Shown: in pieces, positions 1 to 64,000 of the stretch
Layout: the number at the start of each line of letters is the position of its first letter
Position numbering within the stretch: position 1 is the stretch's first letter
Position numbers and translations under genes: made by a program
Virus record (IMG/VR): IMGVR_UViG_3300032334_000488
Location: 1 to 64,000 of that record
Length of the DNA: 64,000 nucleotides
DNA from: a virus
Direction: 5' to 3' (one strand)
Notes under the pieces: generated by a model
What the model was told of the DNA's origin: nothing
The model's input: only the letters and a program-made list of their open reading frames with translations
Databases searched by the model: none

Positions 1-1
1 C

Positions 2-1144
2 AACAAGAGGGTCTGGGATTTTGTCCGTAAACATTACGGCGAGTACAGCGAAGTACCTACTGCTGTAACAGTTAAAGATCACTATCCAAATTACAAAGTC
101 TTAGATGTACAAGACAACATCGAGTATCTGCTTGACACCATGGTCGACTTCCGTCGTCGACTTCTTACTCGTCAAGGCCTTGAGAATGCAATCGAACAAC
201 TGCAAGACAATGATCACGATGCTGCGCTTCTTGCTATGGAAGCAACGATCACCAAGGTTAATGAGCAAGGTGTTCTTGGAACTCATGAGATCGACCTTAC
301 AAAGAACACAGAGGATCGCTACAAGGAGTACCAGTCTCTACAGAACTCAACCTTCTTAGGTATCCCTACAGGCTTTGCAAAGATTGATGAAGCAACTGCA
401 GGACTGCAGTCTGGTCAGTTAATTACGATCATCGCTCCACCTAAGACTGGTAAGTCACAGATCGCATTACAGATGGCGATCAATGTGCACAGAGGTGGAA
501 AGATTCCTATGTTCCAGTCTTTTGAAATGAACAACCACGAACAGCAACAACGTCATGATGCGATGCGTTCCCACATCTCACACGGACGTCTGCGTCGTGG
601 AAAGTTATTGCCAGCAGAAGAGGCTCGCTACATCGACACGCTCAACGAGATGGAGAAGGAGCACTCCTTCCACTTGGTAGATGCTGTTAATGGAATTACA
701 GTCTCATCACTTGCTGCAAAGATTGAGCAGACAAAACCAGACATCGTATTTGTAGATGGTGTGTACCTGATGCTTGATGAGGTAAGTGGTGAGATGAATA
801 CACCACAAGCAATTACTAACATCACTCGTGGTCTTAAGCGATTAGCGCAAAGAATTCAGAAGCCAGTAATCATTACCACACAGACTCTTCTATGGAAGAT
901 GCGTGCTGGAAAAGTAACTGCTGACTCAATCGGTTACTCATCATCATTCTTCCAGGACTCAGATGTAATCCTTGGCCTAGAGCCAGTAGAAGAAGATGAA
1001 GAGATTCGTTTACTCAAGATTGTTGCATCCCGTAACTGTGGGCCTAGTGAGACAGCGTTGACATGGCGCTGGGAGACTGGCTGCTTCCATGATGAAGATG
1101 AGATGCTGAAGTGTCAGTACTGTTCGAACTGGAACCGCATGTGA
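2..1144 (+). CDS. dnaB: DnaB-like replicative helicase (5' truncated by window)
   Basis: Frame open from base 2; GIPTGF, Walker A APPKTGKS, Walker B VFVDG, SF4-type FQDSDVILGL and SRN motifs. Confidence 0.92.
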   Translation, partial: NKRVWDFVRKHYGEYSEVPTAVTVKDHYPNYKVLDVQDNIEYLLDTMVDFRRRLLTRQGLENAIEQLQDNDHDAALLAMEATITKVNEQGVLGTHEIDLTKNTEDRYKEYQSLQNSTFLGIPTGFAKIDEATAGLQSGQLITIIAPPKTGKSQIALQMAINVHRGGKIPMFQSFEMNNHEQQQRHDAMRSHISHGRLRRGKLLPAEEARYIDTLNEMEKEHSFHLVDAVNGITVSSLAAKIEQTKPDIVFVDGVYLMLDEVSGEMNTPQAITNITRGLKRLAQRIQKPVIITTQTLLWKMRAGKVTADSIGYSSSFFQDSDVILGLEPVEEDEEIRLLKIVASRNCGPSETALTWRWETGCFHDEDEMLKCQYCSNWNRM

Positions 1145-2076
1145 TTGACGTAGAGCGTGTTCTCCTTTCCTTAGACCTTCCGCTGTATGCACAGCGAGGT
1201 ATCGAGGTTAATGGCTTGTGTCCGATGCACAAGAAGCGCACAGGTAAAGAAGACCACAACCCATCTTGGTGGATCAACTCCGAGACTGGCGCACACATCT
1301 GTTTCTCTTGTGGGTACAAAGGAAATGTTTACACACTCGTTGCGGACATCAAGGGCATCGATTACCACGAGGCTCGTGAGTATGTAAACGACAAAGAAGA
1401 CATGCCGATTGATGCATTGATGAAACGCATTAAGGAATTGCCAGAGTACATTCAAGCCGAAGCACATCCGATTGGTATGTCAGAGGCTCGGTTGGCTGTG
1501 TACACAACCCCACCAGCGATTGAGTTAAAGAAAAGATTCCTAACACAAGAAGCAGTAGAGACTTGCGGAGTGTTGTGGGATGAGAAGAACACTGCATGGA
1601 TACTTCCTATCAGAGACCCCGATGACTTTTCATTATGGGGTTGGCAAGAGAAGGGTGCTCGTGGTCGTTTCTTTCGCAATCAACCTCAAGGAGTTAAGAA
1701 GTCAAAGACAGTTTTCAATGTGCAGATACTGAAAGAAGATGCGCCGTTAATTGTTGTTGAGTCCCCACTCGATGCGGTCAGACTAGTCGGACTTGGTTAC
1801 AGTGCGATCTCTACATACGGTGCGATGCCTAGTGTGGATCAAGTAAAGATTATGCGACGTGCACCTAAGGTGATCGCTGCATTTGACAACGATGGTGCTG
1901 GACAGAAGGCATCAGAAGAGATGCGTGGTCATGCTCGCAAGTACGGCATTGAACTCTCATACTTCAACTACACAGGTATTGATGTGAAGGATGTTGGCGA
2001 TATGATTGAGAGCGACATTCACAAGAGTATCGATACAGCACGAGACATGATCTATGGCAAGGCGGCATACCTATGA
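1141..2076 (+). CDS. DNA primase (zinc finger + TOPRIM)
   Basis: CPMH...CFSCG zinc finger; VVESPLDA and AFDNDGAG TOPRIM motifs; KDVGD; GTG start overlapping helicase stop chosen. Confidence 0.9.
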   Translation: MIDVERVLLSLDLPLYAQRGIEVNGLCPMHKKRTGKEDHNPSWWINSETGAHICFSCGYKGNVYTLVADIKGIDYHEAREYVNDKEDMPIDALMKRIKELPEYIQAEAHPIGMSEARLAVYTTPPAIELKKRFLTQEAVETCGVLWDEKNTAWILPIRDPDDFSLWGWQEKGARGRFFRNQPQGVKKSKTVFNVQILKEDAPLIVVESPLDAVRLVGLGYSAISTYGAMPSVDQVKIMRRAPKVIAAFDNDGAGQKASEEMRGHARKYGIELSYFNYTGIDVKDVGDMIESDIHKSIDTARDMIYGKAAYL

Positions 2077-2240
2077 TGGACTTACGAGATAAAGATCGCC
2101 CCTTACACGTGTGTATATGTGGATCAACTTTGTGGAACGTAAAGTGCATGTTTGAGGACGGTGAAATTTCCCTGTATATGCTAGATATGGAATGTGCTCT
2201 GTGTGAAAGCAAAGCCACAGCACCTACCCCGATAGACTAA
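2073..2240 (+). CDS. small Cys-rich hypothetical protein (55 aa, not in ORF track)
   Basis: MMDLRDKDRPLHVCICGS...ECALC; overlaps both neighbours. Confidence 0.65.
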   Translation: MMDLRDKDRPLHVCICGSTLWNVKCMFEDGEISLYMLDMECALCESKATAPTPID

Positions 2241-3796
2241 TGACATTTACAGGAACCCTTAAGCCCTACCAGGTAGAGGCTGTAGAACGCATGGTAGAGC
2301 GCAAGAAGATGCTTGTAGCCTATGAGATGGGTCTGGGTAAGACCTGCATGACTATCGCCTCTGTAGAGGGTTTAAAAGACAACGGTGTAATTACAAAGCC
2401 AGTATTAGTTATTGCCCTATCTAGCCTCAAGTACCAATGGCAGAAGGAGATCCAGAAGTTCTCTGACTCCACGACAACCGTGGTAGATGGCTCTAAAGCA
2501 GTTCGTACAAAACGCTGGGAAGAATGTACAGATTATGTCATCTGTAACTACGAGACTGTGGTGGGTGACTGGGATCTGATCAAGGACAAAGATTGGGGAG
2601 CCATAGTCTGTGATGAGGCCACAGCAATCAAGGGCTTTAAGTCAAAGCGTTCTAAGGCTGTCAAGAAGTTAGCAAGTAGCGTACCGATTAGATTTGCATT
2701 GACTGGAACACCTATTGAGAACGGCAGACCAGAAGAGGTGTACAGCATCATGCAGTTTGTAGACCCAACACTGCTTGGTCGCTTTGACTTATTTGATCAG
2801 ACGTTTATTGTTCGCAATCACTTTGGTGGAGTGCAGCGGTATCGCAACCTACCGTTGTTCCACGAGAAGATGAAGAGTTCCTCCGTTCGAAAGGTTCAGA
2901 CAGATGCAGACGTTGCTCCATATCTTCCAGACACTATTCATCGTGACCCTATGTTTATCTCCTTTGATAAGAAGACTTCTTCGCTCTATAACTTCATAGC
3001 AGATGAACTAAGTAACGAACTCTTTGAAGCACAGCAGTTGCTTGGTGCTAACTTCTCACTGCTTGCTCACTACGGACATGACAGCAAACCAGGAAGTCCA
3101 GCAGATCAGTTGCGAGGATCGATCATGTCTAAGATCACCGCTCTTCGTATGCTGTGTGATGACCCAAACCTATTACATAAGAGCGCAGACAAATTTGATG
3201 AGCATCTTGGAGAAGGCAGTGCTTATGTCAACAGCCTCAAGACAAGAGACTTATTAGAAGGAGTTACAAAGACTCCCAAGTTAGATGCTCTTAAGGCTTA
3301 TGTAAAGGATCACCTAGATACTGATCCAGAGGCAAAGGTAGTTATCTTTACATCGTGGGTAGGGATGTTAGAGAGTATCCAAGAAGCAGTAGGTGGAACT
3401 TTGTACACGGGATACATGAACGCTAAAGAGAAAGAAGCAAGCAAGACAAAGTTTCTTACTGACCCAGAGTGTCGAGTCTTTATTTCATCAGATGCTGGTG
3501 GGTATGGTGTAGATCTACCTATCGCTAATCTACTGGTCAACTACGATTTGCCCTGGAGTGCAGGACTTGCCGTCCAACGCAATGGACGCATCAAGAGAGC
3601 CTCTAGCCGTTGGCCTAGTATCACTATTCAAGACATGTTGATTGCCGATTCGATAGAAGAACGTCAGCATGATATGCTCCAGCAGAAGAACGCTGTAGCA
3701 GATGCGGTTATCGATGGGCAGGGCATTAACGCTAAGGGCGGCGTCGATTTAACTGTTGGAAGTCTGATAGGGTTCTTACAGAAAGCAAGACCATAG
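2240..3796 (+). CDS. SNF2-family helicase
   Basis: EMGLGKT, DEAT, LTGTPIEN, AGGYGVDL, QRNGRIKR motifs. Confidence 0.92.
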   Translation: MTFTGTLKPYQVEAVERMVERKKMLVAYEMGLGKTCMTIASVEGLKDNGVITKPVLVIALSSLKYQWQKEIQKFSDSTTTVVDGSKAVRTKRWEECTDYVICNYETVVGDWDLIKDKDWGAIVCDEATAIKGFKSKRSKAVKKLASSVPIRFALTGTPIENGRPEEVYSIMQFVDPTLLGRFDLFDQTFIVRNHFGGVQRYRNLPLFHEKMKSSSVRKVQTDADVAPYLPDTIHRDPMFISFDKKTSSLYNFIADELSNELFEAQQLLGANFSLLAHYGHDSKPGSPADQLRGSIMSKITALRMLCDDPNLLHKSADKFDEHLGEGSAYVNSLKTRDLLEGVTKTPKLDALKAYVKDHLDTDPEAKVVIFTSWVGMLESIQEAVGGTLYTGYMNAKEKEASKTKFLTDPECRVFISSDAGGYGVDLPIANLLVNYDLPWSAGLAVQRNGRIKRASSRWPSITIQDMLIADSIEERQHDMLQQKNAVADAVIDGQGINAKGGVDLTVGSLIGFLQKARP

Positions 3797-3804
3797 GGGG
3801 AAAC

Positions 3805-4239
3805 ATGGCAAGAGTAAAAGCAACAGAATCACGAGAAGAAGATCCGTTGATTAAAGATGCGAGAGAGTATTCTTTCTTAAAGCAACAGATTGATTTCCTT
3901 GAAAAACAACAGAAGGAAGTTCGTGAGCGGTTGTTTGCTCAATTAGATGAACTTGGCGAACTTGATGACAAAGGTAATATCATTATCGAATTACCTGAAG
4001 AGGTAAATGGATTTGGTGCTGTTGTAAAGCAGCGCCGTGTATCACGCAAGATTGATGAACTTGTTGCAGATGAAATCATTACTGAAAAAGGAATGGAAGA
4101 TCAACTGTACAAAACAATTCGTGTTGTAGATGAAGATGCATTAATGGCTGCTCTCTACAACGACGAACTAACAGAGGCAGAAATTGATTTAATGTACCCA
4201 CAGAAAGTTGTGTGGGCGTTAGTGATGAATAAGAGATAA
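3805..4239 (+). CDS. hypothetical protein (coiled coil)
   Basis: 144 aa ORF with SD in replication operon. Confidence 0.7.
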   Translation: MARVKATESREEDPLIKDAREYSFLKQQIDFLEKQQKEVRERLFAQLDELGELDDKGNIIIELPEEVNGFGAVVKQRRVSRKIDELVADEIITEKGMEDQLYKTIRVVDEDALMAALYNDELTEAEIDLMYPQKVVWALVMNKR

Positions 4240-4385
4240 TGATGAGTACATATACTTTTGAGTGTGGTGGTTGTGATGGAAACACAACTATGGTTATTAC
4301 AACTCCTTTAGATTTAAAAAACATGGAGAAACGTCCTACATGTCCATGTGGTTCTAGTATTCCAATGGTTTTAGTAGAGGGATAA
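4239..4385 (+). CDS. small zinc-ribbon protein (48 aa)
   Basis: YTFECGGC...TCPCGS; fills gap between neighbours. Confidence 0.55.
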   Translation: MMSTYTFECGGCDGNTTMVITTPLDLKNMEKRPTCPCGSSIPMVLVEG

Positions 4386-4386
4386 C

Positions 4387-4863
4387 ATGGCAGGCTTACG
4401 TGGACAAGATGAGATCGAGGCAGCATTTGCTGACCTTGAGTACATCCCTGGTTCAAAGAAAAAGCGCCGTGATTTAGATCCAAAAGTTTCTCGTCGTAAA
4501 AGCGGTGAGAGTAATGGGTGGGATGCAAATCCTGTCATTAAAACATTAGGTGGAGTAGAGACAGAGGTCTTCACAATCGGTGCACTAGCACTTGCATTGG
4601 AGAAAACGATTGTCACTATTCGCTTATGGGAACGCAAGGGATACATCCCTCGTGCTCCGTATCGTCTACGGTCTAAGACACTCAAAGGTGAGAAGACTGG
4701 CGGTAACCGAGTTTACACTCGTGCACTGATAGAATCCTCAATAGAGGAATTCAACCGTAGAGGATTACTCGGTTCTGCTCGTGTAGAGTGGAGCCAACAC
4801 GAAGACTTGACAGAGGCTTTAGTAAAGCGCTGGAAAGAAATCACATCCACCGAGAGCCGTTAG
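4387..4863 (+). CDS. MerR-like HTH DNA-binding protein
   Basis: FTIGALALALEKTIVTIRLWERKGYIP...GNRVYT. Confidence 0.8.
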   Translation: MAGLRGQDEIEAAFADLEYIPGSKKKRRDLDPKVSRRKSGESNGWDANPVIKTLGGVETEVFTIGALALALEKTIVTIRLWERKGYIPRAPYRLRSKTLKGEKTGGNRVYTRALIESSIEEFNRRGLLGSARVEWSQHEDLTEALVKRWKEITSTESR

Positions 4864-4886
4864 GCCTCATTACCAGAAAGAAACAA

Positions 4887-5534
4887 ATGCCAATTACAAA
4901 ACCACAGGTAGATGCAGATGCATACCTCGACGAGGATAGCGAAACTGCAACTCCAAAAGTAGGAACAACTGTTCAACAAGGATGGGATGCAATCGATGCT
5001 CTCGTCACAAAAGCAGATGGAGACTTTCCAACTGACTTCCGATTCTCCGAAGAACCACAACTTGTAAAGTTCCTCGAAGATCGTCCATTTGCTTCATACG
5101 AACAACACTGGATCGAACGCCCTAAGGGTAAGAAGTCCTTTGTTTGCTTGGGCGACAACTGCCCACTATGCGATGTACTAGGTGATAAGCCTCGTGGAAA
5201 GTTCGCATTCAATGTTCTTGTTCTCAGTGGTGAGACACAAGGCGTACAAATTCTTACAGCACCACCATCACTTGCTCGCCAGATTAAGAAGGCGCATGAT
5301 GATGAGCGCAAGGGACCTCTTGACAAAGAGTTCTGGGAAATTTCTCGACTAGGTATGGGCCCAACTACGCAGTACACCCTCAACTTCGTTCGTGGCCGTG
5401 ATCTAGCAGAGGAATGGAAGTTAAGCAGTGACGCTGTTAATGAACTTGTAGCAGCCGCTGTTCCGTTCACAGCAGAAGTAATTAGGGAGACCCCTCGCTC
5501 CGAAATGCTTGAGGTTGCTCGCTCTGTAGCGTAA
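4887..5534 (+). CDS. probable single-stranded DNA-binding protein
   Basis: HW...FVCLGDNCPLCD zinc motif as in gp32-like SSBs; precedes DNA polymerase. Confidence 0.6.
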   Translation: MPITKPQVDADAYLDEDSETATPKVGTTVQQGWDAIDALVTKADGDFPTDFRFSEEPQLVKFLEDRPFASYEQHWIERPKGKKSFVCLGDNCPLCDVLGDKPRGKFAFNVLVLSGETQGVQILTAPPSLARQIKKAHDDERKGPLDKEFWEISRLGMGPTTQYTLNFVRGRDLAEEWKLSSDAVNELVAAAVPFTAEVIRETPRSEMLEVARSVA

Positions 5535-5546
5535 CTGTACTTCCAA

Positions 5547-5586
5547 GAGAAGGGGCCTGTTTACTTCCGTTTCCAGGCCTCTTCTC
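5547..5586 (+). terminator. intergenic stem-loop
   Basis: gagaaggggcctg / caggcctcttctc inverted repeat; no strong U-tract. Confidence 0.45.
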
Positions 5587-5605
5587 ACTAAACGATTGAG
5601 GGATC

Positions 5606-7612
5606 ATGAATATCATTACAACCAAAGAACAATTAAAAGAACTTGTTGAGTTTTACTCCAAGGTAGATGCATTTGCATTTGATTGCGAAACAGTTGGAGA
5701 GAATAGAATACAACCTGTAGTCAACGATGTTATGTGGATTTCATTAGCGACAGAAGGTCGCACTGATGTTATACCGATGGGTCACCCTAATGGTGAATTC
5801 CTTCGATGGGATAAAGAGTTACTACTTAGTGGTCAACGCAAACTTGCTGCAGGTAAAGAGTTAAAAGATGCGGACTACTCAAAGAACGAAGCCAAGTGGA
5901 CTCCAGTATTTGATGCACCACCAGCACAGTTACTTCCTGGAGATGTGTTCAAAGCATTAAAGCCTTTGTTCTTCAGTGATAAATTAAAGATTGGTCACAA
6001 CGTAAAGTTTGACCTTAAGTCAATCGCTAAGTACTACCGTGGAGAAGTTCCTAAGAAGCCTTTCTTTGACACGATGATGGCTTCATTCATCATCGATAAC
6101 CGTAACAAGAACATGCTAGGACTTGCTGCCTGTGCAGAACGAACACTAAAGATTAAAGTTGAAAAAGGTATTGGAGCAATGGTGGAGGTTCACTCCTTCA
6201 GCGATGTTGCTTACTACTCAGGCTTTGACTCAGAGGTAACTTGGAAGTTGTACAAGGCTTTAGAGCCAAAGTTAGAAGGAAGTCTTAAGCGTGTGTGGGC
6301 ATTGGAGATGGATGTTGTTGCAGCCCTATGCGACATGGAACTTGCTGGAGCAAACATTGATGTAGAAGAACTTACTCTGTTGAAGGCACGACTTGAGAAA
6401 GACATTGATCTTGCACGAGCAAAGGCTTGGAAGTTAACTGGCAAACCATTCTCTATGAACTCTGTTAAAGAGAAACAAGAGTTATTGTTCTCACCTAAAG
6501 AAGAGGGTGGTCGAGGTATTCGTCCTAACCTTCGTATCCGTATTGCTCTGACTACAAAAGGCCAAGAGGTTGCTGCTAGTAACCCAGAGGCATTAAACAT
6601 TCGGCACTACTCAGTGTCTTCTGATGCGTTGGAGTTTTACCGCAAGAAAGATGAACTTGTAGATGCAATCTTGGAGTACCAAGACCTCAACAAATTAATG
6701 ACAACCTATGTGATGCCCTACCTTGGCGGAGAAATTACTCGCACAACAATGGGCAAGGAAAAGATTGTCGATAAGAAGAGCCTGATGATTAACGGCAAAG
6801 TACATACAAACTTCAAAGCCCATGGAGCAGAGACAGGTCGTTTCTCCAGTAGTGACCCTAACTTACAGAACATACCTAGTAGTGGGGAGTATGGAAAATT
6901 AATTCGTAACCTATTTGTTGCTCCACCAGGTCATAAGTTAGTAGTAGCAGATTATTCTCAGATTGAACCACGCATTATTGCTGCTTTTTCTGGTGATCCT
7001 ATTCTTATGAAAAACTATCTTGATGGAGGAGACATCTACACCACCATTGGTAACACTATGGGTGTAGACCGTAAAGCAGGTAAGGTCTTGGTACTTGCAA
7101 TTTCTTACGGTGTTGGACCAGAAAAAATTGCACAAAGTATTGGCTGTTCTGTAACTGATGCTAAAGATTTGCTTGCTCGTTTTGAGGCCCAGTTCAGTGA
7201 CATCGCTAAATACAAAGCAAAGGTAATACGACAGGCAACTGGCAGAGCCCCTATACCATATGTAGAAACCATCTTTGGCCGTCGTCGTTATATCCCAGAG
7301 TTAAAGAGTCAAGACAGAGGGTTAAAATCACGAGCAGATCGTCAGGCATTTAATACAGTAATTCAAGGATCTGCGGCAGATTTAATGAAATTAGCGATTG
7401 TTAGAGCACATTCTTGTTTTACTGATGAACCAGATGTGAATGTCGTTTTGACTATCCATGATGAATTAGTTACCGTTGCTCGTGAAGATCTAGCAGAAGA
7501 GACAGCCGAAGCAATTCGGGAATCTATGGAAGGTATTCACCTACCAGAGATTACAGTTCCTCTTATTGCAGAAGCAAAGATCGTAGACAAATGGGGAGAT
7601 GGAAAAGACTAA
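5606..7612 (+). CDS. polA: family A DNA polymerase with 3'-5' exonuclease
   Basis: FDCET, GHNVKFD, TGRFSSSDPNLQNIP, ADYSQIEPR, QGSAAD, IHDEL. Confidence 0.96.
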   Translation: MNIITTKEQLKELVEFYSKVDAFAFDCETVGENRIQPVVNDVMWISLATEGRTDVIPMGHPNGEFLRWDKELLLSGQRKLAAGKELKDADYSKNEAKWTPVFDAPPAQLLPGDVFKALKPLFFSDKLKIGHNVKFDLKSIAKYYRGEVPKKPFFDTMMASFIIDNRNKNMLGLAACAERTLKIKVEKGIGAMVEVHSFSDVAYYSGFDSEVTWKLYKALEPKLEGSLKRVWALEMDVVAALCDMELAGANIDVEELTLLKARLEKDIDLARAKAWKLTGKPFSMNSVKEKQELLFSPKEEGGRGIRPNLRIRIALTTKGQEVAASNPEALNIRHYSVSSDALEFYRKKDELVDAILEYQDLNKLMTTYVMPYLGGEITRTTMGKEKIVDKKSLMINGKVHTNFKAHGAETGRFSSSDPNLQNIPSSGEYGKLIRNLFVAPPGHKLVVADYSQIEPRIIAAFSGDPILMKNYLDGGDIYTTIGNTMGVDRKAGKVLVLAISYGVGPEKIAQSIGCSVTDAKDLLARFEAQFSDIAKYKAKVIRQATGRAPIPYVETIFGRRRYIPELKSQDRGLKSRADRQAFNTVIQGSAADLMKLAIVRAHSCFTDEPDVNVVLTIHDELVTVAREDLAEETAEAIRESMEGIHLPEITVPLIAEAKIVDKWGDGKD

Positions 7613-8007
7613 TGAGTAATGCAGACTGGTGGTCTAGGCAGTTAGGTGCACAACCACAAGCACCACAGCAACAAGTTCCTGTAGCAGCACCTCGTCAAGT
7701 AAATAATCCCATGCCACCCTCGCAACAACCGATGGCTCAATTCCAACCTGTGCAACCACAGCAACCTGCATCACGAGCACAGAGTGCATCACAGACTGCA
7801 TCGTGCCCAGAGTGTGGTGGAACAAACTACATGTCAGTTCAAAACGCTGCACCTCGTTGCTATGACTGTGGTTATCCGATTAGTCAATCAGGAAGTCGTT
7901 ATGGAGCGTTGACTGGTGCAAAGGTTGAAGGTAGTGCCAAGAGTGCTATCGGTAATGATGTTCAAAGTAATTGGAACCCACAAGGAATTATCGGGAGAGT
8001 AGACTAA
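7612..8007 (+). CDS. Q/P-rich zinc-ribbon hypothetical protein
   Basis: CPECGG...RCYDCG. Confidence 0.7.
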   Translation: MSNADWWSRQLGAQPQAPQQQVPVAAPRQVNNPMPPSQQPMAQFQPVQPQQPASRAQSASQTASCPECGGTNYMSVQNAAPRCYDCGYPISQSGSRYGALTGAKVEGSAKSAIGNDVQSNWNPQGIIGRVD

Positions 8008-9054
8008 ATGAATGATGAAGCCCGCAAGATTGTTGCAACCCTTAACAAGAAGTTTGGCAACAATGTGGTGGTTATTGCGTCTGACATTCGGTCTGACCTT
8101 ATTCCTCGTATTACAAGTGGTTCTACTACCCTCGACTATGTTCTTGGCGGTGGCTTCCCTGGTAATCAATGGAACGAACTCATTGGTGAACCGTCTCATG
8201 GTAAGACGGCAGTTGCGCTCAAAACAATCGCAGCAAACCAAGCGCTAAAAGAAGACCACACAACAGTCTGGGTTGCTGCAGAGCAATGGGTTCCAGAATA
8301 CGCAGAGATGTGCGGAGTGGACACCAGCAAAGTAATTGTTATTGAAACAAACATTATGGAAGAGGCTTACCAAGCCGTTATAGAGTTCGCAGAATCAAAG
8401 TCAGTGGATGCTATTGTCATTGACTCCCTTCCTGCCCTTTCACCTGCCCCCGAAATGGAGAAAGACATGAATGAGATGACTGTTGGAAGGGGAGCACTCC
8501 TAACCAATAAGTTCTTTCGTGTAGTTGGTTCTGCAATCAAGCGCAGTCTGGTTGAAGATGAACGTCCAGTGCTCGGTCTCATTATCAACCAGTACCGCAT
8601 GAAGATTGGTGTAATGCATGGAGATCCTCGCACCACTCCTGGTGGAGAAGGAAAGAACTATGCATTCTTTACTCGTTGCGAGATTCGCAGAGATGAGTGG
8701 ATTGAGGTTGGACCTAGCGGTAACAAGAACCGTGTTGGTCAACGCATCAAAGTTCGCACACTAAAGAACAAGACTGCACCCCCACAGCGTGTTGCATACT
8801 TCGACTTCTACTTTGCAGAAGGCGGAGATTGTGCAGCAGGTGAGTATGACTTTGCAAAAGAAGTTGCATCACTTGCAGTAGTCAAGGAGATCATTCAACG
8901 TAAGGGCGGATGGTATTACTTTGGCGAAAGAAAATGGCAAGGTATTGATCCAGTAATTGCAAGTATTCGTGAAGAAGTTGATTTAAAAGAACAGATTCAA
9001 AAGTTAGTATTTGAAACATCGGATCTACCAATGGCGGAGGACAGTGATGACTAA
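8008..9054 (+). CDS. recA: RecA/UvsX-like recombinase
   Basis: SGSTTLDYVLGGGFP, GEPSHGKT, IVIDS, INQYRMKIGVMHGDPRTTPGG, KNKTAPP. Confidence 0.95.
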   Translation: MNDEARKIVATLNKKFGNNVVVIASDIRSDLIPRITSGSTTLDYVLGGGFPGNQWNELIGEPSHGKTAVALKTIAANQALKEDHTTVWVAAEQWVPEYAEMCGVDTSKVIVIETNIMEEAYQAVIEFAESKSVDAIVIDSLPALSPAPEMEKDMNEMTVGRGALLTNKFFRVVGSAIKRSLVEDERPVLGLIINQYRMKIGVMHGDPRTTPGGEGKNYAFFTRCEIRRDEWIEVGPSGNKNRVGQRIKVRTLKNKTAPPQRVAYFDFYFAEGGDCAAGEYDFAKEVASLAVVKEIIQRKGGWYYFGERKWQGIDPVIASIREEVDLKEQIQKLVFETSDLPMAEDSDD

Positions 9055-9289
9055 AAAATTTGTAGTAAATGACGAAGAGTGGGCACAGGTAGTAGAGAAG
9101 GGCGTGGAAGATTACACTGACATGCTCTTTGAAGCAGTCTGGGATGGTACTGAGGATGTAATTCCTGAGACTCTTTCAGGAGAACCATTCTGTGGTTGCA
9201 GCACTTGTTTTTGGAGAGAGGCATTGTTTTTCCTTGTACCACGATTGATTGAGGGTTACGAGGAAGGCAAAATAGAACTTGAAGACTGA
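9047..9289 (+). CDS. hypothetical protein
   Basis: acidic ORF with CGCSTC. Confidence 0.6.
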   Translation: MTKKFVVNDEEWAQVVEKGVEDYTDMLFEAVWDGTEDVIPETLSGEPFCGCSTCFWREALFFLVPRLIEGYEEGKIELED

Positions 9290-9605
9290 AGGTCAGAAGC
9301 AATCCCAGAAGCATGAAAAGAGACTCGCTAAGAAAGTTGGTGGGTCTACTAACGCTGCCTCTGGAGCCTTCTGGTCTCGTAAGGGTGATGTACGTTCAAC
9401 CGATCTATTGATTGAACACAAGTGGACAGGTAAGAAAACTAAAACCATTAAATCAGACGAACTAAAGAAGATAACTACCGAAGCAATTCTTGATGGACGA
9501 ATGCCAGTGTTTGGTCTTCATCTTGATGGGGTTAACTACGTGATACTTCTTGAAGACGACTTTCTAGAGATGAGAGAGAACCTAGACAACCATGGAAGAC
9601 TTTGA
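9279..9605 (+). CDS. PD-(D/E)XK Holliday-junction-resolvase-like nuclease
   Basis: E...SGA...KGDV...IEHK pattern. Confidence 0.7.
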   Translation: MKTEGQKQSQKHEKRLAKKVGGSTNAASGAFWSRKGDVRSTDLLIEHKWTGKKTKTIKSDELKKITTEAILDGRMPVFGLHLDGVNYVILLEDDFLEMRENLDNHGRL

Positions 9606-9933
9606 TGAGCCAGAATACTCATGGCGATACAAAGCACGATGCTCAGGCCAAGACACGGATATCTTCTACCCACCTCGTGACAAAGAACAGTATAAAGAAA
9701 TTGCTAGTAGGGCAAAGACATTCTGTTTTGGTGAAACAGGAAAGAACCCTTGTCCAGTACGAGCAGAGTGTCTATGGGATGCCGTCAGACGAGACGAACC
9801 TCATGGAATTTGGGGAGGACTCAGCCACCGAGAAAGAAACGCCCTCATGCGAAAGTGGCAAAAACTAAAGAAAACTAAGAAGACACAACACACCCTAGAA
9901 GAGTTTATTTTCAGCATAGACAAGGACTACTAA
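9592..9933 (+). CDS. whiB: WhiB-family Fe-S transcription factor
   Basis: W...C...FYP...AK..C...CPV..EC...GIWGG. Confidence 0.9.
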   Translation: MEDFDEPEYSWRYKARCSGQDTDIFYPPRDKEQYKEIASRAKTFCFGETGKNPCPVRAECLWDAVRRDEPHGIWGGLSHRERNALMRKWQKLKKTKKTQHTLEEFIFSIDKDY

Positions 9934-10778
9934 TGCCTTCCAAGACAGACTTCCAGAAGTATCTAGATACTAAGAAAATAGACAGCCGTCTTACTGGTCA
10001 CATTGAACGTCACCTTATGAAGAAGGCACCAGGAGATCGAAGCACAACAGTGCTTCACCCTTCTGAAATGATTAAGGCTGACTTCTGTCATCGTTATTCT
10101 TACTACCTACTTACTGGTGGAAAGAAGATGGAGAAGAACCCAGGACTTACATTGCAGAACATTTTTGATGAAGGTCACTTTATCCATGAGAAGTGGCAGA
10201 ACCGCATCTATGAGATGGGCAACCTGTGGGGAGACTTTAAGTGTATTAACTGCAAGAAGATTACCTCTGGTCTATCACCTGCAGAGTGCGAGCATTGCAA
10301 GTGCACCACATTGCGCTATGACGAAGTCAAGATGTTAGACCCAGAGTTACGCATTGCTGGTCATACAGATGGTTGGGTAAAGAACTTGGGTGATGACTTC
10401 TTGATTGAGATTAAGTCAATCGGTGAAGGCACACTCCGCTTTGAAGCACCTGACCTTCTCTACGATGCAGATGGTGATTTGAATAAAGCATGGAAGAATA
10501 TTCGTCGCCCATTCAGAGGTCACCTCTTGCAGGGACAGATGTATTTGGAGTTAGCACGCCGTATGTTTGGCGATGCAGCACCAAAAGAGATCGTGTTCTT
10601 GTACGAGTTAAAATCAAACCAAGCGTACAAAGAGTTTACGATCAAGGCTGACTACGAAGTTGTAGATAGAATCTTCTTCAAAGCAGAGAAGATCATCAAG
10701 GCAGTTGAGGCTGGAGTAATGCCTCCATGTAACGTGAGTGAAGAGGGTTGCAAGCAGTGCAACCAGATTGAGGACTAA
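9933..10778 (+). CDS. Cas4-like PD-(D/E)XK exonuclease
   Basis: HPS...C, GHTDG, EIKS, QGQMY, C-terminal C...CKQC. Confidence 0.8.
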   Translation: MPSKTDFQKYLDTKKIDSRLTGHIERHLMKKAPGDRSTTVLHPSEMIKADFCHRYSYYLLTGGKKMEKNPGLTLQNIFDEGHFIHEKWQNRIYEMGNLWGDFKCINCKKITSGLSPAECEHCKCTTLRYDEVKMLDPELRIAGHTDGWVKNLGDDFLIEIKSIGEGTLRFEAPDLLYDADGDLNKAWKNIRRPFRGHLLQGQMYLELARRMFGDAAPKEIVFLYELKSNQAYKEFTIKADYEVVDRIFFKAEKIIKAVEAGVMPPCNVSEEGCKQCNQIED

Positions 10779-11266
10779 TGCTAAACCTAGGAGATGGATC
10801 AAAGCAGGCTGTGGATAAGATGAAGGCACAGAATATCAACCTGTGGCCTGAGCAAGACAAGCAGCCACCTATGCCTAAAGACATCTCCCTGTTGGAGAGC
10901 GATGAACTTAGCGCTTTGTTTACACGCCTGACAGCGTGGTCTAACTTCGTAGCGGGACAGTTAGCCGCATCACAGGTAGATGAGAAGGTGCTGGAGAAGC
11001 GCAGAGACATGCTGGAAGCAAAGTTGCTGATTATGAAAGACACCAGTAAGGTTAAGGGTGAACGAGTGACCATGATGAAGGCTCAGGTGATGGCTGATCC
11101 AGACTTCATGGAGATTGAGGAACGCTATATGAATGCCTATGCGTACCGCAAGATGTTAGAGGTTGTGTATAACAACTTTGAACGTGATGTGGCGCTGGTA
11201 TCCAGAGAGATCACTCGTCGAACCAATGACGTTAGAACGGGACGAAAGGATAAATTCGGAGTATGA
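10778..11266 (+). CDS. helical coiled-coil protein (possibly UvsY-like)
   Basis: helical composition, VSREITRR; context only. Confidence 0.5.
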   Translation: MLNLGDGSKQAVDKMKAQNINLWPEQDKQPPMPKDISLLESDELSALFTRLTAWSNFVAGQLAASQVDEKVLEKRRDMLEAKLLIMKDTSKVKGERVTMMKAQVMADPDFMEIEERYMNAYAYRKMLEVVYNNFERDVALVSREITRRTNDVRTGRKDKFGV

Positions 11267-12156
11267 AACGGTTAATAACATTACTTATCTCTGTAACGCT
11301 ACTAGGAGTTGTTCCAGTACATGCAGAGCCAGCACCAGCAGTTGTAGTAATTGACAACGGAACTAACACATCACTATTCAAAGACAGCATTGTGTATGAG
11401 GTCTGTCTAGTATCAACACGAGTATGTCCTAACGGGAAGATGTCCATGGAAGGTACAGGGGCTGCAAACCTGCCACCTACAACAGACAAGAACTTTAACC
11501 ATGGAACTCAGATGATCTCCTTGGTTTTACGATTCAACCCAAATGCAAAGATCATTCCTATTCGCATTGTAGGTATGACAGCAACTGGTACGCAGGCTCT
11601 TTACACCATGGACGATGTGCAGACAGCACTCAACTGGGTTGTTGCTAACCGAGTGAAGTACAACATTGCAGTTGTCAGCCTTGCACAAGGAGGGATCTTT
11701 GCAGGATGTAAAGTTCCAGCAGGAATGGCTACAAACATTGCAACACTTAAGGCAGCAAATGTGCCAGTGATAACAGCAGTAGGTAACAACAGCAGTCGCA
11801 CAGATGTTTTTGCTCCTGCATGTTTACCTGACACTGTTTCGATTGGTGCTACAGATAACCCATGGCCAGGTTCACAACCTATTGAGTATGATCCAAAGGC
11901 TGCTCCTTACATTGCTCGCTATAGCAATGGTGCACAGGGACAGACAGACTTCTTCTTAAATGGCCGTTGGAATGCAAAGCAACTAGATGGAACAACTAAG
12001 TTCACAACTGGTACATCAGGAGCAACCGCAGCCATGGCTGGTTGGTGGTTACTGAATAGGAAAGAAACCTTTGACGCAACATTTAATGCATTGATGGCTA
12101 CAACTGTTGATGCTAAGAACGAATTCCAGACAGGAAAATATGTCCGACTCCCATAA
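11263..12156 (+). CDS. secreted subtilisin-like (S8) serine protease
   Basis: Signal peptide; VVIDNG, HGT, AVGN, GTSGA catalytic motifs. Confidence 0.88.
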   Translation: MKRLITLLISVTLLGVVPVHAEPAPAVVVIDNGTNTSLFKDSIVYEVCLVSTRVCPNGKMSMEGTGAANLPPTTDKNFNHGTQMISLVLRFNPNAKIIPIRIVGMTATGTQALYTMDDVQTALNWVVANRVKYNIAVVSLAQGGIFAGCKVPAGMATNIATLKAANVPVITAVGNNSSRTDVFAPACLPDTVSIGATDNPWPGSQPIEYDPKAAPYIARYSNGAQGQTDFFLNGRWNAKQLDGTTKFTTGTSGATAAMAGWWLLNRKETFDATFNALMATTVDAKNEFQTGKYVRLP

Positions 12157-12433
12157 GAACATCTTGCAAGAAGCAGATGACTTAATCCATGGAGATCGTA
12201 ATTACACTTACGACCATCCACTAGACAACTTCAACCGAATTAAAAAGGGTTGGGAAGTTATTTTCGGTATTGATATTACTGAAGAACAAGTAGGTCTAGC
12301 AATGGTGTGGGTAAAGATTGCACGAGAGGCGTACATGCACAAGAGAGATAACTTGACGGACGGGGCAGGTTATCTTGGAACCATTGAGATGGTTATAGAT
12401 GAAAGAACCCTCCGTGCCAACAAAACTGTTTGA
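12140..12433 (+). CDS. DUF6378-like helical phage protein
   Basis: ILQEA..LI.GDR..YDHP..NF.RI...W...KIAR...DN..D.AGY. Confidence 0.7.
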   Translation: MSDSHKNILQEADDLIHGDRNYTYDHPLDNFNRIKKGWEVIFGIDITEEQVGLAMVWVKIAREAYMHKRDNLTDGAGYLGTIEMVIDERTLRANKTV

Positions 12434-13001
12434 TGGTGGATTAACAGATAAGCAAGTCCTCGTTGCGGTTGGTATTGACCAATCGTTAACGGGGTTTGCT
12501 TTGTCTGCAGTAAGCATTGCAGAACCAGAGAAGCACATCACATGGGTATACAAGTCTCCCTATTTTGGCATTGAAAGACTTGTAGATATTCGTCAGTGGT
12601 TGATCGACACACTTGACTATGTATCTGAAGATCATGGCATCGTAGACATTGCTATGGAAGGCTCAGTACTTGCTAGTCACGCAGCCTTAGTTCTTGGAGA
12701 GTTGGCCGCTGTGGTCAAGATGGCAATCTACGATTACTTTGGTGAAGATGAAAACTGTCGTTATCCACTAAAGGTTCCACCAATGACATTGAAGAAATAC
12801 GCCTCAGGTAAAGGAAATGCCAAAAAACAAGAGATGTTGATGCAAATCTACAAGAGGTGGGGCATCGAGTTCAATGATGACAATGCAGCAGACGCCTACG
12901 CTCTAGGAAGGCTTGCTGGAAAAACTGCGATTGATGAAACTGAGCGGGCAGTAGCCAAACAAATAGAAGATCCTAAATACAGAGACCAAGCCAGACTTTA
13001 G
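12399..13001 (+). CDS. ruvC: RuvC-like resolvase
   Basis: GIDQSLTG, MEG, KKYASGKGNAKK, DNAADA. Confidence 0.85.
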   Translation: MKEPSVPTKLFDGGLTDKQVLVAVGIDQSLTGFALSAVSIAEPEKHITWVYKSPYFGIERLVDIRQWLIDTLDYVSEDHGIVDIAMEGSVLASHAALVLGELAAVVKMAIYDYFGEDENCRYPLKVPPMTLKKYASGKGNAKKQEMLMQIYKRWGIEFNDDNAADAYALGRLAGKTAIDETERAVAKQIEDPKYRDQARL

Positions 13002-13056
13002 CCGTACTATTTAGTCCAGGAGCGGCACACAACATCGAACCAAAGGACTAATAACT

Positions 13057-13350
13057 GTGACAGAACCAACTATCCCTATTTCTGCTGACGAACCGTTCCT
13101 ACGTGTCAGCGCATCTTCAAACCCTCAGAGCGTTGCCTCAGCAATCGCTCACGCAATCTACGATAAGAAGGAAGTAAAACTTCGTGCCGTAGGCGCTGGA
13201 GCGGTTAATCAGGCAGTAAAGGCCATTGCTATCGCCAGAGGCTATGTAGCCCCTCGTGGCATGGATCTATCCTGTATTCCAGGGTTTACCACTATTGAAT
13301 CCCGTGATGGTGAGATCTCTGCAATCGTATTTGCCATTACAGCCAACTAA
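13057..13350 (+). CDS. SpoVS-like (Alba-fold) protein
   Basis: LRVSASSNPQSVASAIA...AVGAGAVNQAVKAIAIARGYV. Confidence 0.85.
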   Translation: MTEPTIPISADEPFLRVSASSNPQSVASAIAHAIYDKKEVKLRAVGAGAVNQAVKAIAIARGYVAPRGMDLSCIPGFTTIESRDGEISAIVFAITAN

Positions 13351-13387
13351 AACAGGTTTACCCTTAGACATAGATTAAGGAGTCAAC

Positions 13388-13804
13388 ATGGCAACTTGGA
13401 CATCAATGGGTCACGCAATGCGTCGTCGCATGGGCGCACCTACAAATCATCATGAAGCGGCAGGTAAGAGTATGAGCAAAGATTTAACTCCAGAGCAGAT
13501 CACTGCATCAGGTGGACGAGCATACATGGGTAGTGCTGCAGGTGGATTCACTTCACCAAGCGCAACACCTGCTGTTGGAAAGTTAATGCCTAAGAAGAAC
13601 ACACAGGCTGGCGATCCAACAATCAACAACAAGGCAAATCGCCAGAATGTTGAGCGTCATGGTGCTCAGTACCGTATTACTGCAAAGATGCCTGCACCGA
13701 TTAACATCGAAGCAGGATCAACAATGGCAAATGCAAAAGTCATTCCTTCAGTAATGGGTAAGCAGACACCTAACTTTAATAACGGCGTAGACAGCGCTTA
13801 CTAA
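13388..13804 (+). CDS. low-complexity basic hypothetical protein
   Basis: SD AAGGAG; A/G/N/M-rich. Confidence 0.65.
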   Translation: MATWTSMGHAMRRRMGAPTNHHEAAGKSMSKDLTPEQITASGGRAYMGSAAGGFTSPSATPAVGKLMPKKNTQAGDPTINNKANRQNVERHGAQYRITAKMPAPINIEAGSTMANAKVIPSVMGKQTPNFNNGVDSAY

Positions 13805-13806
13805 TC

Positions 13807-14049
13807 ATGAGTGACTCATTATCATCGAGTCAGTTCTCTCCAGTAACGCCAGACATAACTACACCTTTATCATTAAGTAAAGCGACAACTGGAAGTGCTG
13901 CACAGGCAACTGCATGGCGTAACCGTTCTTTAGGAGAAGGTCGTCCTCTAGCATTGTCCTCCAAAACACAAGGCACTACTTTTAGTTGGGATGATTCGTC
14001 CTCTCAACCTTCTGTTCCACAAGCAGACAAGGGAATGGGTCGCAACTAA
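13807..14049 (+). CDS. Ser-rich protein with SLSSSQF tag
   Basis: ORF track; tag at residues 4-10. Confidence 0.65.
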   Translation: MSDSLSSSQFSPVTPDITTPLSLSKATTGSAAQATAWRNRSLGEGRPLALSSKTQGTTFSWDDSSSQPSVPQADKGMGRN

Positions 14050-14561
14050 TGGCTAGACAGCGTCCTGTAATTCGTTCTGAAAAACTTACTCGACCTGCTG
14101 GGGTTCACCCTGCGTTGAGTGCAGTCGAATTTGCAGCACGCACAAATGCTAAACCAATAAGTGATCGTGGACTTACGATGAACGTCCGTACTGGGGTTAC
14201 TACAGACGAACAACCAGCAACTGGTTATGCAGTTGGTGGAGAGCGTGATGTACAGGGTCGCCGTATTAACACTAAGAAAGTTAATACAGGAAGTAAAGAC
14301 CCTAAACTTAGTGCAAACGATGTTTCTAAATTTTCAGAAAAAGTACGCATGGGAACTAAGGATAAGAATGTAAACATTGGCTCATGGGTAGATCCAAGCA
14401 AGCCAAAGAGTGGCGTTCAACTGGATGCTTCTCGTGTCTACACAAACAAAAAAGAAGCCACAAAGAAGATGGAAGAACGTAAGGAGGACGCTATGTATAA
14501 CGTCCAGACTTACGAGAACGTTCCTAATCTTAAGAAAAAGCCAAAAGAAAAGAATCGATAA
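14049..14561 (+). CDS. basic hypothetical protein (ALSAVEF tag variant)
   Basis: ORF track; coupled to neighbours. Confidence 0.65.
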   Translation: MARQRPVIRSEKLTRPAGVHPALSAVEFAARTNAKPISDRGLTMNVRTGVTTDEQPATGYAVGGERDVQGRRINTKKVNTGSKDPKLSANDVSKFSEKVRMGTKDKNVNIGSWVDPSKPKSGVQLDASRVYTNKKEATKKMEERKEDAMYNVQTYENVPNLKKKPKEKNR

Positions 14562-15094
14562 TGGCTGGCGGATACAATAACTTTTCACCATCGCAGAACT
14601 GGCAATCGCTAGGTGGCGGTGGATTAAACGGCTATAACAATCAAGGTGGTGCAGGTACTCCTGTAGCACGTGACACTATGGATTCACTTCGTATTGGTGT
14701 CGGAAGAGTTCCATCTGCAGAATATCCTGACGGCTATTTAGGCACTATTCGCTCACGTCGTGATGACCGTTTGTTGGATAGCATCAAGAACCGTGTTAAC
14801 CAGAAGTCATACCAGCGAGGTGTACACAAAGGTGAGCGTATTGAGCCATCTATGTACTACTGGCCTGAAGAGTTCACTCCTGACATGGGTCTAGCCCGTC
14901 AGATGAAAGCAACTCTAGTTAACCGTGATGGTGCAGTGTCATACATGATGCCACGCAGTGCACCACAGACTCACCTTACTCCTGCTCCTCACCTCGTCAA
15001 TGATGGTAAAGCCAACACACAGGCTAATGAGCCAGGACAGATTGATGCACGCCGTCAAGCGATGCTTGCTTACTTGAGACCAGCGTGGTCATAA
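14561..15094 (+). CDS. hypothetical protein
   Basis: ORF track; AEYPDGYLGTIRSRRDDRLL. Confidence 0.7.
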   Translation: MAGGYNNFSPSQNWQSLGGGGLNGYNNQGGAGTPVARDTMDSLRIGVGRVPSAEYPDGYLGTIRSRRDDRLLDSIKNRVNQKSYQRGVHKGERIEPSMYYWPEEFTPDMGLARQMKATLVNRDGAVSYMMPRSAPQTHLTPAPHLVNDGKANTQANEPGQIDARRQAMLAYLRPAWS

Positions 15095-15095
15095 C

Positions 15096-15770
15096 ATGGC
15101 TAAATTTGGTGTAGACCCACATGGTCGCTGGGATAAGAACCTAGCAGAGTCTCAATTTAAGGGACATGTAGAAAACATTATTGGTAAGTACAAGCAGGCC
15201 CCAGAAGAGATGTTGAAGGGCGGTCATGAGTGGTACAGCAAAGCACATGATGTTGCACACACCATTGGTGGTGGAGACACTCGTAGAGGCGCAGGAATCA
15301 TCGCAGCATTGTCTCCATTAAGCACATGGGAAAAGAATGTTTCACAAGCACATGAACTGATTAAAACTGGCAATGTTCATAATGCCCTTCTTCCAGCAAA
15401 TGTTGAGAAGGCTCGTCGTATTCACCAAGGAGAAGACCCTGAGTCTGTTCTAGGTGGACACAAAGTAACTAACTTCTTCCACAATATTCATGATCCTAGT
15501 AGTGCAGAGCACGTAACTATTGACCGTCACGCATACGACATTGCGATGGGACATCCTTTTGTTGGCGCAGGTGGCGGTAAAGCAAAACGTAATATTACTG
15601 AAGGACCAAGTGGACACGTGCCTATGTCAGAAGACCTTGGGTTAAGTTCATTCGGTCGTTACAAGCACTTCGCACATGCATACAAGACTGCTGCTGGAGA
15701 ACTAGGTGTTGATTTGCCACACAAAGTTCAGGCAACTACTTGGGTTCAACATAGAGGTGCAATCGGATGA
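15096..15770 (+). CDS. HhH-GPD-like DNA glycosylase-fold protein (DUF7178-like) with NLAESQF tag
   Basis: G..WY, IAALSP...W..N, G.KV..F, VTIDRH, QA.TW. Confidence 0.65.
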   Translation: MAKFGVDPHGRWDKNLAESQFKGHVENIIGKYKQAPEEMLKGGHEWYSKAHDVAHTIGGGDTRRGAGIIAALSPLSTWEKNVSQAHELIKTGNVHNALLPANVEKARRIHQGEDPESVLGGHKVTNFFHNIHDPSSAEHVTIDRHAYDIAMGHPFVGAGGGKAKRNITEGPSGHVPMSEDLGLSSFGRYKHFAHAYKTAAGELGVDLPHKVQATTWVQHRGAIG

Positions 15771-16126
15771 CGCAACATGTTGACGGAGTTTATGATCACA
15801 CCAAACCATGGCGTGCACCAGTAAAGCCAGACCAGGTAGCAAAGCGTTACTCTTATCTTGGCCCATGGGCGTCTAACCAAGAGCGCCTAACACAACAGGC
15901 GTTGATGGTGATGAACATTCCTGGTGCAGATATCTCAGCAATGGTGCGTCCACCCCTGCCACAGATTCAACTGTTTCCAGATCGTTATGGATACGAGAGA
16001 AAACAACCTGGAATCGATGACATCGTAACTGTTGATCGTAACTACACAGAACCACGCATTTCTTGGTATTCTGGTGGAGTTGCTGGCTACCAAGCAGCAG
16101 AACGTAACGGATTGGGGACCAACTAA
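15767..16126 (+). CDS. hypothetical protein
   Basis: ORF track, overlapping start/stop. Confidence 0.6.
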   Translation: MTQHVDGVYDHTKPWRAPVKPDQVAKRYSYLGPWASNQERLTQQALMVMNIPGADISAMVRPPLPQIQLFPDRYGYERKQPGIDDIVTVDRNYTEPRISWYSGGVAGYQAAERNGLGTN

Positions 16127-16323
16127 TGGATGGTGATGGCATGATGTCCATGGAGTTGCAGGCTCGCCAAATTGCTGAGAACGCAACCCGTTACAACGGA
16201 TCTGCTCCATGTCCAACCTGTGGAGTAATCATGAACCCTGTAGAATTTATGGCAAATAGAGGTCATTGCCTCTCTTGCGTTACACAACGCAATGCTCAAC
16301 GAGTGAAAGGTAAGATGGCATAA
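16126..16323 (+). CDS. small zinc-finger protein
   Basis: CPTC...CLSC. Confidence 0.6.
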   Translation: MDGDGMMSMELQARQIAENATRYNGSAPCPTCGVIMNPVEFMANRGHCLSCVTQRNAQRVKGKMA

Positions 16324-16523
16324 TGACAGTTAACTCATCACGTTCAATGAATGCCTCATTAGACGAAGGCGCAACAGACGGCAAGTACCGTAAAGTTCGC
16401 CCAGATACAGAGGTAGGAACTGAGTCATCAGCAACTATCGCCAACCGTCAATCACTGCACCCATTCTATGGTTATGGATTTGCAACATCTGAGTATCCAA
16501 ACAAGGTAAACCCAGGTAAGTAA
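16323..16523 (+). CDS. hypothetical protein
   Basis: ORF track, coupled. Confidence 0.6.
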   Translation: MTVNSSRSMNASLDEGATDGKYRKVRPDTEVGTESSATIANRQSLHPFYGYGFATSEYPNKVNPGK

Positions 16524-16525
16524 TC

Positions 16526-16720
16526 ATGGAATTTAACGACCGCAGAAAGAACCCTCACACTCCCCTATCTAAGAGTGCGATGAAGACTTGGGAAAATGAA
16601 ACCGTTACAGGTAGAGACAACCCAAAATGGAAATGTGAAAGTTGCGGTAACAAAGGCGCACAAGATTACGCAGGTCAAGGCCGTGTATGCGAGTCTTGCG
16701 CTTCAAGTTTGGGGTTCTAA
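16526..16720 (+). CDS. small zinc-finger protein
   Basis: CESC...CESC. Confidence 0.6.
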   Translation: MEFNDRRKNPHTPLSKSAMKTWENETVTGRDNPKWKCESCGNKGAQDYAGQGRVCESCASSLGF

Positions 16721-16723
16721 AAA

Positions 16724-16948
16724 ATGCCTACACAGGTTCCTGATCGTGGAGAAAACCCACGTCGTAAAGTAAATTTTTACGATGCTAAAGGGGATTTTAG
16801 CCACAGTGCAGACATTCGTTGGTTAGCCCCTAAAGGCTACCGATCAGGTCGTCCCCATGGTTCAGAATTAAAGAAGCACATGAAGCCTATGGGCGGATGG
16901 GCATTGCCTGAATACGACAACAACCCAAAGGCACCTAAGGATAAATAA
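16724..16948 (+). CDS. hypothetical protein
   Basis: ORF track. Confidence 0.55.
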   Translation: MPTQVPDRGENPRRKVNFYDAKGDFSHSADIRWLAPKGYRSGRPHGSELKKHMKPMGGWALPEYDNNPKAPKDK

Positions 16949-16983
16949 TCTGTTAGGATAATCGGACTACTACAAGGAGCACA

Positions 16984-17532
16984 ATGAGTAACGTACCAAT
17001 TTTGGGTGAAAAGAAAAAAGACCAAGAACCGATGTTTCGGTTGCTTTATTGTCTTGTCTGCCAATCTCTAGATGAATTGCCACCCTATGATGGTGAGCCA
17101 GAGTTAGACCACCTCCTTGCTGTTGCATGTGAGGCACATGTATTCCCATCAGGAGAACCACACAAAGGTAAATTATTTGTGTTGCCACTTCGTGCATGGG
17201 CACACAACGAATCAAAGCGAGAGATCATTAGCCAGATCAAGGGCGGTGGATCAGCAGGTCTTGCCTCAATCGATGAGACCTTCTACGAATCTCGATCTAC
17301 TTTCATGGAAGATGCAATGAAGTGCTACAAGCAGCACAACAAACCAAAAGATGGATGTTCTGATTGGCACAAGAGCGATCTCATGCTCATTCCTAAGACT
17401 GAGAAAGACCGTATCAAAGAAGGTATGGGTAAGTATAAAGACACTCCAGGTCAGAAGACCTATCTCTGTGATTTCTGTCCAGTAGCGATTGGCGTTGCAG
17501 AGCGTAAACAGAAACTGTTAGGAATGAAATAA
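16984..17532 (+). CDS. Cys/His-rich hypothetical protein
   Basis: SD AAGGAG; CLVC, LCDFCP. Confidence 0.7.
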   Translation: MSNVPILGEKKKDQEPMFRLLYCLVCQSLDELPPYDGEPELDHLLAVACEAHVFPSGEPHKGKLFVLPLRAWAHNESKREIISQIKGGGSAGLASIDETFYESRSTFMEDAMKCYKQHNKPKDGCSDWHKSDLMLIPKTEKDRIKEGMGKYKDTPGQKTYLCDFCPVAIGVAERKQKLLGMK

Positions 17533-17807
17533 TGGAAGAACAGAAGATTCAAGCAGGGTTTAGTGTAACTATCAATGAGGATGGAACTCTATCGACCCAC
17601 GTGTTCCCAGCAAGCGATACAGTTGCACGACAAGCAACTACCTACGACATCTTTGGATGCTGCAAAGAACTAGTTGAAGACATTGAGTCACAACTACTTG
17701 CAGATCGTATCTCAAAGGCTGTTATTGCTAAGTTAATGCCTCCAACGCCAGAAGAAACGGCAAAAGTACGCATTGCTGAGGCTTTAGCAAACCGCCAAGC
17801 ACAATAA
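17532..17807 (+). CDS. hypothetical protein
   Basis: ORF track, coupled. Confidence 0.65.
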   Translation: MEEQKIQAGFSVTINEDGTLSTHVFPASDTVARQATTYDIFGCCKELVEDIESQLLADRISKAVIAKLMPPTPEETAKVRIAEALANRQAQ

Positions 17808-17824
17808 CCACATAAACTAGGAGC

Positions 17825-18763
17825 ATGAACCGCTCTGATGGATTAGACCGCTATGTTGGACCTGTATCCATACAGGCGCTACCAACATCGTACTTCTCCC
17901 AACCAGAAGAGTCTTTAGATCCTGAATTGTTCTCTGGAACAACTATCAGGGGTTGGGTTCGCAATGGAATCCTCCAGTTATTAAATGGTTTTCTTAATGA
18001 AACTTATCGTCATCCAGATTTATGGACACGAGTGTGGATAGCAGGATCTGCTGTCTCCTATCAATGGTCTGCTGCTCGTGAGCCAGGAGACCTTGATGTC
18101 TTGATCGGTGTTGACTATATTCAGTTCCGCAAGGCTCATCCAGAGTACAACGGACTTGGTGACACAGAGATTAGCAAGATGTTAAACGAAGATTTTCGTG
18201 CACATCTACAGCCAGATACCAAAGACTGGAATGGGTTTGAAGTAACTTTTTACGTTAATCCTGGCGCTACAGACATCCGCACTATCAATCCTTACGCTGC
18301 CTACGATTTAACCCATAACGATTGGACAGTCTTTCCACAAAAGCAATCTGCACCTCTAAACCCAATAGGTGAAAAGGCTGCACAACGTGATTTACAAAGC
18401 GCATCTGATGTGGTTATGCGTTATACCCAAGCACTAGCAGACTTACGTGGCGCACAGAATGACGCAGCACGACGTAACGCAGAGTTTAGAGTTCAACAAC
18501 TATTGATGCATGGTTCGATGTTATTCGAAGACATCCACTCAAGTCGTCGTTATGCTTTCAGCCCTAGTGGTGGTGGGTATGCTGACGTATACAACTACCG
18601 TTGGCAGGCTGGTAAGAAGTACGGAACAGTACCAGCGCTTCGACAGATGCACGATTACTGGAACGAGTACAAGAACAAGCAGGCACAAGAGACTTACGGA
18701 ATTGAACTACCAGACACACAGACACTAATCAGGAGAGCAGCAACTTACCGAACAAGGGACTAA
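17825..18763 (+). CDS. Pol-beta superfamily nucleotidyltransferase
   Basis: WIAGS...GDLDVLIGVD (hGS + DxD) and downstream FEVTFY. Confidence 0.78.
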   Translation: MNRSDGLDRYVGPVSIQALPTSYFSQPEESLDPELFSGTTIRGWVRNGILQLLNGFLNETYRHPDLWTRVWIAGSAVSYQWSAAREPGDLDVLIGVDYIQFRKAHPEYNGLGDTEISKMLNEDFRAHLQPDTKDWNGFEVTFYVNPGATDIRTINPYAAYDLTHNDWTVFPQKQSAPLNPIGEKAAQRDLQSASDVVMRYTQALADLRGAQNDAARRNAEFRVQQLLMHGSMLFEDIHSSRRYAFSPSGGGYADVYNYRWQAGKKYGTVPALRQMHDYWNEYKNKQAQETYGIELPDTQTLIRRAATYRTRD

Positions 18764-18764
18764 C

Positions 18765-19253
18765 GTGAACGTATTACTATCACTAGACGGCGTATTAAGT
18801 TCAGACTCAGGCGATCCAATCAGAGCAGGAGTTATGCTCTACTACGCTCTGAACATTAACAATCGTGTAGCCATCATGACCTCTCGCAAGAAAGATGATG
18901 CAGAGCACTGGCTTCAATCACACGGAATCATCAACTACGATGACCTTATCGACTACTCTTATCACCTAGAAGGGGATGATCTTAAGAAGCGCCAGTTTGT
19001 TATGAGTCGATCTCGTGCACCGATTGAGATGTATGTCGATGCTGATCCAAAGATGTGTGCATGGGTATTTGAAGAGCAGGGTGTTCCTGCTGTTATGTTC
19101 ATGAACCCAGGCTATTTGGCTGTTGAGCGACGTCCTGATGCACCTAAGAAGGTTCGTCAGTGGTCTGAGATCGAGAACTCCATCACCAGAGTTAATGTGG
19201 CTAAGTCCAAGGATGCCGCTAACCCCAAGGAACTAGAGTTCTGGGATGACTAA
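18765..19253 (+). CDS. HAD-like protein (motif I degenerate)
   Basis: LLSLDGVL, IMTSR, WL..HGI, YVDAD. Confidence 0.65.
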   Translation: MNVLLSLDGVLSSDSGDPIRAGVMLYYALNINNRVAIMTSRKKDDAEHWLQSHGIINYDDLIDYSYHLEGDDLKKRQFVMSRSRAPIEMYVDADPKMCAWVFEEQGVPAVMFMNPGYLAVERRPDAPKKVRQWSEIENSITRVNVAKSKDAANPKELEFWDD

Positions 19254-20751
19254 ACTTATCTTCTCAGGGGTAGAGGTTGGCTCCAACCGCACCCTTCTAG
19301 AAGGCATGAAAGTTGAGTCGATGGGACTCAACTTTTGGGGTCTTCGTAAGCGTGGTCTGCCTAAGACCAAGGTCTGGCTTATCAGCGAGCACTTCGACCC
19401 AGAGACAAAGGTCTACATCGAGTCAGGGGCATCACAGGCTGACAAGGCTGGGTTATCTCGTGAGGAACTTATCGACTTGGCCGCTGACTACCAAGAGTTC
19501 CTTGTCAACAACGCCGATCGAGCAGAGGGATTTCTTGAGTTCGACTCACAAATACTCGGCCTTGAATGGATAGAACAACAGCGTTCCTTTTTCAGTAACG
19601 ACCCTAAACTATGGGTCATTTGGCACCAAGAGTATGGACAGAGTAAGTTGGCAGAGATGTCAAGGAACTTCCACAATGTGGCTATCCCTAATGACGAGAT
19701 TGAGTCAGTAACTAACTTGGCCGCCCTGACCAGAACTTACTCCAACCAGTTCAAGGTTAACTACCATGCCCTTGGATGTGCCAAGCCAGACAACCTAAGA
19801 TCCATACCATTTGCCACAGCCAGCACATTGTCATGGCTATCGCCTATGCGTAGAGGTGAGACGATCATCTGGGATGGTGCACGTTTAGTACGTTACCCAA
19901 AGAAGATGAAGGATCAGGCACGACCTCGCTACAAGAACATCGTAGACAAGGCTGGGCTAGACTATTCGGAGTTTGTCAAAGATAGTACCCTTGAAGCCAC
20001 TAGAGTAGCGGTCTGGTCATACAAGAAATTAGAGGAATCCATGGACAAGAAATCACCTAACTTCCACATTATCGATGGTGGTAATGACAAGAACTTATCT
20101 GATAATAGCGAAGAACTTATGACGGGATTGATGGGATTAGAACTGTCCGCTTCTGATAACAGTGGAGCAGAAGGGAGGAAAGTGGAGCGTAGTGGATCAG
20201 TAGAAAGAGCCCCTGAAGAGATGCAAAACTTGCCTGTCTTCGGGTTCAAAATGAAGACGATAGTCGAGACTGATGATGATGGCAAAGACATTCTCATGGA
20301 TGTTCCTGTCGTTCAGACACAACAGACTTCTCTTCGCCAATGCGATACCTGCTTTGTTGCATCCAACTGCCCAGCGTTCAAGCAGCAAAATACATGTGCA
20401 TTTAATCTTCCAGTAGAGGTAAAGACGAAGGATCAACTCAAGTCACTACTGACTGCAATTATCGAAATGCAGGGGCAAAGAGTGGCTTTTATGCGATTTG
20501 CTGAGGAAATGAATGGTGGATACGCAGACCCAAATCTATCTCAAGAGATCGATCGCTTGCTGAAGTTAGTGGGCAATGTCAATGAGATGGATCAGAACAA
20601 GGAGTTCATCCAGATCACAGCAAGCAGACAATCTTCTGGCGGAGTGCTCTCTGCAATCTTTGGAGATCGTGCTCAGGCACTCAAAGAGTTCCCTAATCCA
20701 ATCCGTGAAGAGACTGTCACCAAGATTATCTCTGAAGCAATAGAAGAATAA
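19246..20751 (+). CDS. TGT-like TIM-barrel protein (degenerate) fused to Cys-cluster/helical domain
   Basis: YIESGA, EFD, VIWH, HALG, PF...LSW; C-terminal CDTC....CP.......C. Confidence 0.5.
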   Translation: MTKLIFSGVEVGSNRTLLEGMKVESMGLNFWGLRKRGLPKTKVWLISEHFDPETKVYIESGASQADKAGLSREELIDLAADYQEFLVNNADRAEGFLEFDSQILGLEWIEQQRSFFSNDPKLWVIWHQEYGQSKLAEMSRNFHNVAIPNDEIESVTNLAALTRTYSNQFKVNYHALGCAKPDNLRSIPFATASTLSWLSPMRRGETIIWDGARLVRYPKKMKDQARPRYKNIVDKAGLDYSEFVKDSTLEATRVAVWSYKKLEESMDKKSPNFHIIDGGNDKNLSDNSEELMTGLMGLELSASDNSGAEGRKVERSGSVERAPEEMQNLPVFGFKMKTIVETDDDGKDILMDVPVVQTQQTSLRQCDTCFVASNCPAFKQQNTCAFNLPVEVKTKDQLKSLLTAIIEMQGQRVAFMRFAEEMNGGYADPNLSQEIDRLLKLVGNVNEMDQNKEFIQITASRQSSGGVLSAIFGDRAQALKEFPNPIREETVTKIISEAIEE

Positions 20752-20922
20752 CTTATCTGATAACAGCAATTAACAGGGTGGGATTAGTATCTCACCCGTA
20801 GTTTACCATTTTCTTTTGGCGAGAGTACTTCGCAAAGTTAGCAGATGCATGATAGGTTCCCACACGCAATACTAAGCAACCCACAGAGGGGTATTTAGAC
20901 ATTTATAGAAATGGTAGGGGTT

Positions 20923-22956
20923 ATGACAACATTATCTTTCAAACTGACTGAGGATTTCATTGGACCGTATCGCTCCAAGAAGGCGCCGTTCGGTTACCAA
21001 GATGCAGCGGGCAACTCAGTAGGAGAGATTACTTTCTTGCGTACCTATTCTCGCCTCAAGGCAGATGGTACGAAGGAGACATGGGTTGATGTATGTGAAC
21101 GTGTGATTAACGGAATGTATTCTTTGCAGAAAGATCACGCAAAGACAAACCGCCTGCCATGGTCAGATGCAAAGGCAGCAGCCTCAGCCAAAGAAGCATT
21201 CGATCGCTTATGGAACTTGAAGTGGACACCCCCAGGACGTGGTCTCTGGGTAATGGGAACTCCACTGGTCAATGAGCAACGCAACTCAGCAGCACTTCAG
21301 AACTGTGCTTTTGTTTCAACTGGCTCCATGGTCAAGACAGACCCAGCCAAGCCATTCGCATTCCTTATGGAAGCATCAATGCTCGGAGTGGGCGTTGGCT
21401 TTGATGACAAGGGAGCAGACAAGGACTTTGTTATTTATGCACCACAAGGAGATTACGCCTATGACATCCCAGACACCAGAGAAGGTTGGGTTGAATCAAC
21501 AGCCGCCCTCATCAATTCCTACCTCAAGCCAGATACGAAGGCTCCAGTATTTAATTACGAAGCGATCCGTCCAGCGGGTGAACCAATCCGCACCTTCGGT
21601 GGAACCGCAGCAGGAGCAGACCCTCTAATCAAACTGCACCAGTACATCCACGAACTGTTCAAGGATCGTGCTGGTCAGAAGTTAACTCGTCGTGACATTG
21701 CAGACATTGGCAACATGATCGGGGTATGCGTTGTCTCTGGCAACGTCCGTCGCTCTGCTGAACTATTGATTGGTCGCATCGATGATGAAGAGTTCTTGAA
21801 CCTAAAGAACTACGAGAAGTATCCAGAGCGCCTTACTCATGGCTGGATGTCTAACAACTCTGTGGCTGTCAACGTGGGAGATAACCTCGATGGAATCATC
21901 GAAGGTATTGCTCGTAACGGAGAGCCAGGAGTTATCTGGATGGACATCTCCAAGCAATACGGACGCCTTGCTGATCCAATCAACAACAAGGACTGGCGTA
22001 TTGCAGGGTACAACCCATGTGCTGAGCAATCATTAGAGTCATACGAATGCTGCACATTGGTAGAGACTTACCTCAATCGTCACACAGACCTTGAAGACTT
22101 TAAGCGCACATTGAAGTTCGCCTACCTCTATGCAAAGACTGTAACTCTTCTTCCAACTCACTGGGAAGAGACCAACGCAATCATGCAACGCAATCGTCGC
22201 ATTGGTACATCTGTCTCTGGTGTTGCAAACTTTGCAGACAACAAGGGACTTCCAGTTCTGCGTCAGTGGATGGATGAAGGCTACAAGGTCATCAAGTCAT
22301 ACGACACTAACTACTCAGAGTGGCTTGGTATCCGTGAGTCAATCAAGATGACAACAGTAAAGCCATCAGGAACAGTTTCAATTCTTGCTGGAGAATCTCC
22401 AGGAGTTCACTGGACTGTAGGTGGTCAGTACTTCAATCGTGCTATCCGCTTCTCTAACTCTGATCCAATGCTTCCGTTGTTCAAACTTGCTAACTACAGA
22501 GTAGAACCAGCAAGTGAGTCTCCTGATACCACTTCGGTTGTCTTCTTCCCTATCAAGTCAGAGGCTAAGCGAAGTGAGAAGGATGTAAGTATCTACGAGA
22601 AGATGGCACTTGCTGCTACTGCTCAACGCTACTGGTCAGACAACTCTGTCTCTGTAACAATCTCATTTGATCCAGAGAAGGAAGCCTCGGCTATTGGTAC
22701 GGCTTTGCACATGTACGATGGTCAACTTAAGACTGTCTCATTCTTGCCTAGTGGTAACCATGTCTATCCTCAGATGCCTTACACACAGATCACTGAGAAG
22801 GAGTACGAAGAGCAGGGCGTAATGCAACTGTTCCCGATTGACTTCTCTGGTGTCTATGCAGGAATGGCTTCGGACGCAGTGGGCGAGGCTTACTGCGTGA
22901 CGGACGCATGTGAAGTAAAACTTATTATGGAGAACACTAAGGATACTAACAACTAA
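20923..22956 (+). CDS. nrdJ: class II (adenosylcobalamin-dependent) ribonucleotide reductase
   Basis: FLRTYSR, PPGRGLW, LQNCAF, GNVRRSA, NPCAE, TTVKPSGT, C-terminal C....C. Confidence 0.93.
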   Translation: MTTLSFKLTEDFIGPYRSKKAPFGYQDAAGNSVGEITFLRTYSRLKADGTKETWVDVCERVINGMYSLQKDHAKTNRLPWSDAKAAASAKEAFDRLWNLKWTPPGRGLWVMGTPLVNEQRNSAALQNCAFVSTGSMVKTDPAKPFAFLMEASMLGVGVGFDDKGADKDFVIYAPQGDYAYDIPDTREGWVESTAALINSYLKPDTKAPVFNYEAIRPAGEPIRTFGGTAAGADPLIKLHQYIHELFKDRAGQKLTRRDIADIGNMIGVCVVSGNVRRSAELLIGRIDDEEFLNLKNYEKYPERLTHGWMSNNSVAVNVGDNLDGIIEGIARNGEPGVIWMDISKQYGRLADPINNKDWRIAGYNPCAEQSLESYECCTLVETYLNRHTDLEDFKRTLKFAYLYAKTVTLLPTHWEETNAIMQRNRRIGTSVSGVANFADNKGLPVLRQWMDEGYKVIKSYDTNYSEWLGIRESIKMTTVKPSGTVSILAGESPGVHWTVGGQYFNRAIRFSNSDPMLPLFKLANYRVEPASESPDTTSVVFFPIKSEAKRSEKDVSIYEKMALAATAQRYWSDNSVSVTISFDPEKEASAIGTALHMYDGQLKTVSFLPSGNHVYPQMPYTQITEKEYEEQGVMQLFPIDFSGVYAGMASDAVGEAYCVTDACEVKLIMENTKDTNN

Positions 22957-22977
22957 TTCTTGCGATACACTGACGGT

Positions 22978-23418
22978 ATGAACAGATTATGCCGTCAGTG
23001 TAAGCAAGATAAACCTATTGAAGATTTTTACGAAGATCGTCGGGTTAAAGCCGATGGTCGTAGGGCTAAATGTATTGCTTGTCTGACCAATGGCAGACCA
23101 CCAGGACCTGTTGCTATGAACCCACTTACTCGTCACACTATTGATGCTAAGGGCTGTCACATCTGGTCTGGTTCTGTGCATAAATCTGGTTATGGAAGCA
23201 TTAAGTGGAATGGTAAGGCTACTGTTGCTCATAGAGTTATCTACTCCCTTGTTAAAGGGGAGATTCTTCAAGGACAAGTTATCGATCATCTTTGTAATGT
23301 AAAACTTTGTGTTAATCCAGATCATCTTGAAGCAGTTTCCTATTCAACTAACACCCAAAGGGCTTGGGATCGTCAACATTGCTCTACCTGTACTTGTATT
23401 AACTTAACTCCTTCTTAA
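22978..23418 (+). CDS. HNH endonuclease
   Basis: CHIW.G...GYG...AHR...IDHLC...CVNPDHLE; leaderless TACACT-6nt-ATG. Confidence 0.88.
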   Translation: MNRLCRQCKQDKPIEDFYEDRRVKADGRRAKCIACLTNGRPPGPVAMNPLTRHTIDAKGCHIWSGSVHKSGYGSIKWNGKATVAHRVIYSLVKGEILQGQVIDHLCNVKLCVNPDHLEAVSYSTNTQRAWDRQHCSTCTCINLTPS

Positions 23419-23617
23419 TAGCCTGAATAGTTGGACAGGGATACAAATCTTGGCAAGCCCAGCAAGTTTCATCAGGTAAAGCGTGAATGATTGGCTTATG
23501 TAATTCCACTACTGCACGAAGGGCATTGGTGTTTGCAAGTAATTTTTCAAATAAATGTTCGTGCTTCAAGCCGTTGGTTGAATCATCTATGTAGGCAATT
23601 AACTCATCGTGTGTCAT
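23399..23617 (-). CDS. hypothetical phage protein
   Basis: ALRAVVELHKP...C..C...YPCPT; SD AGGAG. Confidence 0.7.
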   Translation of the reverse strand: MTHDELIAYIDDSTNGLKHEHLFEKLLANTNALRAVVELHKPIIHALPDETCWACQDLYPCPTIQAIKKELS

Positions 23618-23653
23618 TATTACTCTCCTTTTGGTAGGGCTTTTGCTATTGCT

Positions 23654-24121
23654 TTAGCAATCGCACTCTTCTCCTGACTGCAGAATGCCTTCACCTTGGC
23701 ACTTATAACATGCTTCTGGTATGGCTTTGCAATCAGGCTCATGGTTTTTAATTATCTCGTTTACATACCCTGCCGTTGAAATCTTCTCTGCATCTGTTTG
23801 GTGAAGCCAATCCCAGATGTGCTGGTCTATTCTCAGATTGCATTGAGGACAGGGCAACACAATGTTCTTCTTCTCTTCACTGCCGCTAATGTAGGTGCTG
23901 ATTCTCCAGCCCAACTGAACTAACTTTCGCCAAAAGAGTCCTTCTACTTCAGTATCAGTAAGAGGCTTCTGTCTCCAAGGCTTATCGGTAAAGGGCAGTT
24001 CATCTTGAACCCACTGCTTGTCCTTTTGGTATGGCTTTGGAAACTGCTCTTGCTTCTGGTATGGCTTTGCTTTCTTTGGCTGGTCTGACTGCCAGTCGTG
24101 AATACTTCTGCCTTCCGCCAT
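23654..24121 (-). CDS. hypothetical zinc-finger protein
   Basis: CPQC, CYKC.G.G. Confidence 0.65.
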   Translation of the reverse strand: MAEGRSIHDWQSDQPKKAKPYQKQEQFPKPYQKDKQWVQDELPFTDKPWRQKPLTDTEVEGLFWRKLVQLGWRISTYISGSEEKKNIVLPCPQCNLRIDQHIWDWLHQTDAEKISTAGYVNEIIKNHEPDCKAIPEACYKCQGEGILQSGEECDC

Positions 24122-24178
24122 CTTGCTCCCCTAACTAACTAACTTCACCTGGCTGCCAGGTAGAGTTACTTCGAAGAT

Positions 24179-24202
24179 AGCCCCGCCATTTCTGACGGGG
24201 CT
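24179..24202 (-). terminator. stem-loop after recombinase/transglycosylase operon
   Basis: agccccgcca...tgacggggct. Confidence 0.55.
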
Positions 24203-24213
24203 TCTCCTATTGC

Positions 24214-24798
24214 TTATGCTGTTCTTCCTAGTGCTTTCGCTTTCGCTTTTGCTAGGGCTTTTGCATGTGCTTCAGGGAATTGCTTCAGCCACTTCTTAAC
24301 CACTGGGTTGCTGATGCCCTTCCATGATCTCCAGTCTTTGCCTTTTGCGCTCATGAAGTAAGCGATCTTGGCGTTCACCACAGGATTCAACAGTTGAGCG
24401 TTGTACTCTAAATTGAACTTTTCCCTGCGATCTTGTCCCAATGAGTTAATCATGTTGACTTGGAACAACCCAAATGAGTTATCCCCTGTCTTACGATTGC
24501 CGTTATGGGAGAGAGGGTTTCCATGTGATTCTTTCATAGCGATTGCCCACGCATAGCGTAAGGCTTTGCCTTGAAACCCAACTGCGTGCAACAGGTCAAC
24601 CAACTCAGTCTTAGTGAGGTGGTCGGCGTTATTGAACGGGGCTAGGGCTCGCTCTTGGTATTGCTTCTGCAAGACTTGCGCTTCGGCTCTTGAAGGTGAG
24701 AAGGCTGGTGGCATTACCACTAACCCACTACCAACAAACATCGCCGTAAATAGCGATCCGAATACGATCTTGCCTCTTCTTGTTAGATTCATCATCAC
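24214..24798 (-). CDS. membrane-anchored/secreted lytic transglycosylase (lysozyme-like)
   Basis: N-terminal hydrophobic helix; AIAMKES.GN, GLFQVN, NP..NA..A, W..W. Confidence 0.85.
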   Translation of the reverse strand: MMMNLTRRGKIVFGSLFTAMFVGSGLVVMPPAFSPSRAEAQVLQKQYQERALAPFNNADHLTKTELVDLLHAVGFQGKALRYAWAIAMKESHGNPLSHNGNRKTGDNSFGLFQVNMINSLGQDRREKFNLEYNAQLLNPVVNAKIAYFMSAKGKDWRSWKGISNPVVKKWLKQFPEAHAKALAKAKAKALGRTA

Positions 24799-26057
24799 TC
24801 CAAAAAGTCATTGACACTTTCTGATGCCTTTGACTGGTTGTGACGAAGGCGATGTAGGTATCGCTCTGTCGTCTTTATCGACTGATGCCCTAAGCGTTCC
24901 TTGACCTCATGCACATCTACCCCGCTTTTTAGAAGTTGGGTAGCGTTAGCGTGTCTGAGGTCATGGGTTCTAGGACTCCAGCCGATGCCTGACTTGGCTA
25001 TTGCCTTGTTCCATGTAGTTCTCCATACATCTCGTGGTAGGTGGCTCGTATGGTCGATGAACCTCTGTTGCTTTTGGTATGGCTTTGTCTTTTGCCTGTG
25101 CTTTCGCACCGACTCTCGACAAGCCTCGCATCGGCAACGCCCATGTGTATAGGCGTACAGAGTTCCATGCTGGAACAGTTTTCCGTCTTTGGCGAATGGT
25201 CGCCTAGACATTTCTCCACGAGAAGTCTCTAGTTTACCTGTTGTTAAGATGATCGTTCTTGGGAACAACAGGTCATCTTTTGATAGGGCTTTTGCTATGA
25301 CATAGCCCTGAATCTCTTGTAGTAGGGCTTTGCTTAACATAAGGCTTCGCTTATGACCCGACTTTGTGGCTTCTACGACTAGAAACCTACTGGTATGGCT
25401 TGCCCCTAGATCGCTGACTCGCCTTTGGACATAGACCTCGCCTGTCTTTAGGTTGATGTCTTTGACCCTGAGTTCTGTGGCTTCTCCGAATCGGCAACCT
25501 GATGCGACTAGGAATCGGGCGAATAACTGCGCCCCCTCAGTCGGTAGGTGCTGGATAATCGCCTTAAACTCTTCGGGCTCAACAACATTGGCGATGTCAG
25601 AATGCTTCGCCTTAATACGAATCCCATGTGTAGGGTTCTGAGTTAATTCTCCTGTATCGACTAACTGGGAGAGGGCAGACCCTAGCGATGCCTTGATCTG
25701 ATTGAGGGTGGCTGAACCTATCCCCTGACCCCTGAGGGCTTGAAGTAACTCTTGAATCGCCCGTCTATCGATCGAAGTTACTTTGCGATCTCCGAGGGCT
25801 GGCAGGACATAGCGATCAAGGACTGACCGATAGCCCTTGCGAGTGATCGGCATGAGATCGGCGGTCGGAAGCCATGAATCGATGTAGGTCGATAGGGTAA
25901 ATACAGCCCTAGAAGGCTCGCTAACGCCCGATACCTCTGCTTTTGAGGCGTGATACATAGCATCGATCTTCGTGTCCCATGTACCTGCTGAGAGGCGTTT
26001 TCCGCCCTTTCGGTAATAGCCTGTAAACCTATCCCCACGCTTTACGACATAAGCCAT
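24795..26057 (-). CDS. tyrosine recombinase/integrase with zinc-finger insertion
   Basis: GCRFGE, TKSG, HDLRH, LGH, TERY; inserted HGT...CRCEAC. Confidence 0.92.
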   Translation of the reverse strand: MAYVVKRGDRFTGYYRKGGKRLSAGTWDTKIDAMYHASKAEVSGVSEPSRAVFTLSTYIDSWLPTADLMPITRKGYRSVLDRYVLPALGDRKVTSIDRRAIQELLQALRGQGIGSATLNQIKASLGSALSQLVDTGELTQNPTHGIRIKAKHSDIANVVEPEEFKAIIQHLPTEGAQLFARFLVASGCRFGEATELRVKDINLKTGEVYVQRRVSDLGASHTSRFLVVEATKSGHKRSLMLSKALLQEIQGYVIAKALSKDDLLFPRTIILTTGKLETSRGEMSRRPFAKDGKLFQHGTLYAYTHGRCRCEACRESVRKHRQKTKPYQKQQRFIDHTSHLPRDVWRTTWNKAIAKSGIGWSPRTHDLRHANATQLLKSGVDVHEVKERLGHQSIKTTERYLHRLRHNQSKASESVNDFLE

Positions 26058-26071
26058 GATTCCCCCCTTCC

Positions 26072-26104
26072 ATGTTACTGGTGAGTAATGTTACTGGTGA
26101 GTAA
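26072..26104. repeat. tandem 16 bp repeat, each unit containing TTACT-GGTG-AGTAA
   Basis: atgttactggtgagta x2 just upstream of recombinase start. Confidence 0.85.
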
Positions 26105-26114
26105 CTTCGAATGC

Positions 26115-26150
26115 AAAAAATAGCCCCTAGCCCGATTAGGGGCTAGGGGC
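26115..26150 (-). terminator. intrinsic terminator of early operon
   Basis: gcccctagccc / gggctaggggc stem with A-run on + (U-tract on minus). Confidence 0.75.
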
Positions 26151-26232
26151 GATAGTGACTGTGGGCTTAGGGAATCTGCTTATGTGCGCTTGAAGTAACT
26201 TCTACCAGCCCCAGATCAGGGCTGAAAGTTAG

Positions 26233-26463
26233 TTAGGGATAAAGAATCTCTTCCCAATCCGAATCTTCAAGATCAAGTAACTCGGTAGGCAGAACCTTCC
26301 AGCGATCATCGATCGCAATAAAGTCCTCATTGATAAACCAATCAACATCAACGCCCCACTCACCAATAAATAATTTAGCGGTGTAGGTGTTTCCATTCAT
26401 TGGAAACTCAATCAAGTGTTCTGATGCGGTGTTTGCGCTACTAACAATTACATGAGCGACCAT
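26233..26463 (-). CDS. acidic hypothetical protein
   Basis: ORF track. Confidence 0.55.
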   Translation of the reverse strand: MVAHVIVSSANTASEHLIEFPMNGNTYTAKLFIGEWGVDVDWFINEDFIAIDDRWKVLPTELLDLEDSDWEEILYP

Positions 26464-26467
26464 TTAT

Positions 26468-26659
26468 TTATTTCTCCATTTCTATTTGTGTTGTTCGATA
26501 AGAGTTCCACTCATCGATTGTTTCTTGCTTCCATAGTGGTCGATTGCCGATCATGTGATCGGGGTCGGGAAGGGTGTTTCGCTTTCGATAGGTGTAGATC
26601 GTGTCGATCTTTAGCCCTGTTTGTTGCGCGATGTCGGTAGTAGTGAGCCAGTCCTTCAA
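26468..26659 (-). CDS. AlpA/excisionase-like HTH protein
   Basis: WLTTTDIA...TIYTY....LP.PD...G..PLW. Confidence 0.78.
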   Translation of the reverse strand: MKDWLTTTDIAQQTGLKIDTIYTYRKRNTLPDPDHMIGNRPLWKQETIDEWNSYRTTQIEMEK

Positions 26660-27141
26660 TTCGATGCACCAGTTTTCTGTTTAGTTTCATTAGGTTTTTT
26701 TCCAATCGTAAACATTTTGAAATCGCCAAGCATTCGATCGAACCATAAATAAGGAAGATCGTTTTCAACATTGAAGTTGTAGTAATCAGCATCTTTGCGA
26801 TTTAAGTTGCTCTGATGAGATTGATGAAATGACGAATCACCTAACCACACAGGCACTTCGCATTCAGGTAGTAACGAATGAACGGCAACGAATCGATCGA
26901 GCATGGTGTCTTTGTAACCACGATCAATCCACTCTTTGCAGATTGCGATTCCGTATTCACACAGAAGTCGTTCATGTCCACGCCACATCTTTGTAGCAGG
27001 GTGATTAGTCCAGCCCTTAGTCTCACCACGCAACGCTTGAAGTATTTGCCACGCCTCTACTCGTTGCTTGCCTAATCGTTTGTAATCGAGTGCTTTAGCA
27101 GTCTCTACGAAGTCAGGGAAAGGTAAGAATGTATTAACCAT
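26656..27141 (-). CDS. pyrimidine-dimer DNA glycosylase-like protein (DenV/MSMEG_6728-like)
   Basis: TFLP.PDF...A..LD.KRLGKQRVE, HPA..MW, H.SH.SNL.RKD. Confidence 0.85.
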   Translation of the reverse strand: MVNTFLPFPDFVETAKALDYKRLGKQRVEAWQILQALRGETKGWTNHPATKMWRGHERLLCEYGIAICKEWIDRGYKDTMLDRFVAVHSLLPECEVPVWLGDSSFHQSHQSNLNRKDADYYNFNVENDLPYLWFDRMLGDFKMFTIGKKPNETKQKTGASN

Positions 27142-27328
27142 TTGTAACCTCATCTAGTGTGTGCTTGATGAAATCATCGATTACTTCCCACATAGTGTCA
27201 TTGGTAGTAAGCCATTCTCTGATCTTTGCCCACTCATCGTCAGTAAGTACTCTCCCTACTAGTTGAGTTGCTTCTTCACGAGTAAATAGCACGATGTCAT
27301 TTGGATTAAGCATTAGTTGTCCCTTCAT
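27134..27328 (-). CDS. hypothetical early protein
   Basis: ORF track. Confidence 0.55.
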   Translation of the reverse strand: MKGQLMLNPNDIVLFTREEATQLVGRVLTDDEWAKIREWLTTNDTMWEVIDDFIKHTLDEVTNG

Positions 27329-27591
27329 AGTCCCAGTTTGATTTAACCCAGTTAAGTGCAGATAACCAATTAGTTAGATTTTCTTTGCCGAGATAAGGAA
27401 ACTCATTGGCTTTTAGTTCATGTTCGATGAACGCAATTTCGTAATTGATGTCCTCAATAGTTTTCATTACTGATCTCCATTCATGTCGTTATCGTGATCG
27501 ATGATGATTACCTCTATGTCACTAGGGCAACGAGTTACTTCTGCAACGCCACCATTGACCTCTATTACTACCTGATTTTTTGCATACATAA

Positions 27592-28008
27592 CTACAACGC
27601 CCTTTCTTGAATGTGTTGTGCATGAAGATCACACAAGATACTTCCTTTATCGTCACCTCTTGCATACCCTTCATACTTACAGATTTCGCAAGTGTGAACA
27701 GAACAACGATACTTTCCGTCAGTACCGATCTTTAATTCTTCGGGAGTATCCCAACCACAAAAATCGCACTCCAATCGTTTGCCGTCTAGTTTTTGATTCT
27801 CTAGCAAGCGTTCAAGTCGTGCAATCTTTCTTTCTAATTCAAGATTAGTAAGAGTAGTTCCATGTTCTTTGGGAGGTTTAATTCCTAACTTCTCACACTC
27901 TTCTACAAGTGTTTCTCGATACTCCTGTGCATAACGCAGAGATAGTCGTTGCTTTGCACGAGAGACTGCTTTGTTACGAAGTTTTTTATCTTGTTCGTTT
28001 AGTTCCAT
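27592..28008 (-). CDS. coiled-coil + zinc-finger protein
   Basis: CDFC, CSVH, CEIC, CDLH. Confidence 0.65.
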   Translation of the reverse strand: MELNEQDKKLRNKAVSRAKQRLSLRYAQEYRETLVEECEKLGIKPPKEHGTTLTNLELERKIARLERLLENQKLDGKRLECDFCGWDTPEELKIGTDGKYRCSVHTCEICKYEGYARGDDKGSILCDLHAQHIQERAL

Positions 28009-28283
28009 TAGTATTCTCCAATCACAGACACATACTGACGATACTTTCGATTCTCTCTACGGCGTAGCAACGCTCTCTCGTGATCTGTTAGACCACCGAA
28101 GATGCCGTACTGAACACCATTCTCTAGTGCGAATGTCAGACACTTATTCTTTGTGACCGCATCGCATTGACCACAGATTGATTTCGCTTCTCGAATCTTT
28201 TCATGCTCTGTTGGGTCAGGAAAAAAGATTTCAGGGTCGATACCTTTTGTCTGACATGGTGCATTGATAATCTCAATTTTCAT
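28008..28283 (-). CDS. whiB: WhiB-family transcription factor (second copy)
   Basis: C...DPEIFFP...AKSIC..C......CL...GIFGG. Confidence 0.9.
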   Translation of the reverse strand: MKIEIINAPCQTKGIDPEIFFPDPTEHEKIREAKSICGQCDAVTKNKCLTFALENGVQYGIFGGLTDHERALLRRRENRKYRQYVSVIGEY

Positions 28284-28614
28284 CTGTACTCCGATCTTTG
28301 TACTGCTCAGGATTTGCGATCACATAATTAACGAACGAGTCCATGACATTTGTTAAGTCCTCAGGTTCTAACTCTGCATACTTCAAAAGAATCTCGATCA
28401 TGTGCAGGAATCCCCAAATAAGCATTTCGGGTTCGATCTCTTTATCTTCCATAACAGAGTTCAAGTGTTCATTGGCTAGATACTCTTTTACCTCTTGCGG
28501 AAGGCTATCTTTGCGATCAGAATCTACTTTGAATCCACGAACGATCTTTAGAAACTCGTTAGCGATCGTGATCGATTTAATTAAATCAGTTTGGTGTGAT
28601 GATAGTTCAGCCAT
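28273..28614 (-). CDS. hypothetical early protein
   Basis: ORF track with SD. Confidence 0.6.
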   Translation of the reverse strand: MAELSSHQTDLIKSITIANEFLKIVRGFKVDSDRKDSLPQEVKEYLANEHLNSVMEDKEIEPEMLIWGFLHMIEILLKYAELEPEDLTNVMDSFVNYVIANPEQYKDRSTDEN

Positions 28615-28840
28615 TTAATTTCTCCTTTAATTGATTGAGGTGTTCCATGTCTTTTTCGTACCCTTTAATCATGTGACTTTCTACTTTACGAATGATCTCT
28701 CGTGACACTCCGTAACGACCTGCAACGCTTGCTAACGATTCACCATTTATTCGTGATGAAAGAATGTCGTAGAGTTCGCCTAAAGTAAATGGGTGTATTT
28801 TTGATTTGATTTTGTTGAAGTTTTTATTGTTTGAAAGCAT
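28607..28840 (-). CDS. sigma-70 region 4-like HTH protein
   Basis: SLASVAGRYGVSREIIRKVE. Confidence 0.6.
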   Translation of the reverse strand: MLSNNKNFNKIKSKIHPFTLGELYDILSSRINGESLASVAGRYGVSREIIRKVESHMIKGYEKDMEHLNQLKEKLNG

Positions 28841-28864
28841 TTGTAATCCTCTCTAGGTTATGGA

Positions 28865-28983
28865 ATCGAGTAGGGGCAGGTACGACTACGCCGTAACTAT
28901 CGAATGCGATCATGATCGCCCTTAGCAGGTAAGGAAGGGGAAATGATTAACCCCTATGAACCCTGCGTTGACCCCTACTCGAT
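28865..28983 (-). other. intergenic multibranch stem-loop
   Basis: 12 bp perfect closing stem atcgagtagggg/cccctactcgat with internal hairpins. Confidence 0.6.
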
Positions 28984-29157
28984 AAAGTTATTTTCTTATT
29001 ACTTTCTGAACACAGTTAAAGCAGAACCACAACACATTCTGACCGCTTGAATCAGTTATGTATTTACCTGATGAAGTAACTTCATCATTGTTGCAATCAT
29101 CGCAATTAGTTAGTTCGTGAGGTTGTACTTCACGAATGATCTGTGCGTATCCCATTG

Positions 29158-29343
29158 TTACACCTCTTCAATCTTCCCAGTTTGTTTGTACAACGCTTGT
29201 GCGAGTCTTGTTCCTTTTCTAACTCTTGGAGTTGCAGTTGACTTTACATCGCACCATACGAATCCCTCTTGGTGTCTAGTGATCTGACCAAGTATCTCGA
29301 ACCATTGTTCATCGACCTCAGCAGTTATTGTGTATTTAGCCAT
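29158..29343 (-). CDS. hypothetical early protein
   Basis: ORF track, SD GGAG. Confidence 0.55.
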   Translation of the reverse strand: MAKYTITAEVDEQWFEILGQITRHQEGFVWCDVKSTATPRVRKGTRLAQALYKQTGKIEEV

Positions 29344-29479
29344 GAGTTATCTCCCCTGCAAACAAGGTTCACAGATTAAGTATCCTTCTTTTGCATACAT
29401 TTCATTGACATCGTGCTGATCTCCACACTCGAAACAATCTCGAATGTGACGATACTTTTTGTCTAACAGTTTTGATTGT

Positions 29480-29713
29480 CTAAGAGTTATTGGCATCTAA
29501 ATCTCCTTCATCTAGCATTTTTGCATTCTGCCAAACAGTATCGTTGACATGACCCACACAGACATCGAGTGCATCATCACAGATGTTAATAGCATCGTCT
29601 GACAGTTCCTCGAAGTCTCTCGAATCCCACCAAGTAACTACGAGTGTCTCATCGAGTGCATTCCCATAGTTGCGTTGCAGAATCTCGATCGTCTCTTTTA
29701 CAGTTGCGATCAT
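29480..29713 (-). CDS. hypothetical early protein
   Basis: ORF track, SD AGGAG. Confidence 0.55.
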   Translation of the reverse strand: MIATVKETIEILQRNYGNALDETLVVTWWDSRDFEELSDDAINICDDALDVCVGHVNDTVWQNAKMLDEGDLDANNS

Positions 29714-29880
29714 TTATTTTCTCCTGTCACTTCATCGATCATCTTTGTACATGAGCCATAGCCCAACCAGTTGCCACCCTCGCCTACATAGCAGACATCA
29801 CGAGTTGCATAAGTAAATAACGACAACACAATAAGTGCAGGAATGATTACCAGCACAATCCAACCTCTACGAGTTAACAA

Positions 29881-30357
29881 TTAAGCATCTCCATTCTGTT
29901 TAGCCATTCGGTATTTCCATGAGTTACTAGCGATGTGAGTACGGATTCTGTGACACTTACCGCAACGAACATCGCACTTTGCGATTTCGTTTTCTAGTTT
30001 CTTGATTGTCATGCCAGTCAGCATGAATGCGTGAGCGATGTTGTAACGCTTCTTTGCGCCTCGTACATGGTCGAAGTCGAGTGCCAGTACATCTCTCTCG
30101 CCACAGTCAACGCATGGATTAGATTTCAAGTGATTGTAAATCCATTCCTTGATCTCTTTTCTTCGCTTCAAGTGCCACTCGACTTTGTAAGAATCTTCAC
30201 AAGGTATGCAGTATGAAGTAACTCCCGACTTAGTTTTTGCAGATCGAAACTCACTTAAGTACTTTAATGAGTCACACCGCTTGCACTCCTTGATTCCGAT
30301 AGCAAGAAAGTTTTCTCGCTCAATAGTCTTTGCAGACTTTCGGTTTCTAGTTGTCAC
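29881..30357 (-). CDS. HNH-like endonuclease
   Basis: CVDCG...DFDH...CDVRC..CHRIRT plus N-terminal CxxC pairs. Confidence 0.75.
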   Translation of the reverse strand: MTTRNRKSAKTIERENFLAIGIKECKRCDSLKYLSEFRSAKTKSGVTSYCIPCEDSYKVEWHLKRRKEIKEWIYNHLKSNPCVDCGERDVLALDFDHVRGAKKRYNIAHAFMLTGMTIKKLENEIAKCDVRCGKCHRIRTHIASNSWKYRMAKQNGDA

Positions 30358-31058
30358 GCAATCTCCTTCTTGTATAAGCGACTAAGTGGAAGTGTTTTGT
30401 ATTTCAGATCGTGATGATTAGAAGGTGTCACATAAGCGACAATAAATCGTGACCCAGTTGTGTCAACGATTACGCCTTTACGCAAGCGACCATGACCCTG
30501 AATGAATACCTGATCGTTGATTACGGCGTTGTATGGAACGAAGTCACTCATGTTTGATGCGTAAGTCATTCGCTCAGTAGAGATCGAGATTAGTTGATCT
30601 TGAATCGCAACGATCTTTGCTTCAAGATCGATTCGCTTCTTTGCGAGTTTGATTGTTTTCTCGATCTTGTCTGATGTGTGACTGCCACAGATAATTGCGT
30701 GTTCACTATTCCAGTTCAACGGCTTATCTGTGTGTTGTCCGTCAATACGCCAAGCCCATGCAAGAAAGATCGTATTGAATTGCAGATCACCACGAGATTT
30801 AATCTCTGATGCAGGTGCAGAATTAGGAAATGTGTTTCCGTTTACATCGAAGATGTCACACCACACATGATGAATGCCTTGCACAATGATTGAATGACCT
30901 TTGTACTCGATCTCTTGATAGGTATTAGGTAATTGCTTTAGTTCAATCACATGATCGAATCTCTTGTTACGCAACCATGTTGAGTAGTGCGTACTACCTT
31001 GATAGTTCTTGTAGTACTTATCTTGAATCTCTACGAATCGATCTAGGAAGTAACTCAT
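30354..31058 (-). CDS. hypothetical early protein
   Basis: 234 aa ORF, coupled. Confidence 0.65.
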   Translation of the reverse strand: MSYFLDRFVEIQDKYYKNYQGSTHYSTWLRNKRFDHVIELKQLPNTYQEIEYKGHSIIVQGIHHVWCDIFDVNGNTFPNSAPASEIKSRGDLQFNTIFLAWAWRIDGQHTDKPLNWNSEHAIICGSHTSDKIEKTIKLAKKRIDLEAKIVAIQDQLISISTERMTYASNMSDFVPYNAVINDQVFIQGHGRLRKGVIVDTTGSRFIVAYVTPSNHHDLKYKTLPLSRLYKKEIA

Positions 31059-31676
31059 TTATGCCACCATGTCCTGTGCTTCGAGAACCTTCTCGATTAG
31101 TGATTGAAGAGTGCGTACATCGATGTAGCAACCACCACTTAATTTGATTTCGCCATTCTCTTGACGGCGATTGCGAATCTCGAAATCAAGTTTGTCTGCA
31201 CGACTACCGATGATTGATCGAAGAGATTCTTTTACTGCATCAATAGATCGTTGAGCGTTTGCTTGTTCGATCTTCTCTAGTTGTTCCTTCGCTTCGCGCT
31301 CTGCCTTCCATTGAGCCTCACGAGCCTTCTCTTCGGCTTCTTCTTTAGTCCAGCGAGTTTCAAGAGTTGCGTAGTCAGCAACGATGTCCTGCGCTCTTGC
31401 AATCCAGTAGATGTCACCCTGTGTAGTTCCAGCCCAATCAGAAGATTTGACTAGATAACCGACTGAACGACTTCCCTTAGGTGCAGAAGTAAATTGTGCA
31501 TCAGAAGGATTATCTGATCGATACACCTTGTATTCGTATTTTTCTAGTGACACTAACTCTGCGTTAGCAACGGCTCTGCGTTGTACACGATCAGGATTCT
31601 TTTTATCTTGTGATGAATAATCCCATGAAGGAATAACGCCGTACTTAATACCAATTTGTAGTTCTGCTGATTTCAT
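31059..31676 (-). CDS. hypothetical early protein
   Basis: 205 aa ORF with SD AAGGAG. Confidence 0.7.
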   Translation of the reverse strand: MKSAELQIGIKYGVIPSWDYSSQDKKNPDRVQRRAVANAELVSLEKYEYKVYRSDNPSDAQFTSAPKGSRSVGYLVKSSDWAGTTQGDIYWIARAQDIVADYATLETRWTKEEAEEKAREAQWKAEREAKEQLEKIEQANAQRSIDAVKESLRSIIGSRADKLDFEIRNRRQENGEIKLSGGCYIDVRTLQSLIEKVLEAQDMVA

Positions 31677-31771
31677 TTATTAGTTTCTCCTTAGTTGTAA
31701 TTGTTTAAGTGGTGTGGTGCGCCAGCCTTCCACGAATAACGCACCACACCGAGTCACCTAGAGAGTGACAG

Positions 31772-33769
31772 TTAGTTGTTTACAAGACGGCGAGAGATCG
31801 CGTACTTCACGATTGATTTCGCCATGTAAACAAGATCGAATGGATTACGAATTACAGAAGCGATTTCGCAATAGTGCGATGTCTGATCTGTAAGAGGTTG
31901 CACCGCTTCTCCGTTTTCAGGAATGTAAGCGAATGCAGTAAGCACACCAGCACGAGCCATGCGCTTGATAGTTTCGTGATTAGCATCTTGATTGCCCGAC
32001 CATTCTCCGTCAGTAATTGCGAAGAAGATTCGTACAGGTTTCTCAGTTTCAGCAAGCAATTTAGTTGCGTACTTAATTGCTTGATCTGCTGATGTACCGC
32101 CACCAGTACCAGCATCACGAATCGTGTTACCGACACGATCAGTTGCACGATAGAGAGTGTTTGCATGATCGTTGAAAGTGATAACAGTTGTATTTGCACT
32201 AACGCGATCAAGTGCCTTCTTAATTGCGTACATGGCTTTGTATGCACTAGAGGCTTTGTGTCCTGACATTGAACCTGAGTTGTCTAACAAGATCACGCAT
32301 TCAATCTCAGTCGCATCTTCACGACCCTCATTCCATTGATCGAATACAGTATCGAGATCATCGCCACGTAAATAACGATGTGCAGATAAACGACCTTGTG
32401 ACTCGTACTTATCCCATGCAGGGTCGAACGATGCTCTCAATCGCTCTAACTCACGACCGAATGACAACGATGCTTGAAATGTATTTGCATCAGGTGCTAA
32501 GTCGTGAAAGCGATCTAGTTCAGGTTCTTTTGAGTTGTTAGTAGCAAGAGAAGGTAAGCCACCAATCTGTCGCAAGATGTCGTTGATTTCAGTTTCATTA
32601 GAATCAAGAATGTTTTCTAATAGATCACCAATCAATGTGTCGATCATTTCGCCAGCAGAATTACCAGCAGAATCAGAAGAAGAAGGCGAATCAAAATCTT
32701 GATCTGAATCCTGATCTGAATCTGTATCATCGAAATCGAAATCGATGTCGTTGATGTCAACATCGATAACAGGTTTTGATTTCAGTTGTTCAGCCAGTTG
32801 TGCATCATCTTCTTTGTCGAGTTGTTGTGATCGATCACGATCTTTTTCTTGCTTCTTTGGTGGAACAGGTCGTGAGTTTGCAGAGGATTCCAAGCCCTCT
32901 TGTGGTCGCTTGCCATGACCGAATGGGTCATTGATGCGAACGATTACATCGCCCTCTTCACCAGCCTGTGCAGGGCGCACAGAGCCATTCTCGCCACTAC
33001 CTGAACCATTACCTGAGCCATTACCTTTTGGAAGTAACTCGTTAAATCGCGCAATTAGTTCCTTTCCTTTTTCAGTATCAGCAGGGAATAGAAGAGTGCG
33101 GTATTCATCGACTACTGCACAGATTTCATCGATCTGATCTTGATGAGGATAGGCGTTACGAGATTGCGCTCTTAACTCCACAGGTAAGTATCTACGACCA
33201 CGCAATAGCGGATAAGAGTTAGTGAATGCCTCTTTGTTATCAACGAAGTGAATCAAGATTGTGGCAGTAAACCAATCAATCGTTGACGGATACTTTGAGG
33301 TAAAGAGAGTTTCGATTCTCTGATCTTCTAGTGCGTTGTATGCGGTGAAGTAATTGTTATCTCGTACATAATCGAAGAGTTCTGAACCCTCACGAGATGT
33401 GTAGAGAATGTGGCTGATCTCGTGAAGATCAAGCCCCTTGATACCAGCGATTGATTTAGCATCGTTGAGATCACCGATAGTGCGAGAGTTGAAAGTAACC
33501 GATGATGCACCTGACCAAGCAGGTGCTTCCATTGGTGAGTTCTCGACAGTCACAGTCACTTTGCGAAATGTGAATGCAGAATTAACACGACCGAAGAATT
33601 GTGTGAATCGTTCTAGTCGTTGCTTCTTCTCTTCTGCTTTCAACAGTTGTGATCGTAGTGACTCACGAGTCTCACCGAGAATGTCGAGTTCCCATTCTGC
33701 GACTGCATCGTTGTAATCCATTGTTACTCCATTTCGTTTACATGACGGACAATTACCACAAGCACACAT
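31772..33769 (-). CDS. VWA-domain protein with HExxH region (CobT-like MoxR partner)
   Basis: HEISH, NALED.RIE, acidic linker, MIDAS DNSGSM, GGGT, ITDG. Confidence 0.85.
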   Translation of the reverse strand: MCACGNCPSCKRNGVTMDYNDAVAEWELDILGETRESLRSQLLKAEEKKQRLERFTQFFGRVNSAFTFRKVTVTVENSPMEAPAWSGASSVTFNSRTIGDLNDAKSIAGIKGLDLHEISHILYTSREGSELFDYVRDNNYFTAYNALEDQRIETLFTSKYPSTIDWFTATILIHFVDNKEAFTNSYPLLRGRRYLPVELRAQSRNAYPHQDQIDEICAVVDEYRTLLFPADTEKGKELIARFNELLPKGNGSGNGSGSGENGSVRPAQAGEEGDVIVRINDPFGHGKRPQEGLESSANSRPVPPKKQEKDRDRSQQLDKEDDAQLAEQLKSKPVIDVDINDIDFDFDDTDSDQDSDQDFDSPSSSDSAGNSAGEMIDTLIGDLLENILDSNETEINDILRQIGGLPSLATNNSKEPELDRFHDLAPDANTFQASLSFGRELERLRASFDPAWDKYESQGRLSAHRYLRGDDLDTVFDQWNEGREDATEIECVILLDNSGSMSGHKASSAYKAMYAIKKALDRVSANTTVITFNDHANTLYRATDRVGNTIRDAGTGGGTSADQAIKYATKLLAETEKPVRIFFAITDGEWSGNQDANHETIKRMARAGVLTAFAYIPENGEAVQPLTDQTSHYCEIASVIRNPFDLVYMAKSIVKYAISRRLVNN

Positions 33770-33771
33770 TG

Positions 33772-34653
33772 TTAAGCCGTTGCGTGTTCTGTTGTGATCT
33801 TTTCAGCATCGAGTCCAAGTTCTTCTCGAATGTTGTATGAAGTACCTTCAAGAAGCATCTTGACTGCGGGGCGTTCTTCATCAGAGAAGTTGTTTATGAA
33901 TACATCGCAAGCGAAATCGAATGACAATCCTTTTGCAACCTTCTCGAATGTTTTCAAGATACGAGGTGATACAGGTGTCTCGAAGATAGTGCCACGATCT
34001 GATGCGTGATCGTCTCTGCGAGATGTTGATCGCATTCCGTTTGCGAGTTCCAAGAGTGAAGAGGATTTGATGATCTTCTTCTCAATCGTTGTGTCGTAAT
34101 CGAATCGCAATTTAATTTCGAAGCGATCTTTCCAAGCCTCGTTAAGTAACTGAGTACCTCGATAGTTTGGATTCTGATCTGCAACCACTAATAGATCAGG
34201 GTGTGCGTTGATTACTTCGTTGTCATGTGACATGAGAGTAATTGAACGGCGATCATCGAGAAGGCTCATTAAGTACTGTGAGAGGTTCTTAGGGGCGTTG
34301 TTGAGTTCGTTGATAAGTAGCAAGCCACCCTCACGAACGATCTTTGTAATTGCGCCGTCAACCCACTTTAGTTTGCCGTCAGCATCAGGGAACAAACCAC
34401 CAATTAATTGTGTGAAGTCGATTGCAGAGTTACATGGAACAGCGAAGAAGTTCATGTGTCGCTTTGATGCGTAAGCAAGTGCCGATGTTGTCTTGCCAGT
34501 TCCAGCATCGCCTTCGATTAAGATGTTCATGTTGTGAGCAAGTGCGAAGTCGTACATGGCATCTTCTGTAACGCCACCAGTAAAGGTGCGTGGAATGTAG
34601 TGCGATGTCTTTTCTAGCGTTGGAATAAATAGTGATTTGTTTTCTGTAGTCAT
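33772..34653 (-). CDS. MoxR/CbbQ-type AAA+ ATPase
   Basis: GDAGTGKT, WVDG, LLINE, NPNY.GT..LN.A..DRF, SPR. Confidence 0.88.
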   Translation of the reverse strand: MTTENKSLFIPTLEKTSHYIPRTFTGGVTEDAMYDFALAHNMNILIEGDAGTGKTTSALAYASKRHMNFFAVPCNSAIDFTQLIGGLFPDADGKLKWVDGAITKIVREGGLLLINELNNAPKNLSQYLMSLLDDRRSITLMSHDNEVINAHPDLLVVADQNPNYRGTQLLNEAWKDRFEIKLRFDYDTTIEKKIIKSSSLLELANGMRSTSRRDDHASDRGTIFETPVSPRILKTFEKVAKGLSFDFACDVFINNFSDEERPAVKMLLEGTSYNIREELGLDAEKITTEHATA

Positions 34654-34677
34654 GTTGTTTTCCGTTTCTCTAGGTGT

Positions 34678-34944
34678 TTAGTTTGTTTGGTAGTCGGTTG
34701 TTACTGCATCAGGGTTTTTAACGATGATCTTTGATGCGAGGTACAGATCATCGAGTTGTGTAGTTAGTTCCTGAAACTCGTTGAAGATGTTGCACTCTTC
34801 TTCAATACGAGATTCGATCTTTGGTAGTACAGATTGAAGCACCGCAACGATCTGTGGTGGTGCGCCATTTTCAAGTGCGTTGTCGAGTGCCACCTCAACC
34901 ATTGTGTGAAGTAATCCGAGTTCATCGAGATTGAATTGACTCAT
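34678..34944 (-). CDS. hypothetical early protein
   Basis: ORF track. Confidence 0.55.
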   Translation of the reverse strand: MSQFNLDELGLLHTMVEVALDNALENGAPPQIVAVLQSVLPKIESRIEEECNIFNEFQELTTQLDDLYLASKIIVKNPDAVTTDYQTN

Positions 34945-35039
34945 TAGATACCTCGATTCGATTGCGATAGTTCGTGGAATAAGTTTTCGATCAGTACACC
35001 AACAACGCCAGCGATTACTGCAAGAATGAAAATAACCAT

Positions 35040-35327
35040 TTAGTCCTCATCTCTATCTATCCAAGCATTTAGGAATAGTCCGTCAACGGCGTTGATCGCA
35101 GTTACAGTTGTTGAATTACGAAATTGCACACCAGCAGGTAGTTCAATTTCGAGATCGTATTGCTCATTGTTAACCGCCTTGATTGCTTCCTTAGCAACGG
35201 CGATCATAAAGTCAGGAATCGGTGGATAGCAGTTATTACCGAAATGAATTGCTAATTGTTGTTCGAGATCAATAACAAACTCACCGCTTGCTAGATCGTT
35301 TGCGAAAGTAGAACCCATGTTATGCAA
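35040..35327 (-). CDS. hypothetical early protein
   Basis: ORF track; HF..NCYPP. Confidence 0.6.
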   Translation of the reverse strand: MHNMGSTFANDLASGEFVIDLEQQLAIHFGNNCYPPIPDFMIAVAKEAIKAVNNEQYDLEIELPAGVQFRNSTTVTAINAVDGLFLNAWIDRDED

Positions 35328-35613
35328 CCGCCTTTCTTACATAGTTTTGATGTTTTGATGTTGTAGTTGAGTATTTGCAGTTAGGCATAAACCAACCGCT
35401 ATTAGAATGCCAAGCGATTGGTGTTGAGTATGAGTACACAATAAAGTCAGGTCGATCTAACTCCAGTTGATCTCGAAACTCTTGTGGAAGTCTGCCGAAA
35501 TCGTAAGCGTATTCATTTGGCGCAATAACAACGCCGTAGAGATTGTTACCTGTGAATGCAACGCGATCAACGATTAGATCGCCAGCCTTTGTGTTTGATG
35601 TTCTAGTTGTCAT
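35320..35613 (-). CDS. phage early protein
   Basis: VYSYSTPIA...YSTTTSKHQ; SD GGAG. Confidence 0.7.
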   Translation of the reverse strand: MTTRTSNTKAGDLIVDRVAFTGNNLYGVVIAPNEYAYDFGRLPQEFRDQLELDRPDFIVYSYSTPIAWHSNSGWFMPNCKYSTTTSKHQNYVRKAVA

Positions 35614-35726
35614 TTAGTTTCTCCGTTACATAGTCGGCAGATAAGAGCAGGTTTGTCGTTTAGTTTTACGAACCATAGATCGGTTGAAGGTTTAGCGCAG
35701 ATAGCGCAGTCAAGAATGATTGACAT

Positions 35727-35900
35727 TTATTTCGCCACTTTTACAATGTCGAGTTGTTTGATGAAGTCGAGTGTGTAGTTATCTGATTTAGTTGAGTAGA
35801 AGCGAGTTCCGTCATTTAGTAGTAGATCGATAGCGATCTCTGTAATACGACCACGAGCAACGATGTTGCCCTTTGCATCTATGAATGTTTGTTGTTTCAT
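35727..35900 (-). CDS. small early protein (57 aa, not in ORF track)
   Basis: MKQQTFIDAKGNIVARGRITE...; coupled to upstream stop. Confidence 0.55.
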   Translation of the reverse strand: MKQQTFIDAKGNIVARGRITEIAIDLLLNDGTRFYSTKSDNYTLDFIKQLDIVKVAK

Positions 35901-36142
35901 TAGTTGTTGTCCAATCCTGTAGTCAAAGCCTTTTGCAGTTCTGCATTAAATACTCGTGTTGTAGGTGCTTCTCCATAAGGAGTGAAGTTTGTTGAGAGAT
36001 TGACACGAACGAATCCGTCTCTATAAAACTTGATTCGTTTTTTAGAACTTAGAAAACCTTCGTATGAATAAAGATACTTTCCTGTGTTGGTGTCATAGAA
36101 ATCCCAAACACCTGTTGTTCCAATTACTGTTTTGGTTGTCAT
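35900..36142 (-). CDS. first gene of leftward early operon, hypothetical
   Basis: ORF track. Confidence 0.6.
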   Translation of the reverse strand: MTTKTVIGTTGVWDFYDTNTGKYLYSYEGFLSSKKRIKFYRDGFVRVNLSTNFTPYGEAPTTRVFNAELQKALTTGLDNN

Positions 36143-36159
36143 TTTTTATTCCGTTTCCT

Positions 36160-36780
36160 TTTGTAGTTACTAGTGGAATTGAATACATCGAGTTATGTAT
36201 TCATAGCGATCGATCACCAAGATAGTTCGCTGACTATTTATGGTGATCGATCACTATTAACACATAAGCAGAAGTGCTGATCGTTGTTGTTGTAACTAGT
36301 TTCAATGTGCAATCGGTTGGATTGATTACCACCTGCACTCACTAGTAGAGACATTCCGTCACTAGTTACATGACGATCTCCACACTTCAATTTCCCTAAG
36401 CCCTACTGCTATTCACAATCAGTTTCTTGATCGTTAATCCGCGCCCTTGAAATACCGCTTGAATGTATTTACTAATTACATTCGCATCGCCGTAGCAAGC
36501 ATGATCGAATCGATTATTTATTTCGGTGTTATTGCATCGTATAGTCCGACCGCACACTTTCTGCCTTAGTAACTGATTACTAGTTGTAATCAATACCGAA
36601 TAAATAAATCGCAGTTTCTTAGTCACTATAAAAAATAAATAAATAAATTGATCGTCACCTAAGTACTGTCCCTAAGGAAATCTTTCGCAGGTTAGTTCAC
36701 CGATGTTTATTTATTATTTAATTATTGTTAAAGCCTGTTACCAGTTTTAACGATTCGCTTTTTTCACTTTGAATGATTCA
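36160..36780. other. AT-rich non-coding element with several long inverted repeats
   Basis: Hairpins 36193-36267, 36291-36370, 36511-36611, 36636-36715. Confidence 0.65.
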
Positions 36781-37128
36781 CCAATTTGCCCCTAGAGGAT
36801 TCTGAAATCGGTGGTCACACATCGAGTGCGCTACTAGGAGAATTGAACCACATCTGTACGACAAATTGGGACAGGCTGATAAGAGGGGTTTTTGGTGTCA
36901 CGCTCAAAAAATCCCACCCCACAGAATGGGCGCAGAAGAACGATCGCCCCATGAATAGGGTTCTTATTCCAGTATTGGGGGTAAAGCCCTGAGAGAGCCT
37001 ATAGAAGCCGTATAAGGGCTATTGAGCGTGAGGCTGATAGGGGCAGTTTGAGCGTGGGGTGTTGCGTGGGTCACACCTGCCGAAGTAACTGCCAAGATCG
37101 CTAGTTCCGCCAAGTAAGTCCGAGCAAA

Positions 37129-37150
37129 TAGTTGAAAGTTCAATTACATT
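37129..37150 (+). promoter_or_regulatory. palindromic operator-like site overlapping leaderless -10 (TACATT)
   Basis: TAGTTGAA-AG-TTCAATTA; -10 six nt before ATG 37157. Confidence 0.4.
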
Positions 37151-37156
37151 ACTCCG

Positions 37157-37534
37157 ATGCGAGAATGCCGAGAGTGCAGAGTTGAGAAGCCGTTAGATCG
37201 TTACGAGTTAACAGGTCATGGCTATCACCGAAAGATTTGCATGAGTTGCAGATCGTCACGAAAGCGAATAAAGAGATTGCCACGACAATTTGGAATCAGT
37301 TACCAAGAATTGTTAGTGATGAAAGAAGAACAAGATTACAAGTGTGCGATCTGTGGAATACATGAAGAGAACACAACAAAAAAGTTAGCGGTAGATCACG
37401 ATCACAAAACTAATCGAGTGCGTGGGTATCTGTGCAATAACTGCAACAGGGGAATTGGTTTATTGAAAGATGATGTAGAAGTGATGAAGAGAGCGATTGT
37501 TTATTTAGAGCGCAATTTATCGAATGATGTTTAG
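37157..37534 (+). CDS. endonuclease VII-family HNH nuclease
   Basis: Q..KCAIC...LAVDHDH...VRGYLC..CN.GIG. Confidence 0.88.
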   Translation: MRECRECRVEKPLDRYELTGHGYHRKICMSCRSSRKRIKRLPRQFGISYQELLVMKEEQDYKCAICGIHEENTTKKLAVDHDHKTNRVRGYLCNNCNRGIGLLKDDVEVMKRAIVYLERNLSNDV

Positions 37535-37570
37535 CCTGTATTCGGGGGTAATCGGGGGTATAAATAACCT

Positions 37571-38020
37571 ATGAAAATCTGCATAGTTTGTGAGAAAGAG
37601 TTGCCTCTTAGTAAGTTCGAGATGAACGGAAACACCCGAAGGAATCAATGCGTATCTTGTAGGTTTCAACAAAAAAAGAATCGCCCTTCTTATGATTCCG
37701 TAATAAAGCCTAAAATCAAGAATTATCGATTGAAGCAATACGGAATAACTATTGAGGATTACAACGAGATGTTAAGTAAACAGAACGGCGTGTGCGCTAT
37801 CTGTAAAACTAATCCGTATCCTGATAAAAAGTTCTGTGTAGATCACGATCACAATACAGGCGTAGTTCGTGGGTTGTTGTGCGATTTATGCAATAGAGGT
37901 ATCGGGTTGATGCGTGATGATGTCGTAATCCTAGCGTCTGCTATTGATTATTTAACGCCCCTCTTTTCTCAGAAGGAAGGGGTCACAGGGGAAACCTCGT
38001 TTCCCCTGATAAAAGAATAA
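37571..38020 (+). CDS. endonuclease VII-family HNH nuclease
   Basis: YGIT..Y...Q.GVCAIC...VDHDH.TG.VRGLLC..CN.GIG. Confidence 0.9.
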   Translation: MKICIVCEKELPLSKFEMNGNTRRNQCVSCRFQQKKNRPSYDSVIKPKIKNYRLKQYGITIEDYNEMLSKQNGVCAICKTNPYPDKKFCVDHDHNTGVVRGLLCDLCNRGIGLMRDDVVILASAIDYLTPLFSQKEGVTGETSFPLIKE

Positions 38021-38103
38021 GTTGTTTATGACCAAAGTATTTAAGAGAGAATAGAGAGATAGATACATTGATTGGTTACTAGATTGCTTGCTGGTATTAA
38101 GTG

Positions 38104-38389
38104 TTGGTACAACCTGATAATAGAGATCACTATCTGATTCACATAGCAACAGGTAACTAACTATGTGATGAAAAGGTACATTTGAAATAGTTAGTTAACT
38201 ACCTGATAACAAGTGGCTGAGATGACTGACAGGCTGGTGGTATGCACACAGGCAATCTGTTTCAGAATGCAGTAGCCGAAGCGATCACGATGTCATGTCA
38301 CCAAAATTGTCACCAAACTATTGGTACAACCTGATAACAAAGCGTGTGTTAACAACATCGCACCTGATTAGTAGTCAGGTGATGATGTG
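38104..38389. repeat. non-coding direct/inverted repeats with ACCTGAT(A/T)A core
   Basis: ttggtacaacctgataa at 38104 and 38321; acctgataacaa at 38201; tgtcaccaaa x2; cacctga...tcaggtg hairpin. Confidence 0.75.
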
Positions 38390-38914
38390 AACATTGTAAA
38401 AAATAAATTGACCCCCCCACCATTAACGCAAACACACACGATGAGCGGCCAGGTCGGAGCCATGATTGAGGGGTTTAGGCTGAGGCAGTAGCCAAAATGA
38501 GCAATAATCGGCCACATGAGCGAAATTCAGCCCCTATCTATGGCTTCTGAGCCTTGTTGCAGCACAAATTGCCCTTGTAAAGAGGAAAATGATGACAAAT
38601 AGTCAAAATTTGTCGGCATCACAGTTTGGCAACACGGTAAGTGTGGCCAAGGCGTGAATATCGCCTTCATCATCGTTGCAATTGTCGTTGTTGGAGTTGC
38701 ATTGTGGGCATCAGAGCAGTAATCTAGTTCTACGACTGGTAGGCGAGCACGACTTAACTTCCAAAAGTGTAGGGGACTGTCGTGAGTCCACCTACGGCCA
38801 GTTGTCAGCCAAATCCCTGCACTGCTAAATGCAGGGCTTTGTGCTGTAAAGAGCCCCCTAAAATTTTTTCTCAGTAACAACTCAAGGCAGTAGCCTTAAT
38901 GCAACAATACTCAC

Positions 38915-39289
38915 ATGAGCAAGAGTGAATTCAACCAAGGTCATAGCCCAATGTGCCCAGAGTTAGGGTGCAGCAAGCCAGCAGATAGCCACATCCACCT
39001 CAGTCGTGAGGATGTCGACTCTATGCGTGGTATGGCACAGGCAGGCAAGATGGCTGCCGAGGTCGACACTCACATGAGAACTGCTCCAACAGACACCCGT
39101 GACCATGCCGCATTGAAGGCACACATGCTCTCTTCTGGCCATTACGCCCATCCGATGGATGTGCACGAGATGACTCACGAGACATTGAAGGCCTATCACG
39201 ATGAAGATCACGCCAATATGGATGCAGGTCCAGCAGATGAGCGTGAGAATTACACAAACTTCGGCCACGAGCATATGCATAACGCATGA
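38915..39289 (+). CDS. His-rich hypothetical protein
   Basis: ORF track; begins MSKSEF. Confidence 0.65.
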   Translation: MSKSEFNQGHSPMCPELGCSKPADSHIHLSREDVDSMRGMAQAGKMAAEVDTHMRTAPTDTRDHAALKAHMLSSGHYAHPMDVHEMTHETLKAYHDEDHANMDAGPADERENYTNFGHEHMHNA

Positions 39290-39663
39290 AGAATCCAAAG
39301 CCACATACCACGCTAGTATCTGGTTCTCAGTTCCAGGGCTTCCTTACATCATCAGCAGCGGGTGTGAACACGCCATCACGCACAGGTGAGGGTACAGAGC
39401 CTCGCCCAGGTATGAGCAAGCGTGATCACCGCAACATTATCGCCACAGAGTTAAACAACCATCCAAAGAAGATCGGCATGAGTATGTTTGTTGCAGGACT
39501 CACTCACATGGGTGTACAGCCTAACGAGGCTAACCTAGGTCACATCTCTGGATTAGTCAGAGGTGACAATGACAAATTTCATGAATTAGTCGGCCTTGCA
39601 AGAAAGACAGCAATCGGTGCAAAGCAGCGCAAGGTAGAGAAGAATCGTGGTATTCAAAAATGA
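39286..39663 (+). CDS. hypothetical protein with LVSGSQF tag variant
   Basis: ORF track, ATGA coupling. Confidence 0.65.
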   Translation: MKNPKPHTTLVSGSQFQGFLTSSAAGVNTPSRTGEGTEPRPGMSKRDHRNIIATELNNHPKKIGMSMFVAGLTHMGVQPNEANLGHISGLVRGDNDKFHELVGLARKTAIGAKQRKVEKNRGIQK

Positions 39664-40154
39664 AGCCACCAAAAGACTTAGGCAAGGCGATCGAGGCTGG
39701 CTATCAGCCTATGTTCATGACAGGTGAAGAGATCAAGACTCACTTCGCACCTCTTGAGGGTGATAAGAAGATAGTTAAACTCCCACCCAACGAGAGAGCA
39801 AATCGCTACGATCACGGTGAGCGCAAAGAGACTGATGATGAACTATGGGCTCGCAAGTTAAAGGAATCTAAGCAGACAGGATTAGAGCGCCACGGAGAGA
39901 TCTCTTTTGCATTTGGAGAGCCACAGAAGTACGGAATCTCACGTGAAAGCACTCTTGCAGATAAAGCCAAGAAGTCTGGCATGCCTGGAGCGATCCACGT
40001 AGCAGATAAGCCAGGATACCCATCAGACAAGCCGCAGATACTAGGTGGTCACCACCGTGTTGCATTATCGTCAGAGCAGTTCAAGGAGCACATCTTCCCT
40101 GTTAAGTATGCGAAGAATCTTGACGAGGCTAAGGCAGATCCAGGGTACCGATGA
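39660..40154 (+). CDS. ParB/Srx-like domain protein
   Basis: AIHV...QILGGHHRVAL. Confidence 0.6.
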   Translation: MKPPKDLGKAIEAGYQPMFMTGEEIKTHFAPLEGDKKIVKLPPNERANRYDHGERKETDDELWARKLKESKQTGLERHGEISFAFGEPQKYGISRESTLADKAKKSGMPGAIHVADKPGYPSDKPQILGGHHRVALSSEQFKEHIFPVKYAKNLDEAKADPGYR

Positions 40155-40312
40155 AGTGCAAGCACATCTACGAGGTAGTCGGGGCCGTCTTCTGCCCACA
40201 TTGCGGTTCTAGCACTCACGAAGTGGACTGGGCCGATGTCAATGAACAGCATCGCGCCTGGAAAGAATTTATCATTGATAATCCACAAGAGTTAACTTGG
40301 TGGAGCATATGA
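40151..40312 (+). CDS. small zinc-finger protein (53 aa)
   Basis: MKCKH...CPHCG; ATGA overlaps at both ends. Confidence 0.6.
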   Translation: MKCKHIYEVVGAVFCPHCGSSTHEVDWADVNEQHRAWKEFIIDNPQELTWWSI

Positions 40313-40521
40313 GTCGTTCAGCAGAGTTTGAGTCATCCCACATCGCAGCACGAGAAATCGCCCCAGGTGATTATCTCGATCCATCAGTAAAGGTACGTGT
40401 ACATGCGGCCAAGATGATTGGTAATGACTTCGTCGTAGCACATAAGTTACGTGGCTCTAAGTCACCTGGCGTGTCTATGTATAAGCCAGATGACAAGGTG
40501 AGAGTGTGGCGCAAGAAGTGA
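40309..40521 (+). CDS. small hypothetical protein
   Basis: MSRSAEF...AREIAPGD. Confidence 0.6.
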   Translation: MSRSAEFESSHIAAREIAPGDYLDPSVKVRVHAAKMIGNDFVVAHKLRGSKSPGVSMYKPDDKVRVWRKK

Positions 40522-40841
40522 GCAACCTCAATCCTCAGCAGTTTGTATCTCTGACCCATCACGAGGGCAGGTACCTCCATCATATTGACGCACATGACCA
40601 AGATGGCAACATGGTCGGATCTATGGATTGGAACAAGAGATCCAAGAGAGTGATGAACATCAGCGTCAGCACACGACTTCGTCGTCAAGGTATTGCAAGC
40701 CACATGTGGGATCTAGCAAATCAAACCGCCCAAGAAAAAGGTCAAGTAGGACCTCAACACTCCTACGAGAGAACTGACCTAGGAGATGCATGGGCAAAAT
40801 CCGTAGGTGGACGTCTTCCACACAATAGGATGAAAAAATGA
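40518..40841 (+). CDS. GNAT acetyltransferase with NLNPQQF tag
   Basis: motif A V....RRQGIAS; HS..RT..G.AW. Confidence 0.85.
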   Translation: MSNLNPQQFVSLTHHEGRYLHHIDAHDQDGNMVGSMDWNKRSKRVMNISVSTRLRRQGIASHMWDLANQTAQEKGQVGPQHSYERTDLGDAWAKSVGGRLPHNRMKK

Positions 40842-41203
40842 GCAACCTATCTCCTAAGCAGTTTCCAGAGTTGTTCCACGGATCTACCGCAGAGACGATG
40901 AAGCCTGGAACAATAATCCGCCCAGGTAATGATCGTGTCGTATGGGCAGGAACTAATCCAGAGCGTGCAGCAGACCATGTCATTGATCGTATGAATACAG
41001 GTTACCGAGGACGAGATAATAAAAAGGGATGGCATCAGCAGTCTCTGGTATCACCTGTCTATGAAGTCGAGCCATTAAAGACTGACAAGACACTGACAGA
41101 TATGTCTTGGTGGAGTAAAGACTCTATAACCTCTGATAAGGGCTTCAGAGTAAAGGGCGTCAAGCGCTACGTTACTCTTGGAGAGAAGATGAGTAACGAA
41201 TGA
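40838..41203 (+). CDS. ADP-ribosyltransferase-like protein (Arr-like) with NLSPKQF tag
   Basis: LFHGS...PG..I.P, VWA.T....A, VYEVEP. Confidence 0.7.
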   Translation: MSNLSPKQFPELFHGSTAETMKPGTIIRPGNDRVVWAGTNPERAADHVIDRMNTGYRGRDNKKGWHQQSLVSPVYEVEPLKTDKTLTDMSWWSKDSITSDKGFRVKGVKRYVTLGEKMSNE

Positions 41204-41297
41204 GCGCCCCAAGTAAAGAGCAATGTCGTCTATGTGACCATGACATGCAGTACGGCTGCTGTACAATAGACACCTGCAAGTGTATCTGCGAGCCACG

Positions 41298-41630
41298 ATG
41301 ACAGTGCCGAAGAATCTTAACAATGCACAGTTTGCACTCTCTAGCGAGATAGGTCATCACGCAATCACCGCTCACATCGATAGTGAGCCAGTAGGTCGTA
41401 TGACATGGGCGAAAGCAACAGGCAAGATCGGTAAGGTCTATGTCAAGCCTGAACATCGCCGCAAAGGTGTAGCGACATCAATGTTTCATGCCGCCAAAGA
41501 TATGGCCAGAGAACAAGGTCTACAAGAGCCATCACACTCTCAATCACGCAGTGATGCGGGAGAAGGTTGGGTACAATCGTTAGGTGAGCAAGCACCTGCT
41601 CGTGTATCTGACAGGGAGTACTACCGATGA
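41298..41630 (+). CDS. GNAT acetyltransferase with NLNNAQF tag
   Basis: VYVKPEHRRKGVAT; HS..RS..G..W. Confidence 0.88.
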   Translation: MTVPKNLNNAQFALSSEIGHHAITAHIDSEPVGRMTWAKATGKIGKVYVKPEHRRKGVATSMFHAAKDMAREQGLQEPSHSQSRSDAGEGWVQSLGEQAPARVSDREYYR

Positions 41631-41884
41631 CTCTAAGCAACGATCAATTCGGTGACGTCCCTAAGACCAAGTGGGTACCTGACCAAGAGGGTCACTCAAT
41701 CGGATGGCATATCCTCAAGTGGCACATACCACGAGGCAACAAAGCAGGAAAATCATTCGGCGGTGATGGCGTCTCGTCATACGACTACGAGCAGCACCAC
41801 AAGATGCACATGCGTATGCATGAAGACGGAAAATTCGAGGTCGGGCACGAGCATGAGCATTTCACACCAAAGGATCGCAAATGA
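41627..41884 (+). CDS. His-rich protein with TLSNDQF tag
   Basis: WHILKWH...HHKMHMRMH. Confidence 0.6.
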   Translation: MTLSNDQFGDVPKTKWVPDQEGHSIGWHILKWHIPRGNKAGKSFGGDGVSSYDYEQHHKMHMRMHEDGKFEVGHEHEHFTPKDRK

Positions 41885-42264
41885 AGCAGACGCCTAGAGA
41901 GCCAGATCACGACCCTAAAGAACCAAGAAATCTGTCGGGCGTTCAGTTTAAGTTCATTCACGCTGGTGCACCTAAGCAGCACCCTAAGATTCACACTATG
42001 TATGCAAATGACTCAGAGGGTAGATACCTAGGTCATCTTGACTGGAATAAGCGAACTGGTCAGATTGACAACATCAACGTGATCGGGCGCATGCAAGGTC
42101 TTGGTGTTGCAACATCAATGTACGAGAAGGCAACCAAACTTGCATCTGACACTGGTATCAAATCGCCACAGCATTCAACCTTCCGCACCGACAAGGGCGA
42201 TGCGTGGGCACGCAAGGTCGGTGGCAACGTACCGCCTCGTAAGGCAGAGCCAGAAGAAGAATAA
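41881..42264 (+). CDS. GNAT acetyltransferase with NLSGVQF tag
   Basis: INV...MQGLGVAT; HS..RT..G.AW. Confidence 0.85.
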   Translation: MKQTPREPDHDPKEPRNLSGVQFKFIHAGAPKQHPKIHTMYANDSEGRYLGHLDWNKRTGQIDNINVIGRMQGLGVATSMYEKATKLASDTGIKSPQHSTFRTDKGDAWARKVGGNVPPRKAEPEEE

Positions 42265-42284
42265 TCTTGTGATAGGGTCTGGGC

Positions 42285-42623
42285 ATGATTACAGACCGCC
42301 CTTGGGGAACATATGAAGTACTAGCAACATCTGACACTCACCAGGTAAAGCGCATCGTCGTGAAGCCTGGTCAACGCCTTTCTTATCAAACACATGAACA
42401 ACGCTCTGAATACTGGGTGATTGTTTCTGGAACAGGCACCGTAACACTTGACGGTATTCAATCGATGGCATTAGGTGGCGATGCATTTATTATTGAACAA
42501 GGTATCGCTCACCGTATTGCTAATACTGGAACAGAAGATCTTGTCTTTATTGAAACGCAATTAGGTATTTACTTTGGCGAAGATGACATAGTTCGTCTCG
42601 AAGACGACTTTGGTCGTGCATGA
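42285..42623 (+). CDS. cupin, mannose-6-phosphate isomerase type II C-terminal-like
   Basis: RPWG.Y, VKRI.V.PGQRLS.Q.H..RSE.W, GEDDIVRLED. Confidence 0.88.
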   Translation: MITDRPWGTYEVLATSDTHQVKRIVVKPGQRLSYQTHEQRSEYWVIVSGTGTVTLDGIQSMALGGDAFIIEQGIAHRIANTGTEDLVFIETQLGIYFGEDDIVRLEDDFGRA

Positions 42624-42795
42624 TGGAAAAGACATGGACTTATAGAGAAGCAGAACTACGTGAAGAGATTGCACAAGCGATTGAGGCATGGGGATTCATA
42701 ACTTCATATGACCCTAAGTCTGAGTTAGGAATGGCACAAGACGCAGCATTTAGACAAGCACGTGCTGCCTATGCACAGATTGCACGTGACTAACA

Positions 42796-43005
42796 ATGAC
42801 GCACGATGATGACATAAGCACAGAGGATTACAAACGATTAAGTAAGTACTTCAAACGTACTGGCATCTTTCGTGTGTATCTACTACTTCGCCCACCTATT
42901 GCACGTACCCAACTAATGCTTGAGTTTGTGATTAGAGGCCGAGTTCTTTTTACAGTAAAGTTGTGGAAACGCAAACACAGCATTTTTAATGAGGAAGACA
43001 AATGA
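42796..43005 (+). CDS. hypothetical protein
   Basis: ORF track. Confidence 0.4.
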   Translation: MTHDDDISTEDYKRLSKYFKRTGIFRVYLLLRPPIARTQLMLEFVIRGRVLFTVKLWKRKHSIFNEEDK

Positions 43006-43254
43006 GACATAGAGAAACCTTATGCTTTACCCCCAGAAAGTATTTTCAACAACCTGGAATGCTATGGCAATGCGATTGCGGCAAGGTGTACAGGTTTAGA
43101 AAGAAGTACGGCATGAAAGGTGGAGGAGTGAACAGATATTGGGAAGAAGTTAAGGAGAAGAAGTGAGCATAACACTTGGCGTTATTATCGGGTTAGTTGT
43201 TATGGATTTTGTAGGACTTGCATTTGCGCTTTATGGTTTAGGTATGGCAAAAGG

Positions 43255-43458
43255 ATGGTGGAAATGAAAATTGGTCCATACACATTACGCAAGCCATGGG
43301 TTAAGTACGTAAATGTAGAGTTAGACTTTGAGAATCAATTAACCAGAGCAATCATTAAGTCAATTCGAGCAGACATTATTGCAGATATTATTACTTTGGA
43401 TCTTTGCGATCAAGAGTGCGAGGTTATTGATTACCTTGAAAGAACCTCACGACCATGA
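43255..43458 (+). CDS. hypothetical protein
   Basis: ORF track. Confidence 0.5.
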   Translation: MVEMKIGPYTLRKPWVKYVNVELDFENQLTRAIIKSIRADIIADIITLDLCDQECEVIDYLERTSRP

Positions 43459-43949
43459 TTGTTCATCTATCTAAAGAAGAAGTTCGTGCATGTGCAGACA
43501 TTGCATTAAACCGATGGATGATGAAGTTCGGCAGTATTGACCGACCTAACTATGCAGGCGACAATAAGAAGTACCTAGAGCCAGAGATTGCGGCAAATGT
43601 ACGAACTATCGTTGCAGAGTATGCAGTTGCTAAGTTATACAAGCAGCCCTTTACATTTCCGTTTTATACCAATGAGGAACATTATTTCAGAAAAGACTTT
43701 CCTGATGTAATGCCATGCTATGAGGTCAAATCAATTCGCACCAAAGATGCGATCCCATTATTTCCTAAGGATGTCAGACCAGGGGTGATTCTGGTAGGGG
43801 CACGGGTTCTAGACCGTGATTACTATTCAGAGGTCGAGGTTTATGGCTGGCTTCCTACTGAAGAGTGCACCAAGGACGAGTATCATTATGCTCCAGAGAA
43901 TTCCTGGCGAATTCCTCTCGACAAGTTTAACGACACTATTCCAGGCTAG
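43455..43949 (+). CDS. PD-(D/E)XK-like hypothetical nuclease
   Basis: AEYAVAK...PDV...EVKS. Confidence 0.5.
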   Translation: MIVHLSKEEVRACADIALNRWMMKFGSIDRPNYAGDNKKYLEPEIAANVRTIVAEYAVAKLYKQPFTFPFYTNEEHYFRKDFPDVMPCYEVKSIRTKDAIPLFPKDVRPGVILVGARVLDRDYYSEVEVYGWLPTEECTKDEYHYAPENSWRIPLDKFNDTIPG

Positions 43950-43956
43950 GAGAACC

Positions 43957-44700
43957 ATGGCTGACAAAGGCACAGCAGCAGCAATCATCGAAGTTGCTCG
44001 TAAAGAAGTAGGGACTATTGAAGGTCCAAAAGATAATGAGACCAAGTACGGCGCCTTCACCAAGGCTAACTACCTAGCATGGTGTGGCTCATTCGTTATG
44101 TGGTGCGCTCATCAAGCAGGTGTAAAGGTTCCTAACACAGTTTCTACTGTTGCAGGAGCAGCGGCGTTTAAGAAGATGGGCACATGGTTTGACGCAGACT
44201 GCGGTCAATCACCACAACCAGGAGATATTCTGTATTTTGATTTCCCAGGAGACGGCGTCGATAGAATTTCTCACGTAGGTATCTGCACAGGTATTGACTC
44301 TGATGGTGTTGTCAACACTATCGAGGGCAATACATCTGGCAAGAAGAAGGGCGACCAGCGCAATGGTGGCGAGGTATGCGAGCAGACTCGTGGCTATAAG
44401 CCAAACAAGAAGAAGGTTCTTGTCTCAATCGTTGGTTGGGGTCGTCCTAACTACTCAGGCAACGAAGTCCAGGCTGAGATCCCTATGCCAGAGGCCCCAG
44501 CGTTCCCTGGACAGATCAAGCCAGGTGCCAAGGGAGAATCTGTCAAGATTGTCCAGAAGGCTCTAGGATTGGCTGCAGACGGCGATTACGGCCCAGCGAC
44601 AAAGAAGGCAGTTGTTGCATTCCAGGATAACCACGATATTGTTGACTCAAACGGCATCGTTGGCCCTAAGACTTGGGCAGAATTGGTCAAAATGCTCTAA
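43957..44700 (+). CDS. endolysin: CHAP amidase + peptidoglycan-binding domain
   Basis: WCGSFV, PQPGD, HVGI, TIEGNT; DGDYGP.T...FQ...GIVGPKTW. Confidence 0.92.
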   Translation: MADKGTAAAIIEVARKEVGTIEGPKDNETKYGAFTKANYLAWCGSFVMWCAHQAGVKVPNTVSTVAGAAAFKKMGTWFDADCGQSPQPGDILYFDFPGDGVDRISHVGICTGIDSDGVVNTIEGNTSGKKKGDQRNGGEVCEQTRGYKPNKKKVLVSIVGWGRPNYSGNEVQAEIPMPEAPAFPGQIKPGAKGESVKIVQKALGLAADGDYGPATKKAVVAFQDNHDIVDSNGIVGPKTWAELVKML

Positions 44701-44715
44701 TTGGACATTACCCAA

Positions 44716-44749
44716 GAACCCCTCTAGACCTGATAGTCTAGGGGGGTTC
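44716..44749 (+). terminator. stem-loop after endolysin
   Basis: gaacccctctagac / gtctaggggggttc. Confidence 0.6.
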
Positions 44750-44768
44750 ACTTATGTAGAGGAGAGTC

Positions 44769-45344
44769 ATGACAACGATTGCTGCCATTCAGGGAGACGG
44801 TTGGGTTGTAATGGGAGCCGATTCACAGGGCACCTACAACGAGTACCGTAATGTCTTTATGAAAGACCACAAGGTAATTGATAACAACGGAATCTTAATC
44901 GCTGGTTGCGGCATAGGTCGAGGTATGAATCTCCTACAACGTGGATGGAAAGCACCAAAGCCACGTGTTGGAATGACAGATGATCAGTTAGACACATGGA
45001 TGATAAAGACCTTCATCCCTGGAATGCGCCAAGTCTTTGTTGATGGCGGTTATGACATGAAGGATGACGGAGATTACGCACAGTTTGAGAACGTCTTCCT
45101 TGTAGCAGTTCAAGGAACCCTATACATTATTGATGAGGACTACTCACTAGATCGTGATGCTCGAAACTACTTCGCTACTGGAAGTGGCGGAGACTTTGCC
45201 CAAGGCTCTCTTTACAGTGCTGGAAACAAGATCTTTACAGACATTGAACTGGCTAAGAAGGCTATGACTACTGCCGTTAATGCAGCCAAAGAGTTTGACA
45301 CCAACTCTGGCGGAGAGACCCGTATCTACGTTCAAGAGTTCTAA
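44769..45344 (+). CDS. proteasome-beta/HslV-like Ntn threonine protease
   Basis: N-terminal MTT, ADSQ, K, ATGSGG..A.G, D..SGG. Confidence 0.85.
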   Translation: MTTIAAIQGDGWVVMGADSQGTYNEYRNVFMKDHKVIDNNGILIAGCGIGRGMNLLQRGWKAPKPRVGMTDDQLDTWMIKTFIPGMRQVFVDGGYDMKDDGDYAQFENVFLVAVQGTLYIIDEDYSLDRDARNYFATGSGGDFAQGSLYSAGNKIFTDIELAKKAMTTAVNAAKEFDTNSGGETRIYVQEF

Positions 45345-45353
45345 GTAACCGTT

Positions 45354-45369
45354 TGTGATGCGGGTCACA
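45354..45369. promoter_or_regulatory. CRP/GlxR-type box
   Basis: perfect TGTGA-tgcggg-TCACA in intergenic DNA. Confidence 0.5.
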
Positions 45370-45462
45370 CCAGTTGTGAGTTAGATTAGTCACACAACTT
45401 AATAAGTGGCTCCTGAGCAAGAGCACGCAAAAACTGCTCCTTTATTATGTTAAGATTTTGGA

Positions 45463-45726
45463 ATGTCAAAAACACAAGATAAGCGTTTACAGAGAAAACA
45501 AGACCACGCCGAGTTCTGCTGGAAGCAGGCACAACTCAAGGCAGCAATGGCCAAGACCAATCTAGATTTGGCCGTAGAAACTTTTAAGGATTTAAATAAA
45601 GAGATGACAGCAGAACAAATTCAAGCAACCCAAGAACAGACAGAAATTCAGTACAAGCGCATTGAAGAGTACCTAATGAGCGAAAAAGAACTCTATTTAG
45701 AACGTATGGGCATCCAACAGGACTGA
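45463..45726 (+). CDS. hypothetical protein
   Basis: leaderless TAAGAT-6nt-ATG. Confidence 0.65.
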   Translation: MSKTQDKRLQRKQDHAEFCWKQAQLKAAMAKTNLDLAVETFKDLNKEMTAEQIQATQEQTEIQYKRIEEYLMSEKELYLERMGIQQD

Positions 45727-45765
45727 TAATAGGACTTAAATCCTGAGGGGGAATCGAGACAGGTT

Positions 45766-46101
45766 ATGTTCATGAAGAGTCTAAACAATGTGTTGATGCG
45801 TATTGTTGCGGTATTTGCAGCAAGCGGTCTTGGTGTTATTGGTGCTGGTGCAATCGCTGGTATCTCAACTATCAAGGCTGTAACAGTCGCAGGTCTCACA
45901 GCAGTTGCAGCAGTTGTAGAAAAGTTGGCCCGTGCTTTTATGGACGATGGAAAACTAACTCTCGACGAAATCAACGCAGCATTCTCAAGCGTTGACAAGG
46001 GTGCAAAGACTGTGGCAGATGTAGAAGTTGAAGAACGTCAAGCAGCAGACAAAGCAGCAAAGGCTGCACCTGCTAAAGAAGACGATCCAAACTACAACTA
46101 G
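45766..46101 (+). CDS. holin-like membrane protein
   Basis: two hydrophobic helices, charged C-terminus. Confidence 0.5.
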   Translation: MFMKSLNNVLMRIVAVFAASGLGVIGAGAIAGISTIKAVTVAGLTAVAAVVEKLARAFMDDGKLTLDEINAAFSSVDKGAKTVADVEVEERQAADKAAKAAPAKEDDPNYN

Positions 46102-46274
46102 TCTCTAGTTGAGTAGAAGCCTCCACCTTTGAAGGAGAGGCCGAAAGAATTAAAGACACGCTGAAGAGCGTAGCCGCACTTGTCGCAGTGATAACCAGGA
46201 TCTGCCTCAGTGATGCTACGCTCTTTTTCGTAATCTAAATCGCACTGAATGCATGAGTACTCGTATCTAGGCAT
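46098..46274 (-). CDS. FmdB-family zinc-ribbon protein
   Basis: MPRYEYSC..C...C.KCG...FKG.GFYSTRD. Confidence 0.8.
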   Translation of the reverse strand: MPRYEYSCIQCDLDYEKERSITEADPGYHCDKCGYALQRVFNSFGLSFKGGGFYSTRD

Positions 46275-46436
46275 TAATCTTCTCCGTCTATGTGGTCGTT
46301 TTCGCAATCTCTTGCAAGAGTCATTACTACGTATCGTTTGCCGCATATACTACAAGAAAACTTTGCAATGTAGGCGGCATCATCCATCCCGCTATTATGT
46401 CCTTACACGGAGAGATAAAGGGGGCAAAATAGGATC

Positions 46437-46604
46437 ATGAACGGAAACCTGTCAACAAACCAGTTCTCTAGCATTACTGAGAGCAAGCAGGCTATGCCAG
46501 AAACTACAAGATTTGATGGCCCAGGAGGACTAGAGCCAAAATCAGGCGATAATTTTTCTCAAAATAAAAGCATCTCAATTCCTAAACCAGGATTTAGCGG
46601 ATGA
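46437..46604 (+). CDS. 55 aa protein with NLSTNQF tag (not in ORF track)
   Basis: MNGNLSTNQFSSITESKQAMPETTRFDGPGG...; stop overlaps next ATG. Confidence 0.65.
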   Translation: MNGNLSTNQFSSITESKQAMPETTRFDGPGGLEPKSGDNFSQNKSISIPKPGFSG

Positions 46605-46801
46605 CAACCACCACTACACACGATCCGCTTTCTGCACTTGATCGTTGTGATAAGTGCGGAGCGCAAGCATTGGTACGAGCAACCCTTGCAAATGGTGAAC
46701 TCTATTTCTGTGGACATCATGGTCGAGAGATGAGTAGCAAGTTGGTTGCGTCTGCTTTAGTTGTTTACGATCCAGAAGGCGTCTTTAATTATGGAAGATA
46801 G
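46601..46801 (+). CDS. small zinc-finger protein
   Basis: DRCDKCGAQA...L.FCGHH. Confidence 0.75.
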   Translation: MTTTTTHDPLSALDRCDKCGAQALVRATLANGELYFCGHHGREMSSKLVASALVVYDPEGVFNYGR

Positions 46802-47171
46802 ATATGAAACTGGTAAAGGACTCTTTGGTGGTCCTGGTGGTACTTACGGTCGTTACTCTGTGGGAAGTCGTGTTACGGCGCAAGGAAAGAATCTAAGAAA
46901 TCTTTCTACACAATTTGGTAATGCAGAAGATATCGAAGAACAACAGCGTCGTCGATTTGGTCGTCGTCATGAGTCTGGTTATTCAGGTGCAGGATTTTGG
47001 TTTTGGAACTATCCAAACATGGTAGGTGCAATCGGTGCAGGAACTGATCCACACGAAACTGGAAAAGATCAAGATCAACCAATGAGTGGTTCAAGTGATG
47101 CAGCATCTGCAACTAGTGGTGCAGGTAACGGTGGAACTGCTGCAGGTTTTATCGGAGGTTTGGGTACGTGA
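46761..47171 (+). CDS. Gly-rich hypothetical protein (internal NLSTQF)
   Basis: ORF track; true start probably MEDRY. Confidence 0.55.
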   Translation: MFTIQKASLIMEDRYETGKGLFGGPGGTYGRYSVGSRVTAQGKNLRNLSTQFGNAEDIEEQQRRRFGRRHESGYSGAGFWFWNYPNMVGAIGAGTDPHETGKDQDQPMSGSSDAASATSGAGNGGTAAGFIGGLGT

Positions 47172-47395
47172 GTGACAAAGTTCCACAACTCAATAGAAAA
47201 CCTTTAACTGTTAATCCAAACAGACAAGCACGTAAAACTGAGTTTGGTTTTAATGCAAATCTTGGTTATAAGTCTGTAGCAGAACCAACAACTATGTCGT
47301 GGGCTAATCGTGGTAAAGGTGTACAAGGAGAATCAGTAAACTCTCAAAATGTTGCCTCTAAGTTTGTCGTTAGAAAACCAGGCAAGGCGCTATAA
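47168..47395 (+). CDS. basic hypothetical protein
   Basis: ORF track, coupled. Confidence 0.55.
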   Translation: MSDKVPQLNRKPLTVNPNRQARKTEFGFNANLGYKSVAEPTTMSWANRGKGVQGESVNSQNVASKFVVRKPGKAL

Positions 47396-47432
47396 TTCCG
47401 TAAGAGGGCAATAAGTATTCCGAGGGGAAAAC

Positions 47433-50057
47433 TTGAGACCATTGCGTTTATTCGCAACACTATTTCTCACAACAGTTCTTTATTTATTAGGTCAATCAAC
47501 TTCGTATGCAGATGATGTCGTGCCACCTGCCCCAGAACAGGTGGTCGTTAGTCCTGCCCAAGCAGCGGTAAACACTGCACTGGCTACAGCAACGGTTGAG
47601 GTTGCTCAAGCAGTTGCTGCATCAGATACAGCCACAGCAACAGTAGCAACAGCAGTAACTGCAGTTACAACCGCAAACACAGAAGTTGCTCAAGCAAATA
47701 CCGCAGTAGCAACAGCAGTTGCAGCGGTTGCAGAGGTTGCAAACACCAGTTCGATTGCACCAACTGCAGCCACAGTAACACAAGACGTTACTACTGCAGT
47801 AGCAGCAGTAACCAATGCAGTCGCAGCAATACCTGCAAATGCAACAACAGCAACCTCAGAGGTTACAACTGCACAGACTACTGTTACAGAAGCAACAGCA
47901 ACAGTAGCCGCAGCAACAACAACTTTGGTTGAGGCTGTAGTTGCAGCATCTACACCTGCAGCAAGCGCTACACCAACACCCGAAGTAACAATTACCCAGG
48001 TTGCAACTCAAGTAGCAACAGAGGCGGCACAAGCAGCAACAGCAACAACTGCCGTACAGAATGCAGCAACTCAAATACAAGAAGCAAGCACTGCAGTAAC
48101 AGCCGCAACTACAGCCGTTGCAGCAGTTTCTCCAGCACGTACGGAAGCACAAACTCAGTTAACACAAGCCAACGTAGCAATTAACAACGCACAAGATGCA
48201 GTCAACGCACTAGCGGCAACTATTGGTGCTTCAACAAACGTGTTAGCAAACACTGATGATGCTGGCGTTCGTATGAACCTACCGTTTAATTTACGTATGG
48301 GTAATACTGTTTACAACAATGTCTACGTAGGATCTAACGCAACTATTACTTTTGGCGTTAACGAAGGCGGAAACTACTACTCAACACCTTCTGCACCATC
48401 TATTTCTATTGCAGGATATGACTGGACCACATGGAGTAATGGCTCTGGCGTTACTTACTCAACAACTACTAATACCCTTACTGTTGCTTGGGATGTGCGT
48501 CCATACCCTCAAATGACTGCAGATACACAGATGACTCAAATTCGTTTTAACGCCGATGTCAATCCAGCAGATGGGGCATGGGCAGCCGACGTAAGCGTTA
48601 CTGGCCCAATCCCAAACGGTGCTCGCTTTAACATTCGTCCAACTACTAACGGAACAATTATTCCAATTATTGACACAAACTCTGGTCCTGGATTTAACGG
48701 AACTATTAGCCAAGGTGCGCCATTTACACCAATTCCAGACCCAAGTACTGCTGCAGTTCAGTCTGCAATTGATACTGCAAATGCACAGATCGCAACTTTA
48801 AATGCTGCGATTACAAACGTGGTTGCTGCTAATACTGCAACTGCAACAGCAGCATCACGAATTGCCCCAGTAACCGCAGTATCTGCAAACACGGTTACAG
48901 CATTAAACACAGCCACTACAGACTTGACTACTAAAGTTGAGAACCTTGCAGTTGTTTCTACTGCAGTTGACAAGGTAGTAACAGCGCCAACAGTTATTGA
49001 ATCAGCACAAACAACTATTACTGCTATTCCTGCTCCCGCTCCAGAACCTGCGCCCACTCCTGCTCCCACACCACAACCACAGCCAGAGCCACAACCCCAG
49101 CCAACACCAGACCCAACACCATCCCCAGAACCAACACCTGAACCTCCTACTCCTGATCCAATTCCTGAACCACCTGTAAATCCTCCTGATACTGACACAG
49201 GTCCTGATATGCCTCCTCAACCTTCTGAAGAGCCTCCTGCACCTGCGGAGGAACCACCAGTACCTGTTGAGGAGCCACCAGCAACTGCTGAAGAACCACC
49301 TGCGACTGCTGAAGAACCGCCTGTAGCAATTCCTGATCCTGATGGTTCGATTGGTGAACCAGAAACTCCAGCCGAGCCACCAGTAGACCCAGCGCCTGAA
49401 CCTGAACCTGAGCCTGCTCCTGAACCTGCTCCTGCGCCAGAACCAGCGCCTGAACCAAAGCCTGAACCTGCTCCTGCACCTGAACCTCCTGCTCCTGCTC
49501 CTACACCAACTGTAGCAGAGGCTGTTAAAGATGCGATGGCAGATGGAAAACTTACAAACGCTGAGAAGGCTGTTGTTGCTGAGGCACTTATTGCTGCAGT
49601 TGCACCAGGTCAAGCAGTCAGTGCTGCAGACATAAAAGAAGCAGGACTTGAATACAAAGATCTTCCTCCAGCAACTCCTGTAGAGGTTCGCACCGATGAG
49701 AAGGGTAATGAAGTTATCATTACTGCAGAAGTTGCGGCACAAGTTGAATTGTTACAAGATCCAGGCGCATTATTATCAACAGCACTATCTGATCCAGGCG
49801 CAGCGTTAGCAGCCCTTGGAAGTATCGGTGCAGATATGTCACCAGAAGAACGTGAAGAAGCGACAAAGATGGTTGTTGCAACAGTGATTGCATCTGGCGC
49901 TGCGTTGAACGCAGTAGGTGCAGCAGCAGGAGCAGCAACTGGTGGTGCCACTGGAGGATCACGAAGTGGTGGCGGTGGTTCTGGTGGCGGTAGCGGTGGC
50001 GGTGGAGGCGGTTCTAGTGAGAGCAAAGCAATGAGACGAAGAAAGGAAGCAATATGA
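47433..50057 (+). CDS. large exported Ala/Thr- and Pro/Glu-rich surface protein
   Basis: signal peptide, A/T/V helical repeats, globular domain, PE/PT stalk, C-terminal hydrophobic segment, Gly-rich basic tail. Confidence 0.8.
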   Translation: MRPLRLFATLFLTTVLYLLGQSTSYADDVVPPAPEQVVVSPAQAAVNTALATATVEVAQAVAASDTATATVATAVTAVTTANTEVAQANTAVATAVAAVAEVANTSSIAPTAATVTQDVTTAVAAVTNAVAAIPANATTATSEVTTAQTTVTEATATVAAATTTLVEAVVAASTPAASATPTPEVTITQVATQVATEAAQAATATTAVQNAATQIQEASTAVTAATTAVAAVSPARTEAQTQLTQANVAINNAQDAVNALAATIGASTNVLANTDDAGVRMNLPFNLRMGNTVYNNVYVGSNATITFGVNEGGNYYSTPSAPSISIAGYDWTTWSNGSGVTYSTTTNTLTVAWDVRPYPQMTADTQMTQIRFNADVNPADGAWAADVSVTGPIPNGARFNIRPTTNGTIIPIIDTNSGPGFNGTISQGAPFTPIPDPSTAAVQSAIDTANAQIATLNAAITNVVAANTATATAASRIAPVTAVSANTVTALNTATTDLTTKVENLAVVSTAVDKVVTAPTVIESAQTTITAIPAPAPEPAPTPAPTPQPQPEPQPQPTPDPTPSPEPTPEPPTPDPIPEPPVNPPDTDTGPDMPPQPSEEPPAPAEEPPVPVEEPPATAEEPPATAEEPPVAIPDPDGSIGEPETPAEPPVDPAPEPEPEPAPEPAPAPEPAPEPKPEPAPAPEPPAPAPTPTVAEAVKDAMADGKLTNAEKAVVAEALIAAVAPGQAVSAADIKEAGLEYKDLPPATPVEVRTDEKGNEVIITAEVAAQVELLQDPGALLSTALSDPGAALAALGSIGADMSPEEREEATKMVVATVIASGAALNAVGAAAGAATGGATGGSRSGGGGSGGGSGGGGGGSSESKAMRRRKEAI

Positions 50058-50218
50058 GAATCCTAAAAGACATGGTTGACCAACTATGGACTCTCCTTGG
50101 AATGTTCATTGCATGGGTCGTACTCGACGGAAGTGCAAAGACTATCGTTGGATACGCCATTATTGGAACAATCTTTGCTTGGGTCATTACGTATCCCCTG
50201 CGTAATCGAGACGAATAA
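50054..50218 (+). CDS. small two-TM membrane protein
   Basis: MRILKDMVDQLWTLLGMFIAWVVL...; coupled to surface protein. Confidence 0.65.
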   Translation: MRILKDMVDQLWTLLGMFIAWVVLDGSAKTIVGYAIIGTIFAWVITYPLRNRDE

Positions 50219-50254
50219 GGGATTATTAGGCGAGGGCACTTAGTAAGGAGAAAC

Positions 50255-50446
50255 ATGGATATCAACGTACTTAAGGCTGCAGGAGCAACTTGGCTTCGTG
50301 CATCTGTTGCTGCAGTAGCAGCACTCTACATGGCGGGCATCACAGACCCAAAGACATTGGCTAACGCTTTTGTTGCAGGTCTACTTGGACCAGCAGCAAA
50401 GTTTGTAAATCCAAAAGACCCATCATACGGTTTCGGCAAGAAGTAA
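50255..50446 (+). CDS. holin-like protein
   Basis: two short hydrophobic helices, basic C-terminus. Confidence 0.6.
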   Translation: MDINVLKAAGATWLRASVAAVAALYMAGITDPKTLANAFVAGLLGPAAKFVNPKDPSYGFGKK

Positions 50447-50464
50447 TTTAAAGGAGAAGCACCA

Positions 50465-50845
50465 GTGACAAATACCTTTGCAACTATTGGCATTGTTGCT
50501 GGTGCTCTCATTAGCATCGGAGTGCTCTTGAGCCCATTGTACAAAAAACTAAAACGCTTTATGCAATGGATGGAACGATTCATGCGTGACTGGGAAGGCG
50601 AAGAAGCCTCACCAGGACGTGATCGAGTTCCAGGTGTAATGGAGCGCCTTAATAAGATGGATGGCGAACTCAGCCAGAATGGCGGCTACACAACAGTCAA
50701 AGACCGAGTAGATCGTCTCTATGAAAACCAGGCACGGGTGATTGAGACCCAAGAAAAGATGCTAGAAGCCTTTGTAGAGATGGGTGAGCGTCTTATTGCC
50801 ATTGAAAATTGTTTGACAGACACAAAGACTGAACCCCGTATTTAA
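50465..50845 (+). CDS. membrane protein (lysis-associated type)
   Basis: N-terminal TM; DW.GE...PGVMERL...NGG...KD. Confidence 0.65.
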   Translation: MTNTFATIGIVAGALISIGVLLSPLYKKLKRFMQWMERFMRDWEGEEASPGRDRVPGVMERLNKMDGELSQNGGYTTVKDRVDRLYENQARVIETQEKMLEAFVEMGERLIAIENCLTDTKTEPRI

Positions 50846-50859
50846 GGGAAGATAGACCC

Positions 50860-51240
50860 ATGAATGAGATAAATCCTTTCCTATCTGTAAGCCGCATGAT
50901 CGGTGACCAGTACCGTAAGGGTGCTCGTCAAGCACGAGACATCAGCGTCCATCACGACCTTCAAACTGCACTAGCAACACATGCAGTTCAGTACGAGGCG
51001 GTAACTCGTCAAGCAGCACAACAGGCACGTTTGACTGAGCGCTCAGAAAAGAATCGCTCATCAAGAGCAACAGAGTTTTTTGGCATGGTTCATTCACACG
51101 CACAACCAGGAAAGCCAGTGTCAATTAAGCACGGAGACATTCACGCTAGTTACACACCTGCTGCTCCTGCAGTACCTGCTGCTCCTAAGCCAGGAAGAGT
51201 TCCTGTGAAGAAGAACAGGGGCGGAAAGAGCCCTCGCTAA
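50860..51240 (+). CDS. hypothetical protein
   Basis: ORF track. Confidence 0.6.
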   Translation: MNEINPFLSVSRMIGDQYRKGARQARDISVHHDLQTALATHAVQYEAVTRQAAQQARLTERSEKNRSSRATEFFGMVHSHAQPGKPVSIKHGDIHASYTPAAPAVPAAPKPGRVPVKKNRGGKSPR

Positions 51241-51590
51241 TGGCTGGCCAACTTGACAAGGGCCACGACTCTTACAGCCACTTTAACGACGGAGTCAACA
51301 GTCGTGTAAATCCCATGACTGCAATCGATAAGAAGATTCTAAATTTTGCTGTTAAGATTGCAAACAACCCAGTAACAAAGACTCACGGTCAGATCCTCCG
51401 TAACTTCGGAATGTATCCTCCAGAGTTTTGGACAAGGGCTCAGAATCTTTCTGGTCATCCAGAAGTTCCTGAAGAACACAAACAAAAACTTGCTGAAATG
51501 TTTCCAGACCCATCACGTCCAGGACCTATGGGTGGCGGTGCTGATGTGAACACAGAGAGCAAAAAGTTTAGTCATGGATTGGAGTGGTAA
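51240..51590 (+). CDS. hypothetical protein
   Basis: ORF track. Confidence 0.6.
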   Translation: MAGQLDKGHDSYSHFNDGVNSRVNPMTAIDKKILNFAVKIANNPVTKTHGQILRNFGMYPPEFWTRAQNLSGHPEVPEEHKQKLAEMFPDPSRPGPMGGGADVNTESKKFSHGLEW

Positions 51591-51841
51591 TGAAGTGTGT
51601 CAACTGCAGTAGACCAGCACTTTTTGAGTATCGCTTAACTGAAGAAACATCTATCTTTTATTGCGATAAAGATTTGCCAAAGTTCTTAGAAGAAAGAAAA
51701 AAGGCAGGTCTATTAACTCTTACTCAAGAGTACAAAGATTCGGCCAAGACAGCGTTAGAGGCTGTAACTTATGAGCCTTCTATTCCAGCATCGACAGATG
51801 AGGCTCCTAAGAAGAAGACCATTAAAAAGTCGGCAAAGTAA
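51584..51841 (+). CDS. hypothetical zinc-binding protein
   Basis: CVNC...YC. Confidence 0.55.
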   Translation: MVMKCVNCSRPALFEYRLTEETSIFYCDKDLPKFLEERKKAGLLTLTQEYKDSAKTALEAVTYEPSIPASTDEAPKKKTIKKSAK

Positions 51842-52078
51842 ATGAAGGTCATACGCAAGTTTGCGATACAAGGCCATGAAATTCCATCATCTGCTCACAG
51901 TCCTAGAGGACCATTTCCTCCAGAGGTTCTAGCAGGTCCTCAGATGGACCCTTCCGAATATCACTCTGATTCACTCCATGTAGGGTTAGATGACATCAGA
52001 TTCTTCAAATGCAAGGAATGCCACACAGTTCTAGAAACAAATGAACTTGAAGACCATGATTGCGATGATTTTAAGTAG
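51842..52078 (+). CDS. hypothetical zinc-finger protein
   Basis: CKEC...HDC. Confidence 0.55.
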   Translation: MKVIRKFAIQGHEIPSSAHSPRGPFPPEVLAGPQMDPSEYHSDSLHVGLDDIRFFKCKECHTVLETNELEDHDCDDFK

Positions 52079-52136
52079 ACTTGTCATGCCTCTAAGCGCA
52101 TGAGGCTTTAACTTCTCTAGAGAAAGCAGACTATTC

Positions 52137-52793
52137 ATGGCAACAAATAACAACGGTAATCTTCTAGATTCCGCAGGTGAGGTCGCTATTGACTTCGTAT
52201 GGGGTAACTTCCCTATTCAACCAAATGATGCTCGTCCAAACACAACAGCAGAGCGTCTAGATCCAGCATTAGATAGCCACATCATCGCTCTTTCAGGATG
52301 GAATGGCTACCCACAGTACACACCAGATACACCAGGAGAAGATGTAGCAGGTTCAACTGACTATATCCTTACTCCAAATGTTCTTGGTCTTACAACAGCA
52401 CTTGCACAAGATGCGTTGAAGGATGCGTCATTCGGAACAATCACTGTGAACACAGCAGCAACAAACGCTGCTAAGTCAATTACAGACGTTGACCGTGCTG
52501 AGGGCTCAACAACTGCTCGCATTACAGCAACAGGTGCAACTGCAGCATACCCAGTTGGTACAAAGATCACAGTCGCTTCAACAGGAACTGTTGATGGAAC
52601 TTGGACTGTAACTGCAAACGAAAGCACCGATAAGGTTTACTTTGTTACAAATGCAAGCACAGCATTGTCTACAGGAACTGGTTCAGTAATTGGTGTTCCA
52701 GGAACAATCAAGGCACAGTCAATTGCAGCAGCACAGAACAACATTGTTCCAGGTTCTGTAATTAACATTACACCTTGGGCAGCAGCATCCTAA
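52137..52793 (+). CDS. probable virion structural protein
   Basis: T/A/G-rich; PASTA-like TPNVLGLT..A...L segment. Confidence 0.6.
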   Translation: MATNNNGNLLDSAGEVAIDFVWGNFPIQPNDARPNTTAERLDPALDSHIIALSGWNGYPQYTPDTPGEDVAGSTDYILTPNVLGLTTALAQDALKDASFGTITVNTAATNAAKSITDVDRAEGSTTARITATGATAAYPVGTKITVASTGTVDGTWTVTANESTDKVYFVTNASTALSTGTGSVIGVPGTIKAQSIAAAQNNIVPGSVINITPWAAAS

Positions 52794-52810
52794 TCTGATA
52801 GGATAAAACA

Positions 52811-53449
52811 ATGGTACGTCCAGTAGGCGGCAGGGCTGTAAGCGGTCAACGCACATCCCTGCCGTCTTCTGACGAACTGAACCTTGCTATTGGTAAACAA
52901 TTTGGTCCAAGACAAATAGCAGGTATTGAAAAGATTACAGGTCCTTCTTATGGCGGACTTCCAGCAGCAGCCTCTTATGGTGAGTTTGATGAGATCATCT
53001 CTGTAATAAATGCAAATGACACGTTGGAGTACTACGATCCAACTACAGGCAATAACTACAACAACCTTGCTCAACTAGAAGGATCTCAAGATGGAGAAGA
53101 TGAGACTCCAGCAGAATTGACTTTAGTTCCAACTTCAACCACTAACCCAGAACGTCCTCGTACCGTGGCCGCTGGTTACGACAAAATTGATAATAAAATT
53201 ACAGTTGTATTCCGTGATGGAACCTTCTACAACTACTACCAAGTAACCCCAACAGAATGGCAGGCGTTTAAAGCCCGTGTATCAAAGGGACGTTACATCT
53301 ACAGTTATTTAGACTCAAAGCCTCGTGGACCTGCCGATGTTGTTGGAATCTCTGCAACAGCACGCAAAGCATTTTATCGCCTTGCTCGTGGATCTCAGGT
53401 ACACTACAAAGGCAAACCACAAAAACTCCCTAAACCAAAGAAACCGTGA
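52811..53449 (+). CDS. KTSC-domain protein
   Basis: AGYD.....ITVVFRDG..Y.YY.V....W..F....SKGRYI. Confidence 0.8.
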   Translation: MVRPVGGRAVSGQRTSLPSSDELNLAIGKQFGPRQIAGIEKITGPSYGGLPAAASYGEFDEIISVINANDTLEYYDPTTGNNYNNLAQLEGSQDGEDETPAELTLVPTSTTNPERPRTVAAGYDKIDNKITVVFRDGTFYNYYQVTPTEWQAFKARVSKGRYIYSYLDSKPRGPADVVGISATARKAFYRLARGSQVHYKGKPQKLPKPKKP

Positions 53450-53450
53450 T

Positions 53451-53852
53451 ATGCCTAAGGTACACAACATCGGATCAGTATTCGTTCAAGTAACTCGGTT
53501 CCCGTATGAGTGGGGAAACAAGGTTGTTGTACGTGGTTGGTCCCAAGAAATTGAAGAACCATTTAGAACTGCTAAACCGTTCATAGTACGTTTACCCAAG
53601 TACCATGGACTAGTCTTAGGCAAGTGGGGAGCCATGAAGGACGAAGAAGAAGCACTAAGCGGAGCACTAGCAAGACGGGAAGTTACATATGAGGATTTTA
53701 CGGAAGAAGCAGGTTGGACACCAGCCCCAGACTCGGATCGAGAAGCGAGTGTCGATGGTCTCTACTCCAGATTTGATCTCTTGGATGGAGCAAGCAATGT
53801 TTACAATCGGAAAGAGCATCTCGACATGGCAGAGGCACCAGAGCGAGGCTGA
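53451..53852 (+). CDS. hypothetical protein
   Basis: ATG directly after upstream stop. Confidence 0.55.
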   Translation: MPKVHNIGSVFVQVTRFPYEWGNKVVVRGWSQEIEEPFRTAKPFIVRLPKYHGLVLGKWGAMKDEEEALSGALARREVTYEDFTEEAGWTPAPDSDREASVDGLYSRFDLLDGASNVYNRKEHLDMAEAPERG

Positions 53853-53934
53853 TCTTGATGAGGTAGTCATGGGCGCTGAAGCCTTCTACGCTATTGCCAA
53901 AGAATTAAAGCGACGTTCACAGAGTTCACTATGA
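53689..53934 (+). CDS. hypothetical protein upstream of terminase
   Basis: ATGA overlap with terL; overlaps previous ORF. Confidence 0.45.
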   Translation: MRILRKKQVGHQPQTRIEKRVSMVSTPDLISWMEQAMFTIGKSISTWQRHQSEADLDEVVMGAEAFYAIAKELKRRSQSSL

Positions 53935-55511
53935 CCTTTGATGATGAGAAGTTTGAAGAGATAAGTCCTGAGTTCTATCAACAGGATGAACAGACTGAGC
54001 CTGAAGCAATCGATGAGCAGTTAGATGAACTGTCTCAGCAGTTTGTTGACAAACTCGTTGATAAAATTATGGACTTCCTCAAGGTTCTTGTAGGACACGA
54101 TCTTCATCCTTACCAAAAGCCTCTAGCACGTCGCATTATTGAGTCCGTCATCATTAACGATGGCGAAGAAATTACAGCGTTAGCATCTCGTCAGTCAGGA
54201 AAGTCAGAGACTGTTGCTGACACAGTAGCCACACTCATGGTGTTACTTCCAAGATTGGCAAAGTTATACCCAGACTTACTTGGTAAGTTTAAAGATGGCT
54301 TATGGGTAGGGCTATTTGCTCCTACTGAAGGACAGGCAGAAACTTTATTTGGTAGAACAGTAACTAGACTTACCTCAGAGCGTGCAATAGAAATCCTTGG
54401 CGATCCAGAAATTGACGATCAAACAGCACGTGTGGGTGGAGTAACTCGTCAGATCAAGTTAAAGAAGTCTGGCTCTAGCATCATGATGATGACTGCAAAC
54501 CCTCGTGCAAAGATTGAGTCTAAGTCATTCCATTTGATCGTGATTGATGAGTGCCAAGAGGCTGATGACTTTGTAGTCTCTAAGTCAATCTCTCCGATGC
54601 TTGCGTACTACGCAGGAACAATGGTAAAGACTGGAACACCTACAACTAGTAAGAACAACTTCTATAAAGCAATCCAAATGAATCGACGTCGTCAAACGAC
54701 TCGTGGTAATCGTCAGAATCATTTCCAGTGGGACTGGAGAGATGTTGCAAAGTTTAATGACAATTACGAGAAGTTTATTAGAAAAGAGATGCTACGCATC
54801 GGTGAGGAATCAGATGAATTTCAAATGTCGTACAACTGCAAATGGCTTCTTGAGCGAGGCATGTTTGTTACTTCGAACATTATGGACGACTTGGGCGACA
54901 CTTCTCAGGAACTGGTTAAGGTATGGCATAAAACCCCAGTCGTTGTCGGCATCGACCCTGCTCGTAAAACTGACTCTACAGTCGTTACTGTGGTTTGGGT
55001 TGATTGGGATCGTCCTGATGAGTTTGGTTACTTTGATCATCGAGTCCTTAACTGGCTAGAGATGCAGGGAGACGATTGGGAAGAGCAGTATTTCCAAATC
55101 GTAAACTTCCTCAGTAACTATGACGTCCTCGCTATCGGCGTAGATGCCAACGGTGTAGGTGATGCGGTAGCGCAACGTCTCAAGTTACTTATCCCTAGAG
55201 CAGAAGTTATGTCCTTAACCTCCAGCCCTAGTGAGCAATCCAAACGATGGAAGCACCTGCAAGCCCTGATTCAAAGAAAAATGGTTTCATGGCCTGCTCA
55301 TGCAAAGACACGACGTCTAAGAACTTGGAAAAGGTTTTATCAGCAGATGGTTGATGCAGAAGTTTCGTTTAAAGGACCGAATTATTTGGTTGCTGCTCCT
55401 GATGAGTCTTATGCTCATGATGACTTTGTAGACAGTCTAGGAATAGCCTGCAGTCTTACCCAAGACCTAGTGATGCCTGAGGTCGTTGCTTCTAGCAATC
55501 CGTTTTTTTAA
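53931..55511 (+). CDS. terL: terminase large subunit
   Basis: SRQSGKS, IVIDECQE, TGTP, GIDPAR..D, HDDFVDS. Confidence 0.93.
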   Translation: MTFDDEKFEEISPEFYQQDEQTEPEAIDEQLDELSQQFVDKLVDKIMDFLKVLVGHDLHPYQKPLARRIIESVIINDGEEITALASRQSGKSETVADTVATLMVLLPRLAKLYPDLLGKFKDGLWVGLFAPTEGQAETLFGRTVTRLTSERAIEILGDPEIDDQTARVGGVTRQIKLKKSGSSIMMMTANPRAKIESKSFHLIVIDECQEADDFVVSKSISPMLAYYAGTMVKTGTPTTSKNNFYKAIQMNRRRQTTRGNRQNHFQWDWRDVAKFNDNYEKFIRKEMLRIGEESDEFQMSYNCKWLLERGMFVTSNIMDDLGDTSQELVKVWHKTPVVVGIDPARKTDSTVVTVVWVDWDRPDEFGYFDHRVLNWLEMQGDDWEEQYFQIVNFLSNYDVLAIGVDANGVGDAVAQRLKLLIPRAEVMSLTSSPSEQSKRWKHLQALIQRKMVSWPAHAKTRRLRTWKRFYQQMVDAEVSFKGPNYLVAAPDESYAHDDFVDSLGIACSLTQDLVMPEVVASSNPFF

Positions 55512-55535
55512 CTAACATGTGATACCATTATTGGT

Positions 55536-56123
55536 ATGAATAAAACAAGCAACTTGTGTGAAGTAAAAGAATGCGTAAAACAGGCCAAATCAGTAGGCCT
55601 ATGTTCTATGCACTACGCTAGAAAACGCCGTCATGGAACTGTGGGATTGGCTAAGGAACAGAGGGAAAAACCTAATCAAGTTTGTTCAGTTGTAGAGTGT
55701 GGAAAAAAGGCATATGGGAAGTCTTTATGCTCTAAACATTGGCAAAGACTTCGTGCAAAAGGTACTTTGGAGGATCCTCCATCCCCAAAAATTGGTTGTA
55801 AAATTTTGAAGTGTACGAGTAACCACTTTGCGAAAGATATGTGCGAAAAGCATTACATGAGGCAAAATTGGTTGATAAAAGCATACGGAATAACTATGGA
55901 TGACCTACTTGAGAAAATAAAGGTACAAGACAATAGATGCAGTATTTGTAAGAACGAGTTTGACCTAAGTGCCCCTCAGTTTATCCACGTGGACCACAGC
56001 CATTCTACTGGGAAAGTACGGGACATCCTATGTCACTACTGCAACACTGGGCTTGGGATGTTCAAGGAAAACTCAGACTTTTTAAAGTCAGCAATTAAGT
56101 ACCTAAAAAAGCACAGCAATTAG
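55536..56123 (+). CDS. endonuclease VII-family HNH nuclease with CxxxxC...CxxH repeats
   Basis: three zinc repeats; VDHSH.TGKVR.ILC..CN.GLG. Confidence 0.88.
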   Translation: MNKTSNLCEVKECVKQAKSVGLCSMHYARKRRHGTVGLAKEQREKPNQVCSVVECGKKAYGKSLCSKHWQRLRAKGTLEDPPSPKIGCKILKCTSNHFAKDMCEKHYMRQNWLIKAYGITMDDLLEKIKVQDNRCSICKNEFDLSAPQFIHVDHSHSTGKVRDILCHYCNTGLGMFKENSDFLKSAIKYLKKHSN

Positions 56124-56199
56124 CAACATCGACTCTTACAAAAGGTGGAAACTATGTACTAAGGAAAAGGCCTTTCCAATACATCCTTAAGGAGTAAAT

Positions 56200-56595
56200 A
56201 TGACAATCTCACCAGCACCTCGCTTTCCAGAGCGTGCACCTCAGATCTACGAAATGAAAGAGTCTGGCAACGCAACTCGTCGTGGACCACTACGTTTTGA
56301 AGAAGGAATCGCAACTGACACAGATGTGCCAAACGATTTCCAGACAGGAATGATGTCAGGTTCTGCAACAGCACCTGGCCGTCCAAACCGCAACGCACCA
56401 GTGTGGCAGAAGTCTGCTGCTGAAACTCTTTCAGAGCGTGCACATGTAGGATCAGCATCATGGGTAGAAGCACCAACATATCTTGGTGAGTTTGCACATG
56501 GAACAATGAACGATTACTCAGGTGCTCAGATTGAGACTGCAGTTCGTTCAGGTGGACGTACACAGCGTATGTCTCCAACAGTCGTAAACGACTAA
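56200..56595 (+). CDS. head-module hypothetical protein
   Basis: SD AAGGAG; RRGPLRFEEGIATDTDVP. Confidence 0.7.
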   Translation: MTISPAPRFPERAPQIYEMKESGNATRRGPLRFEEGIATDTDVPNDFQTGMMSGSATAPGRPNRNAPVWQKSAAETLSERAHVGSASWVEAPTYLGEFAHGTMNDYSGAQIETAVRSGGRTQRMSPTVVND

Positions 56596-56664
56596 TAGTT
56601 TAGTAAGCACGCCGACCCACCCTTACACTAGTGTGAGGGTGGTTAGGCTATCCTTGGAGGAGAT

Positions 56665-56913
56665 ATGAGAAAACCAGCAAACCCAAAGTTGTACGCAACT
56701 ATTGTTGCTATGGCTCGTGCGAAGTACTCGTCGTATCCAAATCCAGGTGCATCAGCATGGGTGCATAAGAAGTACGTACAAAGCGGTGGACAGTTTATTG
56801 AGACCACTGAAGCAACACGTCGTGCAGGTATGGAAAAGAAGAAAGCCGACAAAGAAAAATCAAAACACTTGGAAGAGAAAAAAGACGTTAAGAAAGATAA
56901 GAAGAAGAAGTAA
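56665..56913 (+). CDS. small basic protein
   Basis: PANPKLY...YP...ASAWV...Y...GG; Lys-rich tail. Confidence 0.65.
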   Translation: MRKPANPKLYATIVAMARAKYSSYPNPGASAWVHKKYVQSGGQFIETTEATRRAGMEKKKADKEKSKHLEEKKDVKKDKKKK

Positions 56914-58652
56914 TGTCATTTCTTGACTTTAGTCCTCCATCGTATAGAGCAGCCTCTAGCGACTTAACTATCTCTATTTCACCACTTGGTTTGGTGGAAC
57001 TTGCTGATGAAGAATTTGAAGTACACGGTCCACGCCTCAATCGTTACTCGCTGAACTGGGCGATGTACCTTGGTCATCACTGGGGTTACCGCCGTGAACA
57101 AGGCGAAATGCAGATTGCAGTTAACTACTATCGTGCATTTAATGACTATCTTTCACGTTTTACATTTGGTAACGGATTACATTTTCGTTCTCCTAAGGCA
57201 ACAGAAGCAATTGTTCCAGACCGCTTAGAGCGTATCTGGGAAGTAGACAACGACAAGATGCGTGTACTACTTGAGATGGGTCAACAAGGCGGCATCACTG
57301 GTGACGTATTTGTTAAAGTTGCCTACGAAGAACCATGGACTGACTCTGCTGGACACTTCCATCCTGGTCGTGTTCGTTTACTACCAATGAACTCTTCATT
57401 CTGCTTCCCTGAGTTTCACCCACACGATCGAACACGCCTATTGCGTTTTAAGCAGAAGTATCGTTTCTGGGGAACATCACTAGAAGGTACACGTCAAGTG
57501 TTTACCTATACTGAGATTTTGACTGACGACGTTATTGAAGAATACGTAAACGACGAGTTGATCGACTCTCGTCCAAATCCACTTGGACTAATTCCAGTGG
57601 TACACATACCTAATGTTCCTGTTTCAGGATCGCCGTGGGGTCTCTCGGACGCACACGACATCATCACTATCAACCGTGCATATAACGAAATTAGCACTGA
57701 TGTCGCTGACATCATTAACTACCACGCATCACCAGTAACGGTGATCGTGGGTGCTAAAGCCTCTAACTTGGAAAAGGGTGCTAAAAAAGTCTGGGGCGGT
57801 CTTCCAAAAGATGCTCAGGTTTTCAATCTTGAAGGTGGCGCCCAAGGTATTGACGGTGCTTTGAAGTATCTTGAACTTCTAAAGCGCTCAATGCATGAAA
57901 TTATGAACATCCCAGAAACCGCACTGGGACAAGTTCAAGCAATCTCTAACACTTCAGGTGTTGCACTTTCTATTCAGTATCAGCCATTGATGAACCGCTA
58001 CTCACAAAAGGTAGCGCAGTACGGCAAGGGACTAGAAAGAATCAATGAACTTGCACTTCGTACTCTGTTCCTCAAAGAGCCAGAGACTATGCTCTACAAC
58101 CCAGAGTTTGATGGTCCAATCAAAGAAGGTCAGTTACCACAACTAGATCCTAATGACCCAATCTCTTACATGAATTACGCTCACTTCCCACAACCACTGC
58201 CTCTTGACAAGTTGATTGCGCTTAACGAAATCCAGACTAAGTTGGGTATGGGTCTTGAGTCTAAGGAGGGTGCACTCCGTACTCTTGGTGAGGAATTCCC
58301 AGAGGAGAAGTTGGAAGAGATTCGTCAAGAACTTATCTCTGATGCCCAAGCAGATGGCGCTCTACAACTTGTTAAGATTCAAATTCAGAAGCAGATTATG
58401 GACATGACTGGCATGATGCCAGGACCTGATGGCAACTCTGCTATCCCAATGCAGCCTACCCAACTAGGAGATGGCGACGTTATGGGTGATGGAGTTATTG
58501 GTGCAGAAGATCCAAAGAACCCAGAGAACGCAGCAAGCCAAGAGACTAAGGGAATCGAAGTCCAGGCTGAAGCAGACCTGCGTAACAAACTTGTCACCGA
58601 TGCCTATGGAACCAAAATTCCACAGCGCAGAACAGTAGACAGGAAAGAATAA
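56913..58652 (+). CDS. portal protein
   Basis: position after terL, size, NPLG.IPVVH..N, G.SD, SGVAL motifs of SPP1 gp6-like portals. Confidence 0.85.
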   Translation: MSFLDFSPPSYRAASSDLTISISPLGLVELADEEFEVHGPRLNRYSLNWAMYLGHHWGYRREQGEMQIAVNYYRAFNDYLSRFTFGNGLHFRSPKATEAIVPDRLERIWEVDNDKMRVLLEMGQQGGITGDVFVKVAYEEPWTDSAGHFHPGRVRLLPMNSSFCFPEFHPHDRTRLLRFKQKYRFWGTSLEGTRQVFTYTEILTDDVIEEYVNDELIDSRPNPLGLIPVVHIPNVPVSGSPWGLSDAHDIITINRAYNEISTDVADIINYHASPVTVIVGAKASNLEKGAKKVWGGLPKDAQVFNLEGGAQGIDGALKYLELLKRSMHEIMNIPETALGQVQAISNTSGVALSIQYQPLMNRYSQKVAQYGKGLERINELALRTLFLKEPETMLYNPEFDGPIKEGQLPQLDPNDPISYMNYAHFPQPLPLDKLIALNEIQTKLGMGLESKEGALRTLGEEFPEEKLEEIRQELISDAQADGALQLVKIQIQKQIMDMTGMMPGPDGNSAIPMQPTQLGDGDVMGDGVIGAEDPKNPENAASQETKGIEVQAEADLRNKLVTDAYGTKIPQRRTVDRKE

Positions 58653-58780
58653 GATTCTGATAAAAAATCAGAGTATACCGAGATTTTTGTATTGAAATGT
58701 AATGCAATTATCTCGTAATAAAACCCAGTGGCACGCCGCAAGGCATTCGGACAAAGACCCAGAAAATATAGGTGATTACT

Positions 58781-59554
58781 ATGGAAAACCAAGTAGAAAC
58801 CGCTGACCTACTGTCTCCGCAACTAGCAGAAGCAGTAACAGCACAAGAAGTTTTTCAGAATGAGGTGAGTTCTGTGTATACCGCAGATGACATTGCTAAG
58901 GCTCGTGAGCAAGAAAAGGCAAAGTTATATCCTCAGATGGAAAAGATGAAAGAAGAACTTGCAGCAGCAAAGGCTCGTGCTGAAGAAGCAGCAGCCAAAG
59001 AAGCAGAGCGTGAAACCCTTCGTATTGCTCTTGAAAAAGATGCAGAGGCAAAGCGCAAGCAAGAAGAAGAAAGTGAACTATCGTTCAAAGAACTCCTCGC
59101 AAAGAAGGAGCAAGAATTTAATTCTCAACTAGAGAATGAACGTCTTGAAAGAGAACGTGCATTTGCTCTACTAGAGCAAGAGCGCAGGTTCCAAGAACTA
59201 ATGAATTACCGTCAAGATCGTCTGGAACAAGAGCGGGATAACATCGTTCCTGAACTAATCGACTTGATCCAAGGTAATACTCCCGATGAAATTGAGAGCA
59301 GCATCGCTACTCTCAAAGACAAGTCTTCAAGTATCTTGCAGTCTGCTCAAGCAGCCATGCAGAATGCGAAGCAACAAATGGCAGGTACTCGAATTACCGC
59401 ACCTGCCTCAGGACCCCTCGATAATGACTCGTCACAACAATCGTATACACCCGATGCAATTCGGGACATGACAATGGCCGACTATGCGAAACAAAGAGCC
59501 AAACTACTTGGCACTGCAGCCAGCAATCGTGGTCAGGGACTGTTCGATCAGTAA
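58781..59554 (+). CDS. head scaffolding protein
   Basis: acidic coiled coil between portal and MCP. Confidence 0.78.
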   Translation: MENQVETADLLSPQLAEAVTAQEVFQNEVSSVYTADDIAKAREQEKAKLYPQMEKMKEELAAAKARAEEAAAKEAERETLRIALEKDAEAKRKQEEESELSFKELLAKKEQEFNSQLENERLERERAFALLEQERRFQELMNYRQDRLEQERDNIVPELIDLIQGNTPDEIESSIATLKDKSSSILQSAQAAMQNAKQQMAGTRITAPASGPLDNDSSQQSYTPDAIRDMTMADYAKQRAKLLGTAASNRGQGLFDQ

Positions 59555-59593
59555 TCCCTTCCAACTAACCCATTAAGAAAGGACTTGACCTAA

Positions 59594-60721
59594 ATGGCAA
59601 GTGCAATTACAGGTACTGGGCAACTCGCAGGAGCGCCTACAGCGTACTCAGGTTCAAACTCATCTTTGAACCAAGCAATTCAAACAATCTGGAGCAAGGA
59701 AATTTTGTTCCAGGCAATGCCAATTCTTCGCTTCGAGCAATTCGCAGTTAAGAAGACAGAACTAGGTGTAGCACCTGGTCTCCGTGTGAACTTCCTCCGT
59801 TACAAGAACTTTGGTATCGATCCAACACCTCTAACTGAAGGTGTTCGTATGACAACCAACGCTCTAACAGCAGAGCAGATCGCAATCACAGTTGCAGAAC
59901 ACGGCTACGCAGTAGCAGTTTCTGAACTACTTCTTAACGCATCATTCGATGACGTTATGGCGTCAGCATCACGTCTTCTAGGTCGCCACATGGCACAGTA
60001 CCTAGATGTACAGGCTCGCAACACACTATCAGCAGCAACATCAGCAGTATTTGGTTACGACCGTACTGGCCTACAAGGTGTTAATGACTGGTACAACGAA
60101 GGAACACCTGCATCATCAATCTCAGCACTAGATGGTAACTACAAGTTGTCAACAGGTGCTGTAAAGGATGCTGCTCTTACCCTTGCTGGTAAGAACATCC
60201 CTCGCTTAGGTGAGACATACGTACAGTTCGTACACCCAAAGCAGTCACGTGACATTCGTTCGAACCCAGAGTTCATCGAAGTTACAAAGTACGCTGCTCC
60301 AGGAAACTTCATGCTCGGTGAAATCGGTCGTCTATACGACGTAGTATTCATCGAAACAACACAGGTTAAGAAGTTGGCTATCAATGCTGCTTACACAACA
60401 TCAACATCTGTTGGTGTTCCAGCAGATCAGTACAGCGTTCCTGTCAAGGCTAACACAGCCCCAGGTAACGGTGGAAACCCAGAGTCTGCAGATTTCACAG
60501 CAGAAAAGGGTTACCTAACTAACGCTACTGGTAACGGTGCTGAAGTTTACGAATCAATCATGATTGGTGACAACGCATTTGGTCACGCAATCTCTCTTCC
60601 AGTTGAACTACGTGACGGTGGAGTTCTTGACTTCGGTCGTGAGCACGCTCTTGCATGGTACGCAATCTGGGGCCTAGGTGTAATCACCGATCAGGCTATC
60701 GTCAAGGTTTACACAAACTAA
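59594..60721 (+). CDS. major capsid protein (N4-gp56-like)
   Basis: LRFEQFA, LTEG, VHPKQ..DIR, GEIG....V.F.ET; followed by terminator. Confidence 0.9.
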   Translation: MASAITGTGQLAGAPTAYSGSNSSLNQAIQTIWSKEILFQAMPILRFEQFAVKKTELGVAPGLRVNFLRYKNFGIDPTPLTEGVRMTTNALTAEQIAITVAEHGYAVAVSELLLNASFDDVMASASRLLGRHMAQYLDVQARNTLSAATSAVFGYDRTGLQGVNDWYNEGTPASSISALDGNYKLSTGAVKDAALTLAGKNIPRLGETYVQFVHPKQSRDIRSNPEFIEVTKYAAPGNFMLGEIGRLYDVVFIETTQVKKLAINAAYTTSTSVGVPADQYSVPVKANTAPGNGGNPESADFTAEKGYLTNATGNGAEVYESIMIGDNAFGHAISLPVELRDGGVLDFGREHALAWYAIWGLGVITDQAIVKVYTN

Positions 60722-60738
60722 GACAAGTTTTACAGATG

Positions 60739-60772
60739 TCTGGGGACCCTACTCCTTCCTGGGTCCCCAGGC
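60739..60772 (+). terminator. stem-loop after MCP
   Basis: ctggggaccc / gggtccccag. Confidence 0.65.
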
Positions 60773-60807
60773 ATCAATAACCAATCTACTTTAGGAGAAT
60801 AAATACC

Positions 60808-61179
60808 GTGGCAAATACACCAGTAAGTCCTTTAGACGCAACAGGTCGTGCTAAAGAACAAGCAACAAAGAAGAACGCAGCAGAGTTAAAGAAGCGTGCA
60901 GAAGAAATCTCAATCGCTACGCAACTTGAGGCAGAGAGTCTGGAGAAGGATGTCTTTGATCCTAAGAATCCAGATGCCCCACTCGTACTAGACGAGATCG
61001 AAAATGTTGGAGTATCAACTGCAGGTGACATGGTCGTCATCCGTACAATCACTGACATTGAAGATATGACTTACGGTGTAGGAAACTCTTACACCTTCAA
61101 AGCAGGCGTTAAGTATCGAGTCCCATCAGGTCTTGCGGCTTACCTTGAGCAACTTGGATATATTTGGCGTCCTAACTAA
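60808..61179 (+). CDS. hypothetical virion protein
   Basis: SD AGGAG, GTG start. Confidence 0.65.
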   Translation: MANTPVSPLDATGRAKEQATKKNAAELKKRAEEISIATQLEAESLEKDVFDPKNPDAPLVLDEIENVGVSTAGDMVVIRTITDIEDMTYGVGNSYTFKAGVKYRVPSGLAAYLEQLGYIWRPN

Positions 61180-61198
61180 ACACTAGACGTCACAAGTA

Positions 61199-61253
61199 GT
61201 CCGACCCTCAACTGGTTCCCGCCCTCCTCCCAGTTGGGGGTTGGACCTTTTTT
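61199..61253 (+). terminator. intrinsic terminator
   Basis: gtccgaccctcaactgg / ccagttgggggttggac + T-tract. Confidence 0.75.
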
Positions 61254-61311
61254 GTGCTGTGTAAATCTTAATTACACGAGATGATAAGGGCAGTAATTTA
61301 ACGGAGGTTTT

Positions 61312-62370
61312 GTGGCTACTATAGATGGTATGGCAGACCGCCTACGTTATGAGATAGGCGACATCGGTCGTTCGTTTGTCTATCAGTTTATTGCTGATGG
61401 CACCACTAACCGTTTTCTTATTCCGTACTCTCCTCTTGATGGTGCTAACTTGGTTGTAAACCAAGAAGGCGATGACGTCTCTGCAACTGTTGAAGTAGAA
61501 GAAGCAACTGGCTACATTGTATTTGACACTGTGCCTGCTCCAGGTGACACCATTATTGTTGCTGGAAACTACTACAAGTATTTTACAAATGTTGAAATCT
61601 GCCAATACGTTACAGACGCATTTGAGCAACACACAACTTTTCATACAGACTCTTATGGTCGAGTAATGAGTGTCTCTACTTTACCTACAGTCGAAGAATA
61701 CCCAGTAGTTATTTATGCATCTACTTTAGCCATGTACACACTGGCTACCGATGCCTCTTTTGACATTGACATTACAGCACCAGATGGAGTGATGATTCCT
61801 CGCTCTGAGCGTTATCGTCAGTTAATGCAGATGATTGATGTTCGCAAAAATCAATACAAGGAACTCTGCTCTCAACTTGGTATTGGTCTTTACAAGATCG
61901 ACGTGTTTTCTTTGCGCCGTATCTCAAAGACCACCAACGAATATGTACCAGTCTTTGAACCACAAGAAATTGATAATAAGTCTCCTAAGACACGAGTTCG
62001 TCTACCTATTCCTACCTATGGAAATGTTAAGCCAACTCCAACGACTGTTGTACAAGACTTGAATATCTACGAAGGCGATGACTATGAGTTCTCTATTCGT
62101 TTAGACTTTGAAGTTGATAACCTCACTCCATTGGCAGAAATTAGATCACTTCCAGGTGCAGCAGTTGTAGTCACTGAGTTTACTGTAACAAAACCAAACA
62201 TCACTGAAGATGGCGATAACCAACGAACACTGGTCCTTTCACTTACTGGTGAACAGACTCGTTTACTTCCTGGAAAGTCTTACTACGACGTACAATTAAC
62301 TGATGCAGAAGGCGTAACTCACACTTACGTCTCTGGAATAATCTTCGTTACCAAAGAGGTAAGCCAATGA
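61312..62370 (+). CDS. head-tail connector-like virion protein
   Basis: LR.EIGD adaptor-like start; C-terminal beta-rich YYDVQL domain; position. Confidence 0.55.
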   Translation: MATIDGMADRLRYEIGDIGRSFVYQFIADGTTNRFLIPYSPLDGANLVVNQEGDDVSATVEVEEATGYIVFDTVPAPGDTIIVAGNYYKYFTNVEICQYVTDAFEQHTTFHTDSYGRVMSVSTLPTVEEYPVVIYASTLAMYTLATDASFDIDITAPDGVMIPRSERYRQLMQMIDVRKNQYKELCSQLGIGLYKIDVFSLRRISKTTNEYVPVFEPQEIDNKSPKTRVRLPIPTYGNVKPTPTTVVQDLNIYEGDDYEFSIRLDFEVDNLTPLAEIRSLPGAAVVVTEFTVTKPNITEDGDNQRTLVLSLTGEQTRLLPGKSYYDVQLTDAEGVTHTYVSGIIFVTKEVSQ

Positions 62371-63020
62371 CCCCAAATCAATACACCCGTCCAGGGTCTA
62401 ATACTGTTCCAATCGCCGTAAACGATGTTGTATTAATTACAACTCCAGAAGGCACTACTCATCCATCAGGTTGTGGATGTGGTAGTTGTTCTGGTGGTGG
62501 TGGAGCAGTCACTGGTGCACAAGGTACCCAAGGCGTTAGAGGCGCCCAAGGAATACAAGGCGTACAGGGAACTCAGGGCGTTATCGGATCTCAAGGTATC
62601 CAGGGTGTTCAAGGAAGAGCAGTACAAGGTACACAAGGAACGCAGGGTGCTGGAACTCCAGGAACTCAGGGTCTTCAAGGAACACAGGGCCTTGACGGTG
62701 CTTATGCAGCCCAAGGTATTCAAGGAGTACAAGGAACCGCAGGTTCTCAAGGTATTGGTGGAGCAACTCTTGACAACACCGATGACCTTACAGAAGGCAC
62801 TACAAATAAGTACTTCACAGTTGGTCGTGTATCATTTGAGCATACCCAGGGAGCAGCAAGTGCTACCTGGAATGTTGTTCACAATTTAAATTTTTATCCT
62901 AACGTTACAGTTCAAGATTCGGCTGGTAATATAGTCGAAGGTGAAATCGCTTACACTAATTCGGACTCCTTAGTAATAACCTTTTCAGCAGCGTTCTCAG
63001 GTACAGCCTACTTATCTTAA
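62367..63020 (+). CDS. collagen-like fibre protein
   Basis: G-X-Q triplets; W.V.HNL..YP.V.V.D. Confidence 0.8.
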   Translation: MTPNQYTRPGSNTVPIAVNDVVLITTPEGTTHPSGCGCGSCSGGGGAVTGAQGTQGVRGAQGIQGVQGTQGVIGSQGIQGVQGRAVQGTQGTQGAGTPGTQGLQGTQGLDGAYAAQGIQGVQGTAGSQGIGGATLDNTDDLTEGTTNKYFTVGRVSFEHTQGAASATWNVVHNLNFYPNVTVQDSAGNIVEGEIAYTNSDSLVITFSAAFSGTAYLS

Positions 63021-63032
63021 GGAGATAACCGA

Positions 63033-64000
63033 ATGGCAAGAAAGTTTTTAACCCCGATTGATTTAGGCAAACTTGAACTTCAAAATGCCCGAATTCAAAA
63101 CCTTTCAACAGCACAAAAGCCAGTCAACCCAGTCGAAGGTCAGATCTACTATGACACTGACGATAAGGTTGTAAAGACCTGGAATGGTACTGCGTGGATT
63201 AACGCAAGCCAAGGTACACAAGGTGTGCAAGGCACTGTTGGTGCTCAGGGTGTACAAGGAACTCACGGTACACAGGGCGTACAAGGTACAGAAGGTCAAC
63301 AGGGAACTCAAGGCACTGATGGTACCCAAGGTACTCAAGGTACCGATGGAACTCAAGGTACTCAAGGCACTGATGGTACACAAGGAACTCAGGGTACCGA
63401 TGGAACCCAAGGTACACAGGGAACTGAAGGACAACAGGGTACTCAAGGTACAGATGGAACTCAAGGTACACAAGGTACTGATGGTACACAGGGCACACAA
63501 GGTACTGACGGCACACAAGGTGTGCAAGGAACCGAAGGTCAACAAGGAGTTCAAGGTACTGAAGGACAGCAAGGTACACAAGGAACAGAAGGCGCCCAAG
63601 GTACACAGGGAACTGACGGTACACAAGGAACCGAAGGATCACAGGGTACACAGGGTGCTGAAGGTAACTTTGGTGGTATCACAGTTGTTTACAACTTTGA
63701 TGATACTGTCACAATGGCAGACCCAGGCGACAATAATGCTCGTCTAAACAATGCTAACCCAACTCTAGTTACACACCTGGCATTGGATGATAATCCTGCT
63801 GATGGTAACTATGACATCTCTAACTTTTTACAAACAATCGATGACTCAACATCACCAATTAAGGGTCACGTAAAGGTATCTAGAAAATTTGATACTGCTA
63901 CTTTTTACCTCTACACAATCTCTGGTGTTACAGATTCAGCGCCAAACTGGTTTGATGTAGAAGTTGCTTATGTCTCTGGTCAAGGAGCATTTACTGACGG
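63033..64000 (+). CDS. collagen-like (GTQ/GTD) tail fibre protein, 3' truncated
   Basis: [11 protein letters not shown]...EGQIYYDT then long G-T-Q/D/E repeats; SD AAGGAG. Confidence 0.85.

Follow-up and report, generated by a model that had tools for sequence, protein, structure and literature searches.

The window analysed here comprises 64,000 nt of an 87,211-bp viral genome (rated 87 % complete), which belongs to an uncultured clade of ~87–100 kb myoviruses, probably phages of freshwater Actinobacteria. Near the N-termini of small proteins there recurs a short peptide, hereafter the tag, with the apparent consensus (D/x)-N-L-S-x-x-Q-F, in which Q is at times replaced by L or E. Copies of the tag cluster in a hypervariable island of genes adjoining the lysis genes, with three more bearers located 25 kb away; counting from a divergent intergenic region (~36.6–37.2 kb), the island comes first among the gene blocks that follow. 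All features described below lie on the plus strand.

The island encodes three putative mini-GNATs. The first (107 aa, 40518..40841) carries NLNPQQF at residues 3–9 and matches Pfam Acetyltransf_10 marginally below the cut-off (E 6.8e-5), with L4, Q8 and F9 invariant among the 14 members of its family; the second (110 aa, 41298..41630; NLNNAQF, residues 6–12) matches Acetyltransf_1 (E 9.1e-8, 32.8 bits vs a cut-off of 20.7); the third (127 aa, 41881..42264; NLSGVQF, residues 17–23) shows weak GNAT matches, and its tag is preceded by a 16-residue Pro/Asp-rich leader. An Arr-like ADP-ribosyltransferase (ART) of 121 aa (40838..41203) bears NLSPKQF at residues 3–9 (30.1 bits). No Pfam or PHROG match was found for this protein, although the top three Foldseek hits of its AF2 model were all Arr (E 0.0075–0.017, probability 0.99–1.0), and among its profile matches are giant proteins in which Pfam detects Arr-ms domains. 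A His-rich protein of 85 aa (41627..41884), likewise with no Pfam or PHROG match, has TLSNDQF at residues 2–8 and eight family members in relatives, most of them with NLNNAQF, while a disordered-looking 55-aa peptide encoded beyond the island (46437..46604; NLSTNQF, residues 4–10) has an eight-member family found at the corresponding position in relatives (NLSMAQF, NLSKQQF, NLSKGQF, NLSQSQF) and a further codon variant of its tag on a contig from another lake sample (loose end at 46444). In a newly found 22-codon ORF, MMTNSQ-NLSASQF-GNTVSVAKA (38589..38657), the tag stands almost without a body, and this ORF is either a remnant cassette or a free peptide. The sequence-only reading had described the bearers as unrelated, which stands, while its labels ‘ART’ and ‘GNAT’ hold only weakly to moderately by Pfam, Foldseek, AF2 and profiles.

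Some 25 kb from the island, a low-complexity protein of 80 aa (13807..14049) carries SLSSSQF at residues 4–10 (nt 13816–13836; 26.1 bits); 16 distinct family members occur in relatives, their tags reading PLSSSQF, PLSNSQF or ALSSSQF, and no orthologue was found in Streptomyces phage LuckySocke. The adjacent 170-aa protein (14049..14561) shows a weak variant, ALSAVEF (residues 22–28, matrix score −0.4), and its gene occupies the slot that in relatives is filled by tagged genes (ILSDAQF, VLSDAQF, MLSNEQF), to which tblastn gave no match. A DUF7178 protein of 224 aa (15096..15770; Pfam PF23802, E 9.5e-45) bears NLAESQF at residues 15–21 (27.3 bits), in an N-terminal extension, the domain match starting at residue 17, and the tag is retained as NLA[EQ]xQF in 17 distinct relatives. 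Of the 40 listed homologues from isolated phages, 33 align from residue 21 or a later position, and the most distant homologues begin at the first core helix, without the extension. In other phages, DUF7178 homologues sit amid non-structural genes. Some depositors name these homologues glycosylase.

Several weaker resemblances occur alongside these copies. Among island genes, a 124-aa protein (38915..39289; no Pfam or PHROG match) has the weak variant MSKSEF, its orthologue in the complete relative G001 opening with MSRGEEF; a 125-aa protein (39286..39663) has TLVSGSQF (1.4 bits), in which Leu lies one residue farther from QF than in the tag (TLVSGAQF in G001); and a 74-aa protein (40297..40521; no Pfam match) has MSRSAEF from a start at 40309. 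In the 164-aa product of 39660..40154, which has no Pfam or PHROG match, ALSSEQF at residue ~137 (16.9 bits) is probably a helix start inside the fold; G001 and G005 keep it, as ALSAEQF and SLAAEQF, behind a GGHHR motif, and the G001 orthologue additionally bears an N-terminal NNLSSQQW. Within a 136-aa protein (46761..47171) stands NLSTQF, whose spacing falls one residue short of that of the tag and whose relation to the tag is uncertain; tblastn with this ORF gave no match in G005, where a protein that may be its counterpart starts with NLSRKQF ~20 residues in. The variants listed in the sequence-only reading are present where it placed them, but the matrix scores of SKSEF, SRSAEF, LVSGSQF and ALSAVEF, where calculated, are 1.4 bits or less; the eight strong copies that it reported were all verified.

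In six-frame translation, the window contains eight matches to the strict pattern [NST]L[SN]..QF (at 13816, 38607, 40524, 40844, 41313, 41630, 41929 and 46446), each of them on the plus strand and 5–29 residues past the preceding stop, and the entire genome yields the same eight. NLAESQF, at 15138, is outside this count because it has A where the pattern demands S or N. When 1200 versions with permuted elements were counted, the real order was ranked first (8 matches vs a mean of 0.63), the runner-up (7 matches) being an overlapping form of the pattern. Seven of the eight strict matches lie at most 30 residues from a stop and are followed by 30 or more open codons, the background fraction of such positions being 0.151 (binomial p 1.3e-5). 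N-terminal enrichment over background, whose absence had been named beforehand as grounds for refutation, is present. An unbiased count of all four-residue gapped patterns near the N-termini of 152 called ORFs (residues 1–28) placed ‘NL...QF’ at the top, with six proteins and no occurrence elsewhere. A position matrix built from the tags themselves, applied to 155 ORFs, returned eight N-terminal tags and one internal look-alike before scores fell to 7.6 bits, which bears out the earlier statement that replication and early-block proteins lack the tag and extends it to structural proteins. The strict tag is confined to the N-termini of a single set of accessory proteins. Its Leu and Ser/Asn codons vary from copy to copy, which shows that selection acts at the amino-acid level, and the earlier claim of a protein-level signal is upheld.

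Close IMG/VR relatives (L004–L011) contain 4–9 matches each to a loose pattern, in a hypervariable island, and the complete relatives G001–G005 carry tags on orthologous genes, including the variants PLSSSQF, MLSNEQF, NISDQQF and DNLSxxLF. A total of 122 distinct tagged bodies formed 28 BLAST clusters, 14 of them with at least two members, encompassing mini-GNATs, Arr-like and other ADP-ribosyltransferases, DUF7178 proteins and short disordered peptides; the tag is borne by at least 12 families unlinked by BLAST. On the other hand, LuckySocke (62 % identity in the capsid protein) has no strict tag, and no orthologues of the tagged families were found in it.

Alignments of the ART and GNAT families show invariant tag residues followed by a stretch with indels, and in the AF2 models the tag is a coil or a low-confidence single turn before the first strand. 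In the 40838 ART model (pLDDT 65.9) it is a coil, with the first strand at 12–15, whereas in the 40518 GNAT model (pLDDT 85.4) residues 1–5 are below 50, a single helical turn covers residues 6–9 (P6–F9) and the first strand spans 11–16. By alignments and models, the tag thus lies outside the folded domains, separated from them by a linker of variable length, which agrees with the earlier description of a modular element ahead of the catalytic domain and contradicts the possibility that the motif is merely part of each fold. At the DNA level, six cassettes have their first 18 bases in common (ATGAGCGCCCAAGATAAT or a near copy) and then diverge, L-S/N-x-x-Q-F being retained before different bodies. 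Contigs of other lake samples join 40507/40524 to 40828/40844, the exact loss of one cassette from tag start to tag start, and every cassette carries its own copy of the tag.

An alternative is that the motif has no common reader and is a generic helix start that aids folding or expression of small domains and was spread through cassette exchange by recombination at gene starts. Capping boxes and hydrophobic staples are motif classes treated in the relevant part of PMC4429112, and L-[S/N]-x-x-[Q/E]-F would map onto a capping box between two hydrophobic residues, as the single turn in the 40518 model also suggests. Loose look-alikes within folds point the same way: the internal LSSEQF (40065) and LSAPQF (55965), which look like generic helix starts, a C-terminal helix of a G001 DUF7178 paralogue and an NLTDYQF family (314 aa). 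In addition, the cassette deletions in other samples break at tag starts, with 5–6 letters in common. Nevertheless, we consider this explanation improbable. The strict form is N-terminal only, on one accessory-protein set, where it is the top-ranked pattern; generic caps need neither a conserved Asn ahead of Leu nor Gln over Glu; the tag is maintained on disordered peptides (13807 and 46437 families) that have no fold to cap; and untagged homologues fold without it. Moreover, since the tag DNA differs among cassettes, it offers little homology for recombination, the common stretch being the 18 bases upstream. The tag is probably a portable docking peptide that one common partner reads, and its bearers would be small accessory or effector proteins. 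It may form a single self-capped helical turn in which Leu and Phe flank a Ser/Asn cap, as in a hydrophobic staple plus capping box, and would thereby show a small hydrophobic knob to the common receptor.

The reader could belong to the host. The tag might dock different modifying enzymes, among them ARTs, GNATs and a glycosylase-like protein, as well as small inhibitory peptides onto one host hub, such as RNA polymerase, the ribosome or a chaperone, so that after synthesis in the infected cell they act on the same target with no packaging. Most bearers are short disordered peptides or enzymes that modify proteins or nucleic acids; across phages with only 30–90 % identity in their other proteins the motif core does not vary, as expected for a conserved pocket, and the tag-only ORF at 38589–38657 could serve as a competitor peptide. 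LuckySocke, without the tag, has a different host (Streptomyces). The location of the island directly past a divergent intergenic region, a frequent site of early takeover genes, suits early host-takeover genes as much as late ones, and promoter scans gave no usable signal. In the bacterial clamp-binding pentapeptide, Q precedes hydrophobic residues, but the order of the tag does not fit that peptide. A host hub also leaves unexplained the fusion of the same domains, untagged, into giant polyvalent-type proteins (see below), and on balance this reader is rather unlikely.

A second candidate reader is encoded by the phage itself: an HslV-family (Ntn, proteasome-like) peptidase (44769..45344; phrog_1040, E 3.6e-25), located past the island and ahead of the gene for the tagged 55-aa peptide. 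If the tag were its recognition site, trimming, degradation or possibly ligation of tagged proteins would provide timed activation or removal. Each of the six complete or near-complete genomes with tags (this phage and G001–G005) has a gene of this family, which tag-free LuckySocke lacks, and in 13 of 14 sources the gene lies 1.5–5.2 kb from the nearest tag, the G003 copy having been missed by tblastn. Because these genomes are all related, with conserved gene order, this linkage amounts to one evolutionary observation. The peptidase is only 31–34 % identical to its L004–L011 versions, compared with 87–95 % for the neighbouring endolysin, yet the tag is the same. HslV-family genes also occur in 17 unrelated phage records, and in one such phage, DSL-LC01, the 40 kb scanned contained no tag scoring 12 bits or more. 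In several bearers QF is followed by Pro (QFPELFHGS, QFPYT), a context unfavourable to cleavage just past Phe, and no HslU-like unfoldase was identified. We therefore regard this reader as unlikely.

Some cassettes open with YRGL or FRGL, a start that is presumably the form found in toxin-type ARTs, and the tag could be viewed as an export or release signal for toxins against eukaryotic grazers. Such a ‘Trojan horse’ has already been published for freshwater actinophage ADP-ribosyltransferases: as stated in the section of PMC6802176 on these enzymes, 24 freshwater phages encode a VIP2-like ADP-ribosyltransferase proposed to kill protists that ingest infected cells. Still, this explanation is highly improbable here, as the tag lacks the hydrophobic or twin-arginine features of a signal, occurs on GNATs, DUF7178 proteins and short peptides as well as ARTs, and no translocation component was seen, while the best structural matches of the 40838 ART are Arr and Tpt1 rather than VIP2.

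The best single reading, offered tentatively, is that the reader is the capsid. The receptor would lie inside the assembling procapsid, late in infection the tagged enzymes and peptides would enter the head, and they would reach the next host together with the DNA. The scaffold-like and major capsid proteins (58772..60721) are the candidate receptor; they lack the tag themselves (best matrix scores 1.9 and 5.6 bits), and the matrix scan found the motif on none of the portal, scaffold and capsid proteins. The proposed system would be a counterpart of that of T4, in which Alt and internal proteins enter the head via a capsid targeting sequence; in the account of T4 drawn from PMC9026906, short N-terminal targeting sequences occur on unrelated, poorly conserved internal proteins, and the ADP-ribosyltransferase Alt is packaged. 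The analogy put forward in the sequence-only reading thus holds for the short N-terminal peptide, the unrelated and poorly conserved cargo and the ADP-ribosyltransferase within it. Searches of the genome, 87 % complete, found no prohead protease of T4 (PF03420) or HK97 (PF04586) type, MuF domain or Prp peptidase, which leaves the cleavage half of the T4 system without a candidate except the HslV-type peptidase.

A second comparison comes from untagged relatives of the cargo. The ART-family profile matched 578 proteins at E≤1e-3, and among the best 150 of these, 128 have at most 300 aa, with the tag in 76, whereas the other 22 are 446–3995 aa long, have several Arr-like domains and carry no tag. 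In a Pfam scan of four giants, three join Arr-ms to GNAT and, in addition, to NUDIX, 2H/LigT or SprT-like domains, the fourth containing Arr-ms alone; the eight neighbour genes of one giant polyvalent-type protein (contig L079) had no PHROG match. These metagenomic giants have the architecture, ART next to GNAT, of the polyvalent proteins that Iyer et al. 2017, in the portion of PMC5512222 devoted to them, predicted to be packaged and injected. This domain repertoire links the tagged proteins to delivered effectors by analogy, and if capsid loading is correct, the separately addressed mini-cargoes of this phage would be the very ART and GNAT domains found strung together in one giant protein of other elements.

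In the window, as in the whole genome, the strict pattern [NST]L[SN]..QF has eight matches in six-frame translation, all on the + strand and 5–29 residues past a stop codon, and every coordinate listed in the sequence-only reading proved correct on re-checking. Permutation of the pattern elements (1200 orders, span 7) gave a mean count of 0.63, with the real order as the maximum. Seven of the eight matches lie no more than 30 residues from a stop and are followed by an open frame of 30 codons or more, against a background of 15.1 % (p 1.3e-5), while the eighth is a 22-codon ORF (38589–38657) that consists almost of the tag alone. Among all four-residue gapped patterns in the first 28 residues of called ORFs, 'NL...QF' is top-ranked (six proteins, none elsewhere), and it also ranks first in the same tally for G002, a complete relative. 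The N-terminal enrichment over background is borne out by the stop-distance and gapped-pattern counts. A position matrix, applied to the 155 ORFs of a crude ORF call, gives 19–30 bits for eight N-terminal sites, 16.9 bits for one internal site and at most 7.6 bits for all others; since the matrix was trained on these tags, its top scores are circular, and the informative results are the score gap and the absence of the tag from other protein classes. The tag is missing, as had been noted, from the replication and early-block proteins, and the structural proteins lack it as well. The claim that the signal resides at the protein level also holds, as the Leu and Ser/Asn codons vary from copy to copy; a cause at the DNA level (promoter, ribosome site or RNA element) was rejected because the codons at nine sites differ. 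The observation is confirmed and extended, and its original interpretation, in which the tag addresses a variable enzyme payload to the phage head, is plausible.

The tag-bearing phage is represented by a single contig of 87,211 bp, of which the window covers the initial 64 kb and which IMG/VR records as linear and about 87 % complete; near-identical DNA sought in the phage collection gave no match. The major capsid protein shares 61–62 % identity with its counterparts in four Streptomyces myoviruses with genomes of about 113–116 kb, LuckySocke, Alone3, BRock and GiJojo. The ORF call delimits a replication and recombination block (0–23 kb, + strand), a block of small genes (23.4–36.6 kb, − strand) and, from 37.2 kb on the + strand, accessory genes followed by an endolysin with CHAP and PG_binding domains (43816–44700, + strand), an HslV-family peptidase (44769–45344, + strand) and the genes for terminase, portal, scaffold, capsid protein and tail. 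The ORFs at 9592–9933 and 28008–28283 look WhiB-like in their sequence, and the LuckySocke counterpart of the former is annotated as WhiB. From these ORFs and from the related sequence present in freshwater and lake metagenome contigs (three studies), we infer that the host is probably a freshwater actinobacterium. An 874-aa ORF (47433–50057) with a signal-peptide-like start, MRPLRLFATLFLTTVLYLLG..., has no Pfam or PHROG match and is kept in the complete relatives G001, G002 and G004 at 58–66 % identity. Another kind of shared N-terminus, W-[DG]-x-P-L-N-x-A-L at residues 13–24, is common to four LuckySocke proteins of tail-fibre or tailspike type (4096–5931, 35189–37645, 37654–38607 and 38617–39354), and is probably a common baseplate-attachment module.

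The tag stands ahead of the catalytic domain, as first proposed, and outside the folds, which is supported by DUF7178 homologues, family alignments and AF2 models. Of the 40 isolated-phage records listed, 33 have a DUF7178 alignment that begins at residue 21 or later, past the last residue of the tag, and the most distant homologues open directly with the first core helix. Tag residues L, Q and F do not vary in the alignments of ADP-ribosyltransferases (ARTs) and GNATs, in which the stretch from tag to core carries insertions of up to about 20–30 columns. In the model of the 40518 GNAT (pLDDT 85.4), residues 1–5 score below 50, residues 6–9 make a single turn of helix, and residue 11 begins the first strand; in that of the candidate ART at 40838, the tag is coil before a strand at residues 12–15. 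The helix N-terminal capping box and the 'hydrophobic staple' are motif classes described in PMC4429112, and L-[S/N]-x-x-[Q/E]-F appears to have the form of a capping box, with a Ser/Thr/Asn cap, an acidic or amide side chain three positions further and two staple hydrophobics, a shape that agrees with the one-turn helix modelled for the GNAT. Approximate copies within folds are therefore to be expected and not to be counted; such copies occur at 40065 and 55965, at 98423 in LuckySocke and in the C-terminal helix of a DUF7178 paralogue in G001. This divergent paralogue (48280–49083, locus L054) has no N-terminal tag and carries NLSRPQF 20 residues before its C-terminus (19.7 bits); a 'moved' C-terminal tag was rejected, as NLSRPQF coincides in the alignment with the terminal helix of the family and is probably fold-intrinsic, though its resemblance to the tag is striking. 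The strict N-terminal form of the tag, with its conserved Asn and preferred Gln, exceeds a generic cap, and probably offers Leu and Phe jointly as one small knob.

When the sequences that follow the tag are compared by BLAST, 122 distinct tagged proteins fall into 28 clusters, 14 of which have at least two members. The clusters comprise mini-GNATs, DUF7178 proteins, 80-aa low-complexity proteins, Arr-like ARTs with an [LFY][FY]HG[ST] start, 85-aa His-rich proteins, a 55-aa peptide, a 36–39-aa peptide, a set with an [FY]RGL...HW[ST] start that is presumably a second ART-like one, and several others. The NLTDYQF cluster (314 aa) looks like a fold-intrinsic helix start and does not belong in the count. 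Paralogy alone was rejected as an explanation, the 28 clusters being unlinked by BLAST; some of them, such as the three of ART type and a fourth that is GNAT-like, may be remote kin, the distinct kinds then being fewer, at least about eight.

The tagged proteins of the window have at most one recognisable domain each. The GNAT labels assigned from sequence alone stand in part: 41298 exceeds the Pfam gathering score for Acetyltransf_1 (32.8 versus 20.7 bits), but 40518 falls just under that for GNAT (23.3 versus 23.6 bits) and 41881 remains below the cut-off (16.5–16.6). The three align as one family of mini-GNATs (40518–42264) with a common, invariant C-terminal P-x-H-S...G-x-x-W; the usual N-terminal GNAT part is missing, and the Pfam matches begin at profile positions 30–40. 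The product of 40838–41203 has no Pfam match, but the top three PDB matches of its model (pLDDT 65.9) in Foldseek are the rifampin ART (Arr; E 0.0075–0.017), and the lower matches include Tpt1/KptA, pertussis S1, RES and ParT chains, which we take to be ART-type. When the ART motif H-G-[ST] and the conserved Tyr were sought in this family, H14, G15 and Y75 were found to be invariant in nine sequences. The 15096 protein belongs to DUF7178 (Pfam), on which no papers were found; the family has no match among PDB sequences, and a search for longer homologues yielded no fused forms, which is weak evidence.

IMG/VR scans with the ART-like and DUF7178 proteins as queries yielded 48 loci. The eight close loci around the ART (L004–L011) hold 4–9 matches apiece when the pattern is relaxed slightly; with few exceptions these stand at the beginning of small ORFs on the + strand, and many of the bodies are absent from the window. 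Five complete relatives with terminal repeats (G001–G005, 95–100 kb) have their gene order in common with the window and retain tags on orthologous genes, with the variants PLSSSQF, MLSNEQF, ILSDAQF, NISDQQF, MISQQQF, NLSSQQW and DNLSxxLF. The hypervariable island at 38.9–43.2 kb has few or no orthologues in G002–G005, while its flanks are conserved. LuckySocke gave no strict match and no detectable orthologue of the tagged families, though the flanking genes are present. An ART-family profile run against 1.84 billion representatives retrieved 578 proteins at E ≤ 1e-3; among the best 150 of these, 128 have at most 300 aa, and 76 of the 128 begin with the tag, most commonly in the forms MSAQDNLSxxQF and ...NLSxQLFHGT. 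The tag is therefore common in metagenomes, at least on the ART family.

Six cassettes, from the related loci L004, L007, L008 and L009 and the more distant L011, have the first 18 gene bases in common; their DNA diverges from the Leu codon, and L-S/N-x-x-Q-F is kept before three different kinds of body. Since the motif persists despite the divergence of the DNA, each cassette carries its own copy of the tag, held by selection and not as a conserved flank. In contigs from further lake samples, joints from 40507 to 40828 in two runs and from 40524 to 40844 in one excise the first GNAT cassette exactly, from one tag start to the next, and in one other lake contig the body of the 46437 peptide is swapped from just before the tag. 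A purely structural or recombinational origin, with no common reader of the tag, is disfavoured and appears quite improbable, because the tag is specific, is found on disordered peptides and is encoded by divergent DNA. The tag is very probably a portable peptide that docks to one common reader.

One candidate for this reader is the HslV-type peptidase, which all six genomes with the tag encode, always next to the island, and which LuckySocke lacks; it is a real alternative. However, these genomes represent one lineage with conserved synteny, the window allele has 31–34 % identity to those of its closest relatives despite the common tag, and Actinomycetia phage DSL-LC01, a metagenome assembly by the title of PMC10611076, carries an HslV gene and no tag in 40 kb. 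The peptidase is an unlikely reader. The window peptidase (44769–45344) starts with MTT, and the endolysin adjacent to the L004–L011 alleles is 87–95 % identical. Given its 63–64 % identity to the allele of the more distant G005, as against 31–34 % for the close L004–L011, the HslV-family gene seems, by sequence, to have been swapped between lineages. A hub protein of the host would be about as unlikely a reader, and the idea that the tag is an export signal has next to no credibility. Should either the peptidase or a host hub prove to be the reader, the tag would still mark a co-regulated effector set and represent a new phage short-linear-motif system.

The procapsid is a credible, if somewhat less than probable, reader of the tag. 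It has a precedent in T4 (as presented in PMC9026906), and it would suit both the effector repertoire of the bearers and the gene layout, in which the island immediately precedes the lysis and head genes and points the same way. On the other side, the genome has no prohead protease or MuF carrier, the motif occurs on no head protein and the timing of expression is uncertain. The first of these points reflects the lack of matches to PF03420, PF04586 and PF04233, with no match to PF03420 or PF04586 even at E ≤ 1 in the 87 %-complete genome and no protease family match among the head-module proteins. A sigma-70-like promoter scan gave 19 sites, fewer than in shuffled sequence (mean 27.1). The sequence ACAACATCG (GCAACATCG at 56123) lies in five intergenic stretches before + strand genes (window positions 114, 13029, 38352, 53464 and 56123); with one mismatch allowed, it has 37 matches in the window versus 16 expected, and in G001 it is conserved only at the site upstream of the small gene that precedes the terminase.

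A more elaborate version of the procapsid reading, which is conceivable but doubtful, would make the self-capped seven-residue helical peptide a plug-and-play loading label for the interior of an HK97-fold head without a prohead protease. In place of the single giant polyvalent effector of other elements, the phage would have a dozen freely exchangeable mini-cargoes, each with its own address and injected before gene expression, and the label would be a viral counterpart of encapsulin cargo peptides. There is little evidence outside T4 and its relatives as to how phages choose the proteins packaged in their heads, and the literature searched on capsid targeting and freshwater actinophage ARTs does not describe the tag, offering only T4-type work and a 'Trojan horse' proposal. 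If the procapsid is the reader, the tag would list candidate injected effectors (ARTs, acetyltransferases and small peptides) of abundant uncultured freshwater phages, and would offer an explanation for the shuffling of effector sets, since the cassettes bring their own label. It would also provide a very short label, testable for the loading of foreign proteins into capsids, and tie solo phage effectors to giant polyvalent proteins.

The remaining 22 of the best 150 ART-profile matches are giants of 446–3995 aa with several Arr-like domains, none of which carries the tag. Pfam recognises Arr-ms in all four giants scanned, three of which add GNAT and, variously, NUDIX, 2H/LigT or SprT-like domains, whereas P0131 has Arr-ms only. 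The giant ART/GNAT proteins matched no phage record in tblastn and plasmids only partially, and a cluster look-up yielded no taxa. An IMG/VR relative, L079 (161,740 bp), contains tandem giant ORFs at 1917–17836 (2510 and 2805 aa), the second with Arr-ms, GNAT and 2H; Pfam and PHROG gave no match for the first or for eight of the neighbouring ORFs. The metagenomic giants P0122, P0124, P0126, P0127, P0131 and others span 1000–4000 aa and contain 2–7 Arr-like ART domains, some with GNAT, NUDIX, 2H or SprT-like domains. Many of their printed stretches show a [KR]-T-A-[AS]-like motif about 6–10 residues upstream of the ART YHGT, which may be a domain-junction or processing site.

Polyvalent proteins, as outlined by Iyer, Burroughs, Anand, de Souza and Aravind in 2017 (PMC5512222), involve ART/GNAT neighbours and are predicted to be packaged and delivered with DNA. 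The window likewise has ART beside GNAT, with three GNAT-like proteins and one candidate ART interleaved at 40518–42264, and in three metagenomic giants, of four scanned, members of its ART family occur in one polypeptide with GNAT, NUDIX, 2H or SprT-like domains. Whereas polyvalent proteins combine at least two effector domains per polypeptide, the window has separate genes of 36–224 codons, each with its own tag. By analogy, the island looks like a polyvalent effector set in split form with each piece labelled, and of the circumstantial evidence this likeness favours a role in delivery most strongly.

Short terminal peptides on phage and capsid-like cargo provide further comparisons. In the staphylococcal phage 80alpha, capsid and scaffold proteins borrow the N-terminal L27/Prp cleavage motif, which contains N-L and Q-F/F-F. 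The tag is similarly N-terminal with N-L and Q-F, but its spacing is different and it does not occur on capsid or scaffold proteins. Prp/L27-type cleavage was rejected on these untagged proteins and on the lack of a PF04327 match in the phage; host Actinobacteria are not known to possess Prp. Encapsulin cargo-loading peptides are mostly C-terminal and unlike the tag in sequence. If the capsid reading is right, the two would nevertheless be alike in that the inside of an HK97-fold shell recognises a short terminal peptide on unrelated cargo.

The closest parallel in PMC9026906 is T4, whose IPI, IPII and IPIII carry a short N-terminal capsid-targeting sequence (CTS) on unrelated proteins, which packages the ART Alt and whose cargo is poorly conserved. 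The window phage, however, is a BRock-like actinophage-type myovirus and no relative of T4, has no gp21-type protease (PF03420, Peptidase_S77) and no sign of a cleavage consensus, and bears its tag up to 23 residues from the protein start. Nevertheless, as far as the T4 system is set out in that source, both have one short N-terminal peptide on otherwise unrelated small proteins (here eight strict copies and NLAESQF, with 28 clusters), both have cargo genes that vary between related phages while the leader stays (here different bodies behind the same leader), both cargo sets include an ART (here a candidate ART in putative cargo), and, as in T4, the tag would in principle be transferable.

Follow-up and report, generated by a model that had tools for sequence, protein, structure and literature searches.

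How can one short DNA word be kept inside three neighbouring genes that read it in three different frames, and always in the same orientation? The question is raised by the integrase operon of a virus (IMG/VR record IMGVR_UViG_3300032334_000488), of which we analysed the first 64,000 nucleotides (the window), together with scans of the whole 87,211-bp record. We conclude that the motif is a conserved cis signal in the DNA itself, and we tentatively favour the view that its copies may form a polar, stoperator-like array of putative protein-binding sites, private to the integrase operon.

An earlier note, made from the sequence alone, had described a polar motif embedded nine times around the recombinase gene, and the observation proved real and stronger than first claimed. 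All nine minus-strand copies lie where they had been placed, one of them intergenic (23628) and eight within three genes, and the identical 20-mer reported there occurs exactly twice (23711-23730 and 24051-24070). The repeat unit measures 12 bp and the extended word 16 bp. The minus-strand word AAAGCCMTACCARAAG matched 11 times at ≤2 mismatches between 22691 and 25402, all on one strand, whereas 0.14 matches were expected and 100 dinucleotide-preserving shuffles gave at most 1 (Table 1). Polarity and localisation are strict: the whole record held 0 forward and 11 reverse matches and no copy outside 22691-25402, such that every copy falls within 2.7 kb of the 87-kb record, confirming the suspected clustering. 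A backwards-read control word gave 0 forward and 0 reverse matches in the same record, and an 8-mer that is over-represented in the genome showed no clear pattern. The array sits beside the convergence of plus- and minus-strand transcription, as had been stated, with the convergence at 23399-23418.

Table 1. Positions of the motif copies, genes and hairpin at the integrase operon.
Feature	Position	Strand	Remarks
Weak copy, 2 mismatches	22691..22706	-	Antisense in 3' part of RNR gene
Perfect copy, intergenic	23628..23643	-	3' end enters Shine-Dalgarno of a 72-aa gene
Weak copy	23640..23655	-	12 bp upstream of the 23628 copy; overlaps p155 stop codon
p155, fast-evolving CCHC zinc protein	23654..24121	-	Motif copies inside and at flanks
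Perfect copy, KAIPE	23713..23728	-	Straight after last zinc ligand of p155, Cys131
Two perfect copies, KPYQK, 30 bp apart	24023..24068	-	Disordered N-terminal part of p155
Terminator-type hairpin after SLT gene	24173..24207	-	5' flank, 24201-24215, is a motif-like unit
Secreted lysozyme-like (SLT_3) protein, 194 aa	24214..24798	-	
1-mismatch copy, KALAK	24246..24261	-	Lys/Ala tail of SLT protein
Tyrosine integrase, 420 aa	24795..26057	-	~70-aa insertion with CRCxxC zinc finger and repeat-bearing linker
Perfect copy, KPYQK	25071..25086	-	Integrase linker, between inserted zinc finger and HxxR catalytic part
Three weaker copies, KALSK, KALLQ, SHTS	25277..25402	-	Within integrase gene; starts 25277, 25316, 25387
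AlpA/Xis-type (HTH_17/AlpA) winged-helix protein, 63 aa	26468..26659	-	Candidate motif reader, two genes upstream

Eight of the 11 copies lie inside genes, and the word also stands in non-coding DNA. The motif is independent of frame: judged from the ORF coordinates, all three reading frames are indeed used, with four copies starting at codon position 1 (KAIPE, KALAK, KALSK and KALLQ), three at position 3 (KPYQK) and a single one, SHTS with 2 mismatches, at position 2. The weak copy at 22691 recurs as an identical 16-mer at the equivalent position in five related whole records, and the copies at 23628 and 23640 together make a 28-bp island that is 93-96% identical in 6 of 10 relatives compared, between flanks without BLASTN homology. 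Similarity between copies runs past 16 bp into their flanks, which indicates copying as well as selection.

Selection on the DNA, which the earlier note had suspected, was shown by codon shuffles, rare-codon use and low synonymous variation. Amino-acid composition was excluded as the cause, since none of 2000 synonymous-codon shuffles of p155, SLT and INT reached the observed 4, 6 and 8 matches at 0, ≤1 and ≤2 mismatches (shuffle means 0.30, 1.21 and 2.59). The codons that the motif imposes are rare in this genome (GCC 13%, ATA 10%, CTA 17%). Furthermore, at conserved integrase residues synonymous entropy was 0.50 bits in the 11 motif columns compared to 1.01 in 220 others (permutation P 0.0019). 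With codon choice overridden in three genes, the locus offers a clear natural example of selection on DNA within coding sequence.

The array also marks a large family of uncultured freshwater actinophages, in which it is deeply conserved. Across 105 related loci we counted 783 forward and 0 reverse matches, nearly all of them from mid-integrase to the end of the convergent RNR gene, although these locus counts overstate the number of independent genomes, being made without de-duplication and with some contigs under two locus ids. In 71 related loci (652,546 bases) there were 552 forward and 0 reverse matches, 551 of them between integrase +500 and the RNR end, and a clade of 34 loci whose integrase is only 44-48% identical held 231 forward and 0 reverse. 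A relaxed position weight matrix was left out of the counts, as it drifted to a Lys-Ala hexamer (1619 forward, 28 reverse). Five whole related records of 76-95 kb carry 40 of their 42 matches inside the array.

Within the integrase linker the unit is laid out in tandem, with 1 to ~11 copies of 12 bp (10.8 in locus L249), and its frame differs between clades: 116 distinct integrase genes held 43, 3 and 141 exact units in the three frames (KPYQ, KAxA and SxSK respectively). The number of units varies, and the linker ranges from 24 to 64 aa among relatives. The signal survives integrase divergence to 45% identity, in three frames at one place of the protein. Dispersed sites share a clade-specific variant, which is ATACCA in the clade of the window and ATAGCA in two others, as would be expected of sites that follow a single reader. 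The SLT-tail array of one related clade lies 3' of the stop codon and so is kept without being translated. In a further clade (clade X), 23 of 25 loci lack the word and only a diverged repeat is left in the linker, while the N-terminal region of its integrase is about as conserved as in array-bearing clades; four gene families of the array-bearing clades were absent within 6 kb in clade X, and none of them looks DNA-binding.

Integrase relatives numbered 1479 at E ≤1e-20 among 8000 candidates scored. Parts of the stretch were present in freshwater runs from many studies, the runs with small shares of it being used for no habitat claim, and the phage family is abundant in lakes. No close isolate phage was found, the search giving just a 70% DNA match between the RNR gene and an Actinomycetia phage. 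WhiB together with terminase and integrase relatives assign the host to the phylum Actinobacteria. The cyanobacterial HIP1 site was considered as a host clue and rejected (1 copy present, 0.9 expected). These phages infect uncultured, low-GC actinobacteria, a group without a known phage regulatory circuit.

For the stoperator-like reading we infer that the array is bound by a protein, and both the reader's identity and the effect of binding are put forward conditionally. A sequence-specific protein of the integrase module would occupy co-oriented sites that have been placed wherever proteins tolerate them, namely the linker between the integrase domains, the tail of SLT, either end of p155 and the terminators. 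The integrase itself would be the likeliest reader, acting through its conserved N-terminal ~50 residues, which precede the SAM-like domain as an extension, or through the inserted zinc finger; the small AlpA/Xis-type winged-helix protein would be the next candidate. Neither the N-terminal 51 residues nor the zinc-finger insert belongs to a Pfam family or matches a Pfam arm domain. In the word-keeping clade with 44-48% integrase identity, tblastn did not detect the AlpA-like gene, and no visible co-variation with the motif variant was seen for this protein or for the zinc finger. For p155 we found no Pfam or PHROG family, no PDB relative better than E 0.36 and, with a low-confidence Atlas model (pTM 0.30), no structural match above TM 0.40. 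Binding would turn the array into a polar nucleoprotein block where the early, restriction-site-free leftward arm reaches its distal end. Like mycobacteriophage stoperators, such a block would halt or insulate transcription where the integrase operon meets the convergent RNR operon, and it could feed back on int expression. Against this reading, part of the array, in the Lys/Ala tail and the Ser-rich linker, could be kept as low-complexity protein, and the N-terminal integrase region stays about as conserved in clade X, where the word is mostly missing.

A rather unlikely alternative is that the signal acts in RNA, with the word in the int-SLT-p155 transcript being bound by an RNA-binding factor that would control termination, processing, stability or translation at cistron ends, or serving as a spare 5' terminator arm. 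Strict co-orientation and confinement to one transcription unit fit this equally well, every copy being sense to the leftward operon and the series ending at the operon's terminators; a conserved weak copy past the terminators, inside RNR, does not fit. Copies also stand directly before terminator hairpins or form hairpin arms: the copy at 23628 is one arm of a bidirectional terminator hairpin in relatives, whose partner arm has been lost here, and the restriction-site-free zone stops just downstream of the SLT hairpin. However, the distal hairpin is stronger on the plus strand (-28.9 versus -20.8 kcal/mol) and has a U-tract there, which identifies it as the RNR terminator with the motif present as its reverse complement. 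A motif-like unit provides ribosome-binding sites, this RBS-like variant being local only, and no genome-wide start-associated sequence was found. The word is A/C-rich and predicted to be unstructured, and the SLT-tail array survives as 3' UTR in one clade. On the other hand, the record and five relatives contain no complementary partner, Rfam gave no match beyond two chance-level ones, and it would be unusual for a single protein to recognise 12-16 specified nucleotides of single-stranded RNA.

It is unlikely that the array represents a new kind of strand-specific boundary signal, written through genes, whose reader closes the site-free early arm and sets integrase expression. In that case the 12-nt unit would be read on one strand, be it in the transcript, in the non-template strand of a bubble or in DNA entering the cell, and the integrase linker would hold the core of the signal in whichever frame is open. 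A full-text literature search returned no description of this motif array, which falls short of proving its absence from print.

Recombinase arm sites, also suggested by the earlier note, fared worse, and it is quite improbable that the copies are canonical arm-type sites of an attP intasome, with the N-domain of the integrase on copies around a core such as the SLT-p155 gap. The attP of actinophages usually lies upstream of int; the best attP-like non-coding stretch upstream of int has no copy, and the array extends over 2.7 kb that are mostly coding. The conserved ~50-residue N-terminal extension of the integrase and the five copies or motif-like units around the non-coding gap in 24023-24261 favour arm sites, although attP-like spacing, in which sites lie no more than a few hundred bp to either side of a crossover core, is confined to this one subset. 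Like the arm sites of lambda, L5 and IntS, the copies are ~10-16-bp direct repeats that sit beside a tyrosine integrase with an extra N-terminal region and travel with it; those of IntS of ICEMlSym are ~10-bp direct repeats, five in a 283-bp attP, according to the available part of the source (PMC11963761). Unlike arm sites of heterobivalent integrases, the array occupies coding DNA and is ~10 times as long as an attP, with no known core, attB or integrated form. The hairpins of the gap vary in stem and loop, GAAA loops included, and so resemble terminators rather than a conserved core; the window contains no tRNA or tRNA-like piece, a tRNA 3' end often being the core shared with the host attB; and clade X has the integrase without dispersed copies. 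Scans of 185,579 species genomes revealed no integrated relative, the sole match being a 44%-identical C-terminal piece in an Oscillospiraceae MAG. Likewise, the longest contigs were ≤106.7 kb among the 120 integrase relatives listed, and 0 of 130 loci had a junction to other DNA replacing RNR.

Equally, we consider it quite doubtful that the word, often together with a terminator hairpin, serves as a recombination anchor marking borders at which modules are swapped, lost or gained. Promoter-stem-loop cassettes of T4-type phages have been proposed as comparable module-exchange sites. In cassette systems of this sort, integron attC sites included, each cassette end bears one structured site and the content between sites varies. 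Copies do mark the ends of SLT and of p155 as well as the distal terminator, p155 is only 25-69% identical between relatives while its flanks are 80-97% identical, and the content distal to p155 is variable, with a 72-aa gene and an HNH gene inserted exactly behind a copy. In a contig from an RNA run (depth 3.95), p155 is missing and the SLT tail continues into the distal copy, and another run shows an indel at the p155 repeats; however, the source run has no joints in the array. Homology with relatives stops right after copies in 2 of 10 comparisons, and in 6 of 10 the 28-bp island alone survives, but most breakpoints fall in mid-p155, away from copies, and this breakpoint evidence is weak because a conserved island will by its nature terminate a BLAST match. 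The tandem arrays within the integrase gene, which reach ~11 units, do not mark borders, gene order is conserved, and single-copy deviations are site-specific and conserved between genomes, which argues against frequent conversion.

Very unlikely, too, is that the word has no function of its own and is a slippage-prone 12-bp coding minisatellite encoding hydrophilic linkers and tails whatever the frame, spread by local duplication and conversion and hitch-hiking. Such an origin would suit the variable copy number and length of the linker, the Lys-rich peptides that result from two of the three frames, the likeness of copies beyond 16 bp and the retention of the genes in clade X without dispersed copies. 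Yet integrases that share just 44-48% identity retain the unit, which also recurs at non-homologous places, non-coding copies and the untranslated array are maintained, and synonymous constraint, rare codons and the lack of any reverse copy among the 783 matches argue against it.

Finally, it is highly improbable that the array is a polar signal for DNA movement, either a stop or pause in stepwise entry at the end of the first-entering arm or a site of packaging or end-processing. The restriction-site-free zone described earlier exists, with its left edge at 24152-24160 inside the array. It covers 14.3 kb free of seven kinds of short restriction-type sites (in 24161-38443: GGCC 0/100, ATAT 0/100, GCAGC 0/140, CCWGG 0/135 and ACGT 1/179). 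An array straddling this edge, a zone that ends right after the SLT terminator, and a polar word that would suit a one-way machine are consistent with such a role, as is a large terminase that shares 52% identity with its counterpart in Streptomyces phage BRock, whose genome has long terminal repeats. However, the source-run contigs show no change of depth at the edge (11.2, 11.6 and 11.9), which a single contig of 3970 bases bridges, so that the zone edge is not a terminal-repeat boundary. Two relatives were assembled as circular genomes (94.7 and 95.5 kb), in which the zone is much weaker while the array persists. The left end of BRock has no comparable array or repeats, and contig ends of 130 related loci are scattered, without a hot spot or a junction to foreign DNA. 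Of the injection stop proposed earlier, the position at the zone edge thus stood, but the comparison with T5 did not hold throughout. In the available part of the source, the T5 signal is a 1.2-1.7-kb untranslated region with direct and inverted repeats, palindromes and paired DnaA boxes, inside the terminal repeat (10.1101/866236). A conserved repeat cluster at the inner end of site-poor, early-gene DNA is common to both (10.1101/866236, available part), whereas the present array consists of one co-oriented word within coding DNA and lacks a depth step, DnaA boxes lying outside this comparison.

The remaining classes can be dismissed together: KOPS/Ter-like polar sites, another earlier suggestion, are skewed in distribution over a whole genome or form two opposed groups that converge on a terminus or dif, whereas the record and five relatives have just one local group, all in the same orientation; an iteron origin was rejected, despite the tandem arrays of relatives, as the neighbours are integrase, lysozyme-like and zinc-protein genes instead of an initiator gene and an AT-rich unwinding element is lacking (A+T reaches 67.5% in the richest window of 80 bp, below the genome's 99th percentile of 68.75%); and a centromere array (parC or tubC), which would stand upstream of genes for a partition NTPase and its adaptor, was rejected as the repeats lie inside genes at an operon end and the record has no CbiA/ParA-type ATPase, ParM and TubZ being outside that search.

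Should the stoperator-like reading of a private insulator be right, polar repressor roadblocks would extend beyond the Cluster A type, and the motif with its reader would give a handle on lysogeny control in these phages. If the integrase is the reader, its architecture on DNA would be unusually extended. Independently of function, the array is a practical marker with which to recognise this phage family and orient its genomes.

Among known systems, the iterons of the lambda origin lie inside gene O, and the array is like them in that repeats occupy a tolerant inter-domain linker, set its peptide and link the site to a gene; unlike them, it lies in an integrase rather than an initiator gene, and copies occur in two further genes and in terminators. 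The stoperators of L5 type, which the earlier note had named, are the nearest analogue in form. Like stoperators of Cluster A mycobacteriophages (L5, Bxb1), the sites are short, asymmetric, present in many copies and predominantly in one orientation (PMC6550527), and a single orientation relative to transcription is the defining habit of stoperators in the available part of that source. Motifs also differ between related phages in both cases (PMC6550527, available part), and the hosts are Actinobacteria. What stood of the proposal is asymmetry and one orientation relative to transcription; distribution and circuitry did not stand. Cluster A stoperators have tens of genome-wide copies, mainly in short intergenic gaps, whereas copies here fall within 2-3 kb of one operon, eight of 11 in genes and in any frame, with none elsewhere, neither at promoters nor in any other non-coding region of the record. 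One stoperator site is the operator of the early lytic promoter and the cognate repressor is encoded by the phage; neither was found here, the int promoter bearing a different, palindromic operator and the record, 87% complete, containing no Cro/CI-type repressor (HTH_3). The unit here also forms 12-bp tandem arrays, unlike those of Cluster A. In this layout the array instead approaches those of lambda Xis, P2 Cox, BldC and RdfS, which are co-oriented direct repeats at about one helical turn (PMC11963761). Although sites of RdfS and BldC have little consensus in the available part of this source (PMC11963761), whereas the word here is highly specified with a period of 12 bp, Xis, BldC and RdfS oligomerise head to tail on arrays resembling the tandem layout here, and small wHTH readers of this kind are encoded beside the integrase and are also transcription regulators (PMC11963761, available part).

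Scanning the window for the 16-mer AAAGCCMTACCARAAG (hereafter the word) gave 11 matches at ≤2 mismatches on the minus strand, five of them perfect, all confined to 22691-25402 (0.14 expected from shuffles). The 16-mer consists of one 12-bp unit, AAGCC(A/C)TA(C/G)CA(A/G), and the beginning of the next. In the whole 87,211-bp IMG/VR record, which is 87% complete and whose first 64 kb make up the window, we found the same 11 copies only, with 0 on the opposite strand. The nine copies reported in an earlier note were all recovered at their places, as was the identical 20-mer at 23711 and 24051. Furthermore, the clustering and single orientation it described held in window and record: no copy lies outside 22691-25402 and 11 of 11 are on the minus strand.

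The large terminase shares 52% identity with that of Streptomyces phage BRock, the closest isolate relatives of the integrase (~24% identical) are actinophage integrases, and the WhiB-family gene in the early operon identifies the host as an actinobacterium. An isolate search returned no close isolate phage. Parts of the stretch occur in freshwater metagenome runs, and two relatives give complete circular assemblies (94.7 and 95.5 kb). Together, these relatives, the WhiB gene and the freshwater runs show it to be an uncultured freshwater actinophage of ~95-100 kb.

Genes around the array and places occupied by copies of the word
Feature	Position	Strand	Remark
Class II-like RNR	20911-22956	plus	convergent
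HNH gene		plus	convergent
72-aa gene	23399-23617	minus	
p155	23654-24121	minus	without known family
SLT_3 protein (SLT)	24214-24798	minus	secreted, lysozyme-like
Tyrosine integrase (int)	24795-26057	minus	420 aa; insertion splits catalytic domain
AlpA/HTH_17 protein	26468-26659		upstream of int
DenV-type glycosylase			upstream of int
WhiB-family transcription factor	28008-28283		in leftward early operon
Copy place 1	start of SLT		some clades
Copy place 2	Lys/Ala tail of SLT		immediately before terminator hairpin
Copy place 3	disordered N-terminal part of p155		
Copy place 4	residues following last zinc ligand of p155		
Copy place 5	bidirectional terminator adjoining RNR stop		

By ORF coordinates, the word starts at codon position 1 in four copies, at position 3 in three and at position 2 in one, so that all three reading frames are used, as previously noted; of the other three copies, one is intergenic, one runs across a stop codon and the third lies antisense within RNR. 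When we shuffled synonymous codons of p155, SLT and integrase 2000 times, the mean numbers of matches at 0, ≤1 and ≤2 mismatches were 0.30, 1.21 and 2.59; the observed 4, 6 and 8 were reached by 0 of 2000 shuffles. The word is also spelled with codons that this genome seldom uses (GCC, 13% of Ala; ATA, 10% of Ile; CTA, 17% of Leu). Moreover, at residue-conserved positions in an alignment of 64 distinct integrase genes, synonymous entropy was 0.50 bits in 11 motif columns versus 1.01 bits in 220 others (permutation P 0.0019), the conservation in relatives that the earlier note had proposed to look for. Thus, selection acts on the nucleotides of the word.

We then considered related phages. An exact-pattern scan of viral contigs hit more than 114 contigs, single matches being about at chance level by a rough estimate; ~35 loci had 8-13 co-oriented matches within 2-3 kb and the common synteny RNR > < p155-SLT-INT-AlpA. 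An integrase-alignment scan gave 253 relatives, and the best 80 of these yielded 71 new loci (652,546 bases; locus counts, here and for the clades below, include duplicates) with 552 forward and 0 reverse matches. Within this best-80 set, at least three matches were present in 68 of the 71 loci, and 551 of the 552 lay between integrase +500 and the RNR end. With a 53%-identical integrase as seed, a later scan led to two deeper clades. Clade Y (34 loci, integrase 44-48% identical to the window's) had 231 forward and 0 reverse matches, of which 227 fell between these limits; in clade X (25 loci, 47-52% identical), 23 loci had none, and a diverged unit is carried in the integrase linker only. Within a clade, all sites favour a single variant: ATACCA for the window's clade, ATAGCA for the 61% clade and clade Y. 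Of 42 matches in the whole records of five relatives, 40 fell inside the array, the two strays being 2-mismatch matches on the opposite strand. The array is a family trait.

The integrase insertion (25026-25265, residues ~265-345) adds ~70 residues to the catalytic domain, after the Lys beta-hairpin and before HxxR; it belongs to no Pfam family and has an invariant H-G..C-R-C-x-x-C zinc-finger-like motif. The linker between this inserted CRCxxC finger and HLPRD is the most telling site of the array. Among 116 distinct integrase genes it comprises 24-64 residues of repeat, read as KPYQ (one or two units) in the window's clade, in a KAxA-type reading in the 61% clade, and as SxSK or SLSQ, with up to eight exact units, in clades Y and X; exact units in the three frames number 43, 3 and 141. 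At locus L249, the linker array reaches 10.8 tandem copies of 12 bp. Judged from these genes, the integrase plainly tolerates any peptide the linker DNA encodes.

The invariant zinc ligands of p155 are C91, C94, H127 and C131. The SLT-tail array of clade Y is positioned 3' of the stop codon, and is thus kept untranslated. The distal hairpin has a predicted fold of -28.9 kcal/mol on the plus strand versus -20.8 kcal/mol on the other, the plus strand giving a perfect stem with a U-tract; it is therefore the RNR terminator, the motif there being the reverse complement of its 3' half. In the window, the 72-aa and HNH genes have inserted immediately after the copy at 23628 and disrupted this hairpin. 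An RNA-level signal would account equally well for polarity and terminator association, but the distal terminator is on the plus strand, one copy lies inside RNR and there is no partner sequence, and we consider such a signal unlikely.

The inserted segment (22960-23617, 72-aa and HNH endonuclease genes) is absent from most relatives and begins immediately past the copy of the word that, in other genomes, makes up the RNR terminator; locus L113 has the HNH gene alone. In other lakes' runs, summed contig depth over 23443-23524 of the 72-aa gene was 324 and 157 (neighbours ~10), with numerous loose contig ends at 23443, 23493 and 23524, so its CxxC...PCPT segment is common to many other, more abundant elements. 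Over 23639-24223, a single metatranscriptome contig (depth 3.95), from a relative without p155, fuses the SLT tail to the distal copy with 24 other letters between.

Actinophage attP usually lies in a non-coding stretch upstream of int. Here, the int control region (26058-26232) has a strong intrinsic terminator (26123-26150), then a TTGACA box, followed by two tandem 16-bp palindromic putative operators (26074-26105) found nowhere else in the record; every clade retains this layout, the operators numbering 2-3, and the region contains 0 copies of the word. At 26180-26240 and in relatives, short words of 9-10 bp are repeated in inverted orientation on both sides of a small hairpin that precedes the int terminator, and these arms change together between clades (AGTAACTT/AAGTTACT versus ACTAACTT/AAGTTAGT); the structure is an RNA stem or else a protein site of palindromic form. 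That the word copies are canonical attP arm sites for the recombinase, as had been proposed, is quite improbable: the array is too long and lies in coding DNA, hairpins vary in its sole internal gap, there is no tRNA-like core, the attP-like region upstream of int has no copy, and clade X keeps the integrase but lacks the dispersed copies. No integrated form was found in scans of 185,579 species genomes or among 130 related loci. A role as recombination anchors is equally improbable, and a functionless minisatellite very unlikely. An iteron origin was rejected for want of an AT-rich element and an initiator, a centromere for want of a ParA-type ATPase in the record, and the suggested KOPS/Ter-like sites because the copies form a single local group in one orientation.

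As first described, the left edge of the site-free arm (24161-38443, 14.3 kb) falls within the array. This arm holds none of the record's GGCC (0/100), ATAT (0/100), GGATC (0/59), GCAGC (0/140), GCTGC (0/79) or CCWGG (0/135) sites and one of 179 ACGT; the first such sites outside it come immediately past the SLT terminator, and depletion is weaker in the two complete relatives. GANTC is enriched in the arm (79 versus 46.8 expected). Record-wide, GCTAGC (0) and GGATCC (1; 16.9 expected for each) and GGCC (100 versus 225) are also low, so restriction-site avoidance reaches beyond the early arm. The right edge is sharp (38444-38449) and falls within a ~500-bp gene-free region (38021-38526) with a 27-bp direct repeat at 38099 and 38316 (and, in part, at 38198), a 10-mer repeated in tandem at a 12-bp spacing (38296, 38308) and an inverted repeat of 14 bp (38151/38187); the region may serve in control or as an origin, or mark an end of the genome. 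At the left edge, source-run contig depth is equal on both sides (11.2, 11.6, 11.9) and one contig crosses, so the edge is no terminal-repeat boundary. The T5 injection stop, as described in 10.1101/866236, is untranslated, lies in a terminal repeat and consists of inverted repeats with DnaA boxes; the array is unlike it, the proposed injection stop was dropped, and a DNA-entry or packaging signal is hardly credible.

We tentatively favour, as a possibility, a stoperator-like polar block or insulator made of sites for a specific reader. The specified 12-bp unit, its tandem arrangement at about one helical turn, the clade-wide variants and the permanent integrase linkage resemble sites for such a reader, and the strict polarity and place at the early-arm end, facing the convergent operon, suggest the block. 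A reader protein would occupy the 12-bp units, and the array would block or insulate between the integrase operon and the convergent RNR operon. In this reading the array would be protein-binding, as the earlier note proposed; arm sites, KOPS/Ter, injection stop and canonical stoperators each fail on some feature. For co-oriented repeats beside integrases, the known readers named in PMC11963761 are small winged-helix proteins and integrase arm domains. Compared with L5-type stoperators, the array lacks genome spread, a promoter copy and, in a record 87% complete, a repressor; what it has in common with them, as PMC6550527 describes them, is asymmetry and polarity.

Follow-up and report, generated by a model that had tools for sequence, protein, structure and literature searches.

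The window, a 64,000-nt stretch of an 87,211-bp viral record, contains a leftward early and integrase arm together with its upstream non-coding control region. The two make up a zone of 14,288 nt (24157–38444), about 15–16% of the genome and 16% of the 87-kb record, that lacks a large set of restriction-type words. As the initial annotation had proposed, this zone corresponds to the early genes on the minus strand plus the non-coding DNA upstream of them. All of the arm genes named here lie on the minus strand, and 23 of the 25 zone ORFs were scanned against Pfam and/or PHROGs; small ORFs at 27134–27328 and 29158–29343 and doubtful ORFs at 36396–36626 and 36786–36992 were left out of that scan. 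The last arm gene (24214–24798) encodes a lytic transglycosylase-like protein with an N-terminal membrane or signal segment (PF18896 SLT_3, 1.4e-17), and adjoins a gene for a 420-residue tyrosine integrase (24795–26057; PF00589, 2e-25; PF14659; phrog_1, 5.8e-53). Upstream of the integrase gene are a strong intrinsic terminator on the same strand, with an 11-pair stem and a T run (26123–26150), and a gene for a small, excisionase-like helix-turn-helix protein (26468–26659; phrog_597, 5.4e-16; phrog_66, 2.6e-7), whose match to HTH_17 (1.1e-4) falls under the Pfam cut-off. A DenV-like pyrimidine-dimer DNA glycosylase (26656–27153; PF03013, 2.7e-22), a WhiB-type transcription factor (28008–28283; PF02467, 3.1e-17; phrog_472) and an HNH endonuclease (29881–30357; phrog_2255, 1.6e-30) are also encoded, and the WhiB gene points to an actinobacterial host. 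The conserved core of the arm is a gene pair (31772–34653) for a von Willebrand A (VWA)/CobT-like protein (31772–33769; PF13519, 1.1e-9) and a MoxR-type AAA ATPase (33772–34653; PF07728, 1.7e-19). Proximal to the promoters are genes for two small, very acidic proteins of 88 and 95 residues with pI 4.1 (34678–35327), for which searches including Pfam and PHROGs returned no family; on their charge they are candidate DNA mimics or anti-restriction proteins. Family searches with Pfam and PHROGs identified no anti-restriction gene in the arm. Immediately to the right of the zone are genes for small enzymes with a common N-terminal motif, which is present in 5 of the 16 ORFs between 38915 and 50057.

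The left edge of the zone falls at a perfect palindrome, ACCTGGC-T-GCCAGGT (24146–24160), which bears the first CCWGG and GCNGC sites. An identical palindrome occupies the same position in the related loci L001, L002, L004 and L013, and a near-palindrome is present in L008. It is probably a recombinase core site. On both sides of it, between 23626 and 25404, seven copies of a motif of about 20 nt resembling TGCTTCTGGTATGGCTTTGC (repeat family D3; plus strand) recur in a single orientation, at 23626, 23711, 24021, 24051, 25069, 25314 and 25385, and these are candidate arm-type integrase binding sites of an attP. With its integrase, excisionase-like gene and probable attP at the zone edge, the phage looks temperate. 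A search for an attB or an integrated copy came up empty; the scan of genome contigs returned only 3 matches, to metagenome bins from three phyla. Directly past the last arm gene, a GC-rich hairpin read from the sequence (24181–24205, minus strand) sits between the convergent leftward arm and a rightward ribonucleotide reductase block; it was not flagged by the terminator scan, and is kept beside the edge in L002, L008, L012 and L013.

At the opposite end, the control region (36627–38444) comprises 1.8 kb of largely untranslated, repeat-rich DNA (for example, three copies of ACAACCTGATAA) and is interrupted by two plus-strand endonuclease VII genes (37157–37534 and 37571–38020; PF02945, 4.7e-24 and 3.4e-25). 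Contigs from runs X2 and X3 skip from 37514 to 38055 within it. The right edge is held by a conserved non-coding element (38190–38520, plus strand), defined by an alignment of 14 sequences, in which a tandem GTCACCAAA, an invariant hairpin (38361–38381), CCCCCCACCATTAA, the 10-mer GC(N)GCCAGGT and AGGCAGTAGCC follow one another. The 10-mer carries the first sites, at 38445. The edge falls inside the element and not at a transcript end, and the first promoter-like motif that points rightward lies downstream of it. This arrangement is well conserved: the first outside site is found 76–87 nt past the start of the conserved hairpin pattern in 31 of 35 viral contigs, and the zone side of the hairpin is free of sites to the contig limit in 30 of 36, with 2 more site-free for about 12 kb. 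Of the 33 metagenome loci that extend 1 kb or more on the zone side, 24 have no site there, 2 have one and 7 have many; we read the last 7, which are without the flanking conserved blocks, as chance matches to the pattern. Contig ends in the vicinity of the element show no accumulation at any single base.

Direct counts within 24157–38444 gave no GGCC, CCWGG, GGWCC or ATAT and a single ACGT, against Markov expectations of 32 for ATAT and 35.9 for ACGT, while GCNGC occurs once, at 38445 on the right edge (last 2 bases). The window as a whole contains 62 GGCC, 95 CCWGG and 36 GGWCC sites, none of them inside 24161–38446, and the absence of these three words first noted there is confirmed, in a stronger form than was claimed. 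The longest gaps extend from 19719 to 38447 for GGCC and from 24156 to 38449 for CCWGG, both as annotated, and from 23104 to 39227 for GGWCC; GGCC returns at the reported positions 38447, 38510 and 38796, and at 38645 where 38644 had been given. CTGCAG, RGCGCY, GRCGYC, GAATTC, TGATCA, AGATCT and CAATTG are likewise missing, and the non-palindromic words CCATC/GATGG, GGATC, GGATG, CACGG, ACCGT, CGACG and CCAGA occur 0–1 times each. When only short palindromes with an expectation of at least 3 in the zone were considered, 39 of 87 were missing, as compared to 7–13 in other 14.3-kb windows of the same record, which has only one such zone. Neither AGCT nor CCGG occurs anywhere in the 87-kb record, inside the zone or outside it. 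Past the left edge, depletion is graded in the window genome (0.60–0.73 versus 0.8–1.08) and likewise in the related genome G001, with no such gradient in G002 or G004.

The zone had also been described as rich in GATC, TCGA and CGATCG, and this description holds for the first of these. Of 343 GATC sites in the window, 140 lie inside 24161–38446 (9.8 per kb versus 4.1 per kb outside), and the enrichment (117 versus 85.2 ± 6.4) was reached in none of 500 shuffles. The enrichment of TCGA (116 of 242 sites inside; 8.1 versus 2.5 per kb) is marginal, being reached in 8 of 500 shuffles, and that of CGATCG (8 of 13 inside) is not significant (146 of 500). CGCG is indeed concentrated in the zone, with 7 of its 8 occurrences, but this number is below expectation (7 versus 28–36).

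Codon use, which the initial annotation had raised as something that might account for the depletion, fails as an explanation because the observed zeros were never reached when synonymous codons of the 25 zone ORFs were shuffled 300 times. These shuffles gave means of 17.2 for GGCC (minimum 6; observed 0), 34.7 for ACGT (minimum 24; observed 1), 40.5 for ATAT (minimum 28; observed 0), 8.2 for CCWGG (observed 0) and 10.1 for GCNGC (observed 0). 

The same pattern extends to relatives. Using the VWA protein as query, 18 loci (L001–L018; 52–92% identity) were recovered, and all 18 contain 10–13.7 kb free of CCWGG, GGWCC and GCNGC in the syntenic position; the complete relatives G001, G002 and G004 (95–97 kb) have exactly one such zone apiece, in the same place. 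The purged word sets vary by lineage, such that the G002 zone additionally bans GTAC and TGCA and the G001 zone retains GGCC and ACGT, and in relatives GATC is absent genome-wide, with 0 in about 97 kb. Relative to L001, L002, L004 and L013, the window carries 659–1125 substitutions per block of 5.9–8 kb, and the purge has been maintained across 11–17% nucleotide divergence: at 11–14% divergence, simulated neutral change produces 51–82 forbidden sites (minimum 32), and none is observed in these four loci. It follows that selection is still at work and that the zone is no insert of foreign origin. Together, these data show that the zone is subject to strong purifying selection of its own against restriction-type words. 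This selection is limited to the region, continues to act and ends at sharp, conserved edges, and all of the relatives examined have retained it.

These results bear directly on the possibility that the zone came recently, as a module, from a phage with a different host, or is an artefact of composition, codon use or assembly; the initial annotation had named acquisition from another lineage as an alternative. Mosaicism is common among phages, the zone is slightly lower in GC (0.429 versus 0.456), and its coding strand is opposite. However, neutral change over the observed divergence would have created dozens of sites, the words banned throughout the genome (AGCT and CCGG, with GATC added in some lineages) are missing from arm and backbone alike, codon-aware nulls do not reproduce the zeros, and identical junctions appear in independent assemblies. 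Acquisition or artefact is thus already contradicted and barely credible as the cause.

It is also conceivable that the zone is a recombinase-bounded cassette that travels alone, is excised or exchanged between phages, and is restricted when it is without phage protection. The 10-mer GC(N)GCCAGGT has just two occurrences in the 87-kb record, which lie at the two zone edges in the same orientation, and L008 is alike; an integrase gene lies at one zone end; and the arm has diverged far beyond the large terminase (TerL), its VWA protein being 52–65% identical where TerL is 89%. Yet the 10-mer marks both edges in only 2 of the 19 loci scanned (the window record and L001–L018), and the definition of the edges itself accounts for part of the match. 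Additionally, the arm has the same neighbours, the ribonucleotide reductase block and the conserved element, in every locus long enough to span both sides, and was never seen in any other context. A mobile cassette is accordingly a highly improbable explanation.

The initial annotation had further suggested that the zone is spared from a phage modification motif. In its broader form, this explanation holds that the zone avoids the sequences targeted by a DNA modification system or nuclease of the phage itself and so stays unmodified or uncut, and the four HNH/endonuclease VII genes in the arm and control region offer some support. The purge involves about 30 independent words, both palindromic and non-palindromic, in a set that shifts between close lineages, and the explanation is disfavoured because one modification system cannot read some 30 motifs. 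Moreover, searches of G000 (87% complete) for C5, N4/N6 and Dam-type methyltransferases and for thymidylate-synthase-like and TGT genes returned nothing, and neither did searches of the three complete relatives for C5 and N4/N6 methyltransferases. We consider self-avoidance of this kind very unlikely.

An explanation by order of exposure starts from the reasoning that ridding 16% of a genome of sites is of use only when the remainder is protected by other means; the modification-gene search found no other protection of the backbone. We give about even credence to the proposal that zone DNA is exposed to host restriction enzymes ahead of the remaining genome or separately from it, as is the first-step DNA of T5; the case for first-entering DNA is one of analogy to the precedents in T5/BF23 and the Autographiviridae. 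In this scheme, an arm of 12–14 kb would enter and be read first, acting like T5 first-step-transfer DNA or a T7-like leading region and delivering the control region, small early genes, the MoxR/VWA pair, WhiB, the excisionase-like gene, integrase and transglycosylase. Most type II enzymes of the host would next be inactivated, or outlasted, by its products, and the other 80 kb or so, being at risk only later, could retain its sites. Two tiers of avoidance would result, the first consisting of words that are banned genome-wide because the phage has no means of neutralizing the enzymes that cut them (AGCT and CCGG, with GATC too in other lineages), and the second of about 30 more words banned in the arm only. 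Exposure order would thus be the cause, with counter-defence presumably encoded by the arm, and the zone would mark the DNA that faces host enzymes ahead of the phage's own defence. Entry from the right edge, by which the control region and promoters would go in first, is mildly favoured; in mycobacteriophage L5-type phages, leftward early arms are read from the right genome end.

The evidence on genome ends and edges is mixed with respect to staged entry. A collapsed T5-like long terminal repeat was ruled out for the zone, since contig depth in the source run is flat across both edges (11.9 and 10.8 in the zone, 11.2 outside and 11.6 for two edge-bridging contigs, as means per contig and not from raw reads) where doubled depth would be expected. 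G001, G002 and G004 assemble as circles through overlaps of 123–127 nt at unrelated positions, which fits cohesive ends or short repeats and equally headful packaging with permuted ends; under the latter, no fixed DNA would enter first. Against the entry model, the left edge coincides with the probable attP core, and not with the strongest terminator (26123–26150), which is 2 kb inside the arm that ends at the 24181–24205 hairpin, a placement the model does not predict; the leading segment of T7-type phages extends from a genome end with host promoters as far as the early terminator. Further points against the model are that family searches identified no anti-restriction gene in the arm, that depletion is graded past the left edge in the window genome and G001, that contig ends do not accumulate at one position near the conserved element, and that the large terminase is unlike that of T5 and a search for a T7-type RNA polymerase, which had no working control, gave no match.

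Some of these observations would be accommodated by selective exposure without staged entry, in which the whole genome enters at once and most of it is shielded awhile, for example by co-injected proteins or compaction, and only the early arm, which must be naked for host RNA polymerase, integrase and regulators, is cut. A zone composed of one strand block and its control region is predicted directly by such shielding, with no need of fixed genome ends and in agreement with the circular assemblies, and genes for the small enzymes sharing an N-terminal motif adjoin the zone on its right. However, no shielding protein was identified, and we know of no precedent for shielding with a limit at one fixed base. 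The right edge is located within a conserved element instead of at a transcript end, and the integrase and transglycosylase genes are purged despite lying past the strong terminator. Shielding is therefore judged unlikely.

Among the closest known systems is the first-step (pre-early) DNA of T5, BF23 and other Tequintavirus members, after which DNA entry pauses until its genes are expressed. It is a contiguous block that takes up about 10% of the genome and holds early genes of mostly unknown function, its genes diverge from a central promoter region holding an HNH-type (homing-type) endonuclease gene, a long, conserved and repeat-rich untranslated region lies at one border (an injection stop signal, for which 36627–38444, with the element at 38190–38520, is a candidate counterpart), and its ORFs are much more variable than that border region (PMC10644984; bioRxiv 10.1101/866236). 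The zone parallels this layout, and its ORFs too are variable, the VWA protein being 52–65% identical where TerL is 89%. In T5/BF23, restriction-modification systems act solely on sites in the first-step (FST) region (PMC10644984), and the zone matches that region, as a sequence signature only, in having sites tolerated outside and not inside. That signature is far stronger in the zone, where 39 of 87 palindromes are missing; the same scan finds 4 of 65 missing from the first-step region of T5. Whereas in T5 the segment lies in a direct terminal repeat of about 10 kb at the genome end, the flat depth indicates that the zone is no such repeat; no relatives of A1, A2 or dmp were detected among the 23 zone ORFs scanned, the large terminase has no real similarity to that of T5, and the lake phage looks temperate with, judging from WhiB, an actinobacterial host.

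A second parallel comes from T7-like Autographiviridae such as Murciavirus, in which sensitivity to the type I system Mme2I is set by motifs in the early region, which is injected first and is highly variable; motifs elsewhere are harmless, a situation that the authors term selection at sub-genomic scale (PMC12455610). The Murciavirus case (PMC12455610) concerns one type I motif and is experimental, whereas the case for the zone involves about 30 type II-like words and rests on sequence. The genome is also larger (about 95 kb versus about 40 kb), and a T7-type RNA polymerase (PF00940), the single-subunit enzyme that takes over internalization in such phages, was not found in G000, G001, G002 or G004, in a search whose control matched no genome either. 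The leading regions of conjugative plasmids, which carry anti-defence genes and are depleted of targets (cited in PMC12455610), resemble what is proposed for the arm, in that first-entering DNA bears counter-defence and is under special restriction pressure, although plasmid leading DNA enters single-stranded by conjugation and the zone is double-stranded phage DNA. Finally, the same genome shares with other phages the whole-genome avoidance of restriction sites, for AGCT and CCGG (0 in 87 kb). What stands out in this uncultured lake phage is a second tier of avoidance, distinct from the first and confined to 15–16% of the genome.

Between 24157 and 38444 the window carries a zone from which short restriction-type words have been purged, far more widely than the initial annotation stated. 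The zone counts reported there for GGCC, CCWGG and GGWCC all hold on recount, and the positions at which GGCC returns are correct save for one that is off by one base. In addition, ATAT is absent (32 copies expected), ACGT occurs once (36 expected), GCNGC is absent apart from one copy starting within the last 2 bases of the zone, and CTGCAG, RGCGCY, GRCGYC and GAATTC each have no copy. Many non-palindromic words, CCATC/GATGG, GGATC, GGATG and CACGG among them, occur 0-1 times. When all palindromes of 4, 5 and 6 letters expected at least three times are considered, the zone is missing 39 of the 87; equally long windows that stay clear of it lack 7-13, mostly ones containing AGCT or CCGG. Codon bias fails to produce these zeros, as judged by the codon-aware null that had been named as a check: neither synonymous-codon shuffles of the 25 zone ORFs, nor redrawing of these ORFs from the codon usage of genes outside, ever approached them. 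Measured against codon expectation, the enrichments once claimed for the zone are upheld for GATC, marginal only for TCGA and not sustained for CGATCG.

A genome-wide tier of avoidance is distinct from that of the zone. The 87-kb record contains no AGCT or CCGG at all (~290 and ~66 copies expected, respectively) and almost no CGCG, while GATC is absent across ~97 kb in two complete relatives, G002 and G004. The words banned in the zone are near expectation to its right (39000-72000; observed/expected 0.79-1.08) and mildly depleted in the replication module to its left (1-24000; 0.60-0.89), with a similar leftward trend in G001, another complete relative, and none in G002 or G004. Across the record ends of a re-oriented G001, from ~93.6 kb to 3.5 kb, there is also a stretch of 3.5-4.5 kb without GATC, TCGA or GGCC, all of which are frequent elsewhere in that genome.

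The record itself (87,211 bp; the window is its first 64 kb) is linear according to IMG/VR and 87% complete by CheckV estimate. Almost all of its DNA is present in one metagenome run, with diverged copies in freshwater and lake metagenomes, and copies of the zone, diverged and as short contigs, are present in the runs X2, X3 and X5. Genes for an SNF2 helicase, a family A DNA polymerase, RecA and a class II ribonucleotide reductase (2-23 kb), and for the large terminase (TerL), portal and capsid protein (54-61 kb), lie outside the zone on the plus strand. The zone comprises the whole of the minus-strand block together with its upstream control region. The latter, 1.8 kb in length, largely untranslated and repeat-rich, comes first in the reading direction and is interrupted by two tandem endonuclease VII genes (37157-38020) on the strand opposite to the arm, both of which conform to the word bans of the zone. 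Contigs of X2 and X3 jump from 37514 to 38055, and thus the second endonuclease VII gene is missing in some relatives. Next in the arm are five small ORFs, of which two are highly acidic, and then genes for a MoxR-type ATPase, a VWA protein, an HNH endonuclease, a WhiB regulator, a pyrimidine-dimer glycosylase and, ahead of a strong terminator, an excisionase-like protein. A tyrosine integrase, a transglycosylase-like protein and a GC-rich hairpin occupy its far end. The two acidic early proteins, which are candidates for anti-restriction functions, matched no family in Pfam and PHROG scans and gave no usable lead in the Atlas, and no known anti-restriction or A1/A2-like protein was found among the zone ORFs scanned. 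Searches of the window for Rfam families and tRNAs returned none.

Actinobacteria are the probable hosts, to judge from WhiB and from the relatives of TerL, the VWA protein and the integrase, which are actinophage-like. The best named relatives of TerL are those of Streptomyces phage BRock (52.5%) and Bacillus phage BCD7 (39.4%); as a check of packaging type through these relatives, the start of the BRock record was inspected and bears no repeat annotation. TerL matches in genome bins were discarded as a guide to the host because they spread over three different phyla, and DNA searches of the phage collection for a host clue gave no match. Separately, of 16 listed ORFs in the span 38915-50057, five small consecutive ones (40506-42264) have [NST]-L-[SN]-x-x-Q-F as a motif in the N-terminal 25 residues.

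The zone is conserved well beyond this genome. Viral contigs searched with the zone VWA protein yielded 18 loci of 52-92% identity, and all 18 have, in syntenic position, a stretch of 10-13.7 kb free of CCWGG, GGWCC and GCNGC, with the ribonucleotide reductase block ending on one side of it and a conserved non-coding element on the other. Each of three complete relatives (94.7-97.4 kb) has exactly one zone, so that the word test proposed for relatives by the initial annotation finds the zone in every locus and complete genome to which it was applied. The zones of these three lack 16, 36 and 31 of ~70 words on a fixed 11.5-kb measure. The remaining banned words vary by lineage: some retain ATAT, or GGCC and ACGT, in the zone; the G002 zone bans GTAC and TGCA, both abundant in that of the window; and some lack GATC across zone and flanks, two of these containing CCGG. 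Over 5.9-8 kb of aligned zone, four close relatives differ from the window by 659-1125 substitutions. When equally many changes of like kind are placed at random, 51-82 forbidden sites arise (minimum 32), whereas these relatives have none; a fifth relative has 13, every one due to a lineage that does not ban ATAT. The purge is therefore upheld by selection, lineage by lineage. Acquisition of the segment from another lineage, which had been offered as an alternative, would leave the fading signature of a foreign insert, and this is contradicted by the lack of a single forbidden site at such divergence.

Both edges of the zone are sharp. On the left, the first sites fall in the palindrome ACCTGGC-T-GCCAGGT (24146-24160), which is kept at the same position in four relatives. 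On either side of it lie copies of a 20-nt motif, seven in all and in one orientation (23626-25404), located within three genes. In sequence, the palindrome and the repeats look like an attP core with its arm sites, the seven ~20-nt copies probably being integrase arm-type sites. The 10-mer GC(N)GCCAGGT has just two copies in the 87-kb record, one at each edge of the zone (24152 and 38445) and in the same orientation; it is also found at both edges in one VWA-recovered locus, L008, and at one edge or none in most relatives.

The right edge falls within a non-coding element of ~330 nt (38190-38520) that is conserved in all lineages and contains tandem GTCACCAAA, an invariant hairpin with a 7-bp stem, and CCCCCCACCATTAA. 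The first restriction-type site lies 76-87 nt past the hairpin in 31 of 35 viral contigs holding it, and the zone side is site-free to the contig end in 30 of 36, 13 of these 36 being shared with the VWA-found loci. Among 33 metagenome contigs that extend 1 kb or more to the zone side, some of which duplicate viral contigs, 24 are site-free there and 2 have one site; the other seven have many sites and no such element, and seem to match the hairpin pattern by chance. The motif AGGCAGTAGCC occurs in and near the element at 38267, 38483 and 38885, twice ~30 nt upstream of an ATG (38515 and 38915), and may be a phage promoter of leaderless messages. The 19-nt hairpin pattern also matches three unrelated contigs (L080, L086 and L088) near tRNA/tmRNA T-arm-like sequence, probably by chance given the size of the collection; the hairpin may nonetheless be a tRNA-like mimic.

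Contigs from the probable source run bridge both edges without difference (22599-26568, and 33808 to past 41000). Contig depth in this run is flat, at 11.9 and 10.8 for contigs wholly within the zone and 11.2 for one outside, which rules out the zone as a long terminal repeat collapsed in assembly. The 48 whole metagenome contigs bearing the hairpin stop at scattered distances from it (75, 101, 106, 108, 116, 126, 127 nt and onwards on the zone side; 3, 5, 94 nt and onwards outside), and no pile-up of ends at one base is seen among them. Ends are in excess just inside the zone, compatible with repeats and strain variation there. Many contigs over the rightward genes, in the combined set of 36 viral and 48 metagenome contigs, end 0.1-2.3 kb into the zone, which points to repeats, or to marked differences between strains, in the promoter-proximal arm. 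The ‘direct terminal repeats’ listed by IMG/VR for G001, G002 and G004 were rejected as genome ends; they are overlaps of 123-127 nt at unrelated positions and look like assembly closure, uninformative on the ends.

Since one cut anywhere kills the phage, clearance of sites from 16% of the genome would be useless without other protection for the remaining 84%. The 87%-complete record yielded no gene of the DNA methyltransferase and base-modification families searched, and the three complete relatives none of two methyltransferase families. Experiments have established one such means, the order of exposure: in T5 and BF23, restriction systems act solely on sites in first-step-transfer DNA (PMC10644984; bioRxiv 10.1101/866236), and in Murciavirus motifs count only in the first-injected region (PMC12455610). 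Partial clearance, the lack of a detected modification gene, these precedents and the gene layout together lead to a reading of the arm as the first or solely exposed DNA. By analogy, arm DNA would meet host restriction enzymes first, or by itself, and the words banned genome-wide (AGCT, CCGG and, elsewhere, GATC) would be those of enzymes that the phage cannot neutralise; this is the likeliest reading, at about even odds. The earlier proposal of first-entering DNA is partly supported. The confined, maintained purge and the T5-like layout speak for it; the flat depth, which excludes a terminal repeat, the unrelated terminase and the failure to find A1/A2-like or known anti-restriction proteins speak against it. 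Also against this reading are the position of the left edge, at a probable attP where an entry model would not place it, the strong terminator lying 2 kb within the zone, and the weaker depletion in the replication module of two genomes and not of two others. Circular assemblies with arbitrary break points are compatible with headful packaging, which would undercut a fixed leading end. Fixed ends are unnecessary in a shielding model, in which all of the genome enters and the transcribed arm alone is left naked; this model also matches the fact that the zone and one strand block coincide, and it is considered improbable. Returning to early or sole exposure of the arm, it is tentatively proposed, at somewhat less than even confidence, that in an entire family of freshwater actinophages, temperate and ~95 kb in genome size, the genome is delivered or exposed as two separate compartments. 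These would be an early arm of 12-14 kb, cleared of as much as 40-50% of short palindromes and lying between the integrase site and the conserved non-coding element, and a backbone retaining the purged words.

If true, the leading DNA of uncultured phages could be read from sequence alone, providing a computational route to a region rich in anti-defence genes. Arm-only bans would reveal the restriction repertoire of the host population, even for unculturable hosts, and genome-wide bans the enzymes beyond phage counter-defence. A shortlist for new anti-restriction genes would begin with the promoter-proximal small acidic proteins and the MoxR/VWA pair, and staged or selective exposure of DNA would extend past the few model phages of its discovery.

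In layout the zone resembles T5 first-step DNA: genes lead away from a central promoter region with a homing-type endonuclease in it, one border region is untranslated, conserved and rich in repeats, and the ORFs change much faster than that region. The zone may function in the manner of the first-step DNA of T5 or the leading region of T7-type phages; it is a member of neither family, as neither a terminal repeat nor A1/A2 homologues were found. The terminase is unrelated to that of T5 and, unlike T5- and T7-type phages, this phage is apparently temperate, apparently infects Actinobacteria and has a zone bounded by a probable recombinase site. Region-limited site avoidance is known by experiment in T5-like and T7-like phages, where it concerns single sites (PMC10644984; PMC12455610), and a multi-motif, kilobase-scale purge in a phage was not described in the literature searched, supplements aside. 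In T5 the avoidance is barely visible in sequence, the same scan finding 4 of 65 words absent from the first-step region. The signal here is far stronger: an extreme signature, conserved in a diverged family, with edges exact to tens of bases.
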